IMG/VR virus record: IMGVR_UViG_3300024308_000302
Coordinates: 62,001-126,000 of that record
DNA length: 64,000 nucleotides
Reading direction: 5' to 3' (one strand)
Shown: positions 1-64,000 of the stretch, one piece after another
Position numbering within the stretch: position 1 is the first letter of the stretch
Layout of the letters: each line of letters opens with the position of its first letter
Program-made: the position numbers and the translations under genes
The notes under the pieces: generated by a model
What the model saw: only the letters and a program-made list of their open reading frames with translations
Databases searched by the model: none
Told to the model about the DNA's origin: nothing

Positions 1-31
1 CCAAAGACCCTATCAAGAGCACTCAGAGACA

Positions 32-634
32 TTAGCAAATACCCATCGCAACATCAAGGTCTTCTGCCAGTTTTTGCTGGTTTTCTGGCGAGAACGTTTC
101 CATCAGGTTTTCGATTTCAGCATTGACGAATGCACGCATAGCTTTGATGTTGTCAGTGACAGACATTTTGCCATTCAAGGTTGCAACATACAATTGAGTA
201 TGGGAAATGTAGTTACGAACAGTAACCAGTTTCAGACCACCACCCAGCATGAAGTTAACAGGCACATTATTGTCGTTGTCAAGATGGAAACCATCGAAGT
301 CATCACCATTTTCAATGGTGCGATTATCAAGGTCTACAACAACAACTTTACGAGCACTGAGCGAAGTCATAGGGGTGGACTTGTTCAGGAAAATAGTGGT
401 ATTTTTTGCACCTTTTGGCTTGGCATAACCAATTACAACAAAGCGATTTTCGATAACTCGCACAACTTGCGTTTCACCACTGTCCATAACCAGAGACAGA
501 ACACCATCAACATCGGTTTTTTCCAGAACAAAGTTCTGAGTAAGCATTTTGGAAACAGCTTTCATTTCACTGTTTTTAGCAAAGATGCTGACCAGTTTTG
601 CTTTCAGTGCCGAATGATTCAGTGCTTTAGTCAT
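32..634 (-). CDS. hypothetical protein
   Basis: Open ORF; start MTKALN after AAGGA RBS; no motif recognised. Confidence 0.8.
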   Translation of the reverse strand: MTKALNHSALKAKLVSIFAKNSEMKAVSKMLTQNFVLEKTDVDGVLSLVMDSGETQVVRVIENRFVVIGYAKPKGAKNTTIFLNKSTPMTSLSARKVVVVDLDNRTIENGDDFDGFHLDNDNNVPVNFMLGGGLKLVTVRNYISHTQLYVATLNGKMSVTDNIKAMRAFVNAEIENLMETFSPENQQKLAEDLDVAMGIC

Positions 635-704
635 TGTGTAATTCCTTTCTTCGTTGATTTGATGTGTATAGTATAGCAAAAACCTGTTGTTTGAACAAGT
701 TTTT

Positions 705-1382
705 TTAAAGTTTTACGCAAACATTTCCGACTTCATCAAGGAATAAAATTTCACTAGATTCAACAACATCCCGTAGATGTTTCAAACGAGTTTCTTCAAC
801 ATCTTTATTGATACGAGTCACGATAACCGTAACAGTGTCTGGCAATGCAGTGAAATTCAAGATAGATTCTTTACCGGGCTGTGCTGGCTTAATCGCATAC
901 TTGTCTCGAACTTGAATTTTTTTACCTTCAAAAATCACAATGTCAGTAGGTTGATTTTTCAAAGAAACTTCAAAATAAGAATTATCAATAGAAACCAGAA
1001 TGTCAGTTGGACGCCGACCTTCCAACATAGGAATTTTAAGATTCAATACGGATTCAGTAAAAATACTATTAACAGAATTGAATTGCTCATTGGTTACAGA
1101 AACAGAGTGCATAACAGTTTCATTTTTAAGTTTATTTCGGAAGTTAACAATAAACTCTTGTTCAATATCAGCATCCAGATTTTTAACCAAGTCATTGGCG
1201 TTATTCAAAACATCCAGCACATGATCAAAATGAAATTCAAGACCACTGGATGGAAGCATACCTTCAACATTTGAAGCCGCCATAGAAACCACATCAGACA
1301 TTGAAGTCAATTGTTTAGAAAGACCTTGAACGGAAGCCAAAGAAGAAATGTTGCCAACGATAATAATAGACATGTTATTCAC
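705..1382 (-). CDS. hypothetical protein
   Basis: 225 aa co-oriented ORF, no motif. Confidence 0.8.
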   Translation of the reverse strand: MNNMSIIIVGNISSLASVQGLSKQLTSMSDVVSMAASNVEGMLPSSGLEFHFDHVLDVLNNANDLVKNLDADIEQEFIVNFRNKLKNETVMHSVSVTNEQFNSVNSIFTESVLNLKIPMLEGRRPTDILVSIDNSYFEVSLKNQPTDIVIFEGKKIQVRDKYAIKPAQPGKESILNFTALPDTVTVIVTRINKDVEETRLKHLRDVVESSEILFLDEVGNVCVKL

Positions 1383-1472
1383 CTGAATGTTTGTAGGTTC
1401 CTATTATACCTAAAAAAGAAAAAAATGACAACAAAAAAGCCGCTCGAAAGCGGCTTAAAAATTAAATTTATA

Positions 1473-2111
1473 TTATTCGTTCATCATAGCTTGCAGAATG
1501 GCAATAGATTTTACTCTTGGTTGTAAAAGCTCTTTAACCGCCCACATTTTTTCAAACAAATTAAACCAAAAAACAGAATCCCAAGATTTCAAAGAGTGAA
1601 GTTCGGTACTATTAAGGCTATGTTCAGTGCAAAGAGCTTTAATAATAGCTTCAATCAATTCACCACAAGCTTTTTTCCAACTGTTATCAATGTTTTCTGG
1701 CATATTGAATAAAAGTGGGTGACTTGCAAGTACAGTAAGTTCTTGAGAAGTAATACTTCGTTGTGAATCAAAATTGCAAGAAGCAAAAACATCAATATTT
1801 GCTTCAATATACTTATATTGCATAAGTTTCATTTCTCGTTCCACAACACGAGATTTATAAAAATCAGGAATAAGTTTTTTAATATCTTTGTCAATAATTA
1901 AAGGTTCTTGAAGATCTTTTGGAATATTCATGACTGCTTTACGAGGATTGGTTTCTTTCAAACCATCAACATGCAATTTACCATCACTGCCCCAATAGGC
2001 AAATGGTTCGCGTAAAAGAAGATGTGATAAAACAGAAAGGCGACTAGGAAAAATAGTAGGACTTTTAAGCATGAGACGCTTAACAATAACATCGGCATGA
2101 GCAAGTTTCAT
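1473..2111 (-). CDS. hypothetical protein
   Basis: 212 aa ORF, followed by terminator GCCGC-TCGAAA-GCGGC at ~1440-1455. Confidence 0.8.
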   Translation of the reverse strand: MKLAHADVIVKRLMLKSPTIFPSRLSVLSHLLLREPFAYWGSDGKLHVDGLKETNPRKAVMNIPKDLQEPLIIDKDIKKLIPDFYKSRVVEREMKLMQYKYIEANIDVFASCNFDSQRSITSQELTVLASHPLLFNMPENIDNSWKKACGELIEAIIKALCTEHSLNSTELHSLKSWDSVFWFNLFEKMWAVKELLQPRVKSIAILQAMMNE

Positions 2112-2191
2112 AAAATTTCTCCTGTGATAAGGACGCCATTATACACATTATACAAAAAGAATACAATAAAAAACCGCCCGAAGGCGGCTTT

Positions 2192-2593
2192 TTAATTGTT
2201 CAAGTCATCAAATGAGAACCGGAGTGGCATAATATCACCAAATTTAAACACTTTGAAGTCACCATCAATATTTGACAAGATAACTTCAGCGTCAGGTTCC
2301 AAAAATTCACTCATAACCTGAAGGCACGCACCACAAGGAACAATATGTTTTTCGGTATCAGCAGTAATAGCAATGCTGATGTAATCACCTTTTTTGCAGC
2401 CTTGCATATGGGCAGAATAAATAGCAGTACGTTCAGCACACATACAAAGTGAATATGAAGCGTTTTCGATGTTCGCACCCAAAAAAACACCTTTAGTGGT
2501 CAAAAGTGCGGCACCTACAGGGAATTTGGAAGCCAGCGAGTGAGTAAAGCTTTTAGCTTCAATCGATTTTTGAACAAGTTCCTTGTGATTCAT
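2192..2593 (-). CDS. cdd: cytidine deaminase (homotetrameric type)
   Basis: FPVGAAL, GANIENASY, Zn motifs CAE and PCGAC; start MNHKEL. Confidence 0.93.
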   Translation of the reverse strand: MNHKELVQKSIEAKSFTHSLASKFPVGAALLTTKGVFLGANIENASYSLCMCAERTAIYSAHMQGCKKGDYISIAITADTEKHIVPCGACLQVMSEFLEPDAEVILSNIDGDFKVFKFGDIMPLRFSFDDLNN

Positions 2594-2725
2594 TCGAAGT
2601 CTCTTTCTCATAAGTGGTTGATTATATGAGTGCAGTATAGCAAAGAAAGCATTATCAATCAAGCAAAATAAACATTTTCAAAATAAAAACCCGGCTTAAT
2701 GCCGGGTAAAGTATGCTTTGTAAGT

Positions 2726-3085
2726 TTAAACAGACATTTTTTTCAACTGTTCAACAAAAGCACTCGATTCAAAACGTTCAATGTCAGCAAAATTATTTTG
2801 CCCACCAGTAAAATCACGACGCCCTTTACAAGTTCTGAACAGAACTTTCAAGCCATCGCTGCCAAAGGATTGTCCAATTTGAATATAAAGTTTTTCACTA
2901 TGAAGAGTAACTTCACCAGAAACAGCAATACCAGCTTTATTGCTACGAATATCATAGGAACCAACAGGAAGATTAAGTTTCGTAGCAAGTTCTTTCAGGG
3001 CTTTTTTACCAGCACGATGAAAAGCGTCCTTGTCTTTTTCGTTATAAGAAAGATCTTTTTTGTTTAACTGTTGAAGAGTAGCCAT
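2726..3085 (-). CDS. hypothetical phage protein
   Basis: 119 aa ORF with RBS and own promoter/terminator. Confidence 0.8.
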   Translation of the reverse strand: MATLQQLNKKDLSYNEKDKDAFHRAGKKALKELATKLNLPVGSYDIRSNKAGIAVSGEVTLHSEKLYIQIGQSFGSDGLKVLFRTCKGRRDFTGGQNNFADIERFESSAFVEQLKKMSV

Positions 3086-3166
3086 TTTGTAAACCTCACT
3101 TGGTAAGAATTAAAGCTATTATACACATTTATTGATAAAGAGACAACAAATATTAACTGATTAAAA

Positions 3167-3412
3167 TTATTGTGAAATATGTAGCTGAACGGTGTCAGTG
3201 ACCAGACCAAAAACATCAATATCATATTGTTCAACACGCGGATCATCCCAGTTGAGTTCTTTCAAGTGAGCAACGAATTTCACATAATCATCATGATCTT
3301 TGAAATGAAAAGCGGATGAACGTGGGCCACCCATATAGAAATGACCAGCACTGGACTTGCAAAGGTATTGGTGCGAACCTGCAGAATTTACGGTGCTTGC
3401 AAAAATGGTCAT
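3167..3412 (-). CDS. hypothetical protein
   Basis: 81 aa ORF, AAAGG RBS. Confidence 0.75.
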   Translation of the reverse strand: MTIFASTVNSAGSHQYLCKSSAGHFYMGGPRSSAFHFKDHDDYVKFVAHLKELNWDDPRVEQYDIDVFGLVTDTVQLHISQ

Positions 3413-3510
3413 GACGAATCCTTTTTTTGAAAATGAGCTATGTATTGGATAAAGTCATTATACACATTTTAAGTTTTTAAGGCAAGAAAAAAGCGGCTCA
3501 TGCCGCTTTC

Positions 3511-3720
3511 TTATAGGAAAAGTGGTGAATGGGAAAGAGCAAGACCACACATCAATGAAAGCTTTTTCCGGGTTTGGTGTCTTTCATAACGTTGAGCATC
3601 AGTCATATTTCGCTCACGTTCTCTCATATCAGCTTCATACTGTGCTTGACGAACAGCTTTTGCAGCAACAGAAGCATTTTTACGTTCTTCAAAGGAACCA
3701 CGATTTTTAGCCTGCCCCAT
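3511..3720 (-). CDS. small basic hypothetical protein
   Basis: Start MGQAKNRG after GGAGG RBS. Confidence 0.75.
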   Translation of the reverse strand: MGQAKNRGSFEERKNASVAAKAVRQAQYEADMRERERNMTDAQRYERHQTRKKLSLMCGLALSHSPLFL

Positions 3721-3740
3721 AAACCCTCCAGAAAGTTTGA

Positions 3741-4109
3741 TTAACCTTGACGATGGTAACCATTTTTGTTCCAAAAATTACGGCTTGCAGAACAACCAAT
3801 TCCAACATACTGCTTACGGTCACCATTCAATTTATCGAGAAGAATAGTGCCAATGCCTTGACGACGTTTAGACTTGCGAACAAAAACCATTGTTTCATAG
3901 CCCACATAAGCTCTATCTGTAACGCTGACAGCCACACCTACAGGGACATTATGTTGATCATAGTGCAAGACCACATCTGCAAGGATGCCACCATTACGAA
4001 CAGCCACAAGCAAGCCAGAGAGCATATAACCTGAAACATACAAACGCGATTTCAAGGCAATGTCAGCATTAATCTGGTTTTGATTAGTGAGTACAAGTTT
4101 TTTAGCCAT
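3741..4109 (-). CDS. GNAT-family acetyltransferase
   Basis: Acetyl-CoA motif A: FVRKSKRRQGIGTILL; C-terminal FW..NGY. Confidence 0.75.
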   Translation of the reverse strand: MAKKLVLTNQNQINADIALKSRLYVSGYMLSGLLVAVRNGGILADVVLHYDQHNVPVGVAVSVTDRAYVGYETMVFVRKSKRRQGIGTILLDKLNGDRKQYVGIGCSASRNFWNKNGYHRQG

Positions 4110-4182
4110 GATAAGTGCTCTCTGTTAAGATAGGGGCATTATACCATAAAATGTTTTTCAAATGCAAAGAAAAAACGCTGGA

Positions 4183-5316
4183 TTAACCAGCGTCTTCGGT
4201 AGTCACACCAAGTGCTCCAAGGTCTACTTCGTCTAAAGACCAGTCAGACAAGTGATTACGAGAATAGAAAGTCAAGTAATCGTTTTTGAAGCCTCGAACC
4301 GCATTCATCACAAAAGAGAACTGTGGATGACCTTTCAGAGCAATTGCAACATCTTTGATAGGTTGGCCAACAAATTGCTTAGCAATTTCGTGGACTTCTT
4401 TATCAAGGTTTTCAATATGAGCCTTGATGCTATCATTGATATGATGAATGGTAGTCAAATCTGCTTCTGGTGCGTTCAATGCTAAGTAAGCAATATAATC
4501 ATCAAGTTTCTCTTCGACAACCAGTCGGGCAATGTCACGCTGACGAACAAAGGTAACAGCATGGTGCAATTCCATATACCATTTGGTTTTGATTTTAACC
4601 ATTTCACCATTCGCAAATTGAATTACATAACCTTCAATACCTTGAACAGTATTCAGCGACTTGATAAGGCTTGGCAAATCATAACCAACACCAAACAGCG
4701 GCTTGTTAACTGGAATATCAAACTTTGCAGCCAAAATTTCTTTTTCAACTGGCATGAGATATTCACCAGTGATATTGTCACGAACATGAAGCAAAGTCAT
4801 GTTTTCTTCGTCATATCGCAGAACAATACGATGGCTTGGCGAAGTGAACTCGAAAATAGGCGAAAGATTTGCCATCGAGCAATATTTAGTGAAATCGTAG
4901 TATTTCTGGTTTTTAGCAACAAACCCTTCTGATGCAACAGCAACATCAGATTTGAACGATTTTTTCGATTTCGCAAAGAACTGACCGTTCAGGAAACCAG
5001 CCGAAATCATCGAGCCGTCCATTTTGTCAAAACCCGCAACCATCGTATCCCAATTCAATACAGCGGGTTGAACTTCTGCACGCTCTGCAAGGTTGAAGAA
5101 TTTGTGCAGTGGGCGGGAAAGAATTTTGCCATCAGCATCAAAAGCGATACCACGGGCTTCTTTTTCCATCGGAGTGGTGAAGGACTCACCATTGCTGATA
5201 TTGTAGCAAATGACAGTAGCGTCATTCGATTGTTTGTTGATGCCAATGTATTCCTTATGTTGAACATGAGGAAGCATATCGTTGATGGTTTCGATACGTG
5301 GGAAGATACTGGGCAT
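4183..5316 (-). CDS. rnlA: T4 Rnl1-like RNA ligase
   Basis: Nucleotidyltransferase motifs KMDGS (I), EGYVI (IV), VKIK (V), plus KFFN and IFEF. Confidence 0.9.
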   Translation of the reverse strand: MPSIFPRIETINDMLPHVQHKEYIGINKQSNDATVICYNISNGESFTTPMEKEARGIAFDADGKILSRPLHKFFNLAERAEVQPAVLNWDTMVAGFDKMDGSMISAGFLNGQFFAKSKKSFKSDVAVASEGFVAKNQKYYDFTKYCSMANLSPIFEFTSPSHRIVLRYDEENMTLLHVRDNITGEYLMPVEKEILAAKFDIPVNKPLFGVGYDLPSLIKSLNTVQGIEGYVIQFANGEMVKIKTKWYMELHHAVTFVRQRDIARLVVEEKLDDYIAYLALNAPEADLTTIHHINDSIKAHIENLDKEVHEIAKQFVGQPIKDVAIALKGHPQFSFVMNAVRGFKNDYLTFYSRNHLSDWSLDEVDLGALGVTTEDAG

Positions 5317-5472
5317 TTGATAGACTCACTGTCTGTTTAAGTGTGATGATTATATCTCAAATACAATAATAAGACAAGGTAAAATCCGTTAAAAGAAAAA
5401 AAATATGATTTATAACGATTGAGAAAAACAAAAAAGGCCATCCCAAGATGACCTTTCAAGAAAACAGGACGA

Positions 5473-5913
5473 TTAATCCAACATCAGTTTTGGGCAGATC
5501 CTCAGAATATCTTGTTTCAGTTTGCGTTCAAGCTCATTGGCTTTTTGAAGAATGTCTTTTACATCATCCAGTTGACGGAAAAGTTCTTGTACGGCTGGGT
5601 TTTGGGCGGCGTCTTCACGAGCTTTACGAAGTTCAAGAATGCACCGACCACTCCAATCATGCTGCACAGATTCAACCAATGGATAATAGAACTCATCACT
5701 ACTGTCACGCTCATAATTGGACTCATAATGATATTCAGTATTACCAGCACGGTCATAGCCTTCGGCATTGTAACCATAGCTATCATAACCATCGTCATCA
5801 TAATCGGCATCTGGATTTTTGCCATTACCATAGCCACCACCATTTTTTTCGTACCAATCTTGGTCTTTGCTGTAGGAAGTGCCAACGGTAGGAGAGTATT
5901 TACCAACGCCCAT
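5473..5913 (-). CDS. hypothetical protein with short YDxxGY-type repeats
   Basis: DYDDDGYDSYGYNAEGYDRAG segment. Confidence 0.8.
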   Translation of the reverse strand: MGVGKYSPTVGTSYSKDQDWYEKNGGGYGNGKNPDADYDDDGYDSYGYNAEGYDRAGNTEYHYESNYERDSSDEFYYPLVESVQHDWSGRCILELRKAREDAAQNPAVQELFRQLDDVKDILQKANELERKLKQDILRICPKLMLD

Positions 5914-5989
5914 TTTTGAATCCCTCAATGATTTTTGATGAAGTGATTATAGCAAAAGACAGTTTTTACAGCAAGCAAAATCTACAATT

Positions 5990-6385
5990 TTAAGAATAAT
6001 CCCATTTACCATGGAATTGACGCAGGTTTTGTGCCAAATCAGCAAGAATAAATCCTTCACCTTCACCCTTGTAAGTTACAAGCCAAACATAAGTTGAAGT
6101 TTTGGCCATATTTTCGGCTTCTTCACGGGACAAACCTTCATGCAAGATTTCTGGATCAATACAGAAATCATATACACAGTCATCGTCATCATCACTATAG
6201 CGATGTTCACGTTTTGGTTCTGGTTTGTAGATGGGTTCCATGTGATAAGCAACAAGCTCTTCAAACATAGAAGGATTATCCGCCAGAGTGAAGGTTTCTG
6301 CTTTGAACGTTTCCGAATAAAATTCTTCTGCATAGGCGATAGCTGCTTGGCCAGCAGGGGAACGCAGAAATTCATTAGTCAACAT
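5990..6385 (-). CDS. acidic hypothetical protein
   Basis: 131 aa ORF. Confidence 0.8.
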   Translation of the reverse strand: MLTNEFLRSPAGQAAIAYAEEFYSETFKAETFTLADNPSMFEELVAYHMEPIYKPEPKREHRYSDDDDDCVYDFCIDPEILHEGLSREEAENMAKTSTYVWLVTYKGEGEGFILADLAQNLRQFHGKWDYS

Positions 6386-6484
6386 GATTTAGCCTTGTTT
6401 AAGATTTAAGCTATTATACCAAAAAATATAGAGAATGAAAAGAAAAAAGCCCCTTATGGAGCTTTATAAAAGAATGTTAGACCA

Positions 6485-6859
6485 TTAACCACCAATAGCA
6501 TGTCGTGGAGGGCCATCTTTAGGGAATTCAGTTGGTTTTTGAGCTTCTTTTTCCTCAAGTGCAGCACGTTCACGTTCTTCATCTTCTGGAAGAATTTGAG
6601 TCAAAATACATTTATCATCCATAAGAATTTTACGACCATCAGCATCTTTCATAGTAATAAACTTAATGGCTCGACCATGTGGAATTTCAGTAATAGAATA
6701 TGGGCCAGAATCGATCATAACTTTGTTATAATAAAAACATTTAACATCATATTTTTCAGTTTTGTCAGTATTACCCATATTGGCAGCATTTGCAGGTTGA
6801 AAACCAGACACTGCAGCCAGTGCAACAATAAAAACAAGCGATGCAAAAGTTTTATTCAT
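6485..6859 (-). CDS. putative exported protein
   Basis: Sec signal MNKTFASLVFIVALAAVSGFQPANA; two Cys. Confidence 0.75.
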   Translation of the reverse strand: MNKTFASLVFIVALAAVSGFQPANAANMGNTDKTEKYDVKCFYYNKVMIDSGPYSITEIPHGRAIKFITMKDADGRKILMDDKCILTQILPEDEERERAALEEKEAQKPTEFPKDGPPRHAIGG

Positions 6860-6951
6860 GATTTGTATTTTCCTGTAAAAGAGAGGCAATTATAGCATGT
6901 ATTAAAAAAATAAAAAGCCTACATTGAGATATAGGCTAATAAGTGTAATTA

Positions 6952-7143
6952 TTAAGCGTAAGTCACACGCTCAAATTTATGATCAGCAACAGCTTTCAAA
7001 GCAAGTTCTTGAGTGTAGCCAGAAGGAAGGACAAGCCACATTTCATTTGTACGACATTCAAAAAGGTTTACTGCAAATCCAGCCTGCATCGCTCGCTTGA
7101 AATCACCTTCATTTTTGATAACTTTTACACGAATCTCGCTCAT
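6952..7143 (-). CDS. hypothetical protein
   Basis: 63 aa ORF with promoter. Confidence 0.7.
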   Translation of the reverse strand: MSEIRVKVIKNEGDFKRAMQAGFAVNLFECRTNEMWLVLPSGYTQELALKAVADHKFERVTYA

Positions 7144-7201
7144 TTTGATAACTCTCTTTCTGTTTAAGATGGGGCTATTTTACCACCAAACAAAATCAAT
7201 A

Positions 7202-7951
7202 TCAACATTTTTTAACAAGTTCGATGATAACATAATTGTATACATCATGGATTTCTGATGACAAAATAAACTTGATATAATCAGCTTTCACATCAAAAAA
7301 TGTTGTGTCACAAAGAAGGTTTGCTTCTTCCCCACTAATCAGCTTAGGTTGACGCATGTTTTCAAACCATACAATAGAACTGGAATGAAGAGTTTCTTTC
7401 TTATGTTTAGAACTAAAAGGATAACTGCCAACATCCCAGATATAAGCATTATGCCCAATTAAAGATTCAAGTGAAAAAGTCGTAGCACAAAGAACATTGA
7501 ATTTGGCTTCTGCAACTTTAAAGGCCGCTTCTTGTGATTTCAAAGCCTCTCGCTGTGCCTCAAGTTCTTTCTTTTGAGTCACCAAAGCTGCCTGAGATTT
7601 TTCAACTTCATCAAATTTAGGGTCTTTCAACACTTCATTAGATGGTATTGTGATACGAACATGACAGTTATAACTATTCATAACATCACGGTTAGCAATG
7701 TTATGGATATATACCATATCATGAAAATCAATAGACAAAGATTGATCAGCAAAATGAACAGAATAGACGCGATCAACCAGATTATCTTTAGTCAAAAAGC
7801 GATAGCTGCCAGCACGCCCACCACCTTTTTCTGGATAGGATACATAGAGATGCACGCTTTTATGCAATTCAAACATATGCATAAGGCATGCTTCTGCTGA
7901 AACCCATTGATGTGGATTAACTGTAAACTTAGACATAACTGGAAGCTCCAT
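7202..7951 (-). CDS. hypothetical protein with central coiled coil
   Basis: 249 aa ORF. Confidence 0.8.
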   Translation of the reverse strand: MELPVMSKFTVNPHQWVSAEACLMHMFELHKSVHLYVSYPEKGGGRAGSYRFLTKDNLVDRVYSVHFADQSLSIDFHDMVYIHNIANRDVMNSYNCHVRITIPSNEVLKDPKFDEVEKSQAALVTQKKELEAQREALKSQEAAFKVAEAKFNVLCATTFSLESLIGHNAYIWDVGSYPFSSKHKKETLHSSSIVWFENMRQPKLISGEEANLLCDTTFFDVKADYIKFILSSEIHDVYNYVIIELVKKC

Positions 7952-7998
7952 TAAAGATGACTTATTATATCAAAATTAAGAATTTCAAGCAATACCTA

Positions 7999-8472
7999 TT
8001 AATTAGGCTTTAACATCTTGCCACGAAAATATTCTTGGAGCATCACAAAAAAATGAACAACTGCGGCCAAAACGCAGACAGCAAATATCGAAAAAACAAT
8101 AATAGACGCAAACATCCAAACGTTTCGCATACCTGTTTGAAGCTTATGACCACGACTAAATGTGAAAACCTGACCTTGAAGGGCATGAGCGTGCATATAA
8201 GGAGTTATTTCAGTTCGTTTAGTGATATTATCCACACCAAAATAAATATCACCATAATAACGATAAGTAGTTTTTTGTTTGTATTTATGAGGGTAGGCAA
8301 CCGGGTCTTTACTAACAAGCGTGCCAAAAACTGGCTCACTGTACCATTGAAGGTATTTTACCGCAAAAGGAGTCGCCATCAAAACAATAATGATCATAAA
8401 AGACCATACAATATTGTATTGAAAATTAAATTTTACTATAGAAAAATAAGATTTCCAAAAACCATCTTTCAT
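7999..8472 (-). CDS. membrane protein
   Basis: Two hydrophobic segments flanking a soluble loop. Confidence 0.75.
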   Translation of the reverse strand: MKDGFWKSYFSIVKFNFQYNIVWSFMIIIVLMATPFAVKYLQWYSEPVFGTLVSKDPVAYPHKYKQKTTYRYYGDIYFGVDNITKRTEITPYMHAHALQGQVFTFSRGHKLQTGMRNVWMFASIIVFSIFAVCVLAAVVHFFVMLQEYFRGKMLKPN

Positions 8473-8750
8473 GATGTTTCTCCAATTGAGATTAGAGATA
8501 TTTTATCAAAAAACAGAGTTAAAGGCAACCATCAAAGGTTGCTTTAATATGTATCGTCATCCTCATCAACCGTATCATGAAGGTTGTATTCACTTGATTT
8601 TTGTTGTTCACGTTGCTGCTGGTAATAAGATTCACGTTCTTGTTTATCTTTTGGAACACCAAACATATCAGTACCACCCTGATAACGTTTATTGCCATGA
8701 AGATCATAATCAGACATAAATACTCCTAATGTAGTTAGTTTGATAAATTC

Positions 8751-9227
8751 TTAAACAACTGTTTCTTTTAATGGAAAATGATATTTAGCAGACTCTTCCA
8801 ATGCTTGTTTGAATTCATAATAACCTTTTTGAAGAGCTTCAATGAATGTTTCAGTATCAGTAAAAAGCTGATGATGTTTAGTGTAAGGCATAATTTTCTG
8901 AGCGAACTCTTTGAGTTCCTTAATACGCTCTTCATAAGCCTTATCAATCATTTTTTTAGAATCAGCATCAATATCACGAAGAACTCGCAAATTGATAACT
9001 GCCTTTTGTACAATCATAATGCAGGAATGAAGTTTATCTACATTGGCATTGAAAAGGTTATCTTGAAGAGCAATAGCAGATTTAACTTCGTTATTAGCTT
9101 GTTGATTTGCAAAAAGAGAAATATGTTTTACCAAACGTTCATCACGCTCAATCGACTCTTTAGCCAAAGAAATCAAATTGCAGACTTGAGCAGCACAATT
9201 TTCAGAGATACGAATGGAATTGGACAT
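8751..9227 (-). CDS. hypothetical helical protein
   Basis: 158 aa ORF, AAGG RBS. Confidence 0.8.
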   Translation of the reverse strand: MSNSIRISENCAAQVCNLISLAKESIERDERLVKHISLFANQQANNEVKSAIALQDNLFNANVDKLHSCIMIVQKAVINLRVLRDIDADSKKMIDKAYEERIKELKEFAQKIMPYTKHHQLFTDTETFIEALQKGYYEFKQALEESAKYHFPLKETVV

Positions 9228-9329
9228 TTGATTATCTACCTTGGGAAGTGAACTACATTATAATAAATTTTAACGAATAAAACAACAAATTTTAGATATA
9301 AAAAAAAGGGCCGAAGCCCTTTTTGTTTT

Positions 9330-9980
9330 TTAATCTTCCTTCATAATCGAAAGAACTTTGATGAACAAGTTGATAATGTCAAGGTAAAGATTTGCAGCAG
9401 AATCGACAGCATTATCTACAGTTTTTTCAAGCGACATTGCAACAGCCCAATCGCCACCAATGAAACCACAGAAGATAAGTGCCACAGCCCAATCAAGAAT
9501 GGTCAAATGTTGCTCAAAAACAAACATGAGAACCAACTGAACCACAATCGCAATCAACAATGCCCAAAACAAACCAGACAAAATGCTTTTGAAGAAATTA
9601 GGAGCCAATGTACCTGCAGCAATCATACCAACTGTAACAAGAGCGGTCGTTTGAATGGCATTTGAAACAACTTCTGGTGATACACCATCCAAAATCAAGG
9701 TCAATACAATGCCAAGTGGAACAGCAATGAAATTATAACCAATAAAGCTTACAAGAGGGTTTGAAGATGCATGAATCATAATCGATCCAATAATACAAGA
9801 TACAAAGTATCCAACCAAAAGCATCCAACCCAAAGCCTTGACAGTCTCTACTGGAACAGTTGCCACAATATACCAGTTGATAGCAAAGCCATACAACAGA
9901 ACAGCACCAATGATAAAGTTATACATATTTGCAGAAATAGTGTCACTACCAGCAGTATAACTTTTATTAAGTGTAGTCAT
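9330..9980 (-). CDS. Bax inhibitor-1/YccA family membrane protein
   Basis: About 7 TM helices; C-terminal signature AANLYLDIINLF. Confidence 0.88.
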   Translation of the reverse strand: MTTLNKSYTAGSDTISANMYNFIIGAVLLYGFAINWYIVATVPVETVKALGWMLLVGYFVSCIIGSIMIHASSNPLVSFIGYNFIAVPLGIVLTLILDGVSPEVVSNAIQTTALVTVGMIAAGTLAPNFFKSILSGLFWALLIAIVVQLVLMFVFEQHLTILDWAVALIFCGFIGGDWAVAMSLEKTVDNAVDSAANLYLDIINLFIKVLSIMKED

Positions 9981-10049
9981 AATAAGTTCTAATCTCCTAT
10001 GTGTTTGAACGATGTTATTATATCAAAAAGCGATTATCAATGCAACATT

Positions 10050-10628
10050 TTAACTCGGAAGGAAGCTGAAAAATACAAACAAACTCTGTTTTTGCATGAC
10101 TTCTTTCAATTTTGGTTCAACATTGGCCAATCGAGCCAGCTTCGGATCACTCAACTTTTTGGCAATATCAATAGTGCTGTGAGTGCCTTTAACTGCAAGC
10201 TCTTTTGCAAAAGCAGTTGCCAATGCACTTGTTTTGAAATCTTTAGTAACAGTATTCCAACGTTCATACTTGAACTCTTCATAAGTTACAGTGTATACAG
10301 TTTCCCATTTGCGAACACCTTTAGCAGTATTCTTTTTAACTACCGTACCTGATGGTACTTTTACTTTTGATTTTCGTGCATTTGGAATTTCAAAATAATA
10401 CATTGGGCCATATTTATCACTGTATTGTGGCTTTTGAAGGTATTCATCAGCCAAATCATAAATATTCTTGATTGTAGCTTTAGCTGGAAGTGCCACTTGT
10501 TTAAGTTGCCCTTTTTGGCGTAAATGATTGGGGTGAGTGCCATTGTCAATAGAGTCTTGGCAAACCGAATCATAAACTTCACGAACGTTTACACCATAAC
10601 CAGAAGCTGTAAAATCGTAGGCACCCAT
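10050..10628 (-). CDS. hypothetical phage protein
   Basis: Start MGAYDF after AAAGGAG RBS. Confidence 0.8.
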   Translation of the reverse strand: MGAYDFTASGYGVNVREVYDSVCQDSIDNGTHPNHLRQKGQLKQVALPAKATIKNIYDLADEYLQKPQYSDKYGPMYYFEIPNARKSKVKVPSGTVVKKNTAKGVRKWETVYTVTYEEFKYERWNTVTKDFKTSALATAFAKELAVKGTHSTIDIAKKLSDPKLARLANVEPKLKEVMQKQSLFVFFSFLPS

Positions 10629-10721
10629 ATCAATGTCTCCTTTAAATAAGAGCAATTATAACAGTTTTCTATTGAAGTGTAAAACAAAAAAACCACCAGA
10701 AGGTGGCTTTTTTAATTTGGT

Positions 10722-10877
10722 TTAATTACCGATTTTTTGTGGAACACTTACAGTGGGTCGGTCACCACCCATAGTAAACAGAATGTTCACATTTTCTTTG
10801 TTTTTAATAGCATCAACAATTTCTCGGTTAAGTTCAAGTTGACGACTTTGCAAGAACTCTGCTGGTGTCATTTTCAT
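10722..10877 (-). pseudogene. probable C-terminal remnant of an SPFH/band-7-like protein (51 aa)
   Basis: MKMTPAEFLQSRQLELNREIVDAIKNKENVNILFTMGG...; no RBS; begins right after a terminator. Confidence 0.4.
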
Positions 10878-10918
10878 TTTACTTAGAATGGAAATTATGA
10901 AAAAGGGGCCTAAGCCCC

Positions 10919-11053
10919 TTATTCTGCATCACTGTGACGATTACGGCGTTTATCTCGCCATTTACGGTCATTTTTACGAGCTTTGATTTGCTCAGAATCT
11001 TTCACTTTACGACCGCTGAAACGTTCTACCATATCACCATGAGAGCCTTGCAT
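10919..11053 (-). CDS. 44 aa basic peptide (not in ORF track)
   Basis: MQGSHGDMVERFSGRKVKDSEQIKARKNDRKWRDKRRNRHSDAE; GAGG RBS; stop overlaps terminator. Confidence 0.7.
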   Translation of the reverse strand: MQGSHGDMVERFSGRKVKDSEQIKARKNDRKWRDKRRNRHSDAE

Positions 11054-11127
11054 CTTTACATCCTCGTTTGTTGTTTAATAAAGCAATAATATCAAAAAAA
11101 TGTTTTATTGTAAAGCTTTTTTATTGG

Positions 11128-11385
11128 TCAAAAAAGATTGTTTTGCTCAACTTCATCCAACAGTTCATTGGCCAACATAAGGTCTGCGGCAACGGAAGGA
11201 TTCAGAGTAAGGCCCCGTTCTTTTGCATCAGATTCAACACTTTCGACCACACAGCCAAGAACAGAAACCAGACGTTCATTTTGAGCACGAAGAGCAGCAA
11301 GTGCCTGCAGAAGTTTTGGGTCATCTTGAACAAGGCCAGTTTCATCGGATTGTTCAGCAATGTCAGCTTGAAGGCGAGTATTCAT
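11128..11385 (-). CDS. hypothetical protein
   Basis: 85 aa, GAGG RBS. Confidence 0.75.
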   Translation of the reverse strand: MNTRLQADIAEQSDETGLVQDDPKLLQALAALRAQNERLVSVLGCVVESVESDAKERGLTLNPSVAADLMLANELLDEVEQNNLF

Positions 11386-11439
11386 TTTTTATACCTCATT
11401 GTTTAGATGGTGAAAGTATAACAAAAAAAACAAAAATGA

Positions 11440-11841
11440 TCAAGCATTAAAAGTTAATTCATACTCTCGATATTTTGAATCATCCTCAAAAGACCAAGAT
11501 AAAGCTTTCTTTTGCAAAACGAAGGTCTTACAAAGTCTATCGTATAGCTTAACTCTAGATGGGAGATTCAAGGCAGACGCAAAAGAAAGTTTATTTTTAC
11601 CAGTCGTATGCATAATTTCTTGCAGAATGTAAAAAACAGCAGAGAAAACGGAAAAAGAATTACCCGTAGCATAAATTCCAGTGCCTTTACCAGCCAAAGT
11701 AAAACTAATTCTTAAATAGTCTGAATTTTCTGAATTGATAACATCCATGACATATTTATGGCTATTAATTGAAAACACATAATGTTTGAGATGATCACCA
11801 AAAACTGATTTGACTTCAAAATCCACTTTTGAATCAAACAT
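11440..11841 (-). CDS. hypothetical phage protein
   Basis: TG.(S)F.VF..V...SR.KLY.RL pattern typical of phage hypotheticals. Confidence 0.75.
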   Translation of the reverse strand: MFDSKVDFEVKSVFGDHLKHYVFSINSHKYVMDVINSENSDYLRISFTLAGKGTGIYATGNSFSVFSAVFYILQEIMHTTGKNKLSFASALNLPSRVKLYDRLCKTFVLQKKALSWSFEDDSKYREYELTFNA

Positions 11842-11923
11842 TGATATGACCTCTAATTGAATAGATGGAAAGTATAACAAAAATGAAAAATAAAAACAAG
11901 AAAAAATGGGCCGAAGCCCCTAA

Positions 11924-12652
11924 TCAAAGCAGTACAGCAACAGGTTCTTCAACAATTTCCCCATTTACTGCTCGGAAGATATTTCCTACATAAAATTTGT
12001 TAGTTGACATTTCCCAATAAACTTCATAAGACATATATGAAAGAACACCTGCTTTAACTTTTTCAAGCACATGATTCTTATCATTATGGCGAACAACATG
12101 AAGAAGAGAAAGTTCAGAAAGTTTCTTTGAACTATCAGATTTAACAACATGTTTAGAAAGTTGTTCTTGGTCAATAAAACCATAGGATTTTTGAAGATAT
12201 TTGCCATCAATAACACAAGTATTCAAATCCTCTGAAACTTTAAACTTGAAATAAACAATAGATTCAGGGATTTTACCTTTGGCATTATAGAAGAACTTAG
12301 AAGCAAAGAATCGTCCTTCTGCTGGGTTTTTAAAGGTGTATTCATCAAAAAGTGCCGCCAAGTCAAAAGCATCTTCAGCATAAATACCAGTGTCCCCCAT
12401 AAGTAACTGAGTTTTTTTATCTCGGCCAAATGGAGTTACAAAGTCAAACATAAATACAGAATTAACACTTTGAATATCAATGCCTTTTCGAAGTTGAGAA
12501 TCAGTGCCAAAGAACAAAGCTGCATCGCCATTTTCAAAATGAGCCATGAAAGCTACTGCAATACTGCTGTTAGGTTTTGCAAGAATAGCTGAAAGTTTTT
12601 CAACAAATTCATTTTGGTGTTTTTGGTCATGACAAGGAATAGTAGCAGACAT
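11924..12652 (-). CDS. hypothetical protein
   Basis: 242 aa ORF, GGAG RBS. Confidence 0.8.
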   Translation of the reverse strand: MSATIPCHDQKHQNEFVEKLSAILAKPNSSIAVAFMAHFENGDAALFFGTDSQLRKGIDIQSVNSVFMFDFVTPFGRDKKTQLLMGDTGIYAEDAFDLAALFDEYTFKNPAEGRFFASKFFYNAKGKIPESIVYFKFKVSEDLNTCVIDGKYLQKSYGFIDQEQLSKHVVKSDSSKKLSELSLLHVVRHNDKNHVLEKVKAGVLSYMSYEVYWEMSTNKFYVGNIFRAVNGEIVEEPVAVLL

Positions 12653-12709
12653 TATAAGATCTCCAATATTAAATAGAAAAAGTATATAAAAGGGGCATAA
12701 GACACATTA

Positions 12710-13255
12710 TTACACGGTTACATCACCATTTTTATCTACTGCTCCAATTGCAGTAAGCATGGCAATGATTTCTTCTGCTTTTTGAGCCTCAGCCAACTTG
12801 CGTTCTTCTACAGTCTCTGGCAGTCGATTGATAATGATTTGTACATTATCACTCAAATTTTTCCAAGTGTAAGAATTATGGCGAGAACGGCGTTCTGGGG
12901 CTGTGAAAGTATAACGAATCCTAGAACCAGAAATAATAATTAGCGGGCCAGGATTCTGGTCTTCATCCAAGATATAGCTCAAAACACCATCTTGATGTTC
13001 TACAATAGAATCATCTTGAAATTCAGCCACACCAATGGAACGAAGTGTATCAGCCAGACGGCTTTCTTCGTCATAAATTTCAGATTCATTGAAAATACGA
13101 GTTACACCTTGATTGCCGAGGGTATAACTGATGCTGTAACGTTGAGGTACTTTAACTACATTATCATTGACAATCGCAAGGATATCATTTGCCCGCTGCA
13201 ACAATGCTCGTGCATTGGTTCTTACAACGTTGATTTTTTGTTCATTGGTAGTCAT
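12710..13255 (-). CDS. hypothetical protein
   Basis: Start MTTNEQ; promoter upstream. Confidence 0.8.
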   Translation of the reverse strand: MTTNEQKINVVRTNARALLQRANDILAIVNDNVVKVPQRYSISYTLGNQGVTRIFNESEIYDEESRLADTLRSIGVAEFQDDSIVEHQDGVLSYILDEDQNPGPLIIISGSRIRYTFTAPERRSRHNSYTWKNLSDNVQIIINRLPETVEERKLAEAQKAEEIIAMLTAIGAVDKNGDVTV

Positions 13256-13365
13256 GGATAGCAATCTCTTGATTGATTTGAGAAGTGAAGTATACCAAAA
13301 ATTATTGGTAAAGCCAAGATAAAAAATTAAAAAAGGGCCGAAGCCCTTAAAAAAGTGTTTTTTGG

Positions 13366-13794
13366 TTACGAAGCAATTTTGTGTTTGCTGACTTGTTCCA
13401 AAATCCAAGACTCATATTTTTCAAGTCGTGGAAGACAAGAAGACAACGCTTCACGGTAATCAATATGGTAAAGAACAGAATTAAATTGAATATGAGCTTT
13501 TTGCCCAAGTAGCACAACATCACTTTGATGTTCGTTCAAATCAATAATTTTACCATCATTGACAACAAAAACATGGTTAGCATTGCCAGCCAAACGACCA
13601 CCAAAAAGACTTCTGGCAAGTAATGATGCAAATTTACAGCTACCAGAACGCGAACCATTAGGAACAACATCACGTTGTTTTTGGCGTTCTTCCCATAAAG
13701 CATCCAATGCTTCATTAGCAACCAGAATATTACGTGGAGTGTATGGAATTTTTGCTGGATAAATTGATTTAAGATCTTTCACAGTAAGAATCAT
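13366..13794 (-). CDS. hypothetical protein, possible Cys-His-Asp (papain/transglutaminase-like) fold
   Basis: GSCKFAS...NHVFV...IIDL spacing. Confidence 0.55.
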   Translation of the reverse strand: MILTVKDLKSIYPAKIPYTPRNILVANEALDALWEERQKQRDVVPNGSRSGSCKFASLLARSLFGGRLAGNANHVFVVNDGKIIDLNEHQSDVVLLGQKAHIQFNSVLYHIDYREALSSCLPRLEKYESWILEQVSKHKIAS

Positions 13795-13796
13795 TT

Positions 13797-14099
13797 TTAA
13801 ACACCTTTTAAATTTACATGCTTATTAACTAATTGTTTATAGAGAGAGAAAGCCTCAAAAAAATTAAGTTTTTCATATAGTTTTTTTTCTAAAGTATCTT
13901 CAACTATAAATTCTTTCGAATAAACACGTACAGATACAATAGGGTAATCTAATGCGTCACCAGATAAATCAACAGGTTTATTAAAAATAACCCCTTTAAT
14001 AATCTTGTTTTTATTATTACTTAAAAAAGAAATTTTTGCTGTCATCTTATTAAAGACTGACAACAAGAAAACAAAGATTAATACCTTGTATTTAATCAT
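13797..14099 (-). CDS. hypothetical protein with N-terminal hydrophobic segment
   Basis: MIKYKVLIFVFLLSV. Confidence 0.65.
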   Translation of the reverse strand: MIKYKVLIFVFLLSVFNKMTAKISFLSNNKNKIIKGVIFNKPVDLSGDALDYPIVSVRVYSKEFIVEDTLEKKLYEKLNFFEAFSLYKQLVNKHVNLKGV

Positions 14100-14100
14100 T

Positions 14101-14424
14101 TTATTGCTCTTTATCCAATGAAACACCATGAATAGAAGCAATAACTGAAATATCAGATTTAATATTTTCAATATATTCTTTCAATGTTTCAATTTTATCA
14201 AGATCTTTTTCACGAATACGATGAATCCAAACGTCAAAACTATTCCGATAGCTTTTTTTAAGAGTGGAATAACCACTAATCAGTTCTGCAAGACGATATT
14301 CATCTTTGTAAAGATATAGTCTCCCACTATGCTCATAAGCAATATAACCATCATCATTACGGAATACGATTTCTGCTGATGCTGGCATTGCATATTTATT
14401 TGGTGCGGCAGTGTGATAGCTCAT
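14101..14424 (-). CDS. hypothetical protein
   Basis: 107 aa, GGAG RBS. Confidence 0.75.
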   Translation of the reverse strand: MSYHTAAPNKYAMPASAEIVFRNDDGYIAYEHSGRLYLYKDEYRLAELISGYSTLKKSYRNSFDVWIHRIREKDLDKIETLKEYIENIKSDISVIASIHGVSLDKEQ

Positions 14425-14515
14425 AAATTGATCTCCAAAATATGCCTAATTTTAACATAAATCATTATTTTAGACAATAAAAAAAGGCTACTTAATGTAG
14501 CCTTTTGTCTGCAAG

Positions 14516-14791
14516 TCAGTGCATAATGTGCAGACCTTTAACGTGGCAAGCACAACGGCAGAACTTATACTGTCTCAACGTTGCAATGGGTTCTTTACCT
14601 TCCATGATACGTTCGATATTTTCTTTACATGGCCTACTTTCATCATGTTCTTCTAGAATTTGAAGTTTTAGCCCAGAAGGAGTTTCAATCAACTCAGCCG
14701 TTTGACCATAAACGTCTTTCAAAGCATTCATGTCAACAGAGCGATCTTCATTGATATATTTTTTGTAGCAAGCTCCACAACAAGGAAACAT
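14516..14791 (-). CDS. Cys-rich, probably Zn-binding small protein
   Basis: CCGAC and CRCACH clusters. Confidence 0.7.
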   Translation of the reverse strand: MFPCCGACYKKYINEDRSVDMNALKDVYGQTAELIETPSGLKLQILEEHDESRPCKENIERIMEGKEPIATLRQYKFCRCACHVKGLHIMH

Positions 14792-14800
14792 AATAACTCC

Positions 14801-15124
14801 TTACCATTTATACGTCATTTGCTTACGAAGGTTTTTTTCATAAAGACGTTGATAACCATTGTTCAGACATTTGTTATAACTGGTTTCAATACCAGAAATT
14901 TTTTTGTTAAAAACTTGTTGTGCTTTCAGAGCTTCGGCACGACTGTCAGCAAATCTAACAGTGCTTTCTTTGCGAATATAAGCATTTGTAGCATTTCGGT
15001 TAGCAGTTTGTTTGCATTTCAGTTCAACTTGACGTTGCTGATAACCAGAATTGTAACCACCACCTGCACAACCAGTCATCAATGCCAGAGCTACGGCAAC
15101 AACAGCGATTTTCAGTGCTTTCAT
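14801..15124 (-). CDS. lipoprotein
   Basis: Signal peptide with lipobox LMTG|C. Confidence 0.8.
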   Translation of the reverse strand: MKALKIAVVAVALALMTGCAGGGYNSGYQQRQVELKCKQTANRNATNAYIRKESTVRFADSRAEALKAQQVFNKKISGIETSYNKCLNNGYQRLYEKNLRKQMTYKW

Positions 15125-15238
15125 GGGTTTTCATCCTTTTGAAGTAGGCATTTGCAATGGTAAAGGCTTATTTGTATGCTCGACCATTGCTGCTTTGATG
15201 GGATAAGTATACTAAAAATATGAATTCAAGACAAGCTT

Positions 15239-15655
15239 TTAATCAAGCATTGCACCAAAATTTGTAATTGCAGCCTCTTGCATAATAGGAATATATAGAG
15301 AAAACATTTCTTCATCTGAGATTGGTCCATAAGCCTGTTTTCTCAATTTAACTCTGCGACTAATCTCTTTTAACAAGCCATCTTTATCCTGACTAAGATT
15401 ATACAAACGAATCTTAGGTGCAATATCACAAATTCCATTTTGATTAAATACATAAATGTTAAAAGGATTATCAGAAAAAACAGGTTCGGCAAAACCTGTT
15501 TTACAACGACTTCCAATAATAAAACCTTGAGAGTCTGAGTCTTTTACAATTTTGTGAACTTCACGCATAAAAACCTCTAGCTTATTAGCATAAAGCGTAG
15601 ACCAGTTTTTAACGTTCGTTAAATCCAAAACAAAATCACCAGTATTGTAATTCAT
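15239..15655 (-). CDS. hypothetical protein
   Basis: 138 aa ORF. Confidence 0.75.
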   Translation of the reverse strand: MNYNTGDFVLDLTNVKNWSTLYANKLEVFMREVHKIVKDSDSQGFIIGSRCKTGFAEPVFSDNPFNIYVFNQNGICDIAPKIRLYNLSQDKDGLLKEISRRVKLRKQAYGPISDEEMFSLYIPIMQEAAITNFGAMLD

Positions 15656-15711
15656 ATATCACACCTGAATTTATAAAAGAGATTAGATTATATCAAATTG
15701 AAGAAAAAATG

Positions 15712-16185
15712 TCAAAGAAGGTCACGATAAGTACCAAATGGAGCTAATCGCCCAAAATCTTTGGTATGAAATTTGCCAATAGTAATATGGCCACTATCTC
15801 TTGCACTTAATATGCCATAATGTTTACGCATTTCATCAATAAAGGTGGTATAAGCATTAATCCAGACATGATGTTCATTCCAAAAAATCTCATGCCCATA
15901 ATGAACATCCACAGTTGAGCCATCCATCCAACCCCAAGGAATGGATTTATCAATGTCCTTATAGCCTTTAAGCACAGAAATATGAGATTCCCATGATGGT
16001 TTCAATAAATCAATGCCGAACTTTTTATAAAATTGATAACGATAATAACTGGCTATCTCATCATCAATACGAATGATAGCCCAATGATCAACGTTTTTGG
16101 ACATTTTTTTGCGATCTGGATCATAAATGATGGTGCCCTCTGTACAAAAATGCAGACACCTATGTCTATAATAGAGATTTTCCAT
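15712..16185 (-). CDS. 2H phosphoesterase family protein
   Basis: Paired HxS/T motifs SHISV and GHITI. Confidence 0.75.
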   Translation of the reverse strand: MENLYYRHRCLHFCTEGTIIYDPDRKKMSKNVDHWAIIRIDDEIASYYRYQFYKKFGIDLLKPSWESHISVLKGYKDIDKSIPWGWMDGSTVDVHYGHEIFWNEHHVWINAYTTFIDEMRKHYGILSARDSGHITIGKFHTKDFGRLAPFGTYRDLL

Positions 16186-16187
16186 GA

Positions 16188-16427
16188 TTATAGCTCAGGC
16201 AATTCCAAATCAGCTTTTTTGAACTTACCAGTCCAATTATCTTTTCTGGAAGGATAAAAGAAATTGCCATCCACAACATAAGAAAGGCTTTTTTGAATTT
16301 TATGTACTTTAACAATAGACAAAGTGGCTTTAAAGTTAGGATCATCCTTATTAAAAACACTATCACCATAAAAGTAATAGTCACCCGGCTCAGTGGGGAC
16401 AACATCAGTCCAGTTATTCCAATCCAT
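16188..16427 (-). CDS. small phage protein, DUF551-like start
   Basis: W...VPTEPGDYYFY. Confidence 0.7.
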   Translation of the reverse strand: MDWNNWTDVVPTEPGDYYFYGDSVFNKDDPNFKATLSIVKVHKIQKSLSYVVDGNFFYPSRKDNWTGKFKKADLELPEL

Positions 16428-16484
16428 AAAAAATCTCCAATAAAGGAGATTATTATAACACAAAAACAATAATGAGCACAAGGA

Positions 16485-16979
16485 TTAAAAGTTAACTAAC
16501 TTCAAATAATGTGCATGAATTATTTTAGTATATACTGGAATAATGTATGGTTCTTTGATGTGTCCATTATTTTTGAATACTAATTTAGCATAAGTGTTAA
16601 AACATTTAATAAGAAACTTTTGATCTACTTTTTTTGTTTTTAGAGCAAATCTACTCGCAAACATTTCAGCAGTTAAAACTTTCTCAAAGTCTTTAACTTT
16701 ACCATTAATAGTATTAAGCATCAAAGTGTCAGGTGTTGGCATGAAATAAGTTGAATAATCAACTAATTTATGATGAAATTCATGGCCCAATTCGTGAAAA
16801 AGGAGAGATTTAAAATTTAAGCTAAAAGGATTGATATGGACAGATTTACCCTCTAAAAGACCACCTTTTTCTAGAGCATAAAAAGGATCGAATTTAATGT
16901 TATACCGCTTAGATAAAGCATAACCCATAAACAGGTTCTTGATAACTCTCAATGGATTGATAAAGTGTAAGATCTTCAT
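16485..16979 (-). CDS. HExxH metallopeptidase-like (ImmA/IrrE-like) protein
   Basis: LLFHELGH followed by AEMFASRFAL. Confidence 0.65.
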   Translation of the reverse strand: MKILHFINPLRVIKNLFMGYALSKRYNIKFDPFYALEKGGLLEGKSVHINPFSLNFKSLLFHELGHEFHHKLVDYSTYFMPTPDTLMLNTINGKVKDFEKVLTAEMFASRFALKTKKVDQKFLIKCFNTYAKLVFKNNGHIKEPYIIPVYTKIIHAHYLKLVNF

Positions 16980-17061
16980 ATAGGAGTCTCTGTAATGGAT
17001 AAACAGAGTATAGTAAAAAACAAAATGGTAGGCAAGAAAAAAGGGGCCGAAGCCCCTTAGA

Positions 17062-17571
17062 TTAAACAGCTAATGAAAGGTCAAGAACAAGCCCTTCATC
17101 ACGCGGAACAAGTACGTATTCTTGTTTTTGTGAGAGCAATGCCTGATCCATGCGTTCTTTTTGCTCTTTACCTTCATCTTTAACTTTTGTGATAATTACT
17201 GTCATACCAATGAATCGTTGAGTTTGCATAACAGTAGATTGATTTTCGGGAGACATAAATTCACGAATAAGCATATCATAAACTTCATCATATTCCCGAG
17301 CACGAATTGGGTTTTCAACAATAACAGAAGCCTCAACCAAACGTTCCAAACCATGTTTAAGGTCGATCTCAGGAATCATGAATGCGGTTGATTTGCCATC
17401 CTTCATAACAGTAAACAACAAATTAATCAGATTGCCAGTTTTTGCAACATGCTTGTTAAGCTCAATGGAATGGGATTTCAGAGTGTTCAGATAACCCATA
17501 AAGAGCATTTGAAGTTCATCGATGGTAACTTCTTTGTCTTCGATTACAAGCCGTGCTTTAATATTACGCAT
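17062..17571 (-). CDS. hypothetical protein
   Basis: 169 aa, GGGAG RBS. Confidence 0.8.
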   Translation of the reverse strand: MRNIKARLVIEDKEVTIDELQMLFMGYLNTLKSHSIELNKHVAKTGNLINLLFTVMKDGKSTAFMIPEIDLKHGLERLVEASVIVENPIRAREYDEVYDMLIREFMSPENQSTVMQTQRFIGMTVIITKVKDEGKEQKERMDQALLSQKQEYVLVPRDEGLVLDLSLAV

Positions 17572-17631
17572 TTGTATCTCCCATATTGAATTTGAGTAAT
17601 TATATCAAAAAATTAAAAAAAGAACAAGTGA

Positions 17632-17997
17632 TTAAAAATTAATCACTTCTTCTGCAACAAAACGTTTAATAATAGTAACATTGACAGTTTCATGATAGTC
17701 ATGAACATGAGCCACAATTTCGCTCAAAGAATAAGCCAATGCTACAGCAATATCTTTCTGGCCACCAACCAAAGTGAAAGTAAAATCAGTAGTCAAGCCA
17801 TCAGAAACATAAATGTCCAAATCTTTGAATTCTTTCAAGCGATTTGCCATCACTTCTGGGACATGGCTTTTGAACTTTTGAAAAAGGCTTCCACCGCCAT
17901 AGTTGAATTTTTCAACAGTAAGCAAATTCGAACGAGTAACGCCATCCAGTTTGAATTTGATTTGAAACCCAGTTACTTCAATTTCTTTAATAGCCAT
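17632..17997 (-). CDS. hypothetical protein
   Basis: 121 aa ORF. Confidence 0.8.
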   Translation of the reverse strand: MAIKEIEVTGFQIKFKLDGVTRSNLLTVEKFNYGGGSLFQKFKSHVPEVMANRLKEFKDLDIYVSDGLTTDFTFTLVGGQKDIAVALAYSLSEIVAHVHDYHETVNVTIIKRFVAEEVINF

Positions 17998-18060
17998 GAG
18001 AATATTCTCTTAGTGGGATAATGGGGGTATTATACCAAAACCCCCAAGTCAAAGCAATGA

Positions 18061-18690
18061 TTAAACGTATTGTTTGCTTTTTTCTGCAAAGCTATCAATT
18101 CCATTGATAGAGAATGGGCCTTTTTGCATATAGCCTTTCACATATTTAGCACAAGACCCACTGATTTCAGTCAATTTTCTGACAACATCATCAGCCATGT
18201 AAGGTTGTGCCTCTCTTACATAAATACCTTTTACTTTATTTTCAAGTACAGTAACAGAAATAAAAGGAAGTGCTTTGAAAGCTTGAACAACATCAGAAAC
18301 TTGCTGTTCAGTCAGTTTCGAAAAACTAACAGCCATGTAATAATTGGATTCTCTAAGAACATGATTTTTAGTGTCAACAATAAAAGACTGCTCAAGTTCA
18401 TCAATTTCTTTTTGAACTTCTCGGTTATTGTTATCAACATTATTGTTATGATCTTGAGTAATCATAAGGAGTTGTTCACCAGCCAGCAAAAATGCCTTGA
18501 ATGCTTGCTGAACAGAAATAGGTGTATTGGGATTAAGAGTGGATTTTTCAAGTTCACCCATAAAATCAGAAATACTGATGCTATAGTCTGAAATTTCTTC
18601 TGCCGCTGGAAGGACTAACCGTTCCAGTTTTTTTTGACGAAGTGCAGTCAATTTCGCAATGGCATTATTTACAATATCTTGAGAATTCAT
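18061..18690 (-). CDS. coiled-coil hypothetical protein
   Basis: Start MNSQDI; weak resemblance to 47732..48364. Confidence 0.8.
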   Translation of the reverse strand: MNSQDIVNNAIAKLTALRQKKLERLVLPAAEEISDYSISISDFMGELEKSTLNPNTPISVQQAFKAFLLAGEQLLMITQDHNNNVDNNNREVQKEIDELEQSFIVDTKNHVLRESNYYMAVSFSKLTEQQVSDVVQAFKALPFISVTVLENKVKGIYVREAQPYMADDVVRKLTEISGSCAKYVKGYMQKGPFSINGIDSFAEKSKQYV

Positions 18691-18706
18691 ATCTGATACC
18701 TTTAAG

Positions 18707-19201
18707 TTAGTATTCGTTTCGAACAATATTAAAAATAGTGTCTTTTTCAAAAATCATTTTTTTATCGCCAAATTCAATTTCTACAACTGAATGTGATTTT
18801 TTGAAAGTCAAACGTTCAAACCAGTCTTTAGCGATAGTTTTGTGAGTGACTTTGGTAACATAGCCAAGAGTTACACGGTCTTCTGTAGTGCCTTCATACC
18901 AACGTTCATTGTAGTCTGCATAATATTGACAACCAATAAACAGATAGTTATCTGGTTTGATTTTATGGCTTTCAATATTACGAACAATGCAGGTATCAAT
19001 AAGAAGATTAGTGGCAACATAGTGACGACCAAGAGAGTACGAAGACTTATCAAGAACCAATCCTTGCTGGATCAGCTTATTCAAAGCAATTTCGCAAGGT
19101 GGATATACACGAACTTTAGGAAGGGTATAAAAACGCTTACGGCGAAGAACAGAAAGGATCTCTTTCTGCACTTTTTCGATTTCTTCTTCTGCCCAAGCCA
19201 T
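18707..19201 (-). CDS. hypothetical protein
   Basis: 164 aa ORF. Confidence 0.8.
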   Translation of the reverse strand: MAWAEEEIEKVQKEILSVLRRKRFYTLPKVRVYPPCEIALNKLIQQGLVLDKSSYSLGRHYVATNLLIDTCIVRNIESHKIKPDNYLFIGCQYYADYNERWYEGTTEDRVTLGYVTKVTHKTIAKDWFERLTFKKSHSVVEIEFGDKKMIFEKDTIFNIVRNEY

Positions 19202-19265
19202 AATGGTATCACCCTTAATTGAATGACACCATTATATCATGTAGAAAGACCATAAACAACTATTT

Positions 19266-19757
19266 CTATTGTTTGACTTGCAGAATATCATCAGGAGCAA
19301 ATGTCATGCGTTCAGTCTTCGTCCTTCCATTAATGACTTTTTTGAATACAACATCAATAACACAATTTTCTGGATTGCCATTAATACGCTGCCAGAAGTT
19401 TTTGTAAGTATAACGAGTAGAGAGGGCAGTAACCGCCCCCAGTCGTTTGGCATCAGACACAGAACCTTCGTAGTTATCGCCAAGTGACTTCTCAACAAAA
19501 ACAAACCCGCTGAAAACATCAAGGTTTAATTTGAGTTCTTTGGCCCGAATATCTTTAACAATTGCAGTTCTATTAACTTTAGCAGTAGCACCAAAAAGAC
19601 CACATACTTGTTCAGGCTTCCCCTTGATAAGACCACGCTTAATCAGTTCTTGAGCAAAAGCCATATGAACTGTTGCACCATCAGCAACATAATAAGAGCC
19701 AAAAAGACGAAGGTAAGAAAGAACAGCTTTTTCGTCAATAAAATTAGCAGCAGTCAT
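19266..19757 (-). CDS. hypothetical protein
   Basis: 163 aa, GGAG RBS. Confidence 0.8.
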   Translation of the reverse strand: MTAANFIDEKAVLSYLRLFGSYYVADGATVHMAFAQELIKRGLIKGKPEQVCGLFGATAKVNRTAIVKDIRAKELKLNLDVFSGFVFVEKSLGDNYEGSVSDAKRLGAVTALSTRYTYKNFWQRINGNPENCVIDVVFKKVINGRTKTERMTFAPDDILQVKQ

Positions 19758-19775
19758 TTGATAACTCCAAATTAA

Positions 19776-20153
19776 TTATTGGCAAATACCAATGACTTTA
19801 TCAAGTGCTAACATTTGTGTACGAAGTGTTTGAATTTGGACATTGTAGAGAATCATGCCTTCACGATCATCAGTAATAAAGAAACGTTGTTCTGCTTGCT
19901 GGTCAAGACGTTGAAGTTCATGACTGTATGCACGACGAATAAAGTCAGCTTCTTCTTTGCTTGCCTTGATAGCAACCCCGTCATTCAATGCCGAGCGGAT
20001 AACTTTGAGAGCCTTGGTAGAATTTTTCGCAAAACTCTCTACTTTAGAGCTATCAATTCCCAATTTAGCATCAGAGATTTGCAGGTTGGCAAGAAATTCA
20101 ACGTAAGGAATGATGATAGTGCGTTCAATTGAAGCGGCGTTCAAAGGTGTCAT
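19776..20153 (-). CDS. hypothetical protein
   Basis: 125 aa ORF. Confidence 0.8.
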   Translation of the reverse strand: MTPLNAASIERTIIIPYVEFLANLQISDAKLGIDSSKVESFAKNSTKALKVIRSALNDGVAIKASKEEADFIRRAYSHELQRLDQQAEQRFFITDDREGMILYNVQIQTLRTQMLALDKVIGICQ

Positions 20154-20220
20154 GATTACTGTCTCTACCTGTTTGATTTGAATGTATTATATAGTAATTA
20201 AGGACGCGAAGCAACAAATA

Positions 20221-20454
20221 TTAGTTACAAATGCCCCAATGAGCCACGTCTACAGATTTACCATCAGTAATAACATGAGTATAAATTTTCTCAGCCATCA
20301 TAGAAGCATGATGCTCATCAGTAAGGTCTTTGTCATGACGATACTTTTCACCATTTTTCATTTTAATGATGCAAAAGAAAACTTGGCTTGCTGCAGCAAT
20401 GTAGGCTGATTCGTAATCAACTGTAAGCACATCGCTTGGAATGATTGCACTCAT
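20221..20454 (-). CDS. hypothetical protein
   Basis: 77 aa, AAGG RBS. Confidence 0.75.
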   Translation of the reverse strand: MSAIIPSDVLTVDYESAYIAAASQVFFCIIKMKNGEKYRHDKDLTDEHHASMMAEKIYTHVITDGKSVDVAHWGICN

Positions 20455-20537
20455 AAATGAATACCTTAAATCGTTTAATTGCCATTATTATAGCAAAAAA
20501 GCAACACCAAAACAAGCATTTTTAATAAATGGCAATT

Positions 20538-20768
20538 TTAATTTTCGTAAATATCAAAATAATCACCAAAGTGACGATCAAAAGTTGCCACAAGATGATT
20601 ATAATCTTGAGATTTCATATCCTTGAGAATATCTTCATAAGTAGCTGGATAAAGTTTTTTACCATAGCTACTTGCATATGCAAGGATCGCAAAAGCGTTA
20701 CCTTCTGGGCCAGATAAATTTAACTGAACTTTGTCAGGTTTTGGCATTGATTTAGTATGAATAGTCAT
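20538..20768 (-). CDS. conserved small phage protein
   Basis: LSGPEGNAFAIL...DY motif common in myophage hypotheticals. Confidence 0.8.
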   Translation of the reverse strand: MTIHTKSMPKPDKVQLNLSGPEGNAFAILAYASSYGKKLYPATYEDILKDMKSQDYNHLVATFDRHFGDYFDIYEN

Positions 20769-20817
20769 ATAACCTCCAAATAATTTGTATTATATCATAA
20801 AAAATAAGTATTGTAAC

Positions 20818-21282
20818 CTATCTTTTTTCAATAACGTCAAGACCATAAGTATCAGTTAACCAAGATAAATCTAACTTCCAGTCATATTTTGAGCGTTCTT
20901 CATATTCATTGAATGCTTTACCAATCAACTTGCCAGCTTGAGACATTGTTAGGGAATTAATAGCAGCAAAATGAGCTTTTGCAAGATCTGATTTACCTAA
21001 TACATTCGCAAACCCAATATGTTTAACCATATGACAATCAGGGCATAATGAAACCGTACCAGTCAACTTTTGAATTTTATTAACATCATCATATTCCCAT
21101 ACTTCATGACACTCAACAGGCCATTTAGGGCCAACAGAATTACAAATTTCGCAAACATGACCAGCTTTTTCAAAAGTATGTTTTTTTATCTTAGACCAAA
21201 TAGTAGAAGAAACATGATCTCGTACATTTGAAAACCAACAAGAACTTGGAACTAACTCAATAGTTAATTTTAATGATGACAT
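20818..21282 (-). CDS. HNH endonuclease-like protein
   Basis: CEIC...CHEVW...LCPDCHMVKH. Confidence 0.82.
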   Translation of the reverse strand: MSSLKLTIELVPSSCWFSNVRDHVSSTIWSKIKKHTFEKAGHVCEICNSVGPKWPVECHEVWEYDDVNKIQKLTGTVSLCPDCHMVKHIGFANVLGKSDLAKAHFAAINSLTMSQAGKLIGKAFNEYEERSKYDWKLDLSWLTDTYGLDVIEKR

Positions 21283-21393
21283 AAGAACTCCAATAGTTTG
21301 AAACAGTGTAACAATGCTTGAATTAAAATCAATAAGATAGAAACAAAAAACCCACTATGAAAGTGGGTGTCTTTTATTACCTTGATTGTTGAC

Positions 21394-22155
21394 TTACTCG
21401 CCAACAATCTCCACATTAGCTAGTTTTTTGGTATGGTTAATGAATCCTTGAATACCATCAGAGATACCTGAGTTGTATTCAAAGACAAAATCATTAAGCC
21501 CCGCAACTTGAGCCGCTTCGAAGTATTCGTACATTTGAGGAACATCCATACCAGTGGTATAAACATGAACAATTTTACCACCTTTTGCTTTGAAATCACT
21601 AAATACAGCGACAAGAGAATCTTTGTCATATTTCCGAAGGTTCAACACATAGGAGAAATTAGGGTCACGTTCGCCCAAATACTGCTTGGTACGAGCTTCC
21701 AGTTCTGGATCATTCTCCAAATTGATGTAAGTGGTGTTTTCATTGATTACATGAGTAGGTTTGAAACTGGTATCCAAAACACTGGTAGACAAGATTTCGA
21801 AGTCTTTATGCATGGTGCAGTATCCACCACGACGATTAACAAGAACTTCTTCACCTTTAATGATGTGCTCCAGCATGTTCATGAACTTCCGTTGCATGAT
21901 AGAATCCATTGCAAGGAGTGGGCGACCACCTTTAATCTGGCATTCAGCCAGAGCACCAGCCAAAATACTACCTTCTGGCGTTGCAGTAATCATATGATCC
22001 CAACGGCTAGGATTCGATTGGCTTTTCAGGAGTCGAGACGTTTGCTCAACTACTTTTTCTGAAACATGAGCGGAATACTCAAGCAGTTCATCCGGGTTAG
22101 ACAAAATGATCCATTCACCTTCACCATGAGGCATTTTAACAACTACTGTACGCAT
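21394..22155 (-). CDS. hypothetical protein
   Basis: 253 aa, AAGGAG RBS. Confidence 0.85.
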   Translation of the reverse strand: MRTVVVKMPHGEGEWIILSNPDELLEYSAHVSEKVVEQTSRLLKSQSNPSRWDHMITATPEGSILAGALAECQIKGGRPLLAMDSIMQRKFMNMLEHIIKGEEVLVNRRGGYCTMHKDFEILSTSVLDTSFKPTHVINENTTYINLENDPELEARTKQYLGERDPNFSYVLNLRKYDKDSLVAVFSDFKAKGGKIVHVYTTGMDVPQMYEYFEAAQVAGLNDFVFEYNSGISDGIQGFINHTKKLANVEIVGE

Positions 22156-22254
22156 TGGATAATACTCCTTGATTTAAGTAGAGCCATTATAGCAAAAAAC
22201 ATTAGACATAGAAAGCTAAATTTTCATGCCTAACGTTATTTTTAAGTTTTTTGA

Positions 22255-22686
22255 TTATGCACCAATTTGAATAGCATCTGGATGCTGTTCAAAACTGATT
22301 TTTTTATCTTCAACAACTTCTGCTGGTACATTATGTACGTTATCAAAATTGTGATACATTTCGAAAATACGAACAGGAATTTTTACTTCATTTGCAAAAT
22401 CAAGCAATTCTTGCATTTCTTGAAGTTTGGTATAAGTATTGCTTACAACAACAGAATGAGCGTCCAGCAGAGCATTTACAGCGTTCTGAAAACATGCATC
22501 TTTAGCGGCTTGATGGAAAGCAAAGTCAAATTTGTAGACGCCATTGGCATCAGTAAAGAAGCTATCATTTTCAAAATGCTTGTAACCTTTCTCAACAAAT
22601 TGTTTTGAAAAAGTCGTTTTTCCACTGCCGGGATGACCACGGACAATAACCAGTTCTTGATGAGAAGGAATAGATACAGAATTCAT
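22255..22686 (-). CDS. P-loop kinase (AAA_33 / polynucleotide-kinase-like)
   Basis: Walker A GHPGSGKTT, VVVSNT, HNVP. Confidence 0.85.
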   Translation of the reverse strand: MNSVSIPSHQELVIVRGHPGSGKTTFSKQFVEKGYKHFENDSFFTDANGVYKFDFAFHQAAKDACFQNAVNALLDAHSVVVSNTYTKLQEMQELLDFANEVKIPVRIFEMYHNFDNVHNVPAEVVEDKKISFEQHPDAIQIGA

Positions 22687-22751
22687 GATGAACACCTTAT
22701 GTTAATTTTTAAGAATTATAGCACAAAAGAAAGCTTTGGCCAACAAAAATA

Positions 22752-22926
22752 AAAAAAGGTCACTTGCAGTAAGCGACCTTATCATGTTGAAAGCCTTTTA
22801 AATAGGCTTTGGCACGGTTTTCCCCAATAGCTTGCCAAACTACTGAGAGCTACCTCGTCATCAGAGAATACGAGAGGTCATCCAATGCTGTGAAAATCCC
22901 TGAGAGTCTTGTGAACCATGCATTGC
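22752..22926 (-). ncRNA. candidate small RNA 1 (ORF-less promoter-terminator unit)
   Basis: TTGATC-17-TATTAT promoter; hairpins AAAGCCT/AGGCTTT and TTGGCA/TGCCAA; terminator 22758-22779. Confidence 0.45.
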
Positions 22927-22987
22927 AAAGCAATAATAACAAAAAAAACTGACAAGATCAATAAATATTTTCATGCTTTTTAGCAAA

Positions 22988-23249
22988 TAAAAAACCCCAT
23001 GCGTGAACATGAGGTTATTATTGTAAATTACATCAGACTATTGAGCTGTCGCAAACAGAACTCTTGTGCCAAAATCTCAAGATCCTTCCCAGCTAAGGAA
23101 GTAAATGGCAATTTCCCCTTACAGTACCCAATGGTCGAGGTATATCCCATCGGAATGAGAATCAGCACTATGATTCAGCAAATTACCAAATGCCAGTAAT
23201 GACAACAGTGAGTGCCTTACAAAAAACATGAAAGTTTTCCGTATTGGAT
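22988..23249 (-). ncRNA. candidate small RNA 2 (or decayed gene)
   Basis: Perfect TTGACA-17-TATAAT; several short hairpins; no RBS-led ORF; terminator 22993-23016. Confidence 0.4.
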
Positions 23250-23292
23250 TTCGCAATTATACAATAAAAATTAGATTGTGTCAAAATTTTAT

Positions 23293-23440
23293 AATAAAAA
23301 GCCACCGGAGTGGCTTAGTGATTCATATACCCATATAGTTCATCACATTATATGGAGCTACCATGTCGGCACTGGATCTGAATGGTCATCGGTCGCTACA
23401 AGTCCACCGAAGAATAAGCCTAAACTCATTCCGCGACCCC
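23293..23440 (-). ncRNA. candidate small RNA 3
   Basis: TTGCGT-17-TACTAT; +1 at GGGGTCGC pairing with GCGACC; 8 bp hairpin GAATGAGT-TTAG-GCTTATTC; terminator 23299-23316. Confidence 0.5.
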
Positions 23441-23482
23441 AAAAAAATAGTATCAAAATATATGGATTAACGCAAGCTTTTT

Positions 23483-23920
23483 TTAAAAATCACCATTGGC
23501 TTTATCAAAAGCTGCTTCAACCTGTTTGCGTACAGATTCTGGAAGAACAACATCACTGTTCAAAACACCACGAAGAGCCAGATACATATCAGAAACTGCC
23601 AGAATTTGCATAGAACCTTTTGAATATGTCATATATTTTGACAATTGTGCAATTTCGTCATCCGTAAAATCAAACCGCTTGGTTGCTTTTTTGAGTGCTG
23701 GGTAGATTTGATTCCAAAGATCTGGGTTGGATTCTTCAACACCAGAATCAGAAAGAGATTTGATCAATGCAATTAGCCGGGATGGTGTGCTGACAAACAT
23801 ATTGGTTCCCATGGAATTGCGAATGCAATGAACAAGATTTTCGTCATCAGAGTTGATGGCATGAATCCAATCCATCCGAACAGTAGCAGGGATATTGAGC
23901 CAAACTTTTTGATCTTTCAT
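23483..23920 (-). CDS. hypothetical protein
   Basis: Start MKDQKV. Confidence 0.8.
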   Translation of the reverse strand: MKDQKVWLNIPATVRMDWIHAINSDDENLVHCIRNSMGTNMFVSTPSRLIALIKSLSDSGVEESNPDLWNQIYPALKKATKRFDFTDDEIAQLSKYMTYSKGSMQILAVSDMYLALRGVLNSDVVLPESVRKQVEAAFDKANGDF

Positions 23921-23995
23921 GCGGATGCACCTATTTTTGAATATAGGCTTATTATACAAGAATAAGCCTGCACTGACAAGAGAATAAAGGTATCA

Positions 23996-25162
23996 TTAAA
24001 TATTTTGCATCATAAAGACTTCGCAATCCTTAAAAGACATATCAGACAATGATTTCTCCATGCTATCAATAAGCAAAGAATTAACAGTAGAATATACCAA
24101 ATCAAAAAGCTCTGAAAGATCATTGCTGTAAATAGTGGTTTTATTTATGTTGTCTTTTATTGTAAAAATGTGAAAATTATTAGATTCATTTTTATTCGAG
24201 AAGACGATAGCAAAATCACCAAATGAAATATCAAAAAATGCCCGCTCAAAATCCATAGGGTGACTTTCTGAAAAATTCATTGTAATGATATATTTTTTTG
24301 AAATAAGAGCTTGATAATTATGATGTAAATTAAAAGCTGTTATAAATTTTTCAAAAATAGAATTGTTCAAATGATTTTTTATAATATCAATAAAAAATGA
24401 AGTATTATTTGAAACAAGCATTAAATTGTTTTCGGCACAAAAACCTTGGCGTACACTATTTTGATAATTTAAAAGGTTAATAGCATTAAAAACATCATCT
24501 TTATTTGGATATGTAAACATGTCGTGTCTAGTATTTGCATTAAATGTTGATGATAAAGTCAAACTTTTAAATTGATCAATATTAGAAGATTTAACTTCTG
24601 GATAATCAAAACCTGTAATAATGGCAATTTGTTTTCTAAATAAATCAACAGCTTGAATTACTGCTGAGCTAATATCATCAGCAATTGGAGTTAATTGTTG
24701 ATTGATACTGCAATGAGCAGGTTTAACGATTACACCTTGCTTTGTAATGTCAATTAAAATATCTGACTTTAAAGACATAATTTGTAAACATTGAACACCA
24801 TTTGAATCAATAGACTTTTTAATAAAAATAGCATTAGTGTTTTCAAGAAAATAAGTAGGAACTTGTTCTTTTTTGTAAAGGGCCAGATTTCTCATTTTAT
24901 CTTTATTAAAAAAATAAGAATTAAAATCGTTAATCAATGAAATAAATGATGCACAAGCAAGAGAATCAAATTTAAACAGTTCCATCAAAATTGTTTTAAT
25001 ATCATATCCAATAAAAAATGAATGATCATTTTCTACATTATAATTATTTACATAAGATTGTTGACGAAGAGAAGTCATCCTACCTACCAAAGATAATTTA
25101 TGAGTATCAATAAAAGATTGAATACTATTTGCATAATTGGAAAAAATATTATCAAAATACAT
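23996..25162 (-). CDS. hypothetical protein (very AT-rich)
   Basis: 388 aa ORF. Confidence 0.85.
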   Translation of the reverse strand: MYFDNIFSNYANSIQSFIDTHKLSLVGRMTSLRQQSYVNNYNVENDHSFFIGYDIKTILMELFKFDSLACASFISLINDFNSYFFNKDKMRNLALYKKEQVPTYFLENTNAIFIKKSIDSNGVQCLQIMSLKSDILIDITKQGVIVKPAHCSINQQLTPIADDISSAVIQAVDLFRKQIAIITGFDYPEVKSSNIDQFKSLTLSSTFNANTRHDMFTYPNKDDVFNAINLLNYQNSVRQGFCAENNLMLVSNNTSFFIDIIKNHLNNSIFEKFITAFNLHHNYQALISKKYIITMNFSESHPMDFERAFFDISFGDFAIVFSNKNESNNFHIFTIKDNINKTTIYSNDLSELFDLVYSTVNSLLIDSMEKSLSDMSFKDCEVFMMQNI

Positions 25163-25238
25163 AAAAAATCCTATAGAATTAGTTTAAAAACAATTTTAAA
25201 ACAAAAAAAGACCACTAAAGCGGCCTTCTGTTATAATT

Positions 25239-25361
25239 TGGTGGTTTTTAGGGGTTCGAACCCATCAATTAAGCCGTAGCCCAAAAGTTCTCTGTTAAAC
25301 ATACCCGAAAACAAATTCCAAGAACTATCTAGATCATTCAAAGTCTTTGCCAGAGAAAACC
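25239..25361 (-). ncRNA. 123 nt tRNA-like RNA
   Basis: GGTTTT/AAAACC acceptor-like stem, GGGTTCGAACCC T-arm, ACCA end, own promoter and terminator; no cloverleaf middle. Confidence 0.6.
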
Positions 25362-25408
25362 ATAAAACATATACTATCAAAAATCGATCTTAGATACAAG
25401 CATTTTTT

Positions 25409-25693
25409 TCAAAATAGTGATTTAAATTCTGTCTCATAGCGAACACCATCAATATGTTTGAAGTTCTTATGAAAAGATTGCATTTTTTGAATGTTTTTAA
25501 AACCATTAGGCCAAACAACTACCCAATCACCAACATCCCATTCAAACCGATCAATAAAATCATCAATAGTCTGAACACATCGTTCTTGTCCTGATGCACT
25601 CACAACAACAGCAATTGGTTTATTTTCTTCGCCAAATGCAGGATACATCAATTCAAGAGATTTAACAATTTGATAAGCATTTACAATAGTCAT
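25409..25693 (-). CDS. hypothetical protein
   Basis: 94 aa ORF. Confidence 0.75.
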   Translation of the reverse strand: MTIVNAYQIVKSLELMYPAFGEENKPIAVVVSASGQERCVQTIDDFIDRFEWDVGDWVVVWPNGFKNIQKMQSFHKNFKHIDGVRYETEFKSLF

Positions 25694-25696
25694 TGT

Positions 25697-26173
25697 TTAT
25701 TCTTCCAAACGATCAATCAAAGCTTGTAGTGCAATTTTTGCAAAATAAGCTTGTGAAGTTGGACGGGCAACATATTTGTTATTTTCAATTTTGAATGTAA
25801 CAAAACTATTGTCAGAACGACGATAAACAGAAATATAGGCATAAGCCTTTTCAATTTCAACAGTAGGAGATACATAACCAGTTGTAGCGACACCAAAATC
25901 AGTATTCATCAAGGTAGAAATACCTTTCGCCATTTCTTCGGCTGTTTGAGCACTAACACAATTGCAAGCAGCAGCATTAGATTCATCAACACCCAAAATA
26001 TCAACTTTTTGACGAAGGTTGTAGGCAGTAACACCACCACTAAAATAAGCAGAAGAACCAGAAATAGCCGTCAAAAGAGCCTGAATATTGCCACCAGTCA
26101 GGCTTTCAGCAACTGCTAAAGTCATTTTGCGTTCAATAAAAATCTGCTGAATTTTTTCAATCTGTTGGTACAT
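25697..26173 (-). CDS. pncC: NMN deamidase (CinA C-terminal domain)
   Basis: AVAESLTGG, GSSAYFSGGVTAY..K, AEEMAKG, ATTGY. Confidence 0.88.
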   Translation of the reverse strand: MYQQIEKIQQIFIERKMTLAVAESLTGGNIQALLTAISGSSAYFSGGVTAYNLRQKVDILGVDESNAAACNCVSAQTAEEMAKGISTLMNTDFGVATTGYVSPTVEIEKAYAYISVYRRSDNSFVTFKIENNKYVARPTSQAYFAKIALQALIDRLEE

Positions 26174-26267
26174 GCTATCTCTCCTAAAAGAATTGTATTT
26201 TACAACATAATGCCATCAATATCAATTGAAAAATATTGTATTTGTATAAGATGTTTTTAAAACTGAC

Positions 26268-27026
26268 TTAATATTCTATAGCATCAATAACAGCAATCGC
26301 CTCAGAAATATCAATATTATCCAATGAAACATCCTTTCCATAATATTTAACAAGTTCTTTTCTCAAATTAGAATAATAAACTCTGTAGCGATATCGTGAA
26401 TCCACAACAGCCCAAAGAGTATCATTCAGATTATCAAAATCAATAGGTAAAATATCATTATCAGGGTGCCGTACTGATTCTGAATATTTTGGCACACTTA
26501 AATAATGAACGCCATCAATTTTTAATAGTGAGATAACAAATGATTTATTATAAGTTGGCACATAAATATCAAATCTTATACATGATTTTGAACTATCTGA
26601 GTACAAAGATTGTTTAAATCTAATATTCATATTTCTTTTACGAAGTCTGCGAGATTTAAACAAGAGTTTAGATTCTTGAAGTGTGAAGTCAAAAACTTTA
26701 TCTAAGTCAGAAATAAAATAACTATTATTGTCTTTGTATTGTTTGATATAAGGATCTCCATGTGAAAAAATCCCATAATCTACTGATAAGTTAATGATAC
26801 TTTGCACTAATTGTAATGCAATATCACGATCAACTAATGATAATGCAGGGAAATGATTCATGACATGAGGAATAATACGATATTCTTCCAATGACAAGCA
26901 GCCATGCTGTAACCAAAATGTGTTACGAACAGGATAACCAGATTCTTTATGAATTTTAATAATGAGTGGGTTACTCAAAAACGGGCCAGTGCCTGAGCAT
27001 TGAGCTACAAGGTCATGTAGGTGCAT
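26268..27026 (-). CDS. hypothetical protein
   Basis: 252 aa, GGAG RBS. Confidence 0.8.
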   Translation of the reverse strand: MHLHDLVAQCSGTGPFLSNPLIIKIHKESGYPVRNTFWLQHGCLSLEEYRIIPHVMNHFPALSLVDRDIALQLVQSIINLSVDYGIFSHGDPYIKQYKDNNSYFISDLDKVFDFTLQESKLLFKSRRLRKRNMNIRFKQSLYSDSSKSCIRFDIYVPTYNKSFVISLLKIDGVHYLSVPKYSESVRHPDNDILPIDFDNLNDTLWAVVDSRYRYRVYYSNLRKELVKYYGKDVSLDNIDISEAIAVIDAIEY

Positions 27027-27074
27027 ATAATCACTCCAAGAGTAGTGCTATATTAATAGAATATAAAATAAAAA

Positions 27075-27236
27075 TCAAGAAAAACCTAGCATTTTTTCAA
27101 GGCGAGAAATGCTGTGTTGAATAGATTTTAAGAATAAAGGGTTTTGAATAAAAATAAGCTGATACTCTGGATCTTGCAGTTGAGCTTTCAAAGTCTCAAG
27201 CAATACCAGAGCAGCTTCTTTTTCTTCGTAAGTCAT
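27075..27236 (-). CDS. 53 aa hypothetical protein (not in ORF track)
   Basis: MTYEEKEAALVLLETLKAQLQ... Confidence 0.55.
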   Translation of the reverse strand: MTYEEKEAALVLLETLKAQLQDPEYQLIFIQNPLFLKSIQHSISRLEKMLGFS

Positions 27237-27338
27237 GGCTTATGAAGAAAGCACACCCGGAACAAGAATATGTAAAAAATATTCATGATCACTACCGAGT
27301 GGTTTAATAAGTAATAAAGATGACATTAAAACTAAGCC

Positions 27339-27461
27339 TTATTTCTGGATAAAGTAGTTTTGTTGAAATTTGAAGCTTTTATCTTCTTTTGGGGCAAATG
27401 TCTTCTTCAACACTACAACTGCATTGCACAAACTTTTGAGAATGTTATCTTGTTTATTCAT
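27339..27461 (-). CDS. 40 aa peptide (not in ORF track)
   Basis: MNKQDNILKSLCNAVVVLKK...; AAAGGTGG RBS; TTGACA-17-TATAAT promoter. Confidence 0.55.
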   Translation of the reverse strand: MNKQDNILKSLCNAVVVLKKTFAPKEDKSFKFQQNYFIQK

Positions 27462-27596
27462 AGTTTATCCACCTTTGAAAAGAGTGTTTATTATACTACA
27501 TTTTGAGAAGTGTGTCAAAAAAAATGGCCATAACGTAGCTGTAGCGAGTACAGAAGAGGTTATGGCACTGTTGTTGGTTAACGCTTAGTTAAATCT

Positions 27597-27770
27597 TTAA
27601 TGGATTACTGGATATCCACTCAAATCAATTGGGTCAAAGTTTTCCGAAGAAATTTCAATGAATTCAACACCAGCAGCTTTAGCAACCTTCAGCATATGGT
27701 CACGATTTGCTTGTGCCCGAACCAGTTCCTGCTCAAGACGTTGATCCATTTGTTCTGCAGTAAGATACAT
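27597..27770 (-). CDS. 57 aa hypothetical protein (not in ORF track)
   Basis: MYLTAEQMDQRLEQELVRAQANRDH...; GGAG RBS. Confidence 0.7.
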   Translation of the reverse strand: MYLTAEQMDQRLEQELVRAQANRDHMLKVAKAAGVEFIEISSENFDPIDLSGYPVIH

Positions 27771-27826
27771 AATGATTCTCCAAGTGTTTATTTAATGTTA
27801 AATTGTACTCAAAAAGACAAAACAAA

Positions 27827-28564
27827 TCAACTGTTTTCTGTCAATTTATACTTGTTCAAAAAGATGCAAAAATCTGTATAATCAATATCTTTGTTTTTCA
27901 ATTCAAGAACATCATTTTCAAAATTATTGATAAAGAATTCAACTGGAACAAAATTAACATAGCTTTTTTCTTCAATATTGCCAAGCCAAGCAAGAGTTTG
28001 TTCACCCATCGTCTTAAAATCTTGAACAATACGAGACTTCAAGGTTTCAATAACCGAATTTTTGATGACAATATCATAGTCATCATTGGTATAAACAAAT
28101 TGATCTTTTTCAAAAATGAAACTAACAGGTTCAAAAACCGTATCAACGAAAAGATGTGGTTTTTCTTCTCGAAGTTTAGGAATTATACTGGCCGCTACTT
28201 CCAAAAATTCAACATATTTAAGTGTTTCCTTGAACTCTACAAAACTATCATATTCCATGCTATTGGTGCTAAAATCAAAGTTCAATTCTCGCAATGGGAA
28301 CGTAAAGACAGGCTCCATCACCGCGTTAAGCTGATAAGAAAGATGATGATACAGAGCATTCGCTTCTTGTACATTTTTATAAGTGAGAACTGGCTGGATG
28401 AAAGCTGCCGCCATTGAACTCAATTCAGGAATGTAATTGTCAATAAAGAGCAACAAATCAGATGGTTTGATTTTGATCTTTAAGCCATTACCAATTTCAA
28501 CATCATAAGAGAGGTTGGCAAGTTCAGAAGAATAACCATGTACTATTGATTTAGTGACAAACAT
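27827..28564 (-). CDS. hypothetical protein, paralogue of 28625..29362
   Basis: Shared DL..FI..Y(I/L)PE and C-terminal (C/A)F(L/M)NKY.L. Confidence 0.85.
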   Translation of the reverse strand: MFVTKSIVHGYSSELANLSYDVEIGNGLKIKIKPSDLLLFIDNYIPELSSMAAAFIQPVLTYKNVQEANALYHHLSYQLNAVMEPVFTFPLRELNFDFSTNSMEYDSFVEFKETLKYVEFLEVAASIIPKLREEKPHLFVDTVFEPVSFIFEKDQFVYTNDDYDIVIKNSVIETLKSRIVQDFKTMGEQTLAWLGNIEEKSYVNFVPVEFFINNFENDVLELKNKDIDYTDFCIFLNKYKLTENS

Positions 28565-28624
28565 AGCAAAACCTCTCATAGATATAATGAGAGGATTATA
28601 CACTTTTTCAATCTTATTGTATAG

Positions 28625-29362
28625 TTAAATTTTAGCTCCAAGCTGGTATTTGTTCATAAAAGCACACAGTTGTTCAAAACTGTTATCATTCCTTAGAATT
28701 TCAATATCTTTAGGGAATTGAACAATAAATGTGTCTAATGGCATCATACTGTAATCACTTGTTCTTTTTTTGGAATGTTCAAGAGTTTTAGCACCCAAAG
28801 AGTGATATCCATTTAACAGATGATTTGCAATAGCATCAATAGACTTTTTACCTACTTCAACTCTAATATCATCATCCAACTTGAGACACATAGAATCTGT
28901 ATTGAATGTCCAATTGTTCAAAGCAAAAGAAACAGGCTTAACAATATAAGCTGCATTTTCCTCAAGAATAGAAGGGATAACAGTGGTCATATGATCCATC
29001 AAACCATTGAATGTATAGTCTGGACCCATGCAAGGATCAAAAAGATCATCATAGAACTCCGTAGCAACTACATCACCATCTTTAAACTCGACATTAGCTA
29101 AAGAATCAAAAAAGTTGTCTTTAATATACTGCGAAATTAAATAACGAACTTTTTCACGCAAATGATAAGATTTGTTGGCTCGCAAATAATTAAGTGCTGC
29201 CAGTTTAAATGGTTCAATATCAACTTCGGGAAGATAACTTGTAATAAAAGAAATCAGATCACCATCACGAATGCTCAATGAACAGTTATTTGAAGTAAAT
29301 CCAACTGACATTTCAAGTAAAGGTGCAAAATAATTCTTAGATTTTTCTTCTTGGATTTGCAT
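28625..29362 (-). CDS. hypothetical protein, paralogue of 27827..28564
   Basis: As above; tandem arrangement. Confidence 0.85.
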   Translation of the reverse strand: MQIQEEKSKNYFAPLLEMSVGFTSNNCSLSIRDGDLISFITSYLPEVDIEPFKLAALNYLRANKSYHLREKVRYLISQYIKDNFFDSLANVEFKDGDVVATEFYDDLFDPCMGPDYTFNGLMDHMTTVIPSILEENAAYIVKPVSFALNNWTFNTDSMCLKLDDDIRVEVGKKSIDAIANHLLNGYHSLGAKTLEHSKKRTSDYSMMPLDTFIVQFPKDIEILRNDNSFEQLCAFMNKYQLGAKI

Positions 29363-29419
29363 AATAACTCCAAATATTAAAAATAAAAAAAGCCCCGAAG
29401 GGCTTCTTTCTGGATGCCC

Positions 29420-29551
29420 TTACAGGCGACCTTTGTTTTGCTCAGCTTCTGCTTGCTCCCAAGCAGCTTCTTTGTCACGTTTGTTTTGATCGTCACGCTG
29501 TTTGTAAGCGGCTTCGATTTCTTGTTCACGGGTCATTTTTTGAGTAGTCAT
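29420..29551 (-). CDS. 43 aa helical peptide, paralogue of 37754..37888 (not in ORF track)
   Basis: MTTQKMTREQEIEAAYKQRDDQNKRDKEAAWEQAEAEQNKGRL; AAGGA RBS. Confidence 0.8.
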   Translation of the reverse strand: MTTQKMTREQEIEAAYKQRDDQNKRDKEAAWEQAEAEQNKGRL

Positions 29552-29668
29552 TGTTTGTGTTTCCTTTTGCAGTTACCGACTTAGCGGCGATTTGGTTTTT
29601 TTTCTTTGTTGCTTTCTATGGGTCTAAGTATACACACATTTGAAGGCTTTGTGAAGCCTTTTTTCAAC

Positions 29669-29890
29669 TTAAACCAAAAGATTTTTCAATTGGTGAGCAG
29701 CTACAACGTCAACGCCAGAAGCATCACCATTTTTCCAAGCAATACTGAAAAGCACATCAGGTTCACCATTAATATTGATGGAAAAAGATGCAGATTGAAC
29801 AGTAAACGATTTATTTTGATCAACCTGAACAGTATCACCAACAGAAACAGTAGCTCGATTGACAACAGCAGCTAAATTGAAAGTAGACAT
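29669..29890 (-). CDS. hypothetical protein
   Basis: Start MSTFNL. Confidence 0.7.
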   Translation of the reverse strand: MSTFNLAAVVNRATVSVGDTVQVDQNKSFTVQSASFSININGEPDVLFSIAWKNGDASGVDVVAAHQLKNLLV

Positions 29891-30012
29891 AATAAGAGAT
29901 CCTAAAGATAGGTGAATTGAGCTATGATTATAGCACAAAACAGAAAAGCCAATCAAGAAGATTGGCTGTATTTAGGCTCGAAAGCCACTTTTAATGGGAA
30001 TCAACATCATTC

Positions 30013-30156
30013 CTATTTGTGTTTCTGATCTTTCTGAGTGCCTTTTTGATTCTGTTGATTAAGGTTTTGGCCCTGATTTTGCTTTGCACCAGTAGGCTGT
30101 GCCTGCTTATTTTGTGGTTGAGACTTATTTTGGTTTTGATTCTGAGTTGTATTCAT
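30013..30156 (-). CDS. 47 aa Gln/Asn-rich peptide (not in ORF track)
   Basis: MNTTQNQNQNKSQPQNKQAQ...; GGAGG RBS. Confidence 0.75.
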   Translation of the reverse strand: MNTTQNQNQNKSQPQNKQAQPTGAKQNQGQNLNQQNQKGTQKDQKHK

Positions 30157-30270
30157 AAATACCTCCAAGGAATGTTTTTTGTTTGCAATCTATCTGTGAT
30201 GGATACAGAATTTATGAGAAATTCAAAAGACTGATTACGTGCCTTTATATATTAGATAGCAAGATTAGTA

Positions 30271-30621
30271 TTAAGTAACCTTTTTAACACCATCTAAAAT
30301 ATGCTTTTGATCATCTGATAATAATTTATGAATCTCTTTCTTGGTTGATTCAAACTTAGAACCAAGAATTTGTTCAATATCTTTTATCTGACTATCATTC
30401 AAATTGAGTTTTTCATAATTATCTTTGAAAAACTGTTTCACTGAATCTTCTGAGTTAGAAACTCTATGTGAAAACTTGTGTGCATTTTCATTTATGTAGT
30501 CGATACCTTTATGTACATTTGTATCAACTTTCTTTTTAAACTGTTTATCATTACAGTATTTAAATGTTGCATATGCGAGAGGCAAAACTGCAGCAAACCA
30601 TAGATTATTTATCTTATTCAT
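30271..30621 (-). CDS. membrane-anchored hypothetical protein
   Basis: N-terminal hydrophobic stretch; GAGG RBS. Confidence 0.75.
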   Translation of the reverse strand: MNKINNLWFAAVLPLAYATFKYCNDKQFKKKVDTNVHKGIDYINENAHKFSHRVSNSEDSVKQFFKDNYEKLNLNDSQIKDIEQILGSKFESTKKEIHKLLSDDQKHILDGVKKVT

Positions 30622-30856
30622 ATATCAATCCTCTATTATTTGTTCAGCTAACGATAGCATGAATATTTGTTTTGTCAATAACAAGAATCATTCGCAACCA
30701 GCAAAATAGCCTTGTATAATAAGGATTTAGGTATAATTGTATATTGATAAAAACATTAATATTTAGGTAAATATAGAATAAGAAAAAATTGAGAATATTT
30801 TTTTTCAAAAAAAAACAAAAAACCGGCACTTGGCCGGTTATAAAATTGCAACTTTA

Positions 30857-31237
30857 TTAAAATGCTGTTGTTTCAATAATATGTTTTTTAACAAATTCCA
30901 CTATATCTGCACCATCTGGCAAAACAAATTTATGATTATTGGGATCTTCATAAAGAGCTTTCTTCAAATTGAAAGCATGACAAACAACCAAAATATTACT
31001 GGCAATGTAGCCAATGCTATTATCTTTTCTATCCAGAGTACGAGTATTGTAAGATTGTTTTTTGTCAGTAGGGTTTGCGTCAACAAGTGGCATACCAGTA
31101 ACTTGGCAATGCGATACAGAAAGATATTCTAACATTTGATCAAGATTGATATTGAATTCACGACCACGTTTTGCACATTTACGCTTCATGAAACCCAATT
31201 TTTCTTGTGCAATAGCGATTTGTTCATCTGTATACAT
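30857..31237 (-). CDS. T4 Srd-like / His-Me finger protein
   Basis: KRGREFNI, C..TG.PL, LDRKDNSIGY..NIL..C..FN.KK. Confidence 0.65.
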   Translation of the reverse strand: MYTDEQIAIAQEKLGFMKRKCAKRGREFNINLDQMLEYLSVSHCQVTGMPLVDANPTDKKQSYNTRTLDRKDNSIGYIASNILVVCHAFNLKKALYEDPNNHKFVLPDGADIVEFVKKHIIETTAF

Positions 31238-31291
31238 GGTGATAATCTCACTGGATTGATAAGCCATTATAGCAGAAAAGAAAACAGGCAG

Positions 31292-31795
31292 TCAAACTGC
31301 CTGTGGTGGAAAATACTCATGTTTTTCACGGTATAAGCCATGTTCTTTCAAATAGGTTTTAATGAGTTCAAACAATGCAGGAATTTCAATATAATCTTTA
31401 TCATAACCACAACTGGTGTAGTAGTCAGTTGAGCGATATCCATCGCTACCCACTCGCATATGTTTGCGTACAGCTAAAACCAATTGATCGACATGTTCAC
31501 TTTTGAGTCGTGGAACAATAAGTGAAACAATAACAGCAATTGCTTGATTTTTATGATATCCATTAAACAAACTTTCATATTCTGTGTCATCATCATCATC
31601 GTCAGATTCAGACCAAGAACTACGAACAAGTCTTGAAGTCATATAACCATATTTAAAAATTTTGTCGTCAAGTTGAGCGTAATCATCTGGCTCACTACGG
31701 GAATGAATGTTTGTTTTAGAAAAAGAATTTTTGCAATAGGTTTCAAAAGTCTTTTTAAGTGCTTCGATGTCAGTGTTCATCCAATAACGTAGCAT
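31292..31795 (-). CDS. hypothetical protein
   Basis: 167 aa ORF. Confidence 0.8.
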   Translation of the reverse strand: MLRYWMNTDIEALKKTFETYCKNSFSKTNIHSRSEPDDYAQLDDKIFKYGYMTSRLVRSSWSESDDDDDDTEYESLFNGYHKNQAIAVIVSLIVPRLKSEHVDQLVLAVRKHMRVGSDGYRSTDYYTSCGYDKDYIEIPALFELIKTYLKEHGLYREKHEYFPPQAV

Positions 31796-31836
31796 GTGAA
31801 AACCCTTCTGATTAAGTATGGCTTATTATACAATAA

Positions 31837-32115
31837 TCAAGCTTGATGCTCAAGCTGATTTTGAGGAAAATATGAATTAGCCATCTGTTCTATGGCATAC
31901 ACAACGTATTCAACAATTGATGTTATTTCATCTGTATAAATATCTGAAAAGTATTTGGGATCTCGTTTATATTTGGCAGCATAAGCAGCACAACGAAGTT
32001 CAGTTTCAACAGTGCCATCAACCAAAGCTCTAATATGTTTTTGCCAATAGCCAACAATTTCCATGCCTTTCATAACTTTAGCAGTAGGAAATGGTATTTT
32101 TGTATCATCTGTCAT
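31837..32115 (-). CDS. hypothetical protein
   Basis: 92 aa ORF. Confidence 0.7.
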   Translation of the reverse strand: MTDDTKIPFPTAKVMKGMEIVGYWQKHIRALVDGTVETELRCAAYAAKYKRDPKYFSDIYTDEITSIVEYVVYAIEQMANSYFPQNQLEHQA

Positions 32116-32408
32116 ATTTTCTTTCTCACTGAAAAACTAACGACACCACCAGACATGGTGCTTTCTTCATATTCTTGATCATAAAAAGATGAATAGCCAA
32201 TTGAAGTTTCTGAATGGATGGACTCATTAGAGGTTAAAAAGATTCTTTTTGCAAGAAGTCCACAACAAATACCAACGAGTAATGAACAAAAAATGTCAAT
32301 AACTGTAATACGATTACGTTGCCTAACCATCAAAAGATAGTTTTTAGCACCAATCAGTGTCCATATAGCAACAATAAACATAAAGCAGTATTGAATTGTC
32401 ATTATCAT
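32112..32408 (-). CDS. small membrane protein
   Basis: Two hydrophobic segments. Confidence 0.65.
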   Translation of the reverse strand: MIMTIQYCFMFIVAIWTLIGAKNYLLMVRQRNRITVIDIFCSLLVGICCGLLAKRIFLTSNESIHSETSIGYSSFYDQEYEESTMSGGVVSFSVRKKI

Positions 32409-32504
32409 ACTCCCTGTATTTTTATTAATAATACACCTATTTTAAAGAATTATCAATATTTTTTTATATTCATTGGAAATAAAAAAAGAGCACCATGCTC
32501 TTTT

Positions 32505-33023
32505 TTAAATTGAATGACTAGGAATATCTCTTGGACATAAATCTTCACCATTAAAATGCCCAGCTTGACCACAATAGGTTTTAAGGGCTTTTATATTATT
32601 ACTACACATAACTAAAGCATAGTTATCTATATATAAGGAAGGATCATAATCTGGAATATATCTATTTTGAAAAGTTCCTTTAGTCAAGTAGCCAGCGATA
32701 CCAGTAGTTGTTATAAAATTGTATTTAAAAGTTGTATTAATTTCTGGTGCATATCCAAGCGGAATTACATAATCATTCATGGCTAATTCAGAATCCTTTT
32801 CCTGATAAACCATCCAGTTAACAGTAGAATCATTATAATCAAACTCAATACAGCCAGCAGTATTTTCTGGTTCAATTGGAGTAGTTTGATCATTTATTTT
32901 AAACTGTATAGAACCATCAGGAAGTATGCCACCTTGTGGAACTTCTAACGGTGTATGAATAGAGTAATCAGCATAAGTGTTAAATATAAGAAGACTTAGA
33001 ATAGTTATAAGTGATTTGTTCAT
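32505..33023 (-). CDS. exported protein, PLE-motif family
   Basis: Signal peptide then DYSIHTPLEVPQGGILPDGSIQF. Confidence 0.8.
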   Translation of the reverse strand: MNKSLITILSLLIFNTYADYSIHTPLEVPQGGILPDGSIQFKINDQTTPIEPENTAGCIEFDYNDSTVNWMVYQEKDSELAMNDYVIPLGYAPEINTTFKYNFITTTGIAGYLTKGTFQNRYIPDYDPSLYIDNYALVMCSNNIKALKTYCGQAGHFNGEDLCPRDIPSHSI

Positions 33024-33132
33024 GAGAGTAATGAAATGTTAGTAATATTATAATAACATCGCATTATAAAAGATCAAGATTATGCTTGAAAAAAGGGAAA
33101 ATAATACAATGAGTGCTATTTTGTTAAAAATA

Positions 33133-33861
33133 TTAACAAATAAAAGAAGTGCTTTTAAAGAAAGATTCAGATTTAAAACCATCACTTCTGGCATCTTCAA
33201 GTAGTTGTAGAGTTTTAAACCGGAACAATTCACGCTTACTCCGAACATCAAAAACAACACGTTCAGTATAACCTTTAAGTTTAGGGTGTTTCTTTTGAAC
33301 TTCGCGGCTCTTTTCCTTATCAATGGCCATAGAGATAACAGCATCTTCAAGATCAATGCTCAAACCAATTTGATTTTGAACAAAATCATTAAAGGTGAGG
33401 AACTGAGTCAATTCAGGGTATTTCAAGTGTTCACGCAAGGCTTCAAGGGTCTTAAAGAAGCGGTCGTCAAAACCCACACCATGATGCACAATGAAAGAAG
33501 GCTCTTTCAGTGCTTGATAGGTCAAAATATTTTTATAGAGTTTTTCAATCATGGAACCTTTGCTTTCTTGATATTTGAACTCAAAGATAGAGCCAGTTTT
33601 CATATCAAAAAAGTCAGGGTCAATACGAATGTCTCCGATATGGATTTTACCTTGCACACCCCAACCACGAAGAAAACCTTCGGTTCCAAGGAAGCGAGTA
33701 AAATACAGATAATCATTATCAACCCAACGGGAAATGTCATCGTCACTTGTAGCGACATATCCGTTATTAACGAAATAGGGTTGACCAGCAGCGGCAATGA
33801 TCGCAAGACCAATCTGCTCAAAAACTGTACCGTTGCTTTTGCTGGAGTTTATCTTGCTCAT
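33133..33861 (-). CDS. PD-(D/E)XK nuclease-like protein
   Basis: IDPDF...IFEFKYQ.S.GS..EKL; start MSKINS. Confidence 0.65.
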   Translation of the reverse strand: MSKINSSKSNGTVFEQIGLAIIAAAGQPYFVNNGYVATSDDDISRWVDNDYLYFTRFLGTEGFLRGWGVQGKIHIGDIRIDPDFFDMKTGSIFEFKYQESKGSMIEKLYKNILTYQALKEPSFIVHHGVGFDDRFFKTLEALREHLKYPELTQFLTFNDFVQNQIGLSIDLEDAVISMAIDKEKSREVQKKHPKLKGYTERVVFDVRSKRELFRFKTLQLLEDARSDGFKSESFFKSTSFIC

Positions 33862-33996
33862 AATCAAAGACTTCAAATAACCTAATGAAGCCTGATTATA
33901 GCAAATTTGAGGTGTGCTGTAAAGGAAAAATGAAAGATTATATAGACAATAATCTATTATCACTCATAAAGAAAATAATTTTACAAAAAACATCAA

Positions 33997-34407
33997 TTAT
34001 GCAAAATCGTAAGCCTTCACATTACCTTTTTTGTCATAACCAACCTGCTGACAATCAATAAAGTCTGTCCAAGAAGGCAATTCTTTACGTTGTTCTTTTG
34101 TTGGCAACACCAACCGTTCTTGAATAACACAAAGGAAACCATCCAGAATAAAGCCACGGCTCTTTGCAGTAGTCTCATCAGAATAGCTGGACTCAACACA
34201 ATTATCATGAATTCCACTGTCAGAACGTGGGAATTTGATTACAAAATTTTTGCTGATAAATGTAGCCCGATTGCGACCACAAGATGGTTCGCCATATTTT
34301 GCAATCAATCGAGCCAGCACAAATTTAGCTCGGTCATTGATAGAAGCATCGTCCCAATCACAAAAATTAACTGATGGAATGCGTTGCTGAGTCATGTGAA
34401 GAGTCAT
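33997..34407 (-). CDS. hypothetical protein, possible minimal kinase-like fold
   Basis: R..F...FVIKFP...N..E and D...VGY..G.VKAYDF. Confidence 0.55.
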   Translation of the reverse strand: MTLHMTQQRIPSVNFCDWDDASINDRAKFVLARLIAKYGEPSCGRNRATFISKNFVIKFPRSDSGIHDNCVESSYSDETTAKSRGFILDGFLCVIQERLVLPTKEQRKELPSWTDFIDCQQVGYDKKGNVKAYDFA

Positions 34408-34452
34408 GTGAAAACTCCATTTTCGTTAGATGAAGCAATTATATCATACCTG

Positions 34453-35367
34453 TCATTTAAACAAAAGCATTTCTGCAAGATTAATTCTTTCCTCAAAAGA
34501 ATGAAGTGTATTGAATGGCCCAGTCATGAATATTTCTGGTAAAAGTTCTTTTATGTTATCGTCATTACACAACCTGAACTTTCTGAAAGTTACAAATTCA
34601 GATTCTGAAAAACCATCAGGATTACACTCAAATATACAATAAATGTCGTCAATAAATGCACGTTCAGAATATAATACTGAATTAAATGTCAATATCAACT
34701 TTTTATCGTAAAGTCCAAAAGAAGATGAAAAAGAAATATGTGTAAAATTCAAATTTAAGTCGAAATGAATTTGAATAGTAGGAAGCATGTCTTGAAAATA
34801 TTTCAGATTTTCTGGCAGTTTAACCCAATGGTTTTTAAAAGCAAAAGGTTTAACTTTAAAAGCAATGGAATTCGTAAGAATAACACCAACTCTTTCAATA
34901 TCCGTACCATATAAAAGAGAAAAGTCTCTATCAAATAAAGTATCAGTAATAAAGGGATCGAGTTCAAAATTTTCTTGAATTTTATCAAACTCAGAATAAA
35001 ATTTATTCAAAATAAATTCTAGAGAGTCATCTTTTCTAAAACTGTCGATCAAATAAGTTAACGAAGAATGAACTTTAATTGATTTGCGAGTTCCATTCAT
35101 GTTGTAATAAATACAGACACTATGTAAATCTTTATTTTCAAAAAAAATATCTAAATCAAGTGGTTCAATAGTATCATAGGGCAAATGTGAAACATATTGT
35201 TGAGAAAAATATTGTTGAATATCTATCTTATGAAATGGAATTTTGAACACAGTGCATTGGGCAACTTCTCTAATGTCATAAAACGAAGAAATAACAGATA
35301 TATCAGTCTCTGGAAAATTTAATTTCCGAAGAACTTCAATAACGTAAGGATAACGTGTTAAAGACAT
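34453..35367 (-). CDS. hypothetical protein, shares C-terminus with 37091..37687
   Basis: IKELLPEIF..GP...ERINLAEML. Confidence 0.85.
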   Translation of the reverse strand: MSLTRYPYVIEVLRKLNFPETDISVISSFYDIREVAQCTVFKIPFHKIDIQQYFSQQYVSHLPYDTIEPLDLDIFFENKDLHSVCIYYNMNGTRKSIKVHSSLTYLIDSFRKDDSLEFILNKFYSEFDKIQENFELDPFITDTLFDRDFSLLYGTDIERVGVILTNSIAFKVKPFAFKNHWVKLPENLKYFQDMLPTIQIHFDLNLNFTHISFSSSFGLYDKKLILTFNSVLYSERAFIDDIYCIFECNPDGFSESEFVTFRKFRLCNDDNIKELLPEIFMTGPFNTLHSFEERINLAEMLLFK

Positions 35368-35405
35368 TCTGCTAATTCCTTAAAATGGAAAAAGTCCCGA
35401 AGGAC

Positions 35406-35582
35406 TCATTCACCATCATCTGAATCAGATGGTTCATCTTCAATATCAAAGGAATAACTTCGACCATCACCTTTGTCAAAACCGGAAGTGAAACCAGATT
35501 CTACCTGTTCGCGGATTTTATCAAGGGCATCCAAAAGGTCTTCTGTAGTTTGACCAGTGCTTTCAAGTTTAAGAGTTAGCAT
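35406..35582 (-). CDS. 58 aa acidic protein (not in ORF track)
   Basis: MLTLKLESTGQTTEDLLDALDKIREQVESGF...; AAGGA RBS. Confidence 0.75.
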   Translation of the reverse strand: MLTLKLESTGQTTEDLLDALDKIREQVESGFTSGFDKGDGRSYSFDIEDEPSDSDDGE

Positions 35583-35596
35583 ATTTGTATTCCTTA

Positions 35597-36034
35597 TTAG
35601 TTGTGAGATTTATTAAGTTGAGTGTTGTTATAAACACTAGAAAAATGCATCTTTGCATCAATAAATACATTTTGATTTTCAAAAATCTTATTAACATCAT
35701 CATTGCCCAATGGTTTGTTGTGTTTAATACTTAGGGCAAAGTATTTTTGATAGCGTTTGATATAAACATTAACTTGATCTTCAATCAAAGAATGAATAAT
35801 AACATAATCATCAAACTTGATTTTGTCACAAAAACTTTTAGAAAGCTCACTGACTTTGAGGTCTTTTTCAAGTTCCGTAATAAAAAGATCCAACGCAGAC
35901 AAACTGGACTTGAAATCAAGCTCTTGAAGTTCACCAATAAGTTTTGAACCATAATCAGAAGATTCAACATGGTCCTCAATCAAGGTTTCCCGAGCTTTTT
36001 TTGCCATTTGATGCAGGGTAAGAACATGAGACAT
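35597..36034 (-). CDS. hypothetical protein
   Basis: 145 aa, GAGG RBS. Confidence 0.8.
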   Translation of the reverse strand: MSHVLTLHQMAKKARETLIEDHVESSDYGSKLIGELQELDFKSSLSALDLFITELEKDLKVSELSKSFCDKIKFDDYVIIHSLIEDQVNVYIKRYQKYFALSIKHNKPLGNDDVNKIFENQNVFIDAKMHFSSVYNNTQLNKSHN

Positions 36035-36086
36035 AAATGCACCTCTAATTTAAGATGACTAATTATACAATATCTAAACTATATAA

Positions 36087-36374
36087 TCAAGAAATGGTTA
36101 AAAAACTCTGAGTGTTAATGACTTTTATGTAAGCAAGTAGTAAATCCATGAATTTACGCTTTGTTTCTGGATTTTCTTGTTTTTGAACTAATTCGTAAAG
36201 GCGAAACATAGTATCACGATTTTCACAAGCTTTAATAAACCCAGATCGTGTATGTTGCAAATTGTAGTAACTAAGGAAAATATTCATTCCTTTTTGAATT
36301 TTTTTCATGATTTCTTCGTCAGAGTAAGGATAAAGACTAATCATTTTCATAAATTGAAGAATTGGATTATACAT
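36087..36374 (-). CDS. hypothetical protein
   Basis: 95 aa ORF. Confidence 0.7.
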   Translation of the reverse strand: MYNPILQFMKMISLYPYSDEEIMKKIQKGMNIFLSYYNLQHTRSGFIKACENRDTMFRLYELVQKQENPETKRKFMDLLLAYIKVINTQSFLTIS

Positions 36375-36465
36375 AAATTCACCTGTAATTTAAGCTACAA
36401 AGCATAAATATTAATGGAAAAATTATATCACAAACATAAAACTTTATCAAATAAAAAAGCCTGCA

Positions 36466-37029
36466 TCAGCAGGCTTCAGATTGTGGATTGAAGATATTTC
36501 TTGAAACTCCCAATAAGGCAATCACACCACAAACAACTTGCAATGTTGCAATAGGATAATTGCCCACATACATCAAGTGAACAAAAAATACAATATGAGT
36601 TAGCAAGTTGCTCATAAAGAACATCTTTTCACTGATTTTATGTTGTGTAAACAACATGAAAGTAAATGGTAAAGTAACAACTGGAATCCAACCAATACTT
36701 TGGAAGAACCAACCAGAAACATCATTCACAATATAGTTGGCTACAGCACCAATAAAAGTAAACAAAGAAATAATCATCATATTTTTAAAGGACACGAATT
36801 TAAAGTTCAACGTCACACCAAGAACAGCAAGAAGACTTGAAATGATAAACAATCCATTTGAAATAACAGACTGAATATTTTCAATCATTAAACTTGAAGC
36901 CATAAAAATAACAGAGGCCACTAACATGGCTGTTGAGAAAAACCAATGTTCTTTTTTAATTGTACCAAAGGAAATCAGGACAGATGCCAAAATGGCAATA
37001 AAGGAAGCAAACCAACTAATAACAATCAT
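36466..37029 (-). CDS. polytopic membrane protein (two 3-TM repeats, SWEET/PQ-loop-like topology)
   Basis: About 7 hydrophobic helices with internal W..ENIQ/GNYP-type repeat. Confidence 0.7.
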   Translation of the reverse strand: MIVISWFASFIAILASVLISFGTIKKEHWFFSTAMLVASVIFMASSLMIENIQSVISNGLFIISSLLAVLGVTLNFKFVSFKNMMIISLFTFIGAVANYIVNDVSGWFFQSIGWIPVVTLPFTFMLFTQHKISEKMFFMSNLLTHIVFFVHLMYVGNYPIATLQVVCGVIALLGVSRNIFNPQSEAC

Positions 37030-37090
37030 TGTTAACTCATTTTCTGAAATGGAACATTATTATAGCAAAAAATAGGTTTATTGGCAACTG

Positions 37091-37687
37091 TTAAATAATA
37101 AGCATTTTAGCTAAATCGATCCTATCTTTCAAATTAGGAATATTACTTGGACCTACAAGGAATAATTCAGGAAGAATCTCTATAATGGAATCTTTAATAT
37201 TTAAATGAATATGCAAAATATCTAAGACATCATCTTGAGGCAAACCAGTGAAATTTATATCAAGAATAGTAGTATATTTATCAGGAGCAGTATCATAAAG
37301 AATACCGTATGTTTTGATACAATGTAAAATATTACCACTTAAGTCAGTTGTAATCCTAGTTTCCATAACATGTTGTATATTATTACTTTTTTTCAAATAT
37401 TCTTTATATAAAAACATGACTGTGAAATTTGAATAATTATTAGAAGCCTTAAAAAGTATAATTCTTGGAAGCATATCTATAAGAGATGTCAAAAATTGTG
37501 GTATATAAGGAATATTAGGAGAAGAAATAATAACAGAACACTCAAGACGAATTTTATCATTATAAACAAGGTATTTATCAGAAACAGAATCTCTATTAAA
37601 GTCAAAATCAGTCAAATCTATATTAAAATTAGAAGACAATAAAGAAATAAAATGTTTGAGATTGTTCAAATAAGAGTTATTAGCCAT
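37091..37687 (-). CDS. hypothetical protein, shares C-terminus with 34453..35367
   Basis: IIEILPELF..GP...DRIDLAKML. Confidence 0.8.
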   Translation of the reverse strand: MANNSYLNNLKHFISLLSSNFNIDLTDFDFNRDSVSDKYLVYNDKIRLECSVIISSPNIPYIPQFLTSLIDMLPRIILFKASNNYSNFTVMFLYKEYLKKSNNIQHVMETRITTDLSGNILHCIKTYGILYDTAPDKYTTILDINFTGLPQDDVLDILHIHLNIKDSIIEILPELFLVGPSNIPNLKDRIDLAKMLII

Positions 37688-37753
37688 ATTTATTATTTCA
37701 CCTATATACAAAAACAAAAAAGCCCATACGGGCCTTTTTGTTTGAAGAAGGTT

Positions 37754-37888
37754 TTATTCATCAAAAACTTTTTTACTGTCTGCATCGATTTTATCCCAAT
37801 CGGCATCTTTCTCACGTTTTTGGGCTTGCTGATGTTGCTGGTAAGCCAGTTCAATTTCTTGTTCGCGGGTCAGTTTTTGTTGAGTCAT
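37754..37888 (-). CDS. 44 aa helical peptide, paralogue of 29420..29551 (not in ORF track)
   Basis: MTQQKLTREQEIELAYQQHQQAQKREKDADWDKIDADSKKVFDE; GGAG RBS. Confidence 0.8.
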   Translation of the reverse strand: MTQQKLTREQEIELAYQQHQQAQKREKDADWDKIDADSKKVFDE

Positions 37889-37956
37889 TTACATCTCCAA
37901 TTGCTTCGTTGTTTGTATGGGTTAATTATACTGATTTTTAGGCTTGCTGTAAAGCT

Positions 37957-38367
37957 TTATTTTGGTAAGTGATCCCAATATTGAGCGTCAACAGAATCAT
38001 AAATTTCTTCGTTTTCGCAAACGAGAACATACCAACCAGTTTCACGCTCACCAACAGGATGACCAAAGTACGCAATAATAGGTTTATCATAACCTTTGGC
38101 TTTAACCAGATATTCACCATAAGATTCTGGTTCTTTCCACACACGCTTCCAGTCAGCTTCTGTTGGAATCTCAGACCAAGACTCAATGTCAACAGCAACA
38201 TAGTCAGAATCGTTCTCAGAAACCAAAGAGTACCAACCAGTAGCTCGTTGACCAACAGGGTGATCGTAACGAGCGACAATTACTTTGTGATATCCTTTTA
38301 CTTTGACAAGATAGTCGCCATATTCTTCAGGCTCTTGATAAGGGCGTTTCCATTCTACAACTGCCAT
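37957..38367 (-). CDS. protein with two tandem DUF551-like repeats
   Basis: W(K)R..(Q/K)EPE.YG.YLVK.KGY...HPVG.R.TGWY.LV.EN repeated twice. Confidence 0.8.
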   Translation of the reverse strand: MAVVEWKRPYQEPEEYGDYLVKVKGYHKVIVARYDHPVGQRATGWYSLVSENDSDYVAVDIESWSEIPTEADWKRVWKEPESYGEYLVKAKGYDKPIIAYFGHPVGERETGWYVLVCENEEIYDSVDAQYWDHLPK

Positions 38368-38432
38368 TTTTGTTGCTCCAAGCTATCTGTTTAGGATTTA
38401 ATTATAGCAAAAAAGTTAGTAATGGTAAAGCT

Positions 38433-38678
38433 TTATTGTGCTGAGTCCATTACAGATTCAAGCCAACTTTGAGCTTCTTTAACATACTCTGCACCAGCTT
38501 CACTATTTTTAAGAATTCGACTCAAGATGCCCAAAACAGCATCTTTTTCAATCTTGTCAGATGCAATATCACGCATAAGATTGCTAATATCATTTTTGAT
38601 AGAAACATTGCCATGGTAACTATTGTCCATTGCATTTTTACTGGTTTGAAGTGCTTTTTTTACCAAAGGAGTCATCAT
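38433..38678 (-). CDS. hypothetical protein
   Basis: 81 aa ORF. Confidence 0.7.
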   Translation of the reverse strand: MMTPLVKKALQTSKNAMDNSYHGNVSIKNDISNLMRDIASDKIEKDAVLGILSRILKNSEAGAEYVKEAQSWLESVMDSAQ

Positions 38679-38679
38679 A

Positions 38680-38886
38680 TCATTCCTCTACGAGTTCAAT
38701 TTCAAGAGCCATCATGAAGCAACGACTTGAAACAGTATCATCATCCCAAAGAATTGAAATACTGGCTTCTCGGTCAGTTGGGTCAAATTCAATAACAGTA
38801 CCTTGCTGAGTTTTGGCGAAGTTCCATACACGTTTTCCAAAGATAGAATCATCTTCTGGATGTTGACATACTAACATGAAATTCAT
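38680..38886 (-). CDS. hypothetical protein
   Basis: 68 aa ORF, translationally coupled. Confidence 0.7.
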   Translation of the reverse strand: MNFMLVCQHPEDDSIFGKRVWNFAKTQQGTVIEFDPTDREASISILWDDDTVSSRCFMMALEIELVEE

Positions 38887-39095
38887 TCCTTGTCTTTATT
38901 TTTCGAGATTTTGTAATAAGCACTGGTCAGATACCAGCCAAGGGCACGAATTGCTCCGTCAGCACCCACATCAGGATGCTTTACGTCGAAAACGTCATCA
39001 ATAAGATAACCAACGTCATAGCGACCATCAGGGTACTTACGAACTTGAATAATTTTGTTTTGATCTTCGATTTCGGTAACGATTTCAAAAGACAT
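38883..39095 (-). CDS. hypothetical protein
   Basis: 70 aa, AGGT RBS. Confidence 0.75.
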   Translation of the reverse strand: MSFEIVTEIEDQNKIIQVRKYPDGRYDVGYLIDDVFDVKHPDVGADGAIRALGWYLTSAYYKISKNKDKE

Positions 39096-39158
39096 ATGGC
39101 ACCTATCACATCAAATTAATGATGCGATTATAGCATATGATAGGTGTACAAACAAGGA

Positions 39159-39572
39159 TTAGACTGTTGCTATTTCAGAAAAAATAGGGAAAAAGAATGC
39201 TATAACAAAAAGACCATCGAAAAGGCAAGCTGTGCCAGCTATTTGAAATAATTTTGATTTATAAGCATCTGTCATTTTAGTAGAGCAGTAGGTTAAATAA
39301 GAACCAACAATGAATAATAAAAATGAGACAAAAATTAATGCCGTAGACACTGGTATGTTTAAAACAGTAAGGCCAGCAAATGGTAATATATTTTGTAAAT
39401 AACAGCCTAGTGAAACTAATCCAGCAAAAAGAGACATAAACAATATAAAGCCTACAATACCACCAACCACTAATAAAATAAATGATCCTAAATGTGCAAA
39501 CATAAAAATCTCATAGTTCAATAATAAAAATATAACAGTTGTAAAATAGATTGCAATAAAAAAGGCCACCAA
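39159..39572 (-). CDS. membrane protein
   Basis: 3-4 hydrophobic segments; true start may be MFAHLG at 39503. Confidence 0.7.
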   Translation of the reverse strand: MVAFFIAIYFTTVIFLLLNYEIFMFAHLGSFILLVVGGIVGFILFMSLFAGLVSLGCYLQNILPFAGLTVLNIPVSTALIFVSFLLFIVGSYLTYCSTKMTDAYKSKLFQIAGTACLFDGLFVIAFFFPIFSEIATV

Positions 39573-39597
39573 AGTGACCTTAGTAATAACGGTTTAA

Positions 39598-39942
39598 TTA
39601 GAAATCAATATACTTCAAATTATAACCATGTTTGTTGGCAAAAAGATCAATATCATCTTTAGTCCAATCAGGATCAAACGATTTAACCAATGAGCCAGCA
39701 TCATCAAGCAAATCGTGAAAGAATGTCATGCCAGTCTCAACACGAACAACAACACCATCTTTGAGTGAACCTGAAAAATCAGGCAGACTAATCAATGTAG
39801 CCATCTGATAATTTTTACTTGCCGCTAATTTTTTCTTTTTAATCCGATTATAAATAATGAACGAAACATAAAGTGTCAAAGCAAAAGCTAGAAAAAGAAA
39901 TCCAAGAAAAATGTTAGAATACATAACAATATACCTCATCAA
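39598..39942 (-). CDS. membrane-anchored hypothetical protein
   Basis: N-terminal TM followed by RIKKKK. Confidence 0.7.
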   Translation of the reverse strand: MMRYIVMYSNIFLGFLFLAFALTLYVSFIIYNRIKKKKLAASKNYQMATLISLPDFSGSLKDGVVVRVETGMTFFHDLLDDAGSLVKSFDPDWTKDDIDLFANKHGYNLKYIDF

Positions 39943-39983
39943 TCAATGCTGTAATTATAACAAAAATCCGAATTAAATAAAAG

Positions 39984-40358
39984 CTATTTTACAACTCGTA
40001 ATGTTGGTTTGCCTTTAGGGCGTGGTGTATTATCTGGCTTGTCATCAATAGATTCTTTTTCAAAAATGTAACCTTTGCCATTTTCGTTTGCATAAATCGC
40101 TTGAATAGCACCAACCGGAACATAAATATCAAACAAAGAACCTTTAAAACGAGCAGAAAAAGATAAAGCGATATTATCAGACTGGAAAGATGTGATTGCA
40201 CCCATAGCAATATTCAGTACAATATACTCATCATTCTGATAAGCTGGTGGAACAATAACATCAGGATATTGAACAGAAACCTTAATATGTGGCGTCATAC
40301 CATTATCAACAATCCACTCATAGATTCCACGAATGATATAAGGTCGTCTTGAATTCAT
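39984..40358 (-). CDS. sspB: stringent starvation protein B (ClpXP adaptor)
   Basis: RPY..R..YEWIVDN..TPH, IVLNI, FSARF.G, AIYA.ENG.G and C-terminal ClpX-binding LRVVK. Confidence 0.95.
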   Translation of the reverse strand: MNSRRPYIIRGIYEWIVDNGMTPHIKVSVQYPDVIVPPAYQNDEYIVLNIAMGAITSFQSDNIALSFSARFKGSLFDIYVPVGAIQAIYANENGKGYIFEKESIDDKPDNTPRPKGKPTLRVVK

Positions 40359-40467
40359 AATCGTTCCTTTAAAATTTTGTCTATTATATTGTTTTTCAGG
40401 CTTTAGGTCAATTCAAATAGTTAAGTCAAAAAAACATAAATCTAAAGTGCTGTTTTATAGAAAAATA

Positions 40468-40695
40468 TTAATAATAAATAATTCGATTCTCATCTGTTTT
40501 TTTTGCTGTTTCAAAATTATCAACAGAATATGAGATACCAGTAAACATTAAAACCATAACTAAACTAAAAGCTCCAAATTCAAATAACAAAGAAAGTCTT
40601 GATTGTCGAAATGATATATTTTTTTTAACAAATTTAGTTTTAATCAGAGTTAATTCTTTTTCTTGAACAGTTTCAATAACCAAATCATCATTCAT
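40468..40695 (-). CDS. small membrane protein
   Basis: Single TM; start MNDDLV. Confidence 0.6.
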   Translation of the reverse strand: MNDDLVIETVQEKELTLIKTKFVKKNISFRQSRLSLLFEFGAFSLVMVLMFTGISYSVDNFETAKKTDENRIIYY

Positions 40696-40797
40696 ATAAA
40701 TCACCTTTAAGAATATCCTGCATAATAACAAAAAATACAAAAATGTCAATTTTTAGAACAAAAAAAAGCCTCCGAAGAGGCTCTTTTTGATTGTTAG

Positions 40798-40989
40798 TTA
40801 AAACAATTGCAAAAGATAGTTTTTCAATACTGGAAAGTAAACATCATATACCTTCATTTTCAAAATGGCAAAAATTGGCAACCCAAAAATTAGAGAGCAC
40901 AATACAGTTACCACAAGTTCTTCTGCTTTGTTCAGTTGTACATCATTATCAAAATTTTCGTTGTTCAAGTCCATAGCCCACCTCATCAT
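40798..40989 (-). CDS. small membrane protein
   Basis: Single TM; GAGG RBS. Confidence 0.6.
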   Translation of the reverse strand: MMRWAMDLNNENFDNDVQLNKAEELVVTVLCSLIFGLPIFAILKMKVYDVYFPVLKNYLLQLF

Positions 40990-41072
40990 TTACAATAGAG
41001 ATATTATACCACAAAGAGGTCGAGAGGGAAGAAAAAAGCCTCAATAAATGATACTTTTTTTAGAACTATTTG

Positions 41073-41762
41073 TTATCGTTTGAAGGGAAATTCAAAGGGA
41101 CGTTTCGTTTCCCGAGTGAAAAAATCATCATCTGTAACCATAGCCGGAAGCGATGCAATGATTCCGTCAAAATCATTTTTAAGATCTTCTGGTTTAACAT
41201 AGGTCGCATAAAATTGAGCAAGATACCAAGTAACTGACTGCCAGAAAACCATATTGTCAGTCAAATTGTTAGAAGTGGACATGAAATGACATTTAGCATT
41301 GCCACCTCGTTGACGAACAGCAAACTTGATATAATGATGAACTTGACCTTTAAATTCTTCAAATTCCTGACGAACTTGCAGCACTGGATCATCAAGGCCA
41401 ACAAGCTGTGCCAATTTTTCTAAAAGGGGCGTATTTTCTTTGGCTAAATTGTTATGCAGCGTAACCCAATCATCTTTAGGGCTTGGATTGGACTTAATAT
41501 AAACCTGCAAATACTTATTTTCATCATTTTCAATTTTATGAAAAGGCTTGTCAAATCGAGTCAAAAAGTGATTATTTGGGTCAAGAACAGATTTATCATT
41601 AAGACTGAATTCCATGCAGCGAATGGCATCACGAGACACATCTTTCTGCAGCAATGCACCATTGAAAAAACATACATCTTCATTTTCAAGAAGTTCACTG
41701 AATTCAGATTGACCAATAATGCTATTGACCAACAAAAGAACACGATCTTTGACAGTACGCAT
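41073..41762 (-). CDS. hypothetical protein
   Basis: 229 aa, AGGAG RBS. Confidence 0.85.
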   Translation of the reverse strand: MRTVKDRVLLLVNSIIGQSEFSELLENEDVCFFNGALLQKDVSRDAIRCMEFSLNDKSVLDPNNHFLTRFDKPFHKIENDENKYLQVYIKSNPSPKDDWVTLHNNLAKENTPLLEKLAQLVGLDDPVLQVRQEFEEFKGQVHHYIKFAVRQRGGNAKCHFMSTSNNLTDNMVFWQSVTWYLAQFYATYVKPEDLKNDFDGIIASLPAMVTDDDFFTRETKRPFEFPFKR

Positions 41763-41806
41763 GGATAGCTCTCCTAAAGAATAGCCATATTATAGCAAAG
41801 AAAAGA

Positions 41807-42250
41807 CTATTTCTCAAGCAGTGCTTGGACAGTTGTACCTGACATAAATTCATCAAACATATCAGAAACACACTGTTTAGACAACCCAGTATTAAAGTAA
41901 ATATCCATAACTCTACCAGAAGACATGAATACTTCTTTCAGTTTAGATTCTGGAATTCCATTTACACCAAGGAATTCAATGGCAACAAGAATGTCATGCT
42001 TGATATTATTTTTATAGGAAGCAAATTGAAGTTTAGCGTCTTTAAATTGCAGTTTGAAATCACTGCTGAAGCCATCAATAGGAGCTTCGCGGAAATAGAA
42101 GGAATGAGAATCATCAATCAAAGATGAATTCAAGTTGTCTACTTCAGCCTTAATCTCTTCATCAGAGCAATTACGAATAGCAACAATATGCTGAATAGAA
42201 GAGTAATAATCTTCAATGTCTTGCTGAATGATAACAAAATATTTTTTCAT
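41807..42250 (-). CDS. hypothetical protein
   Basis: 147 aa ORF with ~130 nt leader. Confidence 0.8.
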   Translation of the reverse strand: MKKYFVIIQQDIEDYYSSIQHIVAIRNCSDEEIKAEVDNLNSSLIDDSHSFYFREAPIDGFSSDFKLQFKDAKLQFASYKNNIKHDILVAIEFLGVNGIPESKLKEVFMSSGRVMDIYFNTGLSKQCVSDMFDEFMSGTTVQALLEK

Positions 42251-42288
42251 TTTTAAACTTTCTCAAGTGCATGAAAGAAATCTGGATA

Positions 42289-42379
42289 TGGTCAGAGGTT
42301 GTATCGGCCCCTCTCTTAAACGGCGTGATCCTCACACCTATAACGACAACTCACGTCTTCTGCCGTAACCATAATTTGA
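42289..42379 (-). promoter_or_regulatory. structured 5' leader or sRNA
   Basis: TTGCAT-17-TATTAT promoter; stems TGGTT/GACCA, ACGGC/GCCGT, AGAGG/CCTCT. Confidence 0.4.
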
Positions 42380-42484
42380 AAACAAATAATAGCAAATATT
42401 ACACATCAATGCAAGATATTTTTACAAAATTTGATTTTTCTTTAAACTACAATATAATCAACTTATAAACAAAAACAATAAGAT

Positions 42485-43351
42485 ATGATTAAACTATTAC
42501 ATATTGCTATGATGGCAATAACTTTGACGCCAATTTCTTTTGCTGGATATACTATTAAAATACCTTTAGATAGTAGTCATATCAATATGGGAAATAATCA
42601 ACCAACTAACCCGACTAATCCAACTACACCATCAAAAAGTTATGATGACTTTTTAGAAGATCTATTTGCTAATAACACTGGATTCCAAGATAAATATAAT
42701 AACTTATGTAGTCAATATGAAGGCGGAGTAAGAACAGATTATGTGCCATCAGATGATGGAATAATTGATGTGAATGCTAACTGTGTTCAATTCCCCGGTT
42801 ATGATTTTTCTGGTAAAACATTCGCAGATGCAGCTATTGGTTGGGCCAGTTTCATTGGTGCAGATCTAAGTAATATACAGATGTCTGAGTTATATATGGA
42901 ATATACAGATTTTTCAGATGCTAACTTATCTAATGCTGTTGTAAATAATGGAGCCTTCAACTACGCAAGTTTTGATGGTACTAATATGTCATCAGCACAA
43001 TTTAATAATCCAAGTTTTATTGATTCATCTTTTGTTGATACCAATTTATCAAATGCTACTTTTGCAACAAACACAACTGTAAATTCATCTACTTTTGAAA
43101 ATGCAAATCTAAGTGGTGCAACATTTGAAGGTAACAACTCATTAAGAGGAACAACATTTACAAACTCTAATTTAAGTGGCGTAACATTTGGAGCAGGAAC
43201 AGGTTTTGATAACACTATTTTTGATGGAGTTGATTTAAGAGGTGCAGTATTCAGTGACTCACTTAATATCTATGGTGCTACATTTATAAATGTCATTTAT
43301 GATGAAACTACAGTTTGGCCAAGGTGGTATACACCACCAGCATCAATGTGA
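42485..43351 (+). CDS. exported pentapeptide-repeat protein (PL-motif family)
   Basis: Signal peptide, GYTIKIPLD, TNP linker, A(D/N)LS.A.F pentapeptide repeats. Confidence 0.88.
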   Translation: MIKLLHIAMMAITLTPISFAGYTIKIPLDSSHINMGNNQPTNPTNPTTPSKSYDDFLEDLFANNTGFQDKYNNLCSQYEGGVRTDYVPSDDGIIDVNANCVQFPGYDFSGKTFADAAIGWASFIGADLSNIQMSELYMEYTDFSDANLSNAVVNNGAFNYASFDGTNMSSAQFNNPSFIDSSFVDTNLSNATFATNTTVNSSTFENANLSGATFEGNNSLRGTTFTNSNLSGVTFGAGTGFDNTIFDGVDLRGAVFSDSLNIYGATFINVIYDETTVWPRWYTPPASM

Positions 43352-43360
43352 ACACAAAAA

Positions 43361-43382
43361 AAAGACCTCCGAAGAGGTCTTT
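43361..43382. terminator. bidirectional intrinsic terminator, identical to 62760-62781
   Basis: AAAGACCTC-CGAA-GAGGTCTTT with A/T tracts on both sides (UUCG loop on minus strand). Confidence 0.85.
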
Positions 43383-43394
43383 TGTGTTACTTAG

Positions 43395-43465
43395 CAAAGT
43401 GGCAGGATTTAAACCTACAACCTCCACTCGGTTAGAGTGGCTATCTGACATTGATATACACTTTA
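43395..43465 (-). ncRNA. tRNA-like element without CCA
   Basis: Full cloverleaf: TAAAGTG/CACTTTG, TATC/GATA, CCACT-CTAACCG-AGTGG, GTAGG-TTTAAAT-CCTGC; lacks D-loop GG and T-loop C. Confidence 0.6.
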
Positions 43466-43489
43466 CCTGTTCCGGCGTTTCAGCCTAAA

Positions 43490-43568
43490 CCCATATCAGT
43501 GATGGGACTTGAACCCATGACCTTCTCTCTTCAGAGATTATCTACCGACTGATATACACCTTTATGGG
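43490..43568 (-). ncRNA. tRNA-like element with extended acceptor stem and 4 nt anticodon loop
   Basis: TATC-AGTCGGTA-GATA, TCTCT-GAAG-AGAGA, ATGGG-TTCAAGT-CCCAT, GGTG/CACT plus CCCATA/TATGGG. Confidence 0.6.
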
Positions 43569-43691
43569 AGAGAACCAACTTGTTCAAGAACAAGCCTGAT
43601 GCAAGCTAAATCTTAGGTTACATCTATTTTTTAATAGTAGTCGCTGACTACTGTGAACGATTATAGCAAATAGCTTGATGGTAGGCAAGCT

Positions 43692-43919
43692 TTATTTTTT
43701 CATGTAGATTTCATTAATTTTTGCTTGGTCACAAGATACAACATTTTTTTCATAAAGTTCTGCATAAGAACAAGCTTCAAAAAAAAGATTATTCTCAGAA
43801 CTCAAATCAACATCTGGTTTTTGAAACAAAATAGAATCTACATCAACATACAGAGTGCCCCAAACATCGTCTTCAAACTCAACATTTCGAAGCTCAATGC
43901 CAATAAATGATGCACTCAT
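43692..43919 (-). CDS. small acidic protein
   Basis: 75 aa, GAGGA RBS. Confidence 0.7.
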   Translation of the reverse strand: MSASFIGIELRNVEFEDDVWGTLYVDVDSILFQKPDVDLSSENNLFFEACSYAELYEKNVVSCDQAKINEIYMKK

Positions 43920-43921
43920 TA

Positions 43922-44224
43922 TTATTCCTCTACAAATTCTTCAAGAATATCATGATTAATACGTTGCTTCTCAGAACGCTTTTCACTACGACGAACAGCA
44001 ACTTTAAGGCGAGCTTTTGATTTACGCTCATTATGATTTTTATCTGGCATATGAGACAAATCATGATGACTAAGAGATGGGTCTTTAGCAATCAACTCAT
44101 CAGTTTTTGAATTGTAAGCAGAAATGCCATTACCAGTGCTTTTATGAGCATCAAATGCAACATTTGCTGCACGATGAATTTTTACCAGTTTCCAATTTTT
44201 TTGATCACGATGACTTCTGGACAT
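43922..44224 (-). CDS. basic hypothetical protein
   Basis: Start MSRSHR. Confidence 0.75.
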   Translation of the reverse strand: MSRSHRDQKNWKLVKIHRAANVAFDAHKSTGNGISAYNSKTDELIAKDPSLSHHDLSHMPDKNHNERKSKARLKVAVRRSEKRSEKQRINHDILEEFVEE

Positions 44225-44304
44225 AACCTTAATCTCCAATATTTTTTCTATTATATCAAATATACACTCAAAAAAAAAGACTTCTATCGAAGCCTTTCAC
44301 ATCT

Positions 44305-44769
44305 TTAAGCTAAAGAATCCACGCGATAAAAGAGTTTTTCACAATGATCTTTGAATTCGCCATCGTCAACAGAAAGGTCAGGACAATTTTTATTGATATG
44401 GATATCAAAAGACTCATAAAAATAGTCAACAGGAAAATCAATCTGATCAGATGCAGGAACAACATAGACAAGGCGGTTATCCTGATAGAAGTATGCATAT
44501 TGCTTGCCATTAACAGGGCAAACCATTTCAAGACCATATTTAATAGCAACTTGGCTTGCATAATACTTCACATAGGCCACACCATCTTCTGGCATGATTT
44601 TATAACTACAAAACAAGCTATTATCAATTTCTTGCGGATAAAAATGATCGTTAACATTCGCACTTACAGTAATGAATTTTTTGTAATGAGGGTATGGAAG
44701 CTGAAAAACACCAATCAAAGATACTGTATCAGTGTTATCTTTAAGTGGAACTGTCAAAGTATAAGGCAT
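44305..44769 (-). CDS. hypothetical protein
   Basis: 154 aa ORF. Confidence 0.8.
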   Translation of the reverse strand: MPYTLTVPLKDNTDTVSLIGVFQLPYPHYKKFITVSANVNDHFYPQEIDNSLFCSYKIMPEDGVAYVKYYASQVAIKYGLEMVCPVNGKQYAYFYQDNRLVYVVPASDQIDFPVDYFYESFDIHINKNCPDLSVDDGEFKDHCEKLFYRVDSLA

Positions 44770-44780
44770 GATATTAACCT

Positions 44781-45203
44781 TTATTTAAGAGGAAACAGAA
44801 CGATTTCGTAAACATCAACCATTTGCAATGGTTTAACATCTGGATAATCACATGCTTCATCTGGGACAACAAAAGCATAAAACTTATCGTCTGGATTGAA
44901 CTGTTTTTCAAAGTAACCAGCATTAACTGCAGCACCAGTCATAATGCCATTAAATTCCAGATAACTAAAACGCTTCAAGGATTCTTCTGTAAAAACAGAA
45001 TTTCGAGGATCTTGCCATTTATGTGGGCGGTCATGGATAAATGGTTTTCCCACGAAACTGTGCATAGGGTGTTCAGCACCTTCTGCTGTCAGTTTGGCCA
45101 TAATTGTTGCTTGCAAAGCGTTTTTCTTTTCAGCCAATTGAGTTTCAAGAATAGCACATTCTTGAGCCAGTTTGTCAATTTCAAGCTGAGTAGGTTGAGT
45201 CAT
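44781..45203 (-). CDS. hypothetical protein
   Basis: 140 aa ORF. Confidence 0.8.
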   Translation of the reverse strand: MTQPTQLEIDKLAQECAILETQLAEKKNALQATIMAKLTAEGAEHPMHSFVGKPFIHDRPHKWQDPRNSVFTEESLKRFSYLEFNGIMTGAAVNAGYFEKQFNPDDKFYAFVVPDEACDYPDVKPLQMVDVYEIVLFPLK

Positions 45204-45364
45204 TTCTATAATCCTATCTGTTTAAATTTCACTGATTATAGCACAATAAACCCCTATAAACAAGACGTTTTAAAATGGTTGCACAATCCAAGACATACAG
45301 TTGTTGCAGCAAAACCGAAAAAATGATATAATCATGCTTCAAATGAAATAGAAAGGTTAATTTT

Positions 45365-45802
45365 ATGACTGAAAATATTGAAATTGGAATCAAAGACATA
45401 AATGGAGTTGAACTTGTACATGGCGACTATGTAAGGTTTGATTTCTCCGATCTGATGGACACACCATTTATTGGTTCCAATTTTGGCAAAACCATCAAAA
45501 AACAGAATTTGGAAAAGTGTATTTTTCACTTTATGTCTGCAAAAAAATTTCAACCTGACTATGGTTGGCATAACACACTTTGCTATGTCATCTATTTTGT
45601 AAAAGATGGTGATATTTTCCTGACTAAAGAAAATCGTGACCCAGAAGACAAACCATATGTAAGAAAAGGCGATGAACCAAATTATTTTGATTTTGATGTT
45701 GATCCAAGATTTTTGGTTTACATCACTGGAAAAAACGGATTTACAAAAGTTGGGCATTCTGAAAATGTAACCTTGACTGTTGAAGAAGTTGTAAACAGTT
45801 AA
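45365..45802 (+). CDS. YopX-like domain protein
   Basis: GIKDINGVELVHGDYV ... VGHSEN; GAAAGG RBS. Confidence 0.7.
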   Translation: MTENIEIGIKDINGVELVHGDYVRFDFSDLMDTPFIGSNFGKTIKKQNLEKCIFHFMSAKKFQPDYGWHNTLCYVIYFVKDGDIFLTKENRDPEDKPYVRKGDEPNYFDFDVDPRFLVYITGKNGFTKVGHSENVTLTVEEVVNS

Positions 45803-45856
45803 ATAAAGGGAACAAAAAAAGATGGCAACTGCCATCTTTTTTATTGCCCGAAAGTT

Positions 45857-46195
45857 TTATCTAATTCGACTTGCAATCGATCCATTCCAGATAGTAAACA
45901 AGTCAGAACCAAGCCAAGACAAATCTTCTTTATCATAATCAATTACTGGCATTCCAGCTTTTTTAGCAAATTTGATAAAATCTTCTTTACTGTGTGAAGA
46001 TACAGTTAATGGAGCCAGCCAAAATGCAAAGACTTCTTTGAAGAACAAAGAATCCAAACCAAGCACTGATAATTTTGAGTTACTAAAGAAATGAGAATCT
46101 TTTTGTTCTTGCTCAACAACAAATGCTTGAAATTTTACTTTTTCTACATGAACAGTATCCATGTCCAGACCAAGAAAATCAGTAAGATTGAACAT
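45857..46195 (-). CDS. hypothetical protein
   Basis: Start MFNLTD after GGAGG. Confidence 0.75.
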   Translation of the reverse strand: MFNLTDFLGLDMDTVHVEKVKFQAFVVEQEQKDSHFFSNSKLSVLGLDSLFFKEVFAFWLAPLTVSSHSKEDFIKFAKKAGMPVIDYDKEDLSWLGSDLFTIWNGSIASRIR

Positions 46196-46541
46196 AGACA
46201 ACCTCCACATCTTCATCAGGATCATAAGAAGGCATCATAGAACCCAAATTATTACTGGAAAACCCATAACGCTCCATGTACATAAGCATCATGTTTTTTA
46301 CGTCTTTGCTAAGTTCAAGGGCAGCAGGAACTTCACTCAAATCATAGCCAACAGATTTATTGATATCAACAAATGAAAACTCACCATTACCAGTGAAGAA
46401 AGCAAAATGATGTTTTTTACAAGCAGGCTTGATATGTTCTTCAAAAATAGAATTGATCAAAGAAAAAACAGAATCTTCATATTGTTTATGCATAGCATCA
46501 AAATGCGTTGAAACAGCGTCAGTCGTTTGTGGAATAGTCAT
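46179..46541 (-). CDS. hypothetical protein
   Basis: 120 aa ORF. Confidence 0.75.
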   Translation of the reverse strand: MTIPQTTDAVSTHFDAMHKQYEDSVFSLINSIFEEHIKPACKKHHFAFFTGNGEFSFVDINKSVGYDLSEVPAALELSKDVKNMMLMYMERYGFSSNNLGSMMPSYDPDEDVEVVYVQSY

Positions 46542-46604
46542 TGTTATAGCCCTATAGTGGTAATTGGCTGATTATACCACTATTATAAAATGACAGCAAG
46601 AAAA

Positions 46605-46826
46605 TTATTCTTCAACAAGAATATAGTGACACCAAATTTTAAATTCTGGCAAATAACATTGATTATGATCATTTACTTCAACAGGTTCAAAAACAGAGTC
46701 ACCTAATGCAAGTAATGCTTTCAGTTTTCGAATAACATAGAAAGATTCCGCAATGGATAAGTCTAATAATTGTTCTTCTGAATACATATCTTTCATCATA
46801 TAATCTTTATCCAACTTTACTTTCAT
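46605..46826 (-). CDS. hypothetical protein
   Basis: Start MKVKLD after AAGGAG. Confidence 0.75.
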   Translation of the reverse strand: MKVKLDKDYMMKDMYSEEQLLDLSIAESFYVIRKLKALLALGDSVFEPVEVNDHNQCYLPEFKIWCHYILVEE

Positions 46827-47124
46827 TTGAAACTCTCCTTTTGAACGGAACAACATTTGAATATTTAGAATAATCAATTGGTTTTGAATTAACAACTTTT
46901 ATTGTATATATTAATTTGCGACTCTCAATAACTTTGAAAGAATAAAAAATGCCCAATAATAAAATATTAGGGATAGGAACAATAAGCATTAACTCAATAA
47001 ATGAATTAATTGTAAAAAAATAAGAATAAGAGGCAATCAACAAAGGAACACAAATAAAATTAACAGGAACTACACAACTGTAAAAATTATTATAGTCTTT
47101 TAAGTAATTAAGTAATTTTTGCAT
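46807..47124 (-). CDS. small membrane protein
   Basis: Two TM segments; GGAG RBS. Confidence 0.7.
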   Translation of the reverse strand: MQKLLNYLKDYNNFYSCVVPVNFICVPLLIASYSYFFTINSFIELMLIVPIPNILLLGIFYSFKVIESRKLIYTIKVVNSKPIDYSKYSNVVPFKRRVSNESKVG

Positions 47125-47194
47125 ATAACAATAACTCCAAAGTTATTTAAGTATACACAAAAAAATAAGGCTATCAAGTAGCCTTATAAATTTT

Positions 47195-47719
47195 TTATTT
47201 TTTGAGATTGAGATTGAGACTCGTTAGTAATGAGTTCATATAGTTCTCAAGTTTTGCGGACCAAATAAATGCTTCATCTTCTGTTTCAAAGAAACGATTG
47301 AAAACAGAAAGACCATGACTAAAACCAGCCCGTTCATTGTCCATAAACGGTACAACAAGACGAACATAAGGCAGTAGTCGAGTGCCATGTTCTTCTGAGA
47401 AATGACCATCCCAATAAATGGAAGTCCACATTTTAGAATCATAGTCATCATTTACTGTTTCAATAAAAGTAGTAAAATGCTTAGATTTAAAGAACTCTGG
47501 TTCTTCCAACAAAGTCTCTTTATAATCCTCAACAAATAAATTGAAATAATTATTGAGAGCAGCAATATAAGCATCTTCTTCTGATGGATCTTCGAAAGTC
47601 TCAGACCAAATAAGAACCCCAGCAGGAAATTGAGTTTCCGCAAGATTCATAAACTCTGGTGCCAAGTAAATGGAAGTAACACCATCTACCTTGTTTACAA
47701 TAAGAAAATTCTGGTTCAT
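47195..47719 (-). CDS. hypothetical protein
   Basis: Start MNQNFL after GAGG. Confidence 0.8.
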   Translation of the reverse strand: MNQNFLIVNKVDGVTSIYLAPEFMNLAETQFPAGVLIWSETFEDPSEEDAYIAALNNYFNLFVEDYKETLLEEPEFFKSKHFTTFIETVNDDYDSKMWTSIYWDGHFSEEHGTRLLPYVRLVVPFMDNERAGFSHGLSVFNRFFETEDEAFIWSAKLENYMNSLLTSLNLNLKK

Positions 47720-47731
47720 TTTAAACACCTC

Positions 47732-48364
47732 TCAAGAGTTTTTTTCAATGACTTGCAACAAATACACAAGATCATCTGGTAATAGTGGAATCAAACTTTC
47801 TTTAATGAAGTTAATTTGAATAAAATAATGGCCAGATTCTTTTTTGAAATGATAATCAACAGAATGAAGCATTGTTTTAATATCTTCACCCATAAGCCGA
47901 TCATAGTAAACAACAAGATTTTCATTTCGAACAAAAGCAAAACAATTAATTTCTTTAAACTTAGCAATAAGATAATCGACTTCTTTCTTATTCAAAGTTT
48001 TCAATTCAAAATGAAGAATACTTGAAAGTCGAGCTTCTGGAATTTTAAGTTTTTCTTCAAATTCAATTCGATTAGCTGTGATTTTTTCATTAATTTCGAT
48101 ATTATTGTTATAAGCAACCTGATTAATTTGATCTACACCCGACATAAATTGTTGAAGGGTTTCACGAAGCTCAACACGAAGTTTGCGAAGTTCAGGCGTA
48201 AGCAATGTTTCTTCTGGTTGTTCCAGCAAGCTGATAAGAGTGACCGTTTCGTCATCGTTGAAAACATCTGGAGTATTGATGACCTGTTGACGGCAAGCAA
48301 CAAGAGCAGCTTGTTTTTTCTTATAGGCTTCAACAATCTCTGCAATCTGAATAGCTTTACTCAT
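47732..48364 (-). CDS. coiled-coil hypothetical protein
   Basis: 210 aa ORF. Confidence 0.8.
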   Translation of the reverse strand: MSKAIQIAEIVEAYKKKQAALVACRQQVINTPDVFNDDETVTLISLLEQPEETLLTPELRKLRVELRETLQQFMSGVDQINQVAYNNNIEINEKITANRIEFEEKLKIPEARLSSILHFELKTLNKKEVDYLIAKFKEINCFAFVRNENLVVYYDRLMGEDIKTMLHSVDYHFKKESGHYFIQINFIKESLIPLLPDDLVYLLQVIEKNS

Positions 48365-48445
48365 GATAATAGATCCATTTTATTCAATAGGAGAATTATA
48401 GCACAAATAGATTAATCAAACAAGAAAAAACGGCCAGAAGGCCGC

Positions 48446-48700
48446 TTAGCAAATTGGAATGCCTTGTTTTAAAGTGTAACGCCCAGTCTCGTAACGAAAA
48501 AGTTCAATTATCATGTTGCTGTTATGGTCGATAATATCCAATACTCGTTCCATATCATCTTCAAAAAGATCAACTTTTTGAGCAACTACAGTACAAGAGT
48601 TAGCATTTACTTTGATAAAAACAGAATTTTTTTTCAAAGTTTTGATATCGTCTTCGTCAAGTTTCTCAAGTTCAATGTCTTGATTGATAACTACACGCAT
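48446..48700 (-). CDS. hypothetical protein
   Basis: Start MRVVIN after GGAG. Confidence 0.7.
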   Translation of the reverse strand: MRVVINQDIELEKLDEDDIKTLKKNSVFIKVNANSCTVVAQKVDLFEDDMERVLDIIDHNSNMIIELFRYETGRYTLKQGIPIC

Positions 48701-48717
48701 ATATATTCTCCAATAAA

Positions 48718-48927
48718 TTAAAAAACAATGAACCCAACAAAAGCCAGTGTTAAAACGAGAGTCCAAAACTTGAGTGATTTGAAAATCTCATAAGTAGAAG
48801 GTCTGAATAGAAAATTTGGCCTATGAGCATAGACAAAAGCTCTTGCATAGCCATTTTCACACATCACCAGTTCATCAGTTCCACCACAATCAACACAAGT
48901 GCAATATAGCATATTAGTCACCTTCAT
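48718..48927 (-). CDS. small C-terminally anchored protein with CxxC
   Basis: CVDCGG and C-terminal TM. Confidence 0.65.
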   Translation of the reverse strand: MKVTNMLYCTCVDCGGTDELVMCENGYARAFVYAHRPNFLFRPSTYEIFKSLKFWTLVLTLAFVGFIVF

Positions 48928-48974
48928 TTACTCATCTTTGGATAATTATAGCAGAAACCGAAAATATAGGCAAT

Positions 48975-49247
48975 AAAAAAGCCATCAAATGATGGCTTGA
49001 AGTGTGCAATATAGATGATGTTCAGAGAAGTTTAAAAAACATCAAAAATGGATTGCTAAGTTCCTAATATAGCGACCTCATGACTGTTGTAATCGTCGTG
49101 TCATTCAAAAGTATCGCAATTTCAACGACCGCTCGGGCGATTACACAGCACTTCTTTTCGATAGGAACAATATTGTTTTAAATTTTACCAATCATAATCA
49201 AACGAACCACAGTTTTTTTGAAGAATTTCTACTTTTACCAAAGACAG
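48975..49247 (-). ncRNA. candidate small RNA (or decayed gene)
   Basis: TTGCAT-17-TATAAT; GTAATCG/CGATTAC and GTCGTT/AATGAC stems; terminator 48979-48998; no RBS-led ORF. Confidence 0.35.
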
Positions 49248-49421
49248 AGCAAGATTATAACAGAATTAACGATAAGATGCAATTTTTTAAAACAATGATA
49301 ATGAGAATCAAAATCATGAATAGAATTGATTTAAATAAAGCTCTAAATGTATAAAAATTCAATATTTGACTTATATAATATATGAGGTATTATTTTTTAT
49401 AGCTAAAAATAAGGAATTAAA

Positions 49422-49850
49422 ATGCATCTAACTAATAAAGAATTAAATTATATAGCAGGGTTTAATGAATATCAATTTATGGAACTTAAAAATAATATTG
49501 ATAAAATAAAAAAAATATTAAATTTAAATGTCTATAATTATCCAGATCCAAAAAGTTTTGATACAAATTATTATTTTACAATTAGTGGGAACCATAGAAT
49601 AATAATTATACACGATGATTTTAAACATATATTAAAATATACACAGAATCAAAAAGATATTGCCTCTAATTTAATAACACAATTAAATTTTAAATTCGTA
49701 TTTAAAAATATAGATACATTAAAAATTGAGTTAGATGATTACAATTCAGTTGAATACTTTGTAAATAATGAAAATTTTATTAATAATTTTGACGATTTAA
49801 ACGGGCACTTATGGGATAAAGCTGTTTTGGTAATATATCAAAAAATGTAA
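49422..49850 (+). CDS. AT-rich hypothetical protein
   Basis: 142 aa, AAGGA RBS, opposite strand. Confidence 0.75.
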   Translation: MHLTNKELNYIAGFNEYQFMELKNNIDKIKKILNLNVYNYPDPKSFDTNYYFTISGNHRIIIIHDDFKHILKYTQNQKDIASNLITQLNFKFVFKNIDTLKIELDDYNSVEYFVNNENFINNFDDLNGHLWDKAVLVIYQKM

Positions 49851-49900
49851 AAATAAAAAGACATATTCATATGTCTTTTTTATTAAATGTAGAATAAAAA

Positions 49901-50171
49901 CTACTTGATAAAAATGTTGATTATTTTTACGAAAAAGTTTTTAAGAGAATAATGATTGCCATCAGTTTGAATATAAGTAGCCCAAACAATATTGAAACAT
50001 TCAAGAGCTAAAGCATGATGATCAGAATGAACAATCAAAGGGCCTTGTTTACGGTTTCAATCATATTGGAATTCAGAAGATACAAGATGGTCACAGATCC
50101 AATCAAACATATAGATCTGGTCATGACTCATTTTATAAAAATGACCTTTCCAGAAAAGACACATAAGATAA
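49901..50171 (-). pseudogene. probable gene remnant downstream of the tnpB right end
   Basis: Protein-like frame YLMCLFWKGHFYKMSHDQ...QYD*NRKQGPL... with one internal TGA. Confidence 0.4.
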
Positions 50172-51301
50172 TTGACATCCACCCCATAGCTAAAGCAAGG
50201 AGATTCCTTCCGCAAGACGGCCATGCCCGACCGCAAGAATGTTAATGGCTGCGTTTACATCTCGTTGATGTATGCCACCGCATACATCACATTTCCATTC
50301 TCTTATTCGCAGCCCATCTAATCCTTTCGGCCCAGTTAAAGACTTACAAAGATGACAGGTGCGGGTTGTGTCTCTTTCGTCAACATTATTATCTAGTAGT
50401 ATGCCTGCGTTATCGCATTTATTTTTCAGCATACTTCTAATCAGGCCAAAGCCTGCATCTAATGTTGACTTTCCTCTTTTTGCTTTGAGCATTTTCTTAA
50501 TGCTCAAATCTCCAACATAAATCTCACTAAAATTTTTGACTAAATTTGTAGTGAATTTATGTAGAGAGTCTTTTCTAATATTAGCAATTTTAGCATGAAT
50601 ATTACGAACTCTTTTTTTATTATTAGCTCTTTGTTGAACTTTTAATTGTTTTTCATATTGTCTATAAACTTGATTATATTTAGTTTCACTTCCATCACTA
50701 GCCGTAGCAGAAGCTTTGAACCCAAGATCAACACCAACAGCCCCTTGACCAGACGACAATACTCTTGGTACTTCAACAACAACATTGAAGTACCAACGAC
50801 CACGAGCATCTTCATTAAAAGAAGCATTTTTAAATTCGTATTTTGACAGTTCATAACTGTCAAATACTGAATAATATTGCTTATTGAAATAAACTTGACC
50901 ATTCACCCAAGAAGCTGCTTTTGAGTTTATTGGAATCCAACCAAGACTTCTTCTTGATCCAAATGTTTTTCGCCATTTGAGTTTTTGTTTTTTAAACTGT
51001 TTTCTTCGAGTAGCATATTCTTTACAAATGGATTGAATGGTTTGACTATGCAAACCAAGTTCTTTAGCAGAACCATTGGTATATTTTTGCAGATCATAAT
51101 TTGAAAGAAACTTTTTATGTTCAACTATGTTTCTATGACTTAATTCATTAAGATAATTCCAAACAAAATTAACGTTCTTAGCCATCTGGCAAAGAACGTT
51201 TTTATGTTTATCTTTAACTCTAACTTTTAGAGTTTTTGTTGTATATTCGGAATTATTCATAGGTGAAATTATAGATTAAAATAAGAAAAAAGTCAATAGT
51301 T
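50172..51301 (-). mobile_element. IS200/IS605-family tnpB-only element
   Basis: Right end GGAATCTCC...GGGGTGGATGTCAA overlapping the tnpB stop; no tnpA; left end uncertain. Confidence 0.75.
50190..51260 (-). CDS. tnpB: RNA-guided endonuclease TnpB (rearranged RuvC type)
   Basis: VDLG, IYVGDL, VDERDTT, CHLC...CDVC Zn finger, RDVNAA. Confidence 0.93.
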   Translation of the reverse strand: MNNSEYTTKTLKVRVKDKHKNVLCQMAKNVNFVWNYLNELSHRNIVEHKKFLSNYDLQKYTNGSAKELGLHSQTIQSICKEYATRRKQFKKQKLKWRKTFGSRRSLGWIPINSKAASWVNGQVYFNKQYYSVFDSYELSKYEFKNASFNEDARGRWYFNVVVEVPRVLSSGQGAVGVDLGFKASATASDGSETKYNQVYRQYEKQLKVQQRANNKKRVRNIHAKIANIRKDSLHKFTTNLVKNFSEIYVGDLSIKKMLKAKRGKSTLDAGFGLIRSMLKNKCDNAGILLDNNVDERDTTRTCHLCKSLTGPKGLDGLRIREWKCDVCGGIHQRDVNAAINILAVGHGRLAEGISLL

Positions 51302-51484
51302 ATAAAAATTCATCCCCATAGATAAATCAAGGGGCTTTCTTTTTACAAAAGCTTTGGTAAAAGCTTCACGGGTGTGGGATTTTGCCTGTTCTCTATTCGC
51401 ATTATTGCAACGAGCAGTAGAAAACATCTGGAAAAACGTGGTTTTATGCTCAACTGGCATATCATTAAGCGTTACAAGTGTCAT
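51293..51484 (-). CDS. hypothetical protein (possibly truncated by the IS)
   Basis: 63 aa; AAGGA RBS; ends at the putative IS left junction. Confidence 0.65.
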   Translation of the reverse strand: MTLVTLNDMPVEHKTTFFQMFSTARCNNANREQAKSHTREAFTKAFVKRKPLDLSMGMNFYNY

Positions 51485-51590
51485 TGCTCAATTCCTTGAA
51501 TGATGTCTAATACAGCCATTATAACCAATTAAACACCATAAAAGCAATCAAAAATAAGTTTTGTAATAATAAATTAACTCAACTGAAACT

Positions 51591-52088
51591 TTAAACTACT
51601 GTATTTGCAAAATTTTCTTCGCAAATTGTGTTCTCATAAATAAGATGTTTCCATTCAGTAGTAAACAAAGGATCAATTGCAAATTTTTTGAATACAACGG
51701 GTACACCAATATGATCGTAAGCTTCCTCAATCATACCTCTATTATATTCACTTTTGCCTATTTTAAGAGCGACTTCAATTGCCTTTTCTTGTGTTACGTA
51801 AAGCATTGATTGAGCAGCAGCACACTTATTTTTTTCATCAATATATGGGATGTTCAAATAAGCAACTTCATAGCCTTCATCTGGAATGATTTTGTCTTGA
51901 ATTAGTTTAGTGCGATCAATAGTTACAACACCAAAAGTATCAGCAACTGTAACTGGGCTTCTTCGTGGAGCAGTAATGTTAGCTTGAACTACATCAAGAT
52001 TATCATACAAACCTTTCTGAAGAAGCAATGGTCGGCTCGCACCTGTGCTATGTGGATGACGAAGATTGACATATTTAATAAGCAGCAT
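51591..52088 (-). CDS. hypothetical protein
   Basis: Start MLLIKY after GGAG. Confidence 0.8.
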   Translation of the reverse strand: MLLIKYVNLRHPHSTGASRPLLLQKGLYDNLDVVQANITAPRRSPVTVADTFGVVTIDRTKLIQDKIIPDEGYEVAYLNIPYIDEKNKCAAAQSMLYVTQEKAIEVALKIGKSEYNRGMIEEAYDHIGVPVVFKKFAIDPLFTTEWKHLIYENTICEENFANTVV

Positions 52089-52221
52089 AATAAACTCCAA
52101 ATAAATTAGCCTTCAAATTGAATGGATTATAACATAAAAAAGAAAAATTGACAACAAAAAAGCCTACTAGATCACTCTAATAGGCTTCTTTGTAAAGGCT
52201 TTCCACCTTATACGGAAGGTT

Positions 52222-52352
52222 TGGTGCGTATATGCCCACACAGGTCACGAACTGTTGCCAGTCTGGTAGCCACTTCACTATTGAACCAATGTCTTAACCA
52301 TAAAGGGATACGGGCACTGATTCTCAATATGTCACAGTTAGAACTATACTGC
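52222..52352 (-). ncRNA. ~131 nt CCA-ended structured RNA
   Basis: GC(A)GTAT/ATACGC+ACCA; D-arm-like GTTCT/AGAAT; long arm GTGCCC/GGGCAT. Confidence 0.55.
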
Positions 52353-52415
52353 AGCACCTTTGTTTCAAGTTCATATAGGCCATCGAGACAGCCATTCACA
52401 AAGGTTAATACAAAT

Positions 52416-52510
52416 TGGCAGGCTGGTCTGGCCTCGAACCAGAAACTTCCACTCACTCGTGGTGTTTTACCAGAGATCCTATGGCGGATCTATTTTAAAC
52501 TACTCAACCT
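52416..52510 (-). ncRNA. 95 nt aberrant tRNA (Trp-like ends)
   Basis: AGG...CCTGCCA; T-arm TCTGG-TTCGAGG-CCAGA; hairpin inserted in D-loop; 6 nt anticodon loop. Confidence 0.6.
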
Positions 52511-52545
52511 ATTAAATCATAAGACCTACACTATCAAGCAAAAAC

Positions 52546-52651
52546 TGGTGGAAGCGGAAGGATTCGAACCTCCGTGCGGCAAGGTATAGGTTGGTAACAC
52601 CACCCCTCCGCTTAGTTACCTCAGAGTTAAGCCAGACTACTCTACACTTCC
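52546..52651 (-). ncRNA. 106 nt aberrant tRNA with expanded anticodon arm
   Basis: GGAAGTG/CGCTTCC+ACCA, GAGT/ACTC D-arm, GGAGG-TTCGAAT-CCTTC T-arm, ~50 nt between D and T arms. Confidence 0.7.
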
Positions 52652-52667
52652 ATAATTTGTACAGGGC

Positions 52668-52742
52668 TGGTGGTTAAGCTTGGTTTACCTGTGTGACCAA
52701 TTTGAATGGAAGTGTTCCAATTACACTTGCATTCACCACTAC
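52668..52742 (-). ncRNA. degenerate tRNA-sized structured RNA
   Basis: D-arm GTGT-AATTGGA-ACAC, GAATG/CATTC, ACCA end; no T-loop. Confidence 0.4.
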
Positions 52743-52791
52743 TGATCTGGCATAAGCCATTTCTATAAGCAAATATGCATATCTGCTAAAC

Positions 52792-52869
52792 TGGTTGCGG
52801 GAGCAGGATTTGAACCTGCGATCTCCAGCCAATGAAGCTGGTGAGTTAACCGGACTACTCCATCCCGCG
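52792..52869 (-). tRNA. tRNA-Met(CAT), fMet-like acceptor
   Basis: 78 nt cloverleaf with C1:A72 mismatch, anticodon loop TTCATTG, encoded CCA. Confidence 0.88.
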
Positions 52870-52880
52870 TCAAATTTGTT

Positions 52881-52950
52881 CGCAGCACTAAGCCACTTGA
52901 CCTTCGCCCCTAACCTACGCTTGGCCCGGATGAACCTGATGTTCATCTCC
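52881..52950 (-). ncRNA. three-hairpin RNA motif, copy 2
   Basis: GATGAAC/GTTCATC; GGCC-AAGCGT...GGGGCG-AA-GGTC; GTGGC/GCTGC. Confidence 0.5.
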
Positions 52951-53015
52951 CGTATAAAAAAGAGCCGGTTCACCCAACCGTTTTATTTAGACATGTTACT
53001 TATCATCTAAATCTC

Positions 53016-53107
53016 TTGAAAACCTTGTGCCACTGGCACTGACCAACGCCCCGTCCACGCTTGGTCTATTGTAGAGCCTTTATTTCTCTACCCCTTGTTC
53101 GTTTCAA
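53016..53107 (-). ncRNA. three-hairpin RNA motif, copy 1
   Basis: Starts at +1; TTGAAA/TTTCAA closing GTAGAG/CTCTAC, GACCAA/TTGGTC, GTGCC/GGCAC. Confidence 0.55.
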
Positions 53108-53114
53108 TGAGATA

Positions 53115-53143
53115 AGTATAGCAAAATCCAATCTTCATGTCAA
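53115..53143 (-). promoter_or_regulatory. sigma70 promoter of the RNA operon
   Basis: TTGACA-17-TATACT with TG-C extension. Confidence 0.8.
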
Positions 53144-53197
53144 AGCTTTTTGCAGAGTTTTTCCAATAATTTTTCAGATCAAGATCATCACTGCACG

Positions 53198-54352
53198 TTA
53201 TCGATAATGATCTAGAACATCGATTAACAAACTGAAATCACCCCTCAGATTCCCTGAATGGTCAGAATGAAGGTTGAACCCACGAAGTGAATCATAGACC
53301 AGACCATCATCATCATTAAAGTTATCTAAATGATATTGAGACGATTTTACATAACCATAATGTTCTATCATAACTGGATAGCTTTTAGGACCATAATCAC
53401 GACCAATATAGTATTGAACCATTTCCAAATAATTAACGCAGGAATCAATCATTTCTGAATAGTAGAAATCATCTGGCGATGCCTTTACTTCATGGGCTGC
53501 TGTCCAAACTTTATAACGACCAGTAGATTTTTCAAAAACATAAGCATAAAGTGTATTTTGGCTCCTTTGAGACATTAACAAATGGGTTTCTGTTTCAGTC
53601 AAAAACGCATAGTTGTCCATGTCATTAAAAGCAAACTGTTTAACAGATGTTGCTTTTTTCTTTTTAAGCAGTTTTTTCCATCCATTAAACATAGTTTCCA
53701 GATCTTTTTGAGATCCATCAACCATTTGAAAACTTTCAACTTTATTTCTTTCAATGAATTCAAGTTGTTCAGCCGTGAACGCTTCTGGAAAATGATTGCA
53801 CAGTTCAATAAAATCTTTTGAAATGTAGGCAACAGGATATGCGTTGCTAAGACGAACAATGCAATATTCTGAAAATTCATTGCTGCTATATCGATCTTTG
53901 TTTTTAAATTGCATAAAGTCTTGTGCAGGATACAGACTGGTCAGTTTAATAAACTTTTCATGGATAACTTCAACATCATGCACAATTGGTTCTTTAAATT
54001 TATCAGGTAATGCAGAGAAATCAGGAGCTTTATATTTCGAATAAACTGTATACTGATCATATTTTTGTTTAACATGGTAACGAAAACCATCAAGATGAAA
54101 AACAATAGAATTATGAACATTATTAACATTGTTCAAACTTTGGAGTGTAATCTGCTCCATCAAGTCCAATTGCTCTGGAGTAGCAGTTTTATCAAGAATG
54201 GCTCGCATAAGCTCCATCGTCATTTCAACACGGTGAGCACGCAAGTGATGTTCTTTACTTTCAATCAGGCTTTGATCAAAACGGTCTGAAAAAAGATAAT
54301 CAGTGAGTGTATTTACAATAGAAACAACTTCTTGGTTTGAATTGTTGCTCAT
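53198..54352 (-). CDS. hypothetical protein
   Basis: 384 aa ORF. Confidence 0.85.
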   Translation of the reverse strand: MSNNSNQEVVSIVNTLTDYLFSDRFDQSLIESKEHHLRAHRVEMTMELMRAILDKTATPEQLDLMEQITLQSLNNVNNVHNSIVFHLDGFRYHVKQKYDQYTVYSKYKAPDFSALPDKFKEPIVHDVEVIHEKFIKLTSLYPAQDFMQFKNKDRYSSNEFSEYCIVRLSNAYPVAYISKDFIELCNHFPEAFTAEQLEFIERNKVESFQMVDGSQKDLETMFNGWKKLLKKKKATSVKQFAFNDMDNYAFLTETETHLLMSQRSQNTLYAYVFEKSTGRYKVWTAAHEVKASPDDFYYSEMIDSCVNYLEMVQYYIGRDYGPKSYPVMIEHYGYVKSSQYHLDNFNDDDGLVYDSLRGFNLHSDHSGNLRGDFSLLIDVLDHYR

Positions 54353-54657
54353 TACAGATTACCTTTTTCTTGTTCATATTTCGCTTTCATTTTGTCATGA
54401 TAAGCATCACGCTTTGCATCAAACTCAACAAGATCGCTTTCAGAAAGATTACCTTTTTCGTCTTCACGATCAATAAAATGTTCAACAGCCTCGTCAGGAT
54501 ACCAACCACTTGGCACAAGACCACTCAAAATACCAAATTCGATTGCCAAATCAAAAGCAATATTTTCTTTGGTTTCATTTTTAGCACATACTTCTGGAAT
54601 TAGACTAACAACGTGTGCAATCCATTCGTCACGCTTCATAATATATTGAATAGTCAT
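54352..54657 (-). CDS. hypothetical protein
   Basis: 101 aa, AAGGAG RBS, coupled to next gene. Confidence 0.8.
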   Translation of the reverse strand: MTIQYIMKRDEWIAHVVSLIPEVCAKNETKENIAFDLAIEFGILSGLVPSGWYPDEAVEHFIDREDEKGNLSESDLVEFDAKRDAYHDKMKAKYEQEKGNL

Positions 54658-54794
54658 CGTTTAGGCTCCTTAATAATTTTGTCTAATTTCATAGGTGAAT
54701 CATAGCAAAAATAGTTTAAAATGTAAACAAAAAACCATGCCGAAGCATGGTTCAATATTGGTATAAATGATTGAAGTTGCAACTATGGTTAGTA

Positions 54795-54905
54795 TCAGGA
54801 AGCACCACAATATTCACAAGGTGCATAACGAGTTGTTTTTCCACATGAAAGACATTGAAAACCAATCAATTGACAATTATTGCGTTTATATTGGATAATT
54901 TTCAT
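54795..54905 (-). CDS. 36 aa Zn-ribbon peptide (not in ORF track)
   Basis: MKIIQYKRNNCQLIGFQCLSCGKTTRYAPCEYCGAS; AGGAG RBS; terminator 54733-54752. Confidence 0.7.
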   Translation of the reverse strand: MKIIQYKRNNCQLIGFQCLSCGKTTRYAPCEYCGAS

Positions 54906-55013
54906 AAAAATCTCCTAATTATATATTAACCAACACGGTTAGGTACAGTGAAAAACCTTATTAATTTTGATGATATACTTATATCAAAATATCATCATTG
55001 TATCAAAGACTTT

Positions 55014-55451
55014 TTAAAGAAAATCTGCCAACATTTTGATGGCTGCATTTCCACGAACAAAAGTTTGCTCAACACGACCATCAGTATATTGCGTAATGAT
55101 AGTGATTTCTGGCTGAGTTTTTGAGCGTACAAAGACAGCAAAAGAGTCATCAAAACATAATGATTCATTCACTACCATACCAATCGTTACATAAAAATTC
55201 TGACCTGTAATATAGCTATTCACCAAGTTTGCAAACTCTTTAGTGACATATTCGGGAGTTTTATCAGAAAACCAAGCATTTGGATAACCACTGAGTGTTT
55301 CTTCATCATCATCAATAACAACATCAGCACTAGTACATTTTAGTTGCTTAAGGGTGATTTCAGACATTCCAATAGAAATAGTTGAAGTTGGGTAATAACT
55401 CATAAAATAAAAGCCATCGTCTTGCGGAATTTTTTCTTTCAAAATAAGCAT
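55014..55451 (-). CDS. hypothetical protein
   Basis: 145 aa, GGAG RBS. Confidence 0.8.
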   Translation of the reverse strand: MLILKEKIPQDDGFYFMSYYPTSTISIGMSEITLKQLKCTSADVVIDDDEETLSGYPNAWFSDKTPEYVTKEFANLVNSYITGQNFYVTIGMVVNESLCFDDSFAVFVRSKTQPEITIITQYTDGRVEQTFVRGNAAIKMLADFL

Positions 55452-55524
55452 TAATTTTCTCCAAAACGTTGTCTATTGATTAGGGCTATAATACTAAAAA
55501 GCATACATTACGTCAAAGATTTTC

Positions 55525-56478
55525 TCAAATGATTTTGAATTTTTTTACACCACCAAGAGAAAAATGAGCTATTTTGAAGTCCACCAACCTATACAGCAAG
55601 TCCAAAGTATAAGCAGAATCGTTGCCAGCATTATGAAGATAGCTTGAAAAATGGTTGACTTTAAGAGCTTTCAAAGCATCTTTAAGCGAAATATAATGAT
55701 TTTTGGCTGATTTTGCTGCAATGGATTCACATTCATTATAAATAACAGAAGATGTATCAATACATTTAATATGTTCAATTTGAGTCATATCAAAATTACA
55801 ATGACGCAAAATTTTGAATTCAATAGGTAATGCGTGACCAATAATAAAATCAACATCTTTTAGATGCTCAATGAGGATTGGGGCAAAATCATCATGAGTT
55901 ACGAGCACAGATGTGCCAAATTTGAAAGTGTCCATTCGTTTTTTAGTTGTTGTATAGTGAAAATGATTAACAACGCCATCAAAAGAAATAGTGACGCCCA
56001 TTTCAAAGATTTCTATTTTTTTTGATGAATCACGATATTCAAAATCAAGGGAAAGAATCTTTTTTCCTTCCAAGCTAATAGGAAGGGGAGATTCAAATTT
56101 TTCTGCAAATGCAGCTTTCTTTTCTTTGCGAACAGCAATACGTTTTTGTTCAATATCATTGAAAATAAGTTTGAATTCTTCATGGGAAGAAACATCAAAA
56201 AATTCAAGTTTTTCTTTTGAAAATTTTGCATACTTTTTGAATGCTGTAACTTTAAGTTCCAAAGAAAATAAACTATTTACATAATCAATAATTGGAATCA
56301 AAGAATTTTTTCCAATATGAATTTTATCTTCAAATATACAGAAAGAAGAAACAAGACCTTTATCAAAAAGATCTTGTTCATTGAAAACAGATTTAAATTG
56401 TGAAGCCAAATCACGATTTTCAATAAAAATAGATTGATTTAAAAAAGTAGATTTGAGAACTGCAAAGTTATAAATCAT
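55525..56478 (-). CDS. DEDDh 3'-5' exonuclease domain protein
   Basis: LDFEY, IIGH, IDTS, HNAGNDSAYT. Confidence 0.85.
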   Translation of the reverse strand: MIYNFAVLKSTFLNQSIFIENRDLASQFKSVFNEQDLFDKGLVSSFCIFEDKIHIGKNSLIPIIDYVNSLFSLELKVTAFKKYAKFSKEKLEFFDVSSHEEFKLIFNDIEQKRIAVRKEKKAAFAEKFESPLPISLEGKKILSLDFEYRDSSKKIEIFEMGVTISFDGVVNHFHYTTTKKRMDTFKFGTSVLVTHDDFAPILIEHLKDVDFIIGHALPIEFKILRHCNFDMTQIEHIKCIDTSSVIYNECESIAAKSAKNHYISLKDALKALKVNHFSSYLHNAGNDSAYTLDLLYRLVDFKIAHFSLGGVKKFKII

Positions 56479-56596
56479 GGTTAATCCTATTTTCATTAAT
56501 CAAAGGAATTTAAATAATTAATGCATTATAGCATAGGCTGGAGAAAAAGACCAACAAAAAAGGGCCGACTGGCCCTCTCTGAAACTTTTTTGATGT

Positions 56597-56986
56597 TTAA
56601 ATAGTCATCATGGATCTTAAAATCAAATGATCTTTAATGGACACATCTTCGTTGATAGTATCTCTCATTCTGATAATGTTCTCAATCATAGACTTGATTA
56701 CCATTTTATTTAAAATCATATCTGGAGACAAGAGTAAATTTTCTATAGTTGTACCAGCATAGGAAAACAAAAAATATTTATTTTTTATAACTATATCTAT
56801 ATCAAGCGATCTTTCTTGAAAGTGATAACGAAGAGAAAATGGACTATAGCCTATATATAAATTTTCTAACTCTAAACATGAAATTCCATTTGGATTTGAA
56901 TTATTTATAAATTTATCATATAAATCATCAAAGCCGATAAGTTCGACTGCAAATTTAAAAGATAATGATTCGATATCGTGTTCCAT
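56597..56986 (-). CDS. hypothetical protein
   Basis: 129 aa, GAGG RBS. Confidence 0.75.
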   Translation of the reverse strand: MEHDIESLSFKFAVELIGFDDLYDKFINNSNPNGISCLELENLYIGYSPFSLRYHFQERSLDIDIVIKNKYFLFSYAGTTIENLLLSPDMILNKMVIKSMIENIIRMRDTINEDVSIKDHLILRSMMTI

Positions 56987-56993
56987 AAAAACC

Positions 56994-58061
56994 TCAGAAT
57001 GAATAAATATTCATTTTAGGAAGTTCCCAAAGATAAGGTGCAATTTTAATACGTTTCTTTTGAATATTATAAGGATGCTCAATAAATTCAACCATTTGAA
57101 GAACAGCCATCAAAGTATAAGCCGCATCATTACCAGCATTATGCAAAATCAAAGAGTTATGTTCAATTTTCAAAATATGAAGCATATTTGACAAAGAAAC
57201 AGATTTATTTTTCATGTTTTCAAAGTAAAAATTGAAACGAGATTTCATTAGACCTTGAGAATCAATTACTTTCAGGTTATCAATAGACAGAATATCAATA
57301 CCATGATGTTTGAGAACAATATGTTCACTTGAAACAGAATGGCCAATAAGGTAATCAACATTAAGCAAGCGATCTTTAACAATAATCAACAATTCTTGAA
57401 CTGTAACAAATTGACTGTTACCAAACAGAAACTTATTACTTACATCTTTAGGATAGTGGTTCTCACCAATAGTGTCATTAACAATATAATGCTCATAGCT
57501 AATGACACCATCCTTAAAAATAGCCATACCACATTCCAAAATCGTCCAGTCTTTATTGGAATCAAACTCAAAATCAATAGCCATGATACGATTTGACTTG
57601 AAATTGGCAGATAACTGACTATTGAGTTTTTCTGTAATTTGAATTTTTTCTATACTTTCGGCTTTCTTTTCTTCTTTAATAGCAGCCCGAACAGCATCTT
57701 TACTTTCTTTATGCTCACCATTCATATTGAAACGAATTTGCTCAACAGCATCTTCAAATGTCAAGTAATCAGAAACTGTAAATGCAATTTCAGCTTTAGT
57801 TGATTGCGGGTCTTGAATATCAAATCCAAATTGATTTTTAATAGCATTCATGATTTTTGCAAGTTGCATTTCATCAAAAAGAATTGTTGAGCTTTTAGAA
57901 ACATAAAGTTCATCAACAAAATCTTTTTTTGCAACTTTAGAAAGCTTATAATTTTCCATGAAATCTGCAAAGACAATTTTTCTTTCTTTTTTAGTCTTAA
58001 ATTGATCAATCAAGCTTTCTTTGAAAGCTACTTGAACAGAGTTCCAGAAATAAAGGTTCAT
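56994..58061 (-). CDS. DEDDh 3'-5' exonuclease domain protein (paralogue of 55525..56478)
   Basis: IDFEF, LIGH, IDSQ, HNAGNDAAYT. Confidence 0.85.
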   Translation of the reverse strand: MNLYFWNSVQVAFKESLIDQFKTKKERKIVFADFMENYKLSKVAKKDFVDELYVSKSSTILFDEMQLAKIMNAIKNQFGFDIQDPQSTKAEIAFTVSDYLTFEDAVEQIRFNMNGEHKESKDAVRAAIKEEKKAESIEKIQITEKLNSQLSANFKSNRIMAIDFEFDSNKDWTILECGMAIFKDGVISYEHYIVNDTIGENHYPKDVSNKFLFGNSQFVTVQELLIIVKDRLLNVDYLIGHSVSSEHIVLKHHGIDILSIDNLKVIDSQGLMKSRFNFYFENMKNKSVSLSNMLHILKIEHNSLILHNAGNDAAYTLMAVLQMVEFIEHPYNIQKKRIKIAPYLWELPKMNIYSF

Positions 58062-58238
58062 TTTTGTGATTCCTTGAAAAGATATGGCTATTATACCAAA
58101 AAAAGGGCTTCATGAAAAGAAAAAAATAGAGAAACATGTAAAATATTAAACAAATAATTATAAATGAAATAAATTTCCCTATATGATTATTGATTTTACT
58201 TATAAAATAAATATAATTTAAATAAAAAAGGAGGTTTT

Positions 58239-58835
58239 ATGAGTAAAAATAAAGAAATAACATCATATATTGAGTTATTAAAAAATATACAATTAAAAAA
58301 TGAAAAAATTATAGAATCAATATTTACTGAGCCATATGAATGGTATAAAGGAACACCGACAGAAATAAGAAAAGAAGATTCTATGACTAATGCTTTAATG
58401 TATAATGCATTAGCAAGAAAGATGATTGTTGAATATTATGATAAGTTCATGAATCCAATAAATTTGAAGTTTCTTGTTGAAAGGATTAAAAAAGAGAATG
58501 CTGTTTCTATATACAAAGATGATATAGATTATTTAAATGAAAAATATACAGATTTTATTAACAAAAACAGCTATAATGAACATAATACAGTAGAAAAAAA
58601 TAGTATTAACAAGAATGAATTAAATATAATGATTAATAAAACAATCAATAGTTATGAAGAGTTCAAGGTATTATCAGATTACGTTAAAAATTATAAAGTA
58701 GAAATTACAACATCTTTTTCATTTTTTAGTGTCAACAAAATTGAAATGGTAAGCAAAAACTTAATAGCAAATTATCCATCATTAATTGGTATTTTTGGCA
58801 TTATGATGAATGTAAAAAGAAAAATGAAAGAATAA
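58239..58835 (+). CDS. very AT-rich hypothetical protein
   Basis: 198 aa, AAGGAGG RBS, opposite strand. Confidence 0.8.
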   Translation: MSKNKEITSYIELLKNIQLKNEKIIESIFTEPYEWYKGTPTEIRKEDSMTNALMYNALARKMIVEYYDKFMNPINLKFLVERIKKENAVSIYKDDIDYLNEKYTDFINKNSYNEHNTVEKNSINKNELNIMINKTINSYEEFKVLSDYVKNYKVEITTSFSFFSVNKIEMVSKNLIANYPSLIGIFGIMMNVKRKMKE

Positions 58836-58867
58836 AAGCCACGTATATGGCTTTTAGTTTGCTGTTA

Positions 58868-60403
58868 TTATTTAATACAACCAACTTCACAACTGTATGA
58901 AGCACCTTGCGTCTCAGAAGATATATACCAGTGCCCATTTAAGTTTTTATAGACCTTACAACCAGTAGGACCAGCACCAGAACCAATATATAGACCAGTT
59001 AAAAAACAACCAGAATACTGTCCAAGAGATCGTATAACAGGAGCAGTTGTTCCAGAATCTGAGCCACCACCAGCATAAGTACCCATAGAAATTAAATTAG
59101 ATCCAGAATTATTACTCCATATACCACTTATACAAGATAAAACACCACCTGTTGAATTTCTCGCAAGAGAACCATTAGGTGAACATGAACGACCTTCAAC
59201 CTCAACTTTAGTAAGATTGATATTGTTATCAAATTGAGCAGTACCTCTTGTATGTAAAGTACCATCCATAGATGTATTACCATTAACAACTAAATCATTT
59301 TTAACTGTCAAATAATTAGTATTTACAGCATTTGAAAATATAGTATCAGTATAAAGTTTATTGATCAAACCTTTCTGAGCAGATATGTTGTCAACTACTT
59401 GGTAGGCTACAGTAGATCCATTGTCGTCCATAGAGAATATTCCACATGGAGCAGTCTGAGCAGAATCAACCAATCCATCATCAGTGTTCTTATAAATAGG
59501 GCATAATTTATCAAGCATTATTCTTGAACTGATAGAAGAGTTTGTAACAACATCAACAGCAACAGGTGCTCCTGTCGTATTTTGAATGCCAATACCACAG
59601 TCAACATTAGAAGAGTTCCAAGAACCTGTTACTGTATCTTGTATCCATTTTAAACAAAGAAGTTTATCATTATCTTTAGTTGATTTAAACGTAACTGATG
59701 AACCAATCATAGAATTTGTGCCATCAACTCTTAAATGTTCATTACCACCCTCTCTATCATAAGTAGCAACTAACACACAATTGTTTTTCAAAGCCAAACA
59801 TTCTTTATTAGTTATTTTAGAATTTGTATCGGATGTTGAGGCAAAATAGAATTGATGACCACCAGTAATATTAAGAGAGTCATTTGCTTTTGCTGTCATA
59901 ATTGCTTTGTTATAATATCTGAAATTTTGAGAAAATACTTGTTGATTCTTTGCTTGGAATGTAACTTTGAAGTTCTTTATAAAACCTTCTGCATCTGGTG
60001 TTATCTTTGCCTTAATGTCAAAATTATAAGGTGATTTTGACCAGAAGTTACAAGGAATTAATTGTGTTGATTTTTCTGAGTCCAAAACAGGAACCCAGTT
60101 TTTTGCTCCACCACATGAAGATTGTTGTGCGATAAACTCTGTGCTGAGCATAGAAAGAATAGCATTAGAGCCAACCCATTCAGTGCCATTTTTAAAGTTA
60201 TTGATATCTAATCCATCTACATGAATTCTTTTATCAAATGCCGTAACAATTGAAACAATGTCTTTACCAAATATTAGTGCTTGTTCTTCACGCTGTCTTT
60301 CTAAGTACCAATAAAGAATACCCACAACGATTATCATGATTATACTAAGTGAAATGAGAGTTTCCAGAAGTGTTAAACCATCAGTTTTTTTTATAGATTG
60401 CAT
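58868..60403 (-). CDS. type IV prepilin-like PilV-type tip adhesin
   Basis: Prepilin cleavage G|LTLLE plus TM helix; GRSCSPNGSLARNSTGGVLSCISGIW as in shufflon PilV constant region; Cys-rich C-terminal module. Confidence 0.8.
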   Translation of the reverse strand: MQSIKKTDGLTLLETLISLSIIMIIVVGILYWYLERQREEQALIFGKDIVSIVTAFDKRIHVDGLDINNFKNGTEWVGSNAILSMLSTEFIAQQSSCGGAKNWVPVLDSEKSTQLIPCNFWSKSPYNFDIKAKITPDAEGFIKNFKVTFQAKNQQVFSQNFRYYNKAIMTAKANDSLNITGGHQFYFASTSDTNSKITNKECLALKNNCVLVATYDREGGNEHLRVDGTNSMIGSSVTFKSTKDNDKLLCLKWIQDTVTGSWNSSNVDCGIGIQNTTGAPVAVDVVTNSSISSRIMLDKLCPIYKNTDDGLVDSAQTAPCGIFSMDDNGSTVAYQVVDNISAQKGLINKLYTDTIFSNAVNTNYLTVKNDLVVNGNTSMDGTLHTRGTAQFDNNINLTKVEVEGRSCSPNGSLARNSTGGVLSCISGIWSNNSGSNLISMGTYAGGGSDSGTTAPVIRSLGQYSGCFLTGLYIGSGAGPTGCKVYKNLNGHWYISSETQGASYSCEVGCIK

Positions 60404-60645
60404 ATAGGAAGTGTTGTGACTTTATAATAAAATAACATAGAGTCCAATAATAAAGTATTACAATATGGTTAATATTTGATGAAATTTTTATTAAATTGTT
60501 ATTTATAAAGGATTTTTTGATAATTAATATTATATTTAAATAAATAGTGAATAAAAAATAAATGTTAAAATATATCAAATTATTAGATTAATTAAGAGTG
60601 TTGAATAATATTAAAAAAGCACTTATTTCTAAGTGCTTTATTTAA

Positions 60646-61410
60646 TTATAACAATATTTTTCTAACTCTACAAATTTCTGTATATTCGTAATTTGGATTA
60701 GGGCCAGAAACTGATGGTATGCGATTAGCATTGTGTAGATAAACATAAGAACCTTCTCTATCTGGATCATAATCTGATGGCACATGATACCATGTGTTGG
60801 ATATAACAGATATACCAAAAGTAGATGATTGCATAACATACTTACCGTTTACAGTATCATATGCTGAATAATCAGAATTTATATTAAAAATACATTCTGG
60901 AGTCCAATCAGGGCCTGATTGATCTTCTTGTTCTGGTGGATTATATGGTGGTTCTTCCTCATCATCTTCATATCCACCACCTGATGGCATTGGTACTGTA
61001 GGATAAATTTTACTGTCATCAACACAAATTTCATAGTTATCCATTTGTGGATTAGATTCTTTTAAAGCTCCTTCAGTAACCCCACTTGGCGGGCCACTAT
61101 GACCATTAGATGGACTATAAAACCCTATTATTCTTCCTTGATATACATAACCTTTATCTCCAGCTTTCAAAGCACCCATAGGTTGCTTAAAATAAGTAAC
61201 CATGTAGCCTGTTTCACCATTGTACTGACAATTACCACTCTGGTTGTCATTTGATTCAGAACCACTACCAGAGCCAATAACAATACTACCAGTTGGCAAA
61301 CTGCCACCATTGGTAAGTTCTAATGGAATCAAGACTGAAAACTCTGCAAATGAAGGTGAAACACTTGCAATTGCTACTAACAAGGCAGTTAATTTTATTC
61401 TTTTTTTCAT
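60646..61410 (-). CDS. exported protein, PLE-motif family, two Cys-bounded repeats
   Basis: Signal peptide then EFSVLIPLELTNGGSLPTGSI; C...YEIC and C...TEIC modules. Confidence 0.85.
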   Translation of the reverse strand: MKKRIKLTALLVAIASVSPSFAEFSVLIPLELTNGGSLPTGSIVIGSGSGSESNDNQSGNCQYNGETGYMVTYFKQPMGALKAGDKGYVYQGRIIGFYSPSNGHSGPPSGVTEGALKESNPQMDNYEICVDDSKIYPTVPMPSGGGYEDDEEEPPYNPPEQEDQSGPDWTPECIFNINSDYSAYDTVNGKYVMQSSTFGISVISNTWYHVPSDYDPDREGSYVYLHNANRIPSVSGPNPNYEYTEICRVRKILL

Positions 61411-61562
61411 ATATACCTTAATTATTATATTTCGTATATAAAAAGTTTACTACATTATAAAGATAAGTCAAAGTTTTGACTGAATATATTTAGATAAAAA
61501 TAAATTAAAAGACATTCCGAAGAATGTCAATATATTGTTGTCTATAATTTTAAACTTGTTCA

Positions 61563-62690
61563 CTAACCAAGTTTTTCAATTGTACAAATAACAGGCCGAT
61601 CTGTATACACATTTGAATTATAATTGGTTATTTTATATCTACCCGGAATTACAGGCACAACAACACCACCAAGGTCATCTACAACTTCTTCAAATGACAA
61701 GTTACGTTCGACTGCATATTTTTCAACAAGCTCACTGTTAACAGCTTGAATACACCATGCATCAGTGATCACTTTTCCTTTTGATTTAAATCCTTCATGA
61801 GAAATAGGGAAAATATAGTCCTTTTTAGATCGCCAAGCTTTAGAGTTAACAGCCATAATACTGCCAGTTTTTTTATTGAATGCAATAATAGGAGAAGAGT
61901 TTTGAACTGGAACCATCAATAATCCATGTTTAAGCATAAATTCCTGATGATATAAAGACCCAATAAGAGAATTTGTGTTATTGTAATAACCTGTGCGTTC
62001 TATAATGTAGTTGATAGAATCTGAATGGCCTTGAGGAATCAAATTATTCTGTAGATCATTGGCAAAAACAAGATGATCTGATGTTACATCCATAAAGCTT
62101 TGATGTTCTTCAATGCCATTAGGGTAGTTGCATTTTCTTTGAATTCCTTCACCCCAAATAGAAATTTGTTGAACATCATCAAGTTTATCCCAATGTGGGC
62201 CATCTTTAACCAAAACAGACCCCATAGAAATAACACCATCTTTCATATAGTATGAAGTAGTAGATCCACAAACATGACAATAAGTAGATGGAGCATGAGT
62301 TGGCATAATTGCTTGTTTATAAAAGTAAATTGGAGCATCCATAATTTCATCACGGATTAACTCATAACTTTTTCCCTTTTTAATAGCAATATGAATATCA
62401 CATACCATTGATTTTAAACATGTCATAACATTTTGTTTAATACTTTCTAGAACAAGCTTGGCCATTCTGGATTTATCATTAGCAAGATTCCCCAGAGTGT
62501 AGCCTGAAAAAAGGTTGCTATTGTGCCCACCAAGATCAAGTAGAGTAGAATTGAAAGCATCATTCAATTCGTTTTGAAAAACAGAATGAGTAATAGTATG
62601 TTCAGCCATAGACCAAGAAGTATCGCCAGTGGATGCCGATATGCATTTTTGGTGAATAGCTTTGATTAATTGTTCATAATTAATAATCAT
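61563..62690 (-). CDS. hypothetical protein with CxxC
   Basis: 375 aa; YCHVCG. Confidence 0.85.
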   Translation of the reverse strand: MIINYEQLIKAIHQKCISASTGDTSWSMAEHTITHSVFQNELNDAFNSTLLDLGGHNSNLFSGYTLGNLANDKSRMAKLVLESIKQNVMTCLKSMVCDIHIAIKKGKSYELIRDEIMDAPIYFYKQAIMPTHAPSTYCHVCGSTTSYYMKDGVISMGSVLVKDGPHWDKLDDVQQISIWGEGIQRKCNYPNGIEEHQSFMDVTSDHLVFANDLQNNLIPQGHSDSINYIIERTGYYNNTNSLIGSLYHQEFMLKHGLLMVPVQNSSPIIAFNKKTGSIMAVNSKAWRSKKDYIFPISHEGFKSKGKVITDAWCIQAVNSELVEKYAVERNLSFEEVVDDLGGVVVPVIPGRYKITNYNSNVYTDRPVICTIEKLG

Positions 62691-62786
62691 AGTTAACCTT
62701 TTGGTGAAAATTAATACTTGATTATACAACAAAACAAAATATTTGTCACCAGAAATAAAAAAGACCTCCGAAGAGGTCTTTTAAAT

Positions 62787-62845
62787 GTGTAGTAGGATTC
62801 GAACCTAACAAATGGTTAACAAACCAAGCTCCCAACTGAGTACAC
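62787..62845 (-). ncRNA. miniature tRNA-like RNA (Asn-derived?)
   Basis: GTGTA/TACAC, CTC-AGTTGG-GAG, TGGT-TTGTTA-ACCA, TAGG-TTCGAAT-CCTA; own TTGCAA-17-TATAAT promoter and terminator; no CCA. Confidence 0.55.
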
Positions 62846-62880
62846 TGGCAATTATATCTAATTAGAGGAATTATTGCAAG

Positions 62881-63288
62881 TTAATAAGAATAAAATTTTC
62901 TCATTCTAATTGATTTGTTAATGATTTTCCTAAGCTCTACTTTTTTCTGAACAACATCAGAAGTAGCTTCGATTACCTTGAAAATACGATTTTGTAAGGC
63001 TTCTACATCTTCCTGAAATTTAAAGTAGCGTGATTTAGAGAAGTCATCCATTTCTTCATTGAATTCATCATTTTTCAAGTTAACTATGTCTGTCATGTAA
63101 AGACAGGTAGCATAGTTATTCATGTCAGAATAAAAAGTGGCATTAGCTAAAGAAAGCTCATGTTTAGCCAGAGCAACCATCGAATTTACTGATCGCATTT
63201 TATCAAAAAGAACATTTCGTTTTTTAATGTATACTCGCTTGCATGCACGATAAGCACTAAAACTGTTCAAAAATGACATGGAAAACAT
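62881..63288 (-). CDS. hypothetical helical protein
   Basis: 135 aa, AGGA RBS. Confidence 0.75.
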   Translation of the reverse strand: MFSMSFLNSFSAYRACKRVYIKKRNVLFDKMRSVNSMVALAKHELSLANATFYSDMNNYATCLYMTDIVNLKNDEFNEEMDDFSKSRYFKFQEDVEALQNRIFKVIEATSDVVQKKVELRKIINKSIRMRKFYSY

Positions 63289-63418
63289 CCTATATGTATT
63301 TGAATATCTATTTTAGCAAAATACGATAAGAAAGTAAAGAAAAAAGCCACTCAATTTTCTTTTTAACTGACATATAAACTCCTGCTAAATATGTTATGTA
63401 CTTAATAAAGATAATTAA

Positions 63419-63886
63419 TCAAGTGCAAAACAGACCAGAATCTTTTGAGTATAAAATATGTTCAGCATCATTTTTAACAACGAACATAATTTGACCGGCT
63501 GATTCAACCACTTCTTTATCGTTATGGATATGAGCAAAATAAGTATCACAAGTCAAAACACCAAATGGTTCATGTGCAGTTTCTGGATACAAATCGAAAA
63601 GGACAGACAATTGAGATTTTTTCTGTTCTCCTTTCGAAAACCCAAAAAGAACAAAATCTTCGTCAGCAGTACAAACATCAATATCGAATTTGTATTTATG
63701 TGCCAGTGCAATATCAAGTGGATTATCATTGAATGAGTCCCAACCAACAGGATCGCAATCTGTAAAATCTGCCATCACCTTAGTAAGTTGGTCAGATGAC
63801 AAACTTGAAATTTTAGCCAAAGAAATAGAGTGGGATAGGCCCACAATGTCATGTACTTTAAATTGATTCTCTTGCTCATTAGACAT
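63419..63886 (-). CDS. hypothetical protein
   Basis: Start MSNEQE. Confidence 0.8.
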   Translation of the reverse strand: MSNEQENQFKVHDIVGLSHSISLAKISSLSSDQLTKVMADFTDCDPVGWDSFNDNPLDIALAHKYKFDIDVCTADEDFVLFGFSKGEQKKSQLSVLFDLYPETAHEPFGVLTCDTYFAHIHNDKEVVESAGQIMFVVKNDAEHILYSKDSGLFCT

Positions 63887-63974
63887 GTTTGATATCCACT
63901 GTGTTAATGGATGTATTATATCAAAAAAGGATTTTAAAGTAAATAAAAAACCATGCCGAAGCATGGTTTCTAAG

Positions 63975-64000
63975 TGGTGCCCCCGATAGGAATCGAACCT
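63975..64000 (-). tRNA. 3' end of a tRNA gene truncated by the window edge (isotype unknown)
   Basis: AGG-TTCGATT-CCTAT-CGGGGGC-A-CCA. Confidence 0.85.

What the first reader, a model, noticed from the sequence alone, without database searches (positions are those of the whole stretch)
25201..25399. Stand-alone 123 nt RNA with tRNA-like ends but no cloverleaf core
It has its own promoter (TTGTAT-17-TAGTAT, +1 about 3 nt from the 5' G) and terminator. The RNA has an acceptor-like stem, a GTTCGAAC T-loop and an ACCA end, but ~85 nt of unrelated sequence (AGTTCT/AGAACT or TTCTCTG/CAGAGAA stems) replace the D and anticodon arms. T4 encodes stable tRNA-ended RNAs of unknown function (species 1/2) as a loose precedent.
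Basis: partly seen in the sequence, partly recalled or inferred. Interest (0 to 1): 0.62.

Follow-up and report, generated by a model that had tools for sequence, protein, structure and literature searches.

The report
Phage tRNA-like stable RNA gene
An uncultivated jumbo phage has a small RNA gene with its own promoter and terminator that keeps the top half of a tRNA (acceptor stem, T arm, ACCA end) but replaces the decoding half with a nearly invariant hairpin; it is conserved in six related metagenomic phages and is built like the still-unexplained 'species 1' RNA of phage T4.

Summary
On the minus strand, 25361..25239 encodes a 123-nt RNA. An extended -10 promoter (25399..25371) precedes it and an intrinsic terminator (25229..25206) follows. 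ARAGORN and Rfam do not call it.

Six distinct homologues from other metagenomes sit in the same place, after a cinA-like gene and a 94-aa ORF. The RNA is the best-conserved local element: 87-93% identity, against 67-83% for the ORF DNA just upstream and 51-59% for the spacer downstream.

The 49-aa ORF that spans it is broken in all six relatives, so it is not a protein gene. The T loop varies only at positions 59/60, as in real tRNAs. One hairpin shows a compensatory U-A/C-G swap, and four other changes keep wobble pairs.

The consensus fold is a four-way junction: an acceptor stem, a helix carrying an almost invariant 40-nt hairpin (loop GAUCUAGAUA) plus a variable linker, a UACG-capped hairpin, and a T arm.

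It has no anticodon loop, no tmRNA features and no detectable sequence homology to T4 RNA C. It does share T4 RNA C's architecture.

Most likely it is a stable tRNA mimic whose tRNA-like part ensures processing and stability, while the invariant hairpin binds a partner. Its function and expression are untested.

The parts
25394..25399 (-). -35 element (TTGTAT; TTGCAA/TTGCAC in relatives)
   Evidence: Read. The position and the TTG are conserved in alignment A1. The generic scan did not call it.
25371..25379 (-). Extended -10 element (TG-n-TAGTAT)
   Evidence: TGnTAGTAT is invariant in all relatives.
25362..25366 (-). Probable short 5' leader (start site inferred, not mapped)
   Evidence: Inferred from the distance to the -10 hexamer. 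L011/L012 carry a 9-nt insertion here, upstream of an unchanged GG. This suggests that the mature 5' end is set by processing.
25239..25361 (-). Mature-form tRNA-like RNA, 123 nt (GG...ACCA)
   Evidence: Sequence. Seven distinct variants aligned in A4. Covariance model R1 scores them 132-153 bits.
25356..25361 (-). Acceptor stem, 5' strand (RNA positions 1-6)
   Evidence: Pairs with positions 114-119. L016 has G1.U119. L011/L012 have an A4.A116 mismatch.
25243..25248 (-). Acceptor stem, 3' strand (RNA positions 114-119)
   Evidence: Invariant except C119 to U in L016, which keeps the pair as a wobble.
25351..25356 (-). Helix P2, 5' strand (positions 6-11)
   Evidence: RNAalifold pairs 6-11 with 68-73. 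The A73-to-G change in 3 variants gives U.G.
25289..25294 (-). Helix P2, 3' strand (positions 68-73)
   Evidence: Four of these bases are deleted in L011 only.
25311..25350 (-). Nearly invariant inner hairpin (positions 12-51), the proposed effector module
   Evidence: Only 3 of 40 columns vary among the 7 variants. Fold. The U20/C20 change keeps the pair with G43.
25326..25335 (-). 10-nt hairpin loop GAUCUAGAUA containing the 8-nt palindrome AUCUAGAU
   Evidence: Invariant in all variants.
25295..25310 (-). Single-stranded linker (positions 52-67), variable except for an invariant GG at 57-58
   Evidence: 5 of 16 columns vary and there is a 1-nt length change. The GG could be a D-loop G18/G19 analogue; this is an inference.
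25266..25287 (-). Second hairpin (positions 75-96) capped by a UACG tetraloop; analogue of an anticodon arm or long variable arm
   Evidence: Pair 79:92 is C-G in 4 variants and U-A in 3, a compensatory change. Pair 80:91 is A-U or G.U.
25251..25263 (-). T arm: GGG / UUCGAAY / CCC (positions 99-111)
   Evidence: Loop positions 54-58 (UUCGA) are invariant. Only tRNA positions 59/60 vary (AC, AU, CC).
25239..25242 (-). Discriminator A plus encoded CCA 3' end
   Evidence: Invariant in all variants.
25199..25229 (-). Intrinsic terminator (10-pair stem, 4-nt loop, U run)
   Evidence: The stem is kept in relatives through different sequences.
25409..25693 (-). 94-aa ORF always found directly upstream of the RNA (possible partner, unproven)
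   Evidence: The order cinA, 94-aa ORF, RNA holds in all relatives. Matches phrog_32537. The fold model is weak and OB-like only.

Best explanation
This is a real, independently transcribed gene for a stable, non-decoding tRNA mimic.

Proposed mechanism:
1. Host sigma-70 RNA polymerase starts at the extended -10 promoter and stops at the intrinsic terminator.
2. The acceptor/T-arm minihelix with its encoded ACCA is treated like a pre-tRNA. RNase P trims the short 5' leader, and the usual tRNA 3' nucleases remove the trailer that carries the terminator. This leaves a nuclease-resistant 123-nt RNA.
3. The tRNA-like part acts as a chassis for processing and stability. The working part is the almost invariant 40-nt hairpin with its palindromic loop, inserted where the D/anticodon half of a tRNA would be. 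It binds a protein or another RNA, from host or phage, early in infection.

SHOWN:
- the gene unit and its conservation
- that it does not code for protein
- the tRNA-type T loop, acceptor pairing and ACCA end
- the four-way-junction consensus fold
- the same architecture in T4 RNA C

INFERRED:
- transcription, RNase P and 3' processing, and stability
- that the hairpin is the effector
- the identity of the partner, which is unknown; the always-adjacent 94-aa protein is one candidate

My confidence that it is a functional tRNA-like ncRNA gene is about 0.9. The confidence value given for this explanation (0.45) is for the full chassis-plus-effector mechanism.
For: Gene unit: promoter, RNA and terminator lie in a 246-nt gap between two minus-strand ORFs.

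Seven distinct variants occur at the same position after cinA and the 94-aa ORF, in contigs from ENA and Logan metagenomes.

Conservation: identity to the window is 87-93% for the RNA, 80-90% for cinA DNA, 67-83% for the 94-aa ORF DNA and 51-59% for the downstream spacer. The inner hairpin has 3 variable columns in 40.

Not a protein gene: the 49-aa ORF has stops or frameshifts in all six relatives.

tRNA-type constraints:
- UUCGA of the T loop is invariant, and only positions 59/60 vary.
- G1-C119 becomes G.U in one variant.
- ACCA is invariant.

Structure: 98.6% of pair cells are standard pairs, against 30-58% when the 3' partners are slid by 1-3 columns. Pair 79:92 is compensatory, and there are four wobble-compatible one-sided changes.

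Leader: it is 9 nt longer in L011/L012 while the GG start is unchanged, which fits a 5' end set by processing.

Precedents:
- T4 RNA C has the same layout, with 19 covarying pairs.
- RNase P is known to mature non-tRNA substrates including phage RNAs (PMC11143913).
- Engineered 'tRNA scaffolds' show that an RNA inserted into a tRNA body is processed and stabilised in bacteria (PMC3753655 and PMC3401473).
Against: - There are no expression data of any kind.
- The family is narrow: 7 variants, with cinA DNA still 80-90% identical. Covariation is thin (one compensatory pair), and the shuffle control is not decisive (14 of 500 shuffles reach the observed value).
- The single-sequence fold is no better than shuffles (z = -0.5).
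- The tRNA-like part is imperfect: a 3-bp T stem, 11 stacked layers rather than 12, an A.A mismatch in the acceptor stem of L011/L012, and loss of the P2 3' strand in L011.
- No partner was found. There is no antisense target better than shuffled controls and no recognisable RNA-binding gene nearby.
- Invariance of the hairpin could instead reflect a DNA-level constraint.
Confidence: 0.45

Rival explanations
1. Decoy or sponge for a host defence enzyme that attacks tRNA ends. The acceptor/T minihelix with CCA soaks up, for example, nucleotidyltransferase toxins of the MenT/AbiEii type or acceptor-stem nucleases, and so protects cellular and phage tRNAs.
For: The gene lies in an early-type region with counter-defence flavour. 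The window holds an RnlA-like RNA ligase and a Pnk-like kinase. Relatives carry Acb1-like and Lar-like genes. MenT toxins act on tRNA acceptor ends, and AbiE is an anti-phage system (PMC10435456, PMC7450476 and PMC7725324). The ACCA end and the 3' acceptor strand are nearly invariant.
Against: A decoy needs only the tRNA-like half, yet the most conserved part is the non-tRNA hairpin. No defence or anti-defence family was matched by the neighbouring proteins. The host and its defence systems are unknown.
Confidence: 0.15
2. Base-pairing regulatory RNA whose tRNA-like part serves only for RNase P maturation, in the manner of the P1/P7 C4 antisense RNA. The invariant loop or linker would pair with a conserved phage or host mRNA.
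For: RNase P matures the phage C4 antisense RNA and M3 RNA (PMC11143913). A long invariant stretch is what a fixed pairing partner would impose.
Against: The best duplexes between the core and the window or the relatives' loci are no better than for shuffled cores (-28.1 against -26.6 to -30.3 kcal/mol). Exact matches are only chance 9-11-mers. The predicted single-stranded linker is the most variable part. The core has no exact match in 185,579 species genomes.
Confidence: 0.12
3. Aminoacylated tRNA mimic that works on or near the ribosome (tmRNA-like rescue or tagging) or as an amino-acid donor. It would be charged by a synthetase that ignores the anticodon (Ser, Leu, Ala type).
For: It has an acceptor stem, a canonical T loop, discriminator A73 and an encoded CCA. 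A long extra hairpin sits next to the T arm, as in class II tRNAs. From memory only, the 5' segment UCUGG-n4-GAC resembles the tmRNA D-loop region.
Against: There is no G3.U70; the pair is U3-A117. No reading frame or stop is conserved in the interior. There are no pseudoknots. Neither Rfam tmRNA or mt-tmRNA models nor ARAGORN tmRNA give a hit at sensible thresholds. No SmpB-like gene was seen.
Confidence: 0.08
4. DNA-level element. The invariant block with the ATCTAGAT palindrome would be a protein-binding site (an operator, or a replication, packaging or homing site), and the tRNA-like features would be incidental.
For: An 8-bp perfect palindrome sits inside a 35-nt invariant block.
Against: The motif is not repeated elsewhere in the window beyond chance (6 hits at one mismatch or fewer against 3.7 expected). 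The promoter, the terminator with compensating changes, the tRNA-type pattern in the T loop and the compensatory pair all point to selection on a transcript.
Confidence: 0.05
5. Decaying tRNA gene, an intron-containing tRNA, or the tRNA-derived remnant of an integration site.
For: With its threshold lowered to 80%, ARAGORN proposes a tRNA-Asn(GUU) with a 35-nt intron and a long variable arm.
Against: That model uses an upstream 5' strand that L011/L012 replace. It also needs a U20-A71 pair, which is C.A in 6 of 7 variants; I checked this pair by reading the alignment. The pair count used an anticodon-stem register one column off from ARAGORN's (see Tried and rejected), so its 41% paired figure is not evidence against the ARAGORN model itself. 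The interior is the most conserved part, which is the opposite of decay. The element has its own conserved promoter and terminator and lies among phage genes.
Confidence: 0.03
6. Small protein gene: the 49-aa TTG-initiated ORF at 25380..25231.
For: An uninterrupted 49-codon frame spans the RNA in the window.
Against: The frame is broken by stops or frameshifts in all six relatives. There is no Shine-Dalgarno sequence, and the TTG lies inside the -10 region. Conservation shows no third-position pattern.
Confidence: 0.02

Closest known systems
Phage T4 RNA C (species 1 RNA, rnaC) and its homologues in Tevenvirinae
   Same: Both are phage-encoded stable RNAs of about 120-140 nt, and both form a four-way junction. 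It comprises an acceptor-like stem closed by the two ends, a long irregular arm in place of the D/anticodon half, a second hairpin just 5' of the T arm, and a canonical T arm with a UUCGAAU-type loop. The function of T4 RNA C is still unknown (PMC9697503 and PMC3014915). Neither RNA is in Rfam.
   Different: No sequence homology is detectable in either direction: model R1 on T4 gives 7.3 bits (E 4.5), and model R2 on this family gives at most 8.1 bits (E 5.4). T4 RNA C lies at the end of the tRNA cluster and is annotated there, whereas this RNA stands alone with its own promoter and terminator. CCA is encoded here but not in T4. The T stem is 5 bp in T4 and 3 bp here. The variable linker lies inside helix P2 here and outside it in T4. 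T4 RNA C was classed as a late RNA, whereas this promoter looks like a host sigma-70 type.
tRNA-like domain of tmRNA
   Same: Acceptor stem, T arm and ACCA end, no anticodon arm, and a helix (P2) leaving the junction that carries a large insertion.
   Different: No G3.U70, no conserved reading frame, no pseudoknots, one third of the length, and no match to the tmRNA models.
Engineered 'tRNA scaffold' RNAs (an RNA of interest grafted into a tRNA body)
   Same: A foreign hairpin is displayed on a tRNA body that supplies processing signals and nuclease resistance (PMC3753655 and PMC3401473). This is the closest functional analogy for the proposed mechanism.
   Different: Those are artificial and keep intact D and T arms. 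This one is natural, has no recognisable D arm, and its processing is untested.
P1/P7 C4 antisense RNA and phage M3 RNA (non-tRNA RNase P substrates)
   Same: Phage small RNAs whose maturation depends on a tRNA-like acceptor/T mimic recognised by RNase P (PMC11143913).
   Different: C4 acts by antisense pairing to a known target, and no target was found here. There is no sequence relation.
Class II (long variable arm) tRNAs
   Same: Acceptor stem, discriminator A, CCA, a canonical T loop, and an extra hairpin immediately 5' of the T arm.
   Different: No D arm, no 7-nt anticodon loop, a 3-bp T stem, and not accepted by ARAGORN or the Rfam tRNA model.

Membership tests
Canonical tRNA (Rfam RF00005 / ARAGORN) | Recognised by tRNA covariance and heuristic models at standard thresholds | tested here: not met
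   ARAGORN finds only 2 tRNAs elsewhere in the window. There is no RF00005 hit at the locus even at E up to 10.
Canonical tRNA (Rfam RF00005 / ARAGORN) | D arm and a 5-bp anticodon stem with a 7-nt loop | tested here: not met
   The consensus fold has neither. The only cloverleaf-with-intron proposal appears at an 80% threshold. Its U20-A71 pair is C.A in 6 of 7 variants (alignment). The pair count was run one column out of register and is not used here.
Canonical tRNA (Rfam RF00005 / ARAGORN) | T loop U54-U55-C56-R57-A58 closed by G53-C61; acceptor stem; NCCA end | tested here: met
   UUCGA is invariant, G101-C109 closes the loop, positions 59/60 vary, there are 6 acceptor pairs, and ACCA is encoded.
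tmRNA | G3.U70 alanine identity pair in the acceptor stem | tested here: not met
   Pair 3:117 is U-A in all 7 variants.
tmRNA | Internal tag reading frame with a conserved resume codon and stop; pseudoknots | tested here: not met
   No frame is conserved. The linker varies in length and sequence. ARAGORN tmRNA and the Rfam tmRNA models give nothing at usable thresholds.
T4 RNA C (species 1 RNA) family | Detectable sequence/structure homology to the Tevenvirinae rnaC alignment | tested here: not met
   R2 (built from 5 rnaC homologues) scores L003's copy 8.1 bits (E 5.4) and does not list the window copy. R1 scores T4 rnaC 7.3 bits (E 4.5). blastn finds nothing.
T4 RNA C (species 1 RNA) family | Architecture: end-to-end acceptor-like stem, long arm, second hairpin, T arm with a UUCGAAU-type loop | tested here: met
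   Compare the consensus folds of A4 and A5.
T4 RNA C (species 1 RNA) family | Location at the 3' end of the phage tRNA gene cluster | tested here: not met
   This RNA lies between protein genes with its own promoter and terminator. The tRNA cluster of this phage is about 27 kb away, at 52.4-52.9 kb.
T4 RNA C (species 1 RNA) family | Accumulates as a stable RNA in infected cells | not testable with these tools
   No expression data are available, and the phage is known only from metagenomes.
Small protein gene | Reading frame maintained among homologues | tested here: not met
   Stops or frameshifts occur in all six relatives.
Y RNA-like (YrlA) tRNA mimics | Match to the Rfam YrlA/Y RNA models, with a Ro60 (Rsr) gene nearby | tested here: not met
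   No Rfam hit. No TROVE/Ro family appears among the neighbours scanned. Only part of the 290-kb genome could be inspected.

The most novel reading that the evidence does not exclude
The RNA and the always-adjacent 94-aa protein form a small phage ribonucleoprotein. In this reading a natural tRNA scaffold presents an invariant, possibly dimerising (palindromic kissing-loop) hairpin. The particle would be charged, or would engage tRNA-handling machinery, to neutralise a tRNA-directed host defence or to reprogramme translation. T4 RNA C and the two anticodon-less tRNA-like RNAs in this phage's own tRNA cluster would then be independent versions of the same strategy. That would give the first functional handle on a class of phage RNAs unexplained since the 1970s.
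Probability: 0.15. Interest if true: 0.8.

Novelty: new variant of a known kind. Interest (0 to 1): 0.55.

Why it matters
Phage T4's species 1 and 2 RNAs have been known for about fifty years, and reviews and omics papers still describe them as having unknown function.

This element is a second tRNA-shaped stable-RNA family with no detectable sequence similarity to T4 RNA C, found in a very different jumbo phage. It has a cleaner anatomy: its own promoter and terminator, an encoded CCA, and a clearly delimited invariant module.

Whether the two share ancestry cannot be told from these data. If they arose separately, the same architecture in both suggests that tRNA-bodied non-decoding RNAs are a recurrent phage tool rather than a T4 oddity. 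Either way, the family offers a compact 200-bp cassette for testing what such RNAs do.

It also shows that standard tRNA and Rfam annotation misses these genes completely.

Tried and rejected
**Searches for relatives**
- Near and distant blastn of the locus against 50,697 GenBank phages found no relative.
- The downstream 388-aa protein is an orphan.
- IMG/VR scans with the 3' end, the core and the 94-aa alignment returned only the source contig.
- The JGI metagenome scan with a 20-mer of the core returned the source contig plus two G+C-rich chance hits.
- Both genome-contig scans returned nothing.
- Loci of more distant cinA homologues (46-69% identity) lack the RNA.

**Alternative structures and homology**
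It was not preferred.
- The ARAGORN intron-tRNA model was rejected. Note that I counted pairs for its anticodon stem one column out of register. The decisive pair U20-A71 was therefore checked by reading the alignment, where it is C.A in 6 of 7 variants.
- Homology to T4 RNA C was tested with covariance models both ways and was not significant.

**Targets and partners**
- The antisense-target search was no better than shuffled controls.
- The loop motif is not enriched in the window.
- The fold of the 94-aa protein has pLDDT 64 and only sub-threshold OB-fold-like matches (E at least 0.06), so no claim is made from it.
- PADLOC, Pfam and PHROGs scans of the neighbours found no RNA-binding or defence family.

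**Literature**
- Searches for the sample accessions and for phage tRNA-like anti-defence RNAs found nothing relevant.

Full report
**What is at the coordinates**

The element lies on the minus strand, in a 246-nt gap. The gap runs from the stop codon of a 94-aa ORF (25409..25693) to the start of a 388-aa ORF (23996..25162). Reading 5' to 3' on that strand, the parts are:

- a -35 hexamer TTGTAT (25399..25394)
- a 17-nt spacer ending in TG
- a -10 hexamer TAGTAT (25376..25371)
- ten bases later, a 123-nt stretch (25361..25239) that begins GGUUUUC and ends CUAAAAACC-ACCA
- a 9-nt A/U-rich trailer
- an intrinsic terminator (25229..25206 plus a T run)

The generic promoter scan did not list this promoter, because it matches only 7 of 12 consensus positions. 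My case for it is the extended -10 TG and its conservation, described below.

ARAGORN at default settings and all 4227 Rfam families find nothing here, even at E up to 10. Folded alone, the RNA is no more stable than shuffled versions (z = -0.5). One sequence therefore proves nothing.

**Source and relatives**

The window is part of IMG/VR contig IMGVR_UViG_3300024308_000302 (290 kb). The same DNA also sits on a 1.54-Mb JGI contig. No GenBank phage is similar at the DNA level, and the 388-aa neighbour is an orphan.

The upstream 94-aa ORF does have homologues at 50-85% identity. Their contigs, from ENA and Logan assemblies, show the same gene order: a cinA-like gene, the 94-aa ORF, a 260-290-nt gap, then a variable next gene. 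Every gap holds the same element. Seven distinct variants are now known.

**It is under selection as an RNA**

- Identity to the window is 87-93% for the RNA, 80-90% for cinA DNA, 67-83% for the 94-aa ORF DNA and 51-59% for the spacer after the terminator.
- The 49-codon frame that spans the RNA in the window is interrupted by stops or frameshifts in all six relatives. A small protein is excluded.
- The TGnTAGTAT motif and the TTG of the -35 hexamer are conserved. The terminator stem is kept with different sequences.
- In L011/L012 a 9-nt insertion lengthens the leader while the GG start is unchanged. This fits a 5' end defined by processing rather than by the transcription start.
- In the T loop, UUCGA (tRNA positions 54-58) is invariant and only positions 59/60 vary (AC, AU, CC). 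From established tRNA knowledge, this is the pattern seen in true tRNAs.
- G1-C119 becomes G1.U119 in L016.

**Fold**

RNAalifold on the seven variants gives these elements:

- an acceptor stem (1-5/115-119; U6 can pair with either A114 or A73)
- helix P2 (6-11/68-73)
- inside P2, a 40-nt hairpin (12-51) with two internal loops and a 10-nt loop GAUCUAGAUA, followed by a 16-nt single-stranded linker (52-67)
- a second hairpin (75-96) capped by a UACG tetraloop
- a T arm (99-101/109-111)

This is a four-way junction, which is cloverleaf topology. P2 can be read as a D stem whose loop carries the insertion; an invariant GG at 57-58 in the otherwise variable linker would then be the G18/G19 analogue. 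Alternatively, P2 can be read as an anticodon stem, with the second hairpin as a long variable arm. I could not decide between these two readings.

On pair counts, 98.6% of pair cells are standard pairs, against 30-58% when the 3' partners are slid by 1-3 columns. Pair 79:92 switches between C-G and U-A. Four further changes are wobble-compatible: 1:119, 6:73, 20:43 and 80:91.

The exceptions are an A4.A116 mismatch in L011/L012, a U.U at 76:95 in the window, loss of G23 in L017, and loss of four P2 bases in L011.

Variation by segment (variable columns out of total):

| Segment | Variable columns |
|---|---|
| Inner hairpin (12-51) | 3 of 40 |
| Linker (52-67) | 5 of 16 |
| Second hairpin (75-98) | 8 of 24 |
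| T arm (99-111) | 2 of 13 |
| Acceptor stem and 3' end | 2 of 17 |

The non-tRNA hairpin is thus the most constrained module.

The tRNA-like half is imperfect. The T stem has three G-C pairs plus a U.U. The acceptor/T stack has 11 layers, including a C.A mismatch.

**What it is not**

- *Not a canonical or intron-containing tRNA.* The only such model comes from ARAGORN with its threshold lowered to 80%. It needs a pair that is C.A in six of seven variants, and a 5' strand that L011/L012 replace.
- *Not tmRNA.* Pair 3:117 is U-A, no frame is conserved, and no model matches.
- *Not a detectable antisense regulator.* Duplexes with the window and the relatives' loci are no better than for shuffled cores. 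The core has no exact match in the species genome collection.

**Closest known**

T4 rnaC (species 1 RNA) was fetched with four diverged homologues from Kanagawavirus, Moonvirus and Karamvirus. Their consensus fold has 19 covarying pairs. It comprises an acceptor-like stem closed by the two ends, a long irregular arm, a linker, a second 10-bp hairpin and a 5-bp T arm with a UUCGAAU loop.

That is the same plan as here. However, covariance models built from either family do not find the other at significant scores (7-8 bits, E about 5). I therefore treat the two as sharing an architecture without detectable homology.

Other differences from T4 RNA C:

- This RNA stands alone rather than at the end of the tRNA cluster.
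- It encodes its CCA.
- It has a host-type promoter.

The function of T4 RNA C and RNA D is still stated to be unknown (PMC3014915 and PMC9697503).

**Most likely mechanism**

I commit to a tRNA-bodied stable RNA. The acceptor/T minihelix with ACCA recruits RNase P and the tRNA 3'-end nucleases and protects the RNA. Two lines of precedent support this:

- RNase P is known to mature non-tRNA phage RNAs (PMC11143913).
- Engineered tRNA scaffolds work this way (PMC3753655 and PMC3401473).

The invariant hairpin is the effector and binds an unknown partner. Its loop holds an 8-nt perfect palindrome, so loop-loop dimerisation or binding of a dimeric protein is conceivable. This is inference only.

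The always-adjacent 94-aa protein is a candidate partner. Its fold model is poor and its OB-fold-like matches are below threshold. Its C-terminal half has homologues in phiKZ-like Pseudomonas jumbo phages. In the four of these that I examined, the homologue lies 130-900 nt downstream of a tRNA gene. This is a weak lead.

I put about 0.9 on 'functional tRNA-like ncRNA gene' and 0.45 on the chassis-plus-effector mechanism. The rivals are:

- acceptor-end decoy against tRNA-directed defence: 0.15
- RNase P-matured antisense RNA: 0.12
- aminoacylated tmRNA-like mimic: 0.08
- DNA-level element: 0.05
- decaying or intron-containing tRNA: 0.03
- small protein: 0.02

**Context**

The window is a one-strand array of small early-type genes. 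It also holds:

- an RnlA-like RNA ligase (4183..5316)
- a Pnk-like kinase (22255..22695)
- an HNH endonuclease (20818..21282)
- a TnpB-like gene (50190..51260)
- a tRNA cluster at 52.4-52.9 kb

The tRNA cluster includes two further anticodon-less tRNA-like elements ending in ACCA and GCCA. Their position just downstream of tRNA-Met recalls T4's RNA D and RNA C.

**Verdict**

This is a new RNA family, absent from Rfam and from tRNA finders. It belongs to a known but unexplained kind: phage tRNA-shaped stable RNAs. Evidence for the gene is strong. Evidence for the detailed fold is moderate. Evidence for function is indirect.

Noticed in passing
window 52546-52651 (-): A 106-nt tRNA-like element (GGAAGUG...CGCUUCC-ACCA). 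It has a D-arm-like stem-loop and a canonical T arm but no 7-nt anticodon loop. ARAGORN and the Rfam tRNA model miss it; there is a weak tmRNA hit (14.6 bits) and a weak T4-rnaC-model hit (11.9 bits).
   Followed up: partly
window 52420-52511 (-): A second anticodon-less tRNA-like element (AGGUUGA...CCAGCCU-GCCA). Two hairpins replace the D/anticodon arms, and the T arm is UCUGG-UUCGAGG-CCAGA (fold z = -2.5). Together with the element above, it lies just downstream of tRNA-Met (52795-52869), a layout like T4's tRNA cluster followed by RNA D and RNA C.
   Followed up: partly
window 62786-62850 (-), promoter to 62885, terminator to about 62755: A tRNA-like stub of about 60 nt with a 5-bp acceptor stem, a D-arm-like CUC/GAG stem, an 8-nt 'anticodon' loop and a 4-bp T stem. 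It has its own TTGCAA-17-TATAAT promoter. Its terminator (AAGACCTCTTCGGAGGTCTTTTTT) recurs verbatim at about 43360-43385.
   Followed up: no
window 43393-43563 (-): The two tRNA finders disagree. ARAGORN calls tRNA-Val(AAC) at 43393-43466. Rfam calls a different tRNA at 43494-43563, whose anticodon loop is only 4 nt in the alignment.
   Followed up: no
window 4183-5316 (-) and 22255-22695 (-): An RnlA-like RNA ligase (phrog_562, 1e-66) and a Pnk-like P-loop kinase (AAA_33; phrog_505 polynucleotide kinase). Together they could form a T4-type tRNA healing-and-sealing kit.
   Followed up: partly
window 25409-25693 (-); loci L031-L034: The C-terminal half of the 94-aa ORF upstream of the RNA has homologues in phiKZ-like Pseudomonas jumbo phages (37-40% identity). 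In the four I examined, the homologue sits 130-900 nt downstream of a tRNA gene (Asn, Thr or Asp), behind a 61-aa ORF. The AF2 model has pLDDT 64, and its OB-fold-like matches are below threshold.
   Followed up: partly
L014 (Ga0247725_1000001) versus L001 (IMGVR_UViG_3300024308_000302): The same DNA is recorded on a 1.54-Mb JGI metagenome contig and as a 290-kb IMG/VR viral genome. It is unresolved whether the phage is integrated, misassembled or part of something larger.
   Followed up: no
window 50190-51260 (-); L003 8270-10214: The window has a TnpB-like transposase gene. Relative L003 carries an IS200/605 unit (Y1 TnpA plus a TnpB/Cas12f-like gene) inserted about 2 kb downstream of its RNA copy; the other relatives lack it.
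   Followed up: no
alignment A4, columns 4 and 17 (window 25358 and 25345); L011/L012: L011/L012 change U4 to A and G17 to A together and have a 9-nt longer leader. U4 to A creates an A.A mismatch in the acceptor stem. No fold model considered explains the paired change. L011 alone also lacks AGAG (columns 69-72).
   Followed up: partly
window 55525-56496 (-) and 56994-58061 (-): Two adjacent paralogous genes with a DEDDh exonuclease C-terminal domain (PF21762).
   Followed up: no
loci L007/L008/L016 (5340-5822 and equivalents); L007 2051-2458; L011 2100-2324: Relatives carry a second cinA/PncC-like gene about 2 kb downstream of the RNA. They also have a weak Acb1-like (anti-CBASS) gene and a Lar-like restriction-alleviation gene nearby, which suggests the neighbourhood is rich in counter-defence genes.
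   Followed up: no

What the first reader, a model, noticed from the sequence alone, without database searches (positions are those of the whole stretch)
32505..61410. Family of exported proteins with a shared N-terminal docking-like motif and swappable C-terminal modules
Three dispersed genes have a Sec signal followed immediately by the same motif: A|DYSIHTPLEVPQGGILPDGSIQF (32505), A|EFSVLIPLELTNGGSLPTGSIVI (60646) and a shorter A|GYTIKIPLD (42485). Each continues with a flexible linker and a different payload: a Cys-bounded domain, two C...EIC repeats, or pentapeptide repeats. A conserved mature N-terminal strand with variable heads looks like a donor-strand/assembly tag for a surface structure. 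One member is adjacent to and co-oriented with the PilV-like gene. I know no described system with this architecture.
Basis: partly seen in the sequence, partly recalled or inferred. Interest (0 to 1): 0.75.

Follow-up and report, generated by a model that had tools for sequence, protein, structure and literature searches.

The report
Exported proteins sharing an N-terminal docking tag
The three genes belong to a large, unannotated family of secreted, disulfide-bonded proteins that carry the same 24-residue tag right after the signal peptide and then unrelated binding domains; the tag most likely docks them onto a type IV pilus tip protein, though that link is not proven.

Summary
The 290-kb record holding the window has 13 genes of this kind, not 3. 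A profile of signal peptide plus tag finds 326 protein clusters among 1.84 billion representatives.

- **Tag.** Signal peptidase site AxA, then [E/D]-Y-x-[IV]-K-[IV]-P-L-E-x-x-x-G-G-x-L-P-N-G-S-I-x-[IF]. A Pro/Thr/Glu-rich linker and a payload follow.
- **Payloads.** 140 payloads fall into 55 unrelated groups, including leucine-rich repeats (LRR), Cys-bounded beta domains and pentapeptide repeats. 137 of 140 have an even number of cysteines.
- **Annotation.** No Pfam, NCBIfam or PDB entry covers the tag. Named members are all "hypothetical protein" of Pseudomonas species, on low-GC mobile islands.
- **Neighbouring gene.** The 511-aa PilV-like gene is a type IVb minor pilin. Its only significant structural matches are TcpB and CofB, the two proteins known to bind N-terminal export signals of secreted cargo.
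- **Linkage.** A tag gene lies next to a PilV-like gene in five contexts, on three different element backbones.
- **Against strict dependence.** Four of six tag-bearing Pseudomonas genomes have no PilV-type gene. The complex prediction gave no answer.
- **Verdict.** A pilus-tip docking or export signal is my best reading (about 0.4). Donor-strand assembly is not supported.

The parts
60646..61410 (-). Gene B, 254 aa: signal peptide, tag, Gly/Ser linker, then two Cys-bounded beta domains (residues 60-130 and 172-249).
   Evidence: ORF. The tag profile scores E 2e-21. The AF2 model has both domains at pLDDT about 80-88 and the tag region below 50. 16 orthologs at 37-80% identity keep the tag.
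61345..61410 (-). Sec signal peptide of B (residues 1-22, ending SFA).
   Evidence: The sequence shows a basic n-region, a hydrophobic core and an AxA site. Across the family, position -1 is Ala in 96% and position -3 is A/T/S/V in 92%.
61273..61344 (-). Tag of B (mature residues 1-24, EFSVLIPLELTNGGSLPTGSIVIG).
   Evidence: Family consensus. Predicted disordered in the monomer.
61444..61471 (-). Sigma-70-like promoter of B (TTGACT, 16 nt spacer, TAAACT).
   Evidence: RNA-library contigs start just downstream of it.
60616..60639 (-). Intrinsic terminator of B (10-bp stem followed by a T run).
   Evidence: RNA-library coverage of B ends before it, and the spacer to the PilV-like gene has zero depth.
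58868..60403 (-). PilV-like type IVb minor pilin, 511 aa. It has a class III signal (G|LTLLE), a pilin domain (residues 12-216), a conserved middle region up to about residue 430, and a variable H-type-lectin-like head (434-511).
   Evidence: Pfam Shufflon_N 30 bits against a cut-off of 27.5; N_methyl E 0.0014. Foldseek to TcpB/CofB E 3e-5, probability 0.97-0.99. VIA-align Z 8.1-8.4 to TcpB/CofB, 7.2-7.6 to T4b major pilins, 5.0-5.2 to snail H-type lectins. Constant and variable parts.
32505..33023 (-). Gene A, 172 aa: signal peptide (32970-33023), tag (32898-32969, DYSIHTPLEVPQGGILPDGSIQFK), then a 130-aa payload with 4 Cys.
   Evidence: (E 3.6e-19). It has its own hairpin-plus-T terminator just downstream.
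42485..43351 (+). Gene C, 288 aa: signal peptide (42485-42544), short tag without the GG-LP loop (42545-42592, GYTIKIPLDSSHINMG), Pro/Thr/Asn linker, then pentapeptide repeats with 2 Cys.
   Evidence: (E 2.7e-17). The same short tag form occurs in two more paralogs of the record and in L015:8986-9822.

Best explanation
**What it is.** The genes encode Sec-exported, disulfide-stabilised modular proteins. After cleavage at AxA, the new N-terminus is a 24-residue tag ([E/D]YxxK[IV]PLExxxGGxLPNGSIx[IF]). The tag is disordered on its own and joined by a Pro/Thr/Glu-rich linker to an interchangeable binding domain (LRR, Cys-bounded beta domains, Ig/PKD-like domains, pentapeptide repeats).

**Proposed mechanism.** I propose the tag is a docking and export signal for a type IV pilus. 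In the periplasm it binds the conserved part of the tip minor pilin: the PilV-like protein encoded beside gene B, or a host or helper equivalent. The cargo is then carried through the secretin on the growing pilus. It ends up displayed at the tip as an exchangeable adhesin head, or is released.

**Known parallel.** This is how TcpF-TcpB and CofJ-CofB work. The difference here is that one tag serves a library of cargoes (13 in this 290-kb record).

**Carriers.** The module travels on mobile elements of Pseudomonas-like hosts. Each gene is its own promoter-to-terminator unit.

**Shown:** the family, the tag, the export signal, payload diversity, the fold of the pilin, recurrent adjacency, and transcription of B.

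**Inferred:** binding of the tag to the pilin, passage through a pilus machine, and a role as adhesin or colonisation factor.
For: 1. **Cargo architecture matches known type IVb pilus (T4bP) export-signal cargo.** There is a Sec signal peptide, then a conserved mature N-terminus with a near-invariant aromatic residue at position 2 (Y 92%, F 6%). AF2 gives this segment pLDDT below 50. A linker and unrelated payloads follow. [quoted passage not shown]
2. **The adjacent 511-aa protein resembles TcpB and CofB.** Its only significant PDB matches are these two proteins, including their complexes with cargo N-terminal peptides (7w64, 5ypz). Foldseek gives E 3e-5 to 1e-4 and probability 0.90-0.99; VIA-align gives Z 7.7-8.4 over the full length. 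It has a T4b pilin domain and an H-type-lectin-like C-terminal domain.
3. **Adjacency recurs on different backbones.** It is seen in the window, in a P. aeruginosa island (L015, tag genes on both sides), in P. entomophila 6C6 (L023, 59 bp apart), in L037 (60 bp apart) and in a 25-30% GC element (L019). The 1.9-Mb contig holding PilV-like P0181 also holds tag protein P0218.
4. **Payloads suit an oxidising extracytoplasmic location and binding roles.** 137 of 140 have an even Cys count, and LRR is the largest group.
5. **Gene B is transcribed.** In two wastewater RNA libraries it is covered as its own unit at word depth 37-75. The PilV-like gene is at 5-7.6 and the spacers at 0, while DNA runs are flat at about 5-6.
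Against: 1. **Co-occurrence is weak.** Of six tag-bearing genomes among 401 Pseudomonas species genomes, five lack this PilV-like type and four lack any Shufflon_N gene. Genome-level association gives P=0.052.
2. **Neither gene needs the other on the islands.** Island L031 has the same backbone as L015, L018 and L023 and keeps two tag genes without the pilin. L018 keeps the pilin without a tag gene.
3. **The equivalent binding domain is not conserved here.** TcpB and CofB bind cargo in their C-terminal lectin-like domain. Here that head is wholly variable between homologs while the tag is nearly invariant. Any docking site would have to lie in the conserved part (residues 30-430).
4. **No predicted complex.** A prediction with three copies of residues 217-511 plus one tag gave ipSAE 0.00. 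The tool's verdict was "no answer", which is neither support nor refutation.
5. **No pilus machinery in the record.** The 290-kb record has no pilus ATPase, secretin or prepilin peptidase.
6. **No sequence likeness to known signals.** The tag does not resemble FxxxYxSxS, SxGGAFT or YGF.
7. **Cargo number differs.** Known systems export a single cargo each.
Confidence: 0.4

Rival explanations
1. The tag docks onto a different, universally conserved envelope component, such as peptidoglycan, an abundant outer-membrane protein, LPS, or a T2SS or other outer-membrane translocon. The proteins would be periplasmic or surface-tethered binding modules that mobile elements use for receptor masking, superinfection exclusion or entry exclusion. 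The PilV-like gene would be just another envelope-directed cargo that often shares the same cargo slot.
For: - Tag genes occur without any PilV-type gene in four of six Pseudomonas genomes. Most copies in the large elements are dispersed, far from the pilin.
- The tag is extremely conserved across elements of 25-45% GC. That fits a target that is invariant in the host rather than one carried on the element.
- The carriers are small mobilisable or integrative islands with restriction-modification systems, where defence and exclusion cargo is typical.
Against: - It does not explain why the tag gene sits within about 60 bp of the PilV-like gene on three different backbones.
- No candidate receptor was identified.
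- Payloads such as LRR are more typical of adhesins or effectors that face outward.
Confidence: 0.3
2. One reading: the tag is a donor strand or self-assembly element. Tags of different family members would pair by beta-hairpin or beta-augmentation to build a homo- or hetero-oligomeric surface structure that displays mixed heads.
For: - The tag has the alternating hydrophobic pattern of a beta strand (Y-x-V-x-I-x-L-x) and a second strand (S-I-x-I). Short-tag forms look like a minimal hairpin.
- Many paralogs are co-resident in one genome.
Against: - The record has no chaperone or usher.
- The payloads are unrelated complete folds with no shared acceptor groove.
- Some genomes carry a single member, so hetero-assembly is not required.
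- AF2 gives no ordered structure for the tag.
Confidence: 0.1
3. The tag is a processing or quality-control element, such as a pro-peptide, a protease or sortase-like recognition site, or a folding or Dsb-targeting leader. It would be removed or used transiently after export, with no docking role.
For: - The tag lies at the extreme mature N-terminus and is separated from the payload by a flexible linker.
- The TcpF export signal is itself cleaved off on secretion (PMC10120004), so cleavage is plausible.
Against: - No protease or sorting enzyme co-occurs with it in the small islands.
- Conservation over 24 residues is more than most cleavage sites need.
- This reading can coexist with docking rather than replace it.
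Confidence: 0.1

Closest known systems
Type IVb pilus export signal (T4bP-SS / ES): TcpF-TcpB of the Vibrio cholerae TCP and CofJ-CofB of ETEC CFA/III
   Same: - The cargo is Sec-exported.
- The disordered N-terminus of the mature protein carries the signal, with a critical aromatic residue.
- The globular parts of the cargoes are unrelated.
- The cargo gene lies beside a roughly 400-520-aa tip minor pilin. The window's PilV-like protein matches TcpB and CofB structurally.
- The signal can be transferred to foreign proteins (PMC10120004).
   Different: - The tag has no sequence likeness to the known motifs.
- The tag is 24 residues long, against about 11.
- There are many cargoes per genome (13) instead of one.
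- There is no pilus operon around the genes.
- The minor pilin's C-terminal head varies while the tag does not.
- Tag genes also occur without the pilin.
- Binding is untested.
R64/IncI1 thin-pilus PilV shufflon adhesin
   Same: - The 511-aa protein passes the Pfam Shufflon_N cut-off.
- It has a constant N-terminal part and an exchangeable C-terminal head.
- Homologs are named PilV tip adhesin in Pseudomonas records.
   Different: - It has no tblastn match to any record in the plasmid collection.
- It is a lone gene on phage-like or integrative elements.
- Head variation is between homologs, not by local DNA inversion. No shufflon segments or Rci recombinase were looked for or seen nearby.
- If the main hypothesis holds, variety comes from non-covalently docked tagged proteins.
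Curli CsgA N22 targeting segment
   Same: It is a Sec-exported protein whose first roughly 22 mature residues target it to an outer-membrane export machine (recalled from my own knowledge, not tested here).
   Different: There is no sequence likeness, no CsgG/E/F genes were examined, and the payloads are not amyloid repeats.
Chaperone-usher pilins (N-terminal extension donor strand)
   Same: An N-terminal beta-strand-like segment with alternating hydrophobic residues follows a Sec signal.
   Different: There is no chaperone or usher, and the payloads are not strand-deficient Ig folds.

Membership tests
T4bP export-signal cargo (TcpF/CofJ class) | Sec signal peptide followed by a disordered N-terminal segment of the mature protein | tested here: met
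   AxA site: position -1 is Ala in 96%. The tag region has pLDDT below 50 in the AF2 model of B.
T4bP export-signal cargo (TcpF/CofJ class) | Conserved aromatic residue near the mature N-terminus that is critical for binding | tested here: inconclusive
   Y 92% and F 6% at mature position 2. Whether it is critical was not testable.
T4bP export-signal cargo (TcpF/CofJ class) | Sequence match to a known T4bP-SS motif (FxxxYxSxS, SxGGAFT, YGF) | tested here: not met
   The consensus [E/D]YxxK[IV]PLE...GGxLPNGSI differs from the motifs listed in PMC9565799.
T4bP export-signal cargo (TcpF/CofJ class) | Encoded with its cognate tip minor pilin inside a type IVb pilus operon | tested here: inconclusive
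   It lies next to a TcpB/CofB-like minor pilin in five contexts. The record has no ATPase, secretin or peptidase. Four of six tag-bearing Pseudomonas genomes lack a PilV-type gene.
T4bP export-signal cargo (TcpF/CofJ class) | N-terminal segment binds the minor-pilin trimer | tested here: inconclusive
   Complex prediction with three copies of residues 217-511 plus the tag gave ipSAE 0.00, verdict "no answer".
T4bP export-signal cargo (TcpF/CofJ class) | Pilus-dependent export to the medium or cell surface | not testable with these tools
   This needs fractionation in pilus mutants.
Type IVb minor pilin (TcpB/CofB/PilV class), for the 511-aa gene | Class III (prepilin) signal with Gly at -1 and Glu at +5 | tested here: met
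   The sequence reads KKTDG|LTLLE. Pfam N_methyl scores E 0.0014, below its cut-off.
Type IVb minor pilin (TcpB/CofB/PilV class), for the 511-aa gene | T4b pilin fold followed by beta-rich domains, with overall likeness to TcpB/CofB | tested here: met
   Foldseek E 3e-5, probability 0.99. VIA-align Z 8.1-8.4 to TcpB/CofB and 7.2-7.6 to CofA, TcpA and PilS. The middle region (219-382) is modelled poorly.
Type IVb minor pilin (TcpB/CofB/PilV class), for the 511-aa gene | C-terminal H-type-lectin-like domain | tested here: met
   Residues 434-511 match Helix agglutinins 4q56 and 2ce6 at Z 5.0-5.2, with 72-74 aligned residues. This is a modest score.
Type IVb minor pilin (TcpB/CofB/PilV class), for the 511-aa gene | Located in a pilus biogenesis cluster | tested here: not met
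   The 290-kb record has no T2SSE, Secretin or Peptidase_A24. A 53%-identical homolog (L036) does lie beside a secretin cluster and a pilin-like gene in a low-GC contig carrying MutS, RNase R and SppA genes, which looks chromosomal.
Chaperone-usher pilus subunits (donor-strand exchange) | PapD-like chaperone and usher encoded with the subunits | tested here: not met
   PF00345 and PF00577 are absent from the record.
Chaperone-usher pilus subunits (donor-strand exchange) | Subunit body is an incomplete Ig-like fold shared by all subunits | tested here: not met
   There are 55 unrelated payload groups, including LRR and pentapeptide repeats.
Pentapeptide repeat proteins (payload of gene C) | Tandem A(D/N)LXX repeats matching the Pfam models | tested here: met
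   PF13576 E 1.7e-29, PF13599 E 2e-21, PF00805 E 1.6e-17, all above their cut-offs.

The most novel reading that the evidence does not exclude
The module is a non-covalent counterpart of the shufflon. One conserved tip minor pilin serves as a universal socket. A library of tag-bearing proteins (13 in this 290-kb stretch, more than 300 clusters in nature) plugs exchangeable adhesin or effector heads onto a type IV pilus, or is exported by it. Mobile elements, from about 10-kb Pseudomonas islands to megabase-size low-GC elements, would use it to re-target their host's pili. The 24-residue tag would be the first general, multi-cargo, linear secretion signal for a type IV pilus-class machine.
Probability: 0.3. 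Interest if true: 0.85.

Novelty: new variant of a known kind. Interest (0 to 1): 0.7.

Why it matters
How type IV pili and type II secretion systems recognise their substrates is poorly understood. Only two single-cargo N-terminal signals are known, those of TcpF and CofJ.

A 24-residue tag shared by hundreds of otherwise unrelated exported proteins, and repeatedly encoded beside a TcpB/CofB-like tip pilin, would give three things:
- a directly testable, portable signal;
- a natural library of cargoes;
- a view of how mobile elements reprogram the surface of Pseudomonas.

Even if the pilus link fails, the family is large (326 clusters), has no family annotation in Pfam or NCBIfam, and occurs in clinical and environmental Pseudomonas species. 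It therefore deserves a family definition.

Tried and rejected
- **Megablast of window 30000-50000** against the phage and plasmid collections: no match.
- **tblastn of the PilV-like protein and of a neighbouring 389-aa protein** against the phage collection, and of the PilV-like protein against the plasmid collection: no match.
- **Pfam, PHROGs and NCBIfam** on genes A and B: nothing significant.
- **Foldseek of the gene B model** against PDB and AFDB clusters: nothing significant. Weak SH3-like leads from the ESM Atlas were not confirmed.
- **The search for related loci with gene B orthologs** found nothing in IMG/VR or in the GTDB genomes.
- **The genome search on the metagenome records behind L005 and L007** was not possible because the records are not held.
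- **Tag profile against PDB sequences:** chance-level hits only.
- **Complex prediction:** no answer.
- **Covariation between tag and pilin:** none seen on inspection, and no formal analysis was run. The tag has the same consensus beside pilins with different heads. The divergent pilin on the 1.9-Mb contig (P0181) has a degenerate tag gene next to it, but that contig also carries a canonical tag protein, P0218.
- **Paper search for the sample identifiers:** nothing found.
- **Rejected: virion protein.** A Sec signal and paired cysteines argue for export, not cytoplasmic assembly.
- **Rejected: lipoprotein.** There is no Cys at position +1.
- **Rejected: N-glycosylation sequon.** N-G-S is only 67-68% conserved at N and G and lacks the acidic residue at -2.

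Full report
**1. The observation**

- Gene A: 32505-33023 (-), 172 aa.
- Gene C: 42485-43351 (+), 288 aa.
- Gene B: 60646-61410 (-), 254 aa.

Each starts with a typical Sec signal peptide ending in AxA. Each continues with x-[Y/F]-x-x-x-[I/T]-P-L-[E/D]. In A and B this is followed by x-x-x-G-G-x-L-P-x-G-S-I-x-[IF].

Gene C carries Pfam pentapeptide repeats (PF13576, E 1.7e-29). Genes A and B have no Pfam, PHROG or NCBIfam match. The 511-aa gene at 58868-60403 (-) lies 242 bp downstream of B on the same strand.

**2. The family is much larger than reported**

The window is positions 62001-126000 of a 290,157-bp record with 32% GC. A 23-residue HMM built from the three motifs finds ten genes at E 4.6e-13 to 2e-4 in the six-frame translation, seven of them new. 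Two weaker candidates (E 0.02 and 0.04) were confirmed by reading their sequences.

A profile of signal peptide plus tag (alignment A2) gives 13 matches, the last one degenerate. Four members are in tandem at record positions 186009-188678.

Every member has its own sigma-70-like promoter (TTGAC[T/A], 16-17 nt spacer, TAxxAT) and its own hairpin-plus-T terminator.

Three paralogs, gene C among them, have a short tag that lacks the GG-x-LP-x-x-S loop. A fourth, the degenerate thirteenth member, has only a decayed form of that loop. The core is therefore two short beta-strand-like pieces, Y-x-V-K-I-P-L-E and I-x-I, with an optional loop between them.

Nine long-tag paralogs average 54% identity over the tag. 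Only five of the 13 payloads are detectably related to each other.

**3. Spread in nature**

Against 1.84e9 representative proteins, profile A2 finds 326 clusters at E<=1e-3 and 66 at E<=1e-10. Of the best 148 hits, 145 are true matches at the very N-terminus. Three are long repeat proteins.

Residue frequencies over 133 members:

| Position | Residue (frequency) |
|---|---|
| -1 of the cleavage site | Ala 96% |
| mature 1 | E 48%, D 23% |
| mature 2 | Y 92%, F 6% |
| mature 5 | K 71% |
| mature 7-9 | P 100%, L 98%, E 98% |
| mature 13-14 | G 98%, G 98% |
| mature 16-17 | L 98%, P 92% |
| mature 18-21 | N 68%, G 67%, S 92%, I 97% |

A Pro/Thr/Glu-rich stretch follows. Payloads are 1-488 residues long, with a median of 131.

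The 140 payloads fall into 55 BLAST-unrelated groups. The largest group (46) is leucine-rich repeats, confirmed by Pfam LRR families in part of them. The second group (17) is the Cys-bounded domain of gene B.

137 of 140 payloads have 2, 4, 6 or 8 cysteines. That fits disulfide bonding outside the cytoplasm.

The tag profile matches no PDB sequence above chance.

**4. Who carries it**

The record is an IMG/VR "provirus". The identical gene B protein lies on a 1,539,155-bp metagenome contig. Orthologs lie on contigs of 773 kb, 520 kb, 177 kb and 108 kb, whose genes almost all lack Pfam hits.

Near-identical DNA occurs in subsurface, soil, freshwater, wastewater, food and silage metagenomes.

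Named members come from Pseudomonas:
- The gene next to the PilV-like homolog in P. entomophila has 94 relatives. 89 of them carry the tag.
- These include proteins of P. aeruginosa, P. monteilii, P. juntendi, P. guariconensis and P. helleri.
- All are annotated "hypothetical protein".

Among 401 Pseudomonas species genomes, six have tag genes. In every case the gene is on a low-GC (32-45%) island. The islands carry replicase, relaxase-like, serine-recombinase or ParA-like genes; those labels are partly my own reading of the N-terminal sequences.

**5. The PilV-like gene**

It has a prepilin signal (G|LTLLE) and passes the Pfam Shufflon_N cut-off at 30 bits against 27.5.

The AF2 model (30-sequence alignment) gives a confident pilin domain (residues 12-216, pLDDT about 88). 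The middle region is poorly modelled (219-382). The C-terminal domain is moderately confident.

Structural matches:
- **Foldseek.** The only significant PDB matches are TcpB (7w63, 7w64) and CofB (4qs4, 5ypz, 5ax6), at E 3e-5 to 1e-4. The type IVb major pilins follow.
- **VIA-align.** Z is 7.7-8.4 to TcpB and CofB over the whole length, and 7.2-7.6 to CofA, TcpA and PilS. Residues 434-511 score 5.0-5.2 to snail H-type lectins. That is the fold of the cargo-binding domain 3 of TcpB and CofB.

Homologs are 57-67% identical up to about residue 430. They then carry completely different heads.

A 53%-identical homolog sits beside a secretin cluster, a pilin-like gene and dsbB. Its low-GC contig also carries MutS, RNase R and SppA genes, so I read it as bacterial chromosome. 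The family therefore includes true pilus-locus members.

The 290-kb record itself has no pilus ATPase, secretin or prepilin peptidase.

**6. Is the tag family linked to the pilin?**

For:
- Tag genes lie directly beside PilV-like homologs in the window and in four other contexts.
- In P. aeruginosa GCA_040628195.1 (L015) a short-tag gene lies upstream and a full-tag LRR gene 62 bp downstream.
- In P. entomophila 6C6 (L023) the gap is 59 bp.
- In L037 the gap is 60 bp. Its pilin is labelled P. aeruginosa in NCBI.
- In L019, a 25-30% GC element with integrases and a FokI-type system, the tag gene is the second gene downstream of the pilin.
- These contexts represent three different backbones.
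- A 1.9-Mb contig carries two PilV-like genes and a tag protein.

Against:
- Five of the six tag-bearing Pseudomonas genomes lack this pilin type.
- Four of the six lack any Shufflon_N gene, compared with 26 of 401 genomes overall. The one-sided Fisher test gives P=0.052.
- Island L031 keeps its tag genes but not the pilin. Island L018 keeps the pilin but no tag gene.
- The complex prediction gave no answer.

**7. Mechanism**

The closest described logic is the type IVb pilus export signal. TcpF and CofJ are Sec-exported. Their disordered mature N-terminus, with a key aromatic residue, binds the trimeric tip minor pilin. The pilus then carries them through the secretin.

That signal is necessary, sufficient and transferable to a foreign protein. 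Each known system exports one cargo (PMC9565799, PMC10120004).

The present family has the same cargo anatomy and the same kind of neighbour. It differs in three ways:
- The tag sequence is different.
- There are many cargoes per genome.
- There is no local pilus operon.

Because the pilin head varies while the tag does not, any docking site should lie in the conserved part of the pilin.

I put this reading at about 0.4. The rivals are:
- a different conserved envelope receptor, about 0.3;
- self-assembly or donor-strand pairing, about 0.1 (no chaperone or usher);
- a processing or folding leader, about 0.1.

**8. Expression**

In two wastewater RNA libraries, contigs cover 60717-61413 and 60741-61324, which is essentially gene B, at word depth 37-75. 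The PilV-like gene is partly covered at 5-7.6, and both flanking spacers are at 0. Two DNA runs are flat at about 5-6.

This fits B being transcribed as the monocistronic unit predicted from its promoter and terminator. Contig word depths are a rough measure. DNA carry-over cannot be fully excluded.

**9. Verdict**

The finding is real, extends well beyond the window, and has no family annotation in Pfam or NCBIfam. The modular tag-plus-payload reading is right, and the donor-strand reading is not supported.

A known analogue exists, so this is best filed as a new variant of a known kind. The pilus-docking mechanism is still to be tested.

Noticed in passing
whole record (window = record positions 62001-126000); L005, L007, L016: The 290-kb "provirus" (CheckV 96%) appears to be a cut from a 1.54-Mb metagenome contig. 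Related contigs of 1.9 Mb, 1.04 Mb and 773 kb have the same style: small ORFan genes, mostly on one strand, almost no Pfam hits. The 290 kb has no terminase, T4-type capsid or PolB match, and its largest ORF is 633 aa. It looks like an accessory arm of a megabase-size element rather than a complete phage.
   Followed up: partly
record-wide; in the window: 43393-43466, 52792-52869, and 63975 onward: 35 tRNA genes are scattered through the 290 kb with heavy redundancy: 11 Leu(UAA), 6 Met, 5 Arg(UCU) and two CUA (amber suppressor) tRNAs. Supplying tRNAs for AT-rich codons would suit a 32% GC element living in a GC-rich host such as Pseudomonas.
   Followed up: no
window 50190-51260 (-); record 264692-266449 (-): There are two TnpB/IS605 OrfB-type genes (PHROG transposase E 2.6e-68; Pfam Cas12f1-like_TNB).
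   Followed up: no
window 4183-5316 (-): A T4 RnlA-like RNA ligase (PHROG 562, E 1.2e-66). The related 1.9-Mb contig carries Tpt1 (RNA 2'-phosphotransferase) and thymidine kinase. Another relative carries a class II aminoacyl-tRNA synthetase.
   Followed up: no
window 55525-56496 (-) and 56994-58061 (-): Two paralogous DEDDh-type exonuclease genes (Pfam DEDDh_C in the precomputed annotation) lie just downstream of the PilV-like gene.
   Followed up: no
L015:10001-11650; P0172; alignment A7 columns from about 560: The PilV-like homologs swap their C-terminal heads. The heads of P0182 and P0172 show a motif that I recognise, from memory, as a phage tail-collar domain (not tested against Pfam). 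The window's head is H-type-lectin-like. The P. entomophila head is Cys-rich.
   Followed up: partly
L018:7064-7444, L023:827-1234, L031:7604-7987, L037:855-1232: A conserved protein of about 127 aa lies just upstream of the PilV-like/tag slot in the Pseudomonas islands. The motif GKIGGMVGGFKRRERQ was read in L018, L023 and L031. L037 has a 125-aa gene in the same position that was not translated. Three of the islands sit next to purC-bamC.
   Followed up: no
L015:8986-9822, L019:9743-11021, L023:3265-3885: Many Pseudomonas members share a repeated payload motif, roughly W-x-P-x-E-P-x-Y-x-E-W-x-N-x-G-x-x-Y-G-C-S-N-W-x-P, with no Pfam match.
   Followed up: partly
L036:7140-7634: A dsbB gene lies between a secretin cluster and the PilV-like homolog in a low-GC contig. 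This fits a need for disulfide formation in these Cys-rich exported proteins.
   Followed up: no

What the first reader, a model, noticed from the sequence alone, without database searches (positions are those of the whole stretch)
50152..51305. TnpB with rearranged (Fanzor-like) RuvC, no TnpA, and a readable guide
The canonical RuvC-II Glu is replaced by Gly (IYVGDL) and a Glu lies 45 residues downstream (VDERDTT), the arrangement described for Fanzors and their TnpB relatives; both Asp residues and the Zn finger are intact. The right end terminates in TCAA at 50172, so the omegaRNA guide is predicted to start TTATCTTATGTGTCTTTTCT. The gene has a TTGACT-17-TATAAT promoter within ~40 bp and no obvious left-end hairpin. 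It may act as an RNA-guided homing or competition nuclease against element-free sister phages.
Basis: partly seen in the sequence, partly recalled or inferred. Interest (0 to 1): 0.6.

Follow-up and report, generated by a model that had tools for sequence, protein, structure and literature searches.

The report
TnpB-only IS605 element in huge phage
This is an ordinary member of a known, very large family of small "jumping genes" that carry an RNA-guided DNA cutter (TnpB). It sits inside a small gene of a huge phage-like genome, and its exact borders, its target motif (TTAC) and a natural element-free copy of the site could all be identified.

Summary
The gene is real. Window 50190-51260 (-) encodes a 356-aa TnpB (NCBIfam guided_TnpB, E 5e-58). 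Gly250 replaces the canonical RuvC-II Glu, and Glu295 lies six residues before the zinc finger. Both positions, both Asp and all four Cys are invariant in 25 homologues.

The left end is not. Six independent insertions show the element runs to 51356 (1185 bp). It has a left-end imperfect palindrome and abuts TTAC (51357-51360), which is the likely TAM.

The ends are IS608-like. Across 54 loci the left-flank tetranucleotide covaries with the 4 nt in front of the left hairpin. About 24 bacterial relatives carry a divergent Y1 TnpA. The family is therefore IS200/IS605, not IS607 or Fanzor (RuvC-I reads DLG, not DPG).

One metagenome contig joins 50171 directly to 51357, which is the empty site. 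The same element sits at other TTAC sites.

The relocated Glu defines a published major TnpB clade, and cultured phages already carry members. Verdict: a well-resolved new member of a known kind. RNA-guided homing is the likely function but is untested.

The parts
50172..51356 (-). Whole non-autonomous IS200/IS605-type element, 1185 bp: left end, promoter, tnpB, omegaRNA scaffold, right end.
   Evidence: Similarity among six independent insertions starts and stops at these bases. A metagenome contig skips exactly 50172..51356. Length and ends were checked.
51357..51360 (-). TTAC: left-flank target tetranucleotide of the transposase, and the inferred TAM of TnpB. It is not part of the element.
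   Evidence: TTAC flanks 5 of 6 phage-clade insertions. It is kept next to the left end in four further insertion sites seen as loose ends. The flank covaries with the 4 nt before the left hairpin in 53 of 54 loci. IS608 inserts 3' of TTAC (PMC3201880).
51335..51338 (-). AAAG, directly 5' of the foot of the left hairpin. This is the position of the IS608 left guide tetranucleotide GL.
   Evidence: GL of IS608 is AAAG (PMC3201880).
51314..51334 (-). Left-end imperfect palindrome: CCCC, 13 nt, GGGG, with internal T-A, G-T and T-T positions.
   Evidence: Conserved in all six phage-clade copies. In bacterial relatives the same place holds a 9-bp hairpin. The single-sequence DNA fold is only modest, z -2.1.
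51268..51296 (-). Sigma-70-type promoter TTGACT-17-TATAAT inside the left end. The -10 box ends 7 nt before the ATG, so the mRNA may be leaderless.
   Evidence: 11 of 12 positions. TTGAC and a TAnnnT box at the same spacing occur in all six copies. Function is not shown.
50190..51260 (-). tnpB, 356 aa. RuvC-I D178 (DLG); G250 at the canonical RuvC-II site; alternative Glu E295; zinc finger C302/C305/C324/C327; RuvC-III D334. The stop codon is TAG.
   Evidence: The AlphaFold model has pLDDT 77.7, with G250 at the end of strand 246-250 and E295 just after strand 288-293. The best structural matches are ISDra2 and ISFba1 TnpB, Cas12f and Fanzor2.
50172..50480 (-). Predicted omegaRNA scaffold overlapping the 3' part of tnpB. 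The 5' limit is approximate. Well-supported helices: 50234-50217, 50216-50207, and the terminal hairpin 50202-50182 that spans the stop codon.
   Evidence: Third-codon-position identity rises from about 0.6 to 0.8-0.88 after codon 260. Of 41 consensus pairs, 15 have compensatory changes, concentrated in the three 3' helices. There is no Rfam match. The RNA itself was not observed.
50182..50202 (-). Right-end imperfect palindrome, preceded by GAAT (50203-50206) and followed by TGGATG plus TCAA. In this copy the 5' arm reads CTCC; relatives have CCCC.
   Evidence: The end of TCAA lies 10 nt 3' of the hairpin foot, the same distance as described for IS608.
50172..50175 (-). TCAA, the last four bases of the right end (right cleavage site).
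   Evidence: Invariant in 50 aligned relatives. All similarity ends after it.
50152..50171 (-). Predicted guide, TTATCTTATGTGTCTTTTCT: the first 20 nt of flank after the right end.
   Evidence: In IS200/IS605 the right-flanking nucleotide is the first guide base (PMC10711439). This flank differs in every insertion. It occurs only once in the 290-kb record, and the TTAC-plus-guide junction is absent there.
50057..51484 (-). Small host ORF split by the insertion: 51484..51357 (43 codons) and 50171..50057. Without the element the two parts join in frame to 80 aa. With it, a 63-aa product ends in 20 residues encoded by the left end.
   Evidence: No homologue other than itself was found.

Best explanation
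This is a non-autonomous (tnpB-only) insertion sequence of the IS200/IS605 family with IS608-like ends. It is 1185 bp long (window 50172-51356, minus strand) and has inserted 3' of a TTAC inside an 80-codon ORF of a huge phage-like genome. From a promoter in its left end it expresses a 356-aa TnpB. The catalytic Glu of this TnpB sits on the strand after the canonical one (E295 in place of position 250), the arrangement that defines a large known prokaryotic TnpB clade. The 3' part of the same transcript forms the omegaRNA scaffold and runs across the right end into the flank, so the guide is TTATCTTATGTGTCTTTTCT. The TnpB-omegaRNA complex is expected to recognise TTAC followed by that sequence. 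That combination exists only in copies of the genome that lack the element. Cutting such copies lets recombination with an element-bearing copy reinstall the element (cut-and-copy homing). The occupied site is protected because TCAA, not TTAC, precedes the guide match. Movement to new TTAC sites needs a Y1 TnpA supplied in trans, because this copy has none. Shown here: the gene, the conserved residues, both borders, the target motif, the covarying RNA/DNA structures, TnpA linkage in relatives, the empty-site allele, and other insertion sites. Inferred: omegaRNA production, nuclease activity, TAM use and homing.
For: TnpB identity. D178, G250, E295, D334 and the four Cys are invariant in 25 homologues. 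Borders come from six independent insertions and about 75 bacterial copies. One contig in run X6 joins 50171 to 51357, skipping exactly 1185 bp with no ambiguous bases, and contigs break at 50171. Near-identical copies of the element run into at least four other left flanks, each keeping TTAC, and two or three other right flanks; in X6 the element is 3-10 times deeper than its flanks. The flank tetranucleotide covaries with the 4 nt before the left hairpin: TTAC with AAAG/AATG/AAGG, TGAC with CAAG, TGAT with CAAA, TTAT with AAAA/AAGA, in 53 of 54 loci. This is the IS608 rule of target reading by GL. A full-length divergent Y1 TnpA lies next to tnpB in about 24 bacterial loci, with remnants in several more. 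Three 3' helices have many compensatory changes, and synonymous sites are more conserved in the last ~100 codons. The published homing mechanism for IS605 TnpB is in PMC10690162. The guide starts at the right-flanking base in IS200/605.
Against: There are no RNA data and no biochemistry for this protein or, as far as I checked, for a Y1-linked member of the relocated-Glu clade. The empty-site joint rests on one contig of depth 13 with only 30 nt on its shorter side, at 90% likeness, and I could not read its sequence. Exact-pattern scans for the empty site in viral and JGI metagenome contigs found nothing. There is no TnpA in the record, so excision, and therefore the 'retention' half of the published model, may never happen in this genome. 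This copy has small changes in both hairpins (T for C at the left, CTCC for CCCC at the right). The single-sequence DNA fold is modest at the left end (z -2.1) and not better than shuffles at the right end (z -0.3). It is not settled that the surrounding 290-kb region is a free phage.
Confidence: 0.75

Rival explanations
1. A Fanzor-related (IS607 / pro-Fanzor lineage) nuclease: a close prokaryotic relative of the eukaryotic and giant-virus enzymes.
For: It shares the alternative Glu six residues before the first CxxC. Fanzor2 is among the structural and sequence matches. The source contig is very large and AT-rich.
Against: RuvC-I reads DLG, not the DPG fingerprint. Relatives are linked to Y1 TnpA, not serine TnpA. 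The ends are IS608-like hairpins with a TTAC target and no target duplication. It scores higher on IS200_TnpB than on IS607_TnpB. ISDra2 TnpB is a better structural match than Fanzor2. PMC10711439 places Ealt plus D-hydrophobic-G proteins in a clade separate from the Fanzors.
Confidence: 0.04
2. A domesticated, nuclease-dead TnpB (TldR-like) that the phage uses as an RNA-guided repressor or DNA binder.
For: The canonical RuvC-II Glu is missing. There is no TnpA, and only one copy of this element in the record.
Against: E295, D178 and D334 are invariant across a family of thousands that is multicopy and mobile. Both transposon ends are intact. The same element sits at other sites at 95-100% identity. 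The 'guide' is simply whatever flanks each insertion. PMC10691335 models the alternative Glu as completing the active site.
Confidence: 0.04
3. An inert passenger: the element landed here with help from a host TnpA, and TnpB does nothing in this genome (not expressed, or no empty alleles ever met). Its conservation would only reflect how recent the insertion is.
For: There is no TnpA in cis. No RNA evidence exists. Both hairpins carry small changes. The interrupted ORF is an ORFan.
Against: The ORF is intact, with all catalytic and zinc-finger residues. Phage-clade copies of 72-88% protein identity all keep open frames, the promoter boxes and both ends, which points to long-term selection within these genomes. 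Filled and empty alleles coexist in one sample.
Confidence: 0.12
4. A weapon that benefits the phage: the complex cuts element-free competitor phages mainly to exclude them, with homing as a side effect.
For: The target exists only in element-free relatives. Filled and empty alleles co-occur. Homing endonucleases in phages are known to act this way (general knowledge).
Against: Nothing separates this from selfish homing. The guide is fixed by the insertion site and was not selected. The split target gene is a tiny ORFan.
Confidence: 0.05

Closest known systems
IS608 (Helicobacter pylori) and the IS200/IS605 family
   Same: It inserts 3' of TTAC without a target duplication. It has subterminal imperfect palindromes at both ends. 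AAAG lies directly 5' of the left hairpin. The right end finishes in TCAA 10 nt after the hairpin foot. The target tetranucleotide covaries with the 4 nt before the left hairpin. tnpB lies at the right side, with the guide RNA running over the right end.
   Different: This copy has no tnpA. In autonomous relatives tnpA is divergent from tnpB (as in IS605), not co-directional. TTAC lies 22 nt from the hairpin foot, against 19 in IS608. TnpB has the relocated Glu.
TnpB clades with a rearranged RuvC-II site (RIIr clades of Altae-Tran et al. 2023, PMC10691335; 'Ealt with D-hydrophobic-G' clade of Yoon et al. 2023, PMC10711439)
   Same: Gly stands at the canonical Glu position. The alternative Glu follows the next strand, six residues before CxxC. 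The zinc finger and both Asp are kept. The family is mobile and abundant.
   Different: I did not place the protein on those published trees, so the exact clade name (RIIr-5 fits the description) is untested.
ISDra2 TnpB (PDB 8h1j, 8exa, 8bf8)
   Same: Best structural match (TM 0.65) and a sequence match of E 6e-19. It has the same domain order, an omegaRNA from the 3' end of the gene, and a TAM equal to the transposase target.
   Different: ISDra2 has the canonical Glu (E278 by the residue numbers of the alignment) and, from my own knowledge, a TTGAT TAM. Identity is about 20%.
Fanzor2 / pro-Fanzor / ISXfa1 (IS607) TnpB
   Same: The alternative Glu sits at the same position relative to the zinc finger.
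   Different: These have DPG in RuvC-I, a serine-recombinase TnpA, and dinucleotide targets with the right-flanking base inside the scaffold. None of these holds here.
Family members already present in cultured phages (Bacillus phage Dartukuta, Acinetobacter phage HFM1, Ralstonia and Salmonella phages)
   Same: Protein identity is 48-58%. They share the same alternative Glu motif and the same GGATGTCAA right end. Dartukuta also shows a TTAT-flanked left end with the hairpin. They are annotated as TnpB.
   Different: They are different phages and hosts. The window's copy belongs to a separate sub-clade (72-88% identity) seen only in huge phage-like metagenomic contigs.

Membership tests
TnpB (RNA-guided endonuclease, NF040570 guided_TnpB) | Profile match above the curated cut-off over the whole length | tested here: met
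   197 bits against a cut-off of 100, residues 10-343. Pfam OrfB_IS605 and Cas12f1-like_TNB are both above their cut-offs.
TnpB (RNA-guided endonuclease, NF040570 guided_TnpB) | Complete RuvC acidic triad and a CxxC...CxxC zinc finger | tested here: met
   D178, E295 (relocated), D334 and C302/305/324/327 are invariant in 25 homologues. G250 aligns with the canonical Glu.
TnpB (RNA-guided endonuclease, NF040570 guided_TnpB) | Structured guide RNA encoded at the 3' end of the gene and ending at the right end | tested here: inconclusive
   Covarying helices and raised synonymous-site conservation support it. No RNA reads were examined and there is no Rfam model. Part of the signal also serves the DNA hairpin of the right end.
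TnpB (RNA-guided endonuclease, NF040570 guided_TnpB) | RNA-guided, TAM-dependent DNA cleavage | not testable with these tools
   Needs biochemistry or an interference assay.
IS200/IS605 insertion sequence (IS608-like) | Subterminal imperfect palindromes at both ends, with no inverted terminal repeats | tested here: met
   Left 51334-51314 and right 50202-50182, conserved or covarying in relatives.
IS200/IS605 insertion sequence (IS608-like) | Insertion 3' of a specific tetranucleotide without target-site duplication | tested here: met
   TTAC (or its covarying variants) flanks the left end. The empty-site joint 50171-51357 has no duplicated or ambiguous bases.
IS200/IS605 insertion sequence (IS608-like) | Target and cleavage tetranucleotide read by the 4 nt 5' of the hairpin foot | tested here: met
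   Positions 2 and 4 of the flank are complementary to positions 1 and 4 of those 4 nt in 53 of 54 loci. The rule is from PMC3201880.
IS200/IS605 insertion sequence (IS608-like) | Y1 (HUH) TnpA transposase | tested here: not met
   It is absent from this copy, from the 290-kb record and from the five other phage-clade loci. It is present next to tnpB in about 24 bacterial relatives. This copy is therefore a non-autonomous member.
Fanzor / pro-Fanzor lineage | Alternative Glu six residues before the zinc finger | tested here: met
   E295 followed by six residues and then C302.
Fanzor / pro-Fanzor lineage | DPG motif in RuvC-I | tested here: not met
   The motif reads DLG in the window and in 23 of the other 24 aligned homologues (two read DFG). 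The fingerprint is defined in PMC10711439.
Fanzor / pro-Fanzor lineage | Association with IS607 serine TnpA or eukaryotic transposons | tested here: not met
   Relatives carry Y1_Tnp.
TldR-type domesticated TnpB | Inactivated RuvC site, immobile, fixed genomic partner gene | tested here: not met
   The acidic residues are invariant. The element is mobile and multicopy. Its neighbours differ at every locus.

The most novel reading that the evidence does not exclude
In huge phages that lack any transposase, this tnpB-only element persists purely as an RNA-guided homing endonuclease. During mixed infections it cuts the TTAC-plus-guide site of element-free sister genomes and is copied in, as protein homing endonucleases of T4-like phages are. 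This would make it a natural RNA-programmed gene drive in phage populations, run by the so-far uncharacterised Y1-linked relocated-Glu TnpB clade.
Probability: 0.3. Interest if true: 0.55.

Novelty: new member of a known kind. Interest (0 to 1): 0.3.

Why it matters
The finding is not a new kind of system. It does give a fully specified, testable locus: a compact 356-aa TnpB of the relocated-Glu class with a defined omegaRNA 3' end, a defined 20-nt guide and a predicted 4-nt TAM (TTAC). Filled and empty alleles are both seen in nature. That makes it a convenient case for two tests: whether relocated-Glu TnpBs of the Y1-linked branch are active nucleases, and whether tnpB-only elements spread by homing among phages. 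The covariation between the flank tetranucleotide and the 4 nt before the left hairpin, across 54 loci, also shows that TAM preference in this family can be read from the left-end sequence.

Tried and rejected
Looking for relatives with an empty site:
- Searches of viral contigs with the two flanking proteins found nothing.
- Exact 20-nt empty-site pattern scans of viral contigs and JGI metagenome contigs found nothing.
- A search with the 63-aa interrupted ORF found only itself.
- 'Relatives' cannot be drawn for a virus record, and the 1.54-Mb source record is not held for whole-record searches.

RNA and DNA structure:
- Rfam has no family for this omegaRNA at either the gathering or the E-value threshold.
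- Single-sequence DNA folds of the ends are weak, so the hairpins rest on comparison between copies.
- A fourth candidate helix inside the zinc-finger codons is perfect in the window (50289-50266) but only partly kept in relatives. I did not count it.

Genome context:
- Reading TAG, TGA or TAA through does not lengthen ORFs in a way that shows recoding.
- T4-type capsid and Terminase_6C profiles did not hit the record. The capsid control was itself silent.

Other:
- The Barabas 2008 paper is not held. That the right-end guide tetranucleotide of IS608 is GAAT rests on my memory only.
Full report
THE GENE. Window 50190..51260 on the minus strand is an open frame of 356 codons. It matches Pfam OrfB_IS605 and Cas12f1-like_TNB above their cut-offs. 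It matches NCBIfam guided_TnpB at 197 bits against a cut-off of 100, and PHROG 506 'transposase' at E 3e-68.

Aligned to ISDra2 TnpB and to a designed TnpB of known structure, the motif IYVGDL places G250 opposite the catalytic RuvC-II Glu. Forty-five residues further on lies E295 in VDERDTT, six residues before the first CxxC of the zinc finger. D178 (RuvC-I, in VDLG) and D334 (RuvC-III, in QRDVNAA) are present.

In an alignment with 24 homologues of 56-88% identity, D178, G250, E295, D334 and all four Cys are invariant. An AlphaFold model (mean pLDDT 77.7) puts G250 at the end of strand 246-250 and E295 just after strand 288-293. Its best structural matches are ISDra2 TnpB (TM 0.65), ISFba1 TnpB, Cas12f and mimivirus Fanzor2.

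THE BORDERS. More than 6900 homologues exist. A small sub-clade of 72-88% identity occurs only on large phage-like metagenomic contigs. Each copy has different neighbours, and none has a transposase nearby.

I aligned the window with five of these loci. On the 3' side all similarity stops after GCTATGGGGTGGATGTCAA, at window 50172. About 75 bacterial relatives end in the same GGATGTCAA 17-20 nt after their stop codon.

On the 5' side similarity does not start near 51305. It starts at 51356, directly after TTAC (51360..51357) in five of six loci; the sixth has TTAT. The element is therefore 1185 bp long, 50172..51356.

THE ENDS ARE IS608-LIKE. The left end reads TTAC | 22 nt ending in AAAG | CCCC-13 nt-GGGG | ATGAAT. 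The right end reads GAAT | C(T/C)CC-13 nt-GGGG | TGGATG-TCAA.

Published work on IS608 describes insertion 3' of TTAC without gain or loss of bases, and subterminal imperfect palindromes. It places the left cleavage site 19 nt 5' of the left palindrome and the right cleavage site TCAA 10 nt 3' of the right palindrome. It also describes recognition of the cleavage and target site by base pairing with four bases (GL = AAAG) just 5' of the hairpin foot (PMC3201880).

I read the left ends of 54 distinct loci of this family. The flanking tetranucleotide and those four bases change together:
- TTAC goes with AAAG, AATG or AAGG.
- TGAC goes with CAAG.
- TGAT goes with CAAA.
- TTAT goes with AAAA or AAGA.

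Flank positions 2 and 4 are complementary to positions 1 and 4 of the tetranucleotide in 53 of 54 loci. The exception is locus L004. This is strong comparative evidence that the left flank is the transposase target. Because IS605-family TnpBs use that motif as their TAM, TTAC is the likely TAM of this copy.

About 24 bacterial loci carry a full-length, divergently oriented Y1_Tnp gene some 30 nt upstream of tnpB, and several more carry remnants. The family belongs to IS200/IS605, not IS607.

THE EMPTY SITE AND OTHER INSERTIONS. Twenty public runs hold the stretch or part of it. I laid Logan contigs of four runs on window 48800-52600.

In a food metagenome (X6) one contig joins 50171 directly to 51357. 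It skips exactly the 1185 bp predicted from the alignment, with no ambiguous or extra bases. Depth is 13, against 33-45 for the flanks. A flank contig in X6 stops exactly at 50171 (record 28), and one on the other side starts at 51372 (record 30). This pattern fits a population in which filled and empty alleles coexist.

The support is one contig with 30 nt on its shorter side. Its agreement to the base with independently derived borders makes chance unlikely.

In the same call, contigs 95-100% identical to the element run on into at least four unrelated left flanks, each after the TTAC, and two or three unrelated right flanks. In X6 the element is several-fold deeper than its surroundings. 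The element has therefore moved recently among TTAC sites in these communities.

Without the element, the two halves of the interrupted reading frame (51484..51357 and 50171..50057) join in frame to an 80-codon ORF. That ORF has no homologue in the databases.

THE GUIDE RNA. In IS200/IS605 elements the base after the right end is the first base of the guide (PMC10711439).

Among the phage-clade copies, pairwise identity at third codon positions rises from about 0.6 to 0.8-0.88 in the last ~100 codons. A consensus fold of 50 relatives gives 41 pairs, 15 of them with compensatory changes. These concentrate in three 3' helices: window 50234-50217, 50216-50207, and the terminal hairpin 50202-50182 that spans the stop codon.

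The last helix is also the right-end DNA palindrome, so its covariation serves both roles. No Rfam family matches, and I have no RNA reads.

A promoter-like TTGACT-17-TATAAT (51296..51268, 11 of 12 positions) lies in the left end. Its -35 box and a TAnnnT box at the same spacing are kept in all six copies. The -10 box ends 7 nt before the ATG and no Shine-Dalgarno sequence is visible, so the mRNA may be leaderless.

LIKELY MECHANISM. The published model for IS605 TnpB is this: the omegaRNA directs cleavage of the empty donor joint (TAM plus the former right flank), and homologous recombination with an occupied copy restores the element (PMC10690162).

Here the target TTAC plus guide exists only in element-free genomes. 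In the occupied site TCAA precedes the guide match. The TTAC-guide junction is absent from the 290-kb record. Because neither this copy nor its record has a TnpA, the homing half of the cycle (spread into element-free relatives during mixed infection) is the part that could act here. Jumps to new TTAC sites need a Y1 TnpA in trans.

All of this is inference. Activity of a Y1-linked relocated-Glu TnpB has not been shown, as far as I could check.

COMPARISON WITH WHAT IS KNOWN. Altae-Tran et al. 2023 describe two major clades and eight large branches with an altered RuvC-II motif. In the largest, RIIr-5, the Glu is replaced by Gly and an alternative Glu on a neighbouring element is modelled to complete the site. 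They note that several rearranged branches are enriched in viruses (PMC10691335).

Yoon et al. 2023 define the alternative Glu as lying six residues before the zinc finger. They split such proteins into a D-hydrophobic-G clade and a DPG clade. Only the DPG clade, linked to IS607 TnpA, contains the Fanzors and pro-Fanzors (PMC10711439). This protein has the alternative Glu but DLG and Y1 linkage, so it falls on the non-Fanzor side.

Members of the same family at 48-58% identity are already present and annotated as TnpB in cultured phages. Bacillus phage Dartukuta and Acinetobacter phage HFM1 show the same Glu motif and the same right end. The finding is a new, well-resolved member of a known kind.

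THE CARRIER GENOME. The window is part of a 290,157-bp IMG/VR 'provirus' record. That record is cut from a 1,539,155-bp JGI contig.

The record has 32% GC and 35 tRNA genes on one strand, including two with anticodon CTA. It has no ORF above 666 codons under any single stop-codon read-through. It has few recognisable phage families, and eight of its ten longest ORFs match no PHROG. Relatives of the element sit on viral contigs of up to 437 kb.

Whether the carrier is a free megaphage, a prophage or something else remains open. The 'sister phage' wording should be read with that caveat.

VERDICT. The left end, the TAM and the hairpin statement are corrected. The Fanzor kinship is not supported. 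Homing is plausible but untested.

Noticed in passing
Whole record G000 (window = G000:C1:62001-126000); locus L091: The 290-kb IMG/VR 'provirus' is cut from a single 1,539,155-bp JGI metagenome contig. The record has 32% GC and no ORF longer than 666 codons. No T4-type capsid or Terminase_6C hit was found, and 8 of its 10 longest ORFs match no PHROG family. Whether it is a megaphage, a prophage or another kind of element is open.
   Followed up: partly
G000:C1 33774-263328 (window tRNAs at 43393-43466 and 52792-52869): ARAGORN finds 35 tRNA genes, all on the minus strand, many of them duplicated (Leu-TAA at least 9 times, Met 6 times, Arg-TCT 4 times). Two have anticodon CTA (TAG-reading) and two have odd anticodon loops. 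Reading TAG through does not visibly lengthen ORFs, so recoding is not shown.
   Followed up: partly
window 50133-50192 (-): tnpB ends in TAG while the record encodes two tRNA(CTA) genes. If TAG were suppressed, TnpB would gain 18 residues (19 codons counting the suppressed TAG) read through the right end and the guide, up to a TAA stop. Untested.
   Followed up: no
G000:C1:264692-266389 (-) = L095, outside the window: A second, distant TnpB/Cas12f-like ORF of 565 aa. It hits guided_TnpB at E 3e-16 (below the cut-off), Cas12f2 at 1e-13 and PHROG 506 at 3e-19. Its ends, guide and active site were not examined.
   Followed up: no
G000:C1:139268-140506 (-) = L100, outside the window: A 412-aa HNH homing endonuclease (PHROG 559, E 2e-82). 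The record therefore also carries protein-guided homing elements.
   Followed up: no
window 4186-5316 (-): A T4 RnlA-like RNA ligase (PHROG 562, E 1e-66). It is one of the few window ORFs with a recognisable family.
   Followed up: no
window 51260-51296 (-): The -10 box of the tnpB promoter ends 7 nt before the ATG, with no Shine-Dalgarno sequence. The same geometry is seen in the five other phage-clade copies. This suggests a leaderless tnpB mRNA.
   Followed up: partly
loci L011-L090 (bacterial relatives): The family is multicopy in several Gammaproteobacteria. The 80 loci kept include at least 8 copies in Denitrificimonas halotolerans JX-1, 6 in Lampropedia hyalina and 5 in Azomonas agilis. 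Sub-groups use different target tetranucleotides (TTAC, TGAC, TGAT, TTAT), predictable from the 4 nt before the left hairpin.
   Followed up: yes
window 50199-50202 and 51324 (-): This copy departs from the clade consensus in both hairpins. The right 5' arm reads CTCC instead of CCCC, which also turns a conserved Pro into Ser354. The left loop region has T for C. The effect on transposase or omegaRNA function is unknown.
   Followed up: no
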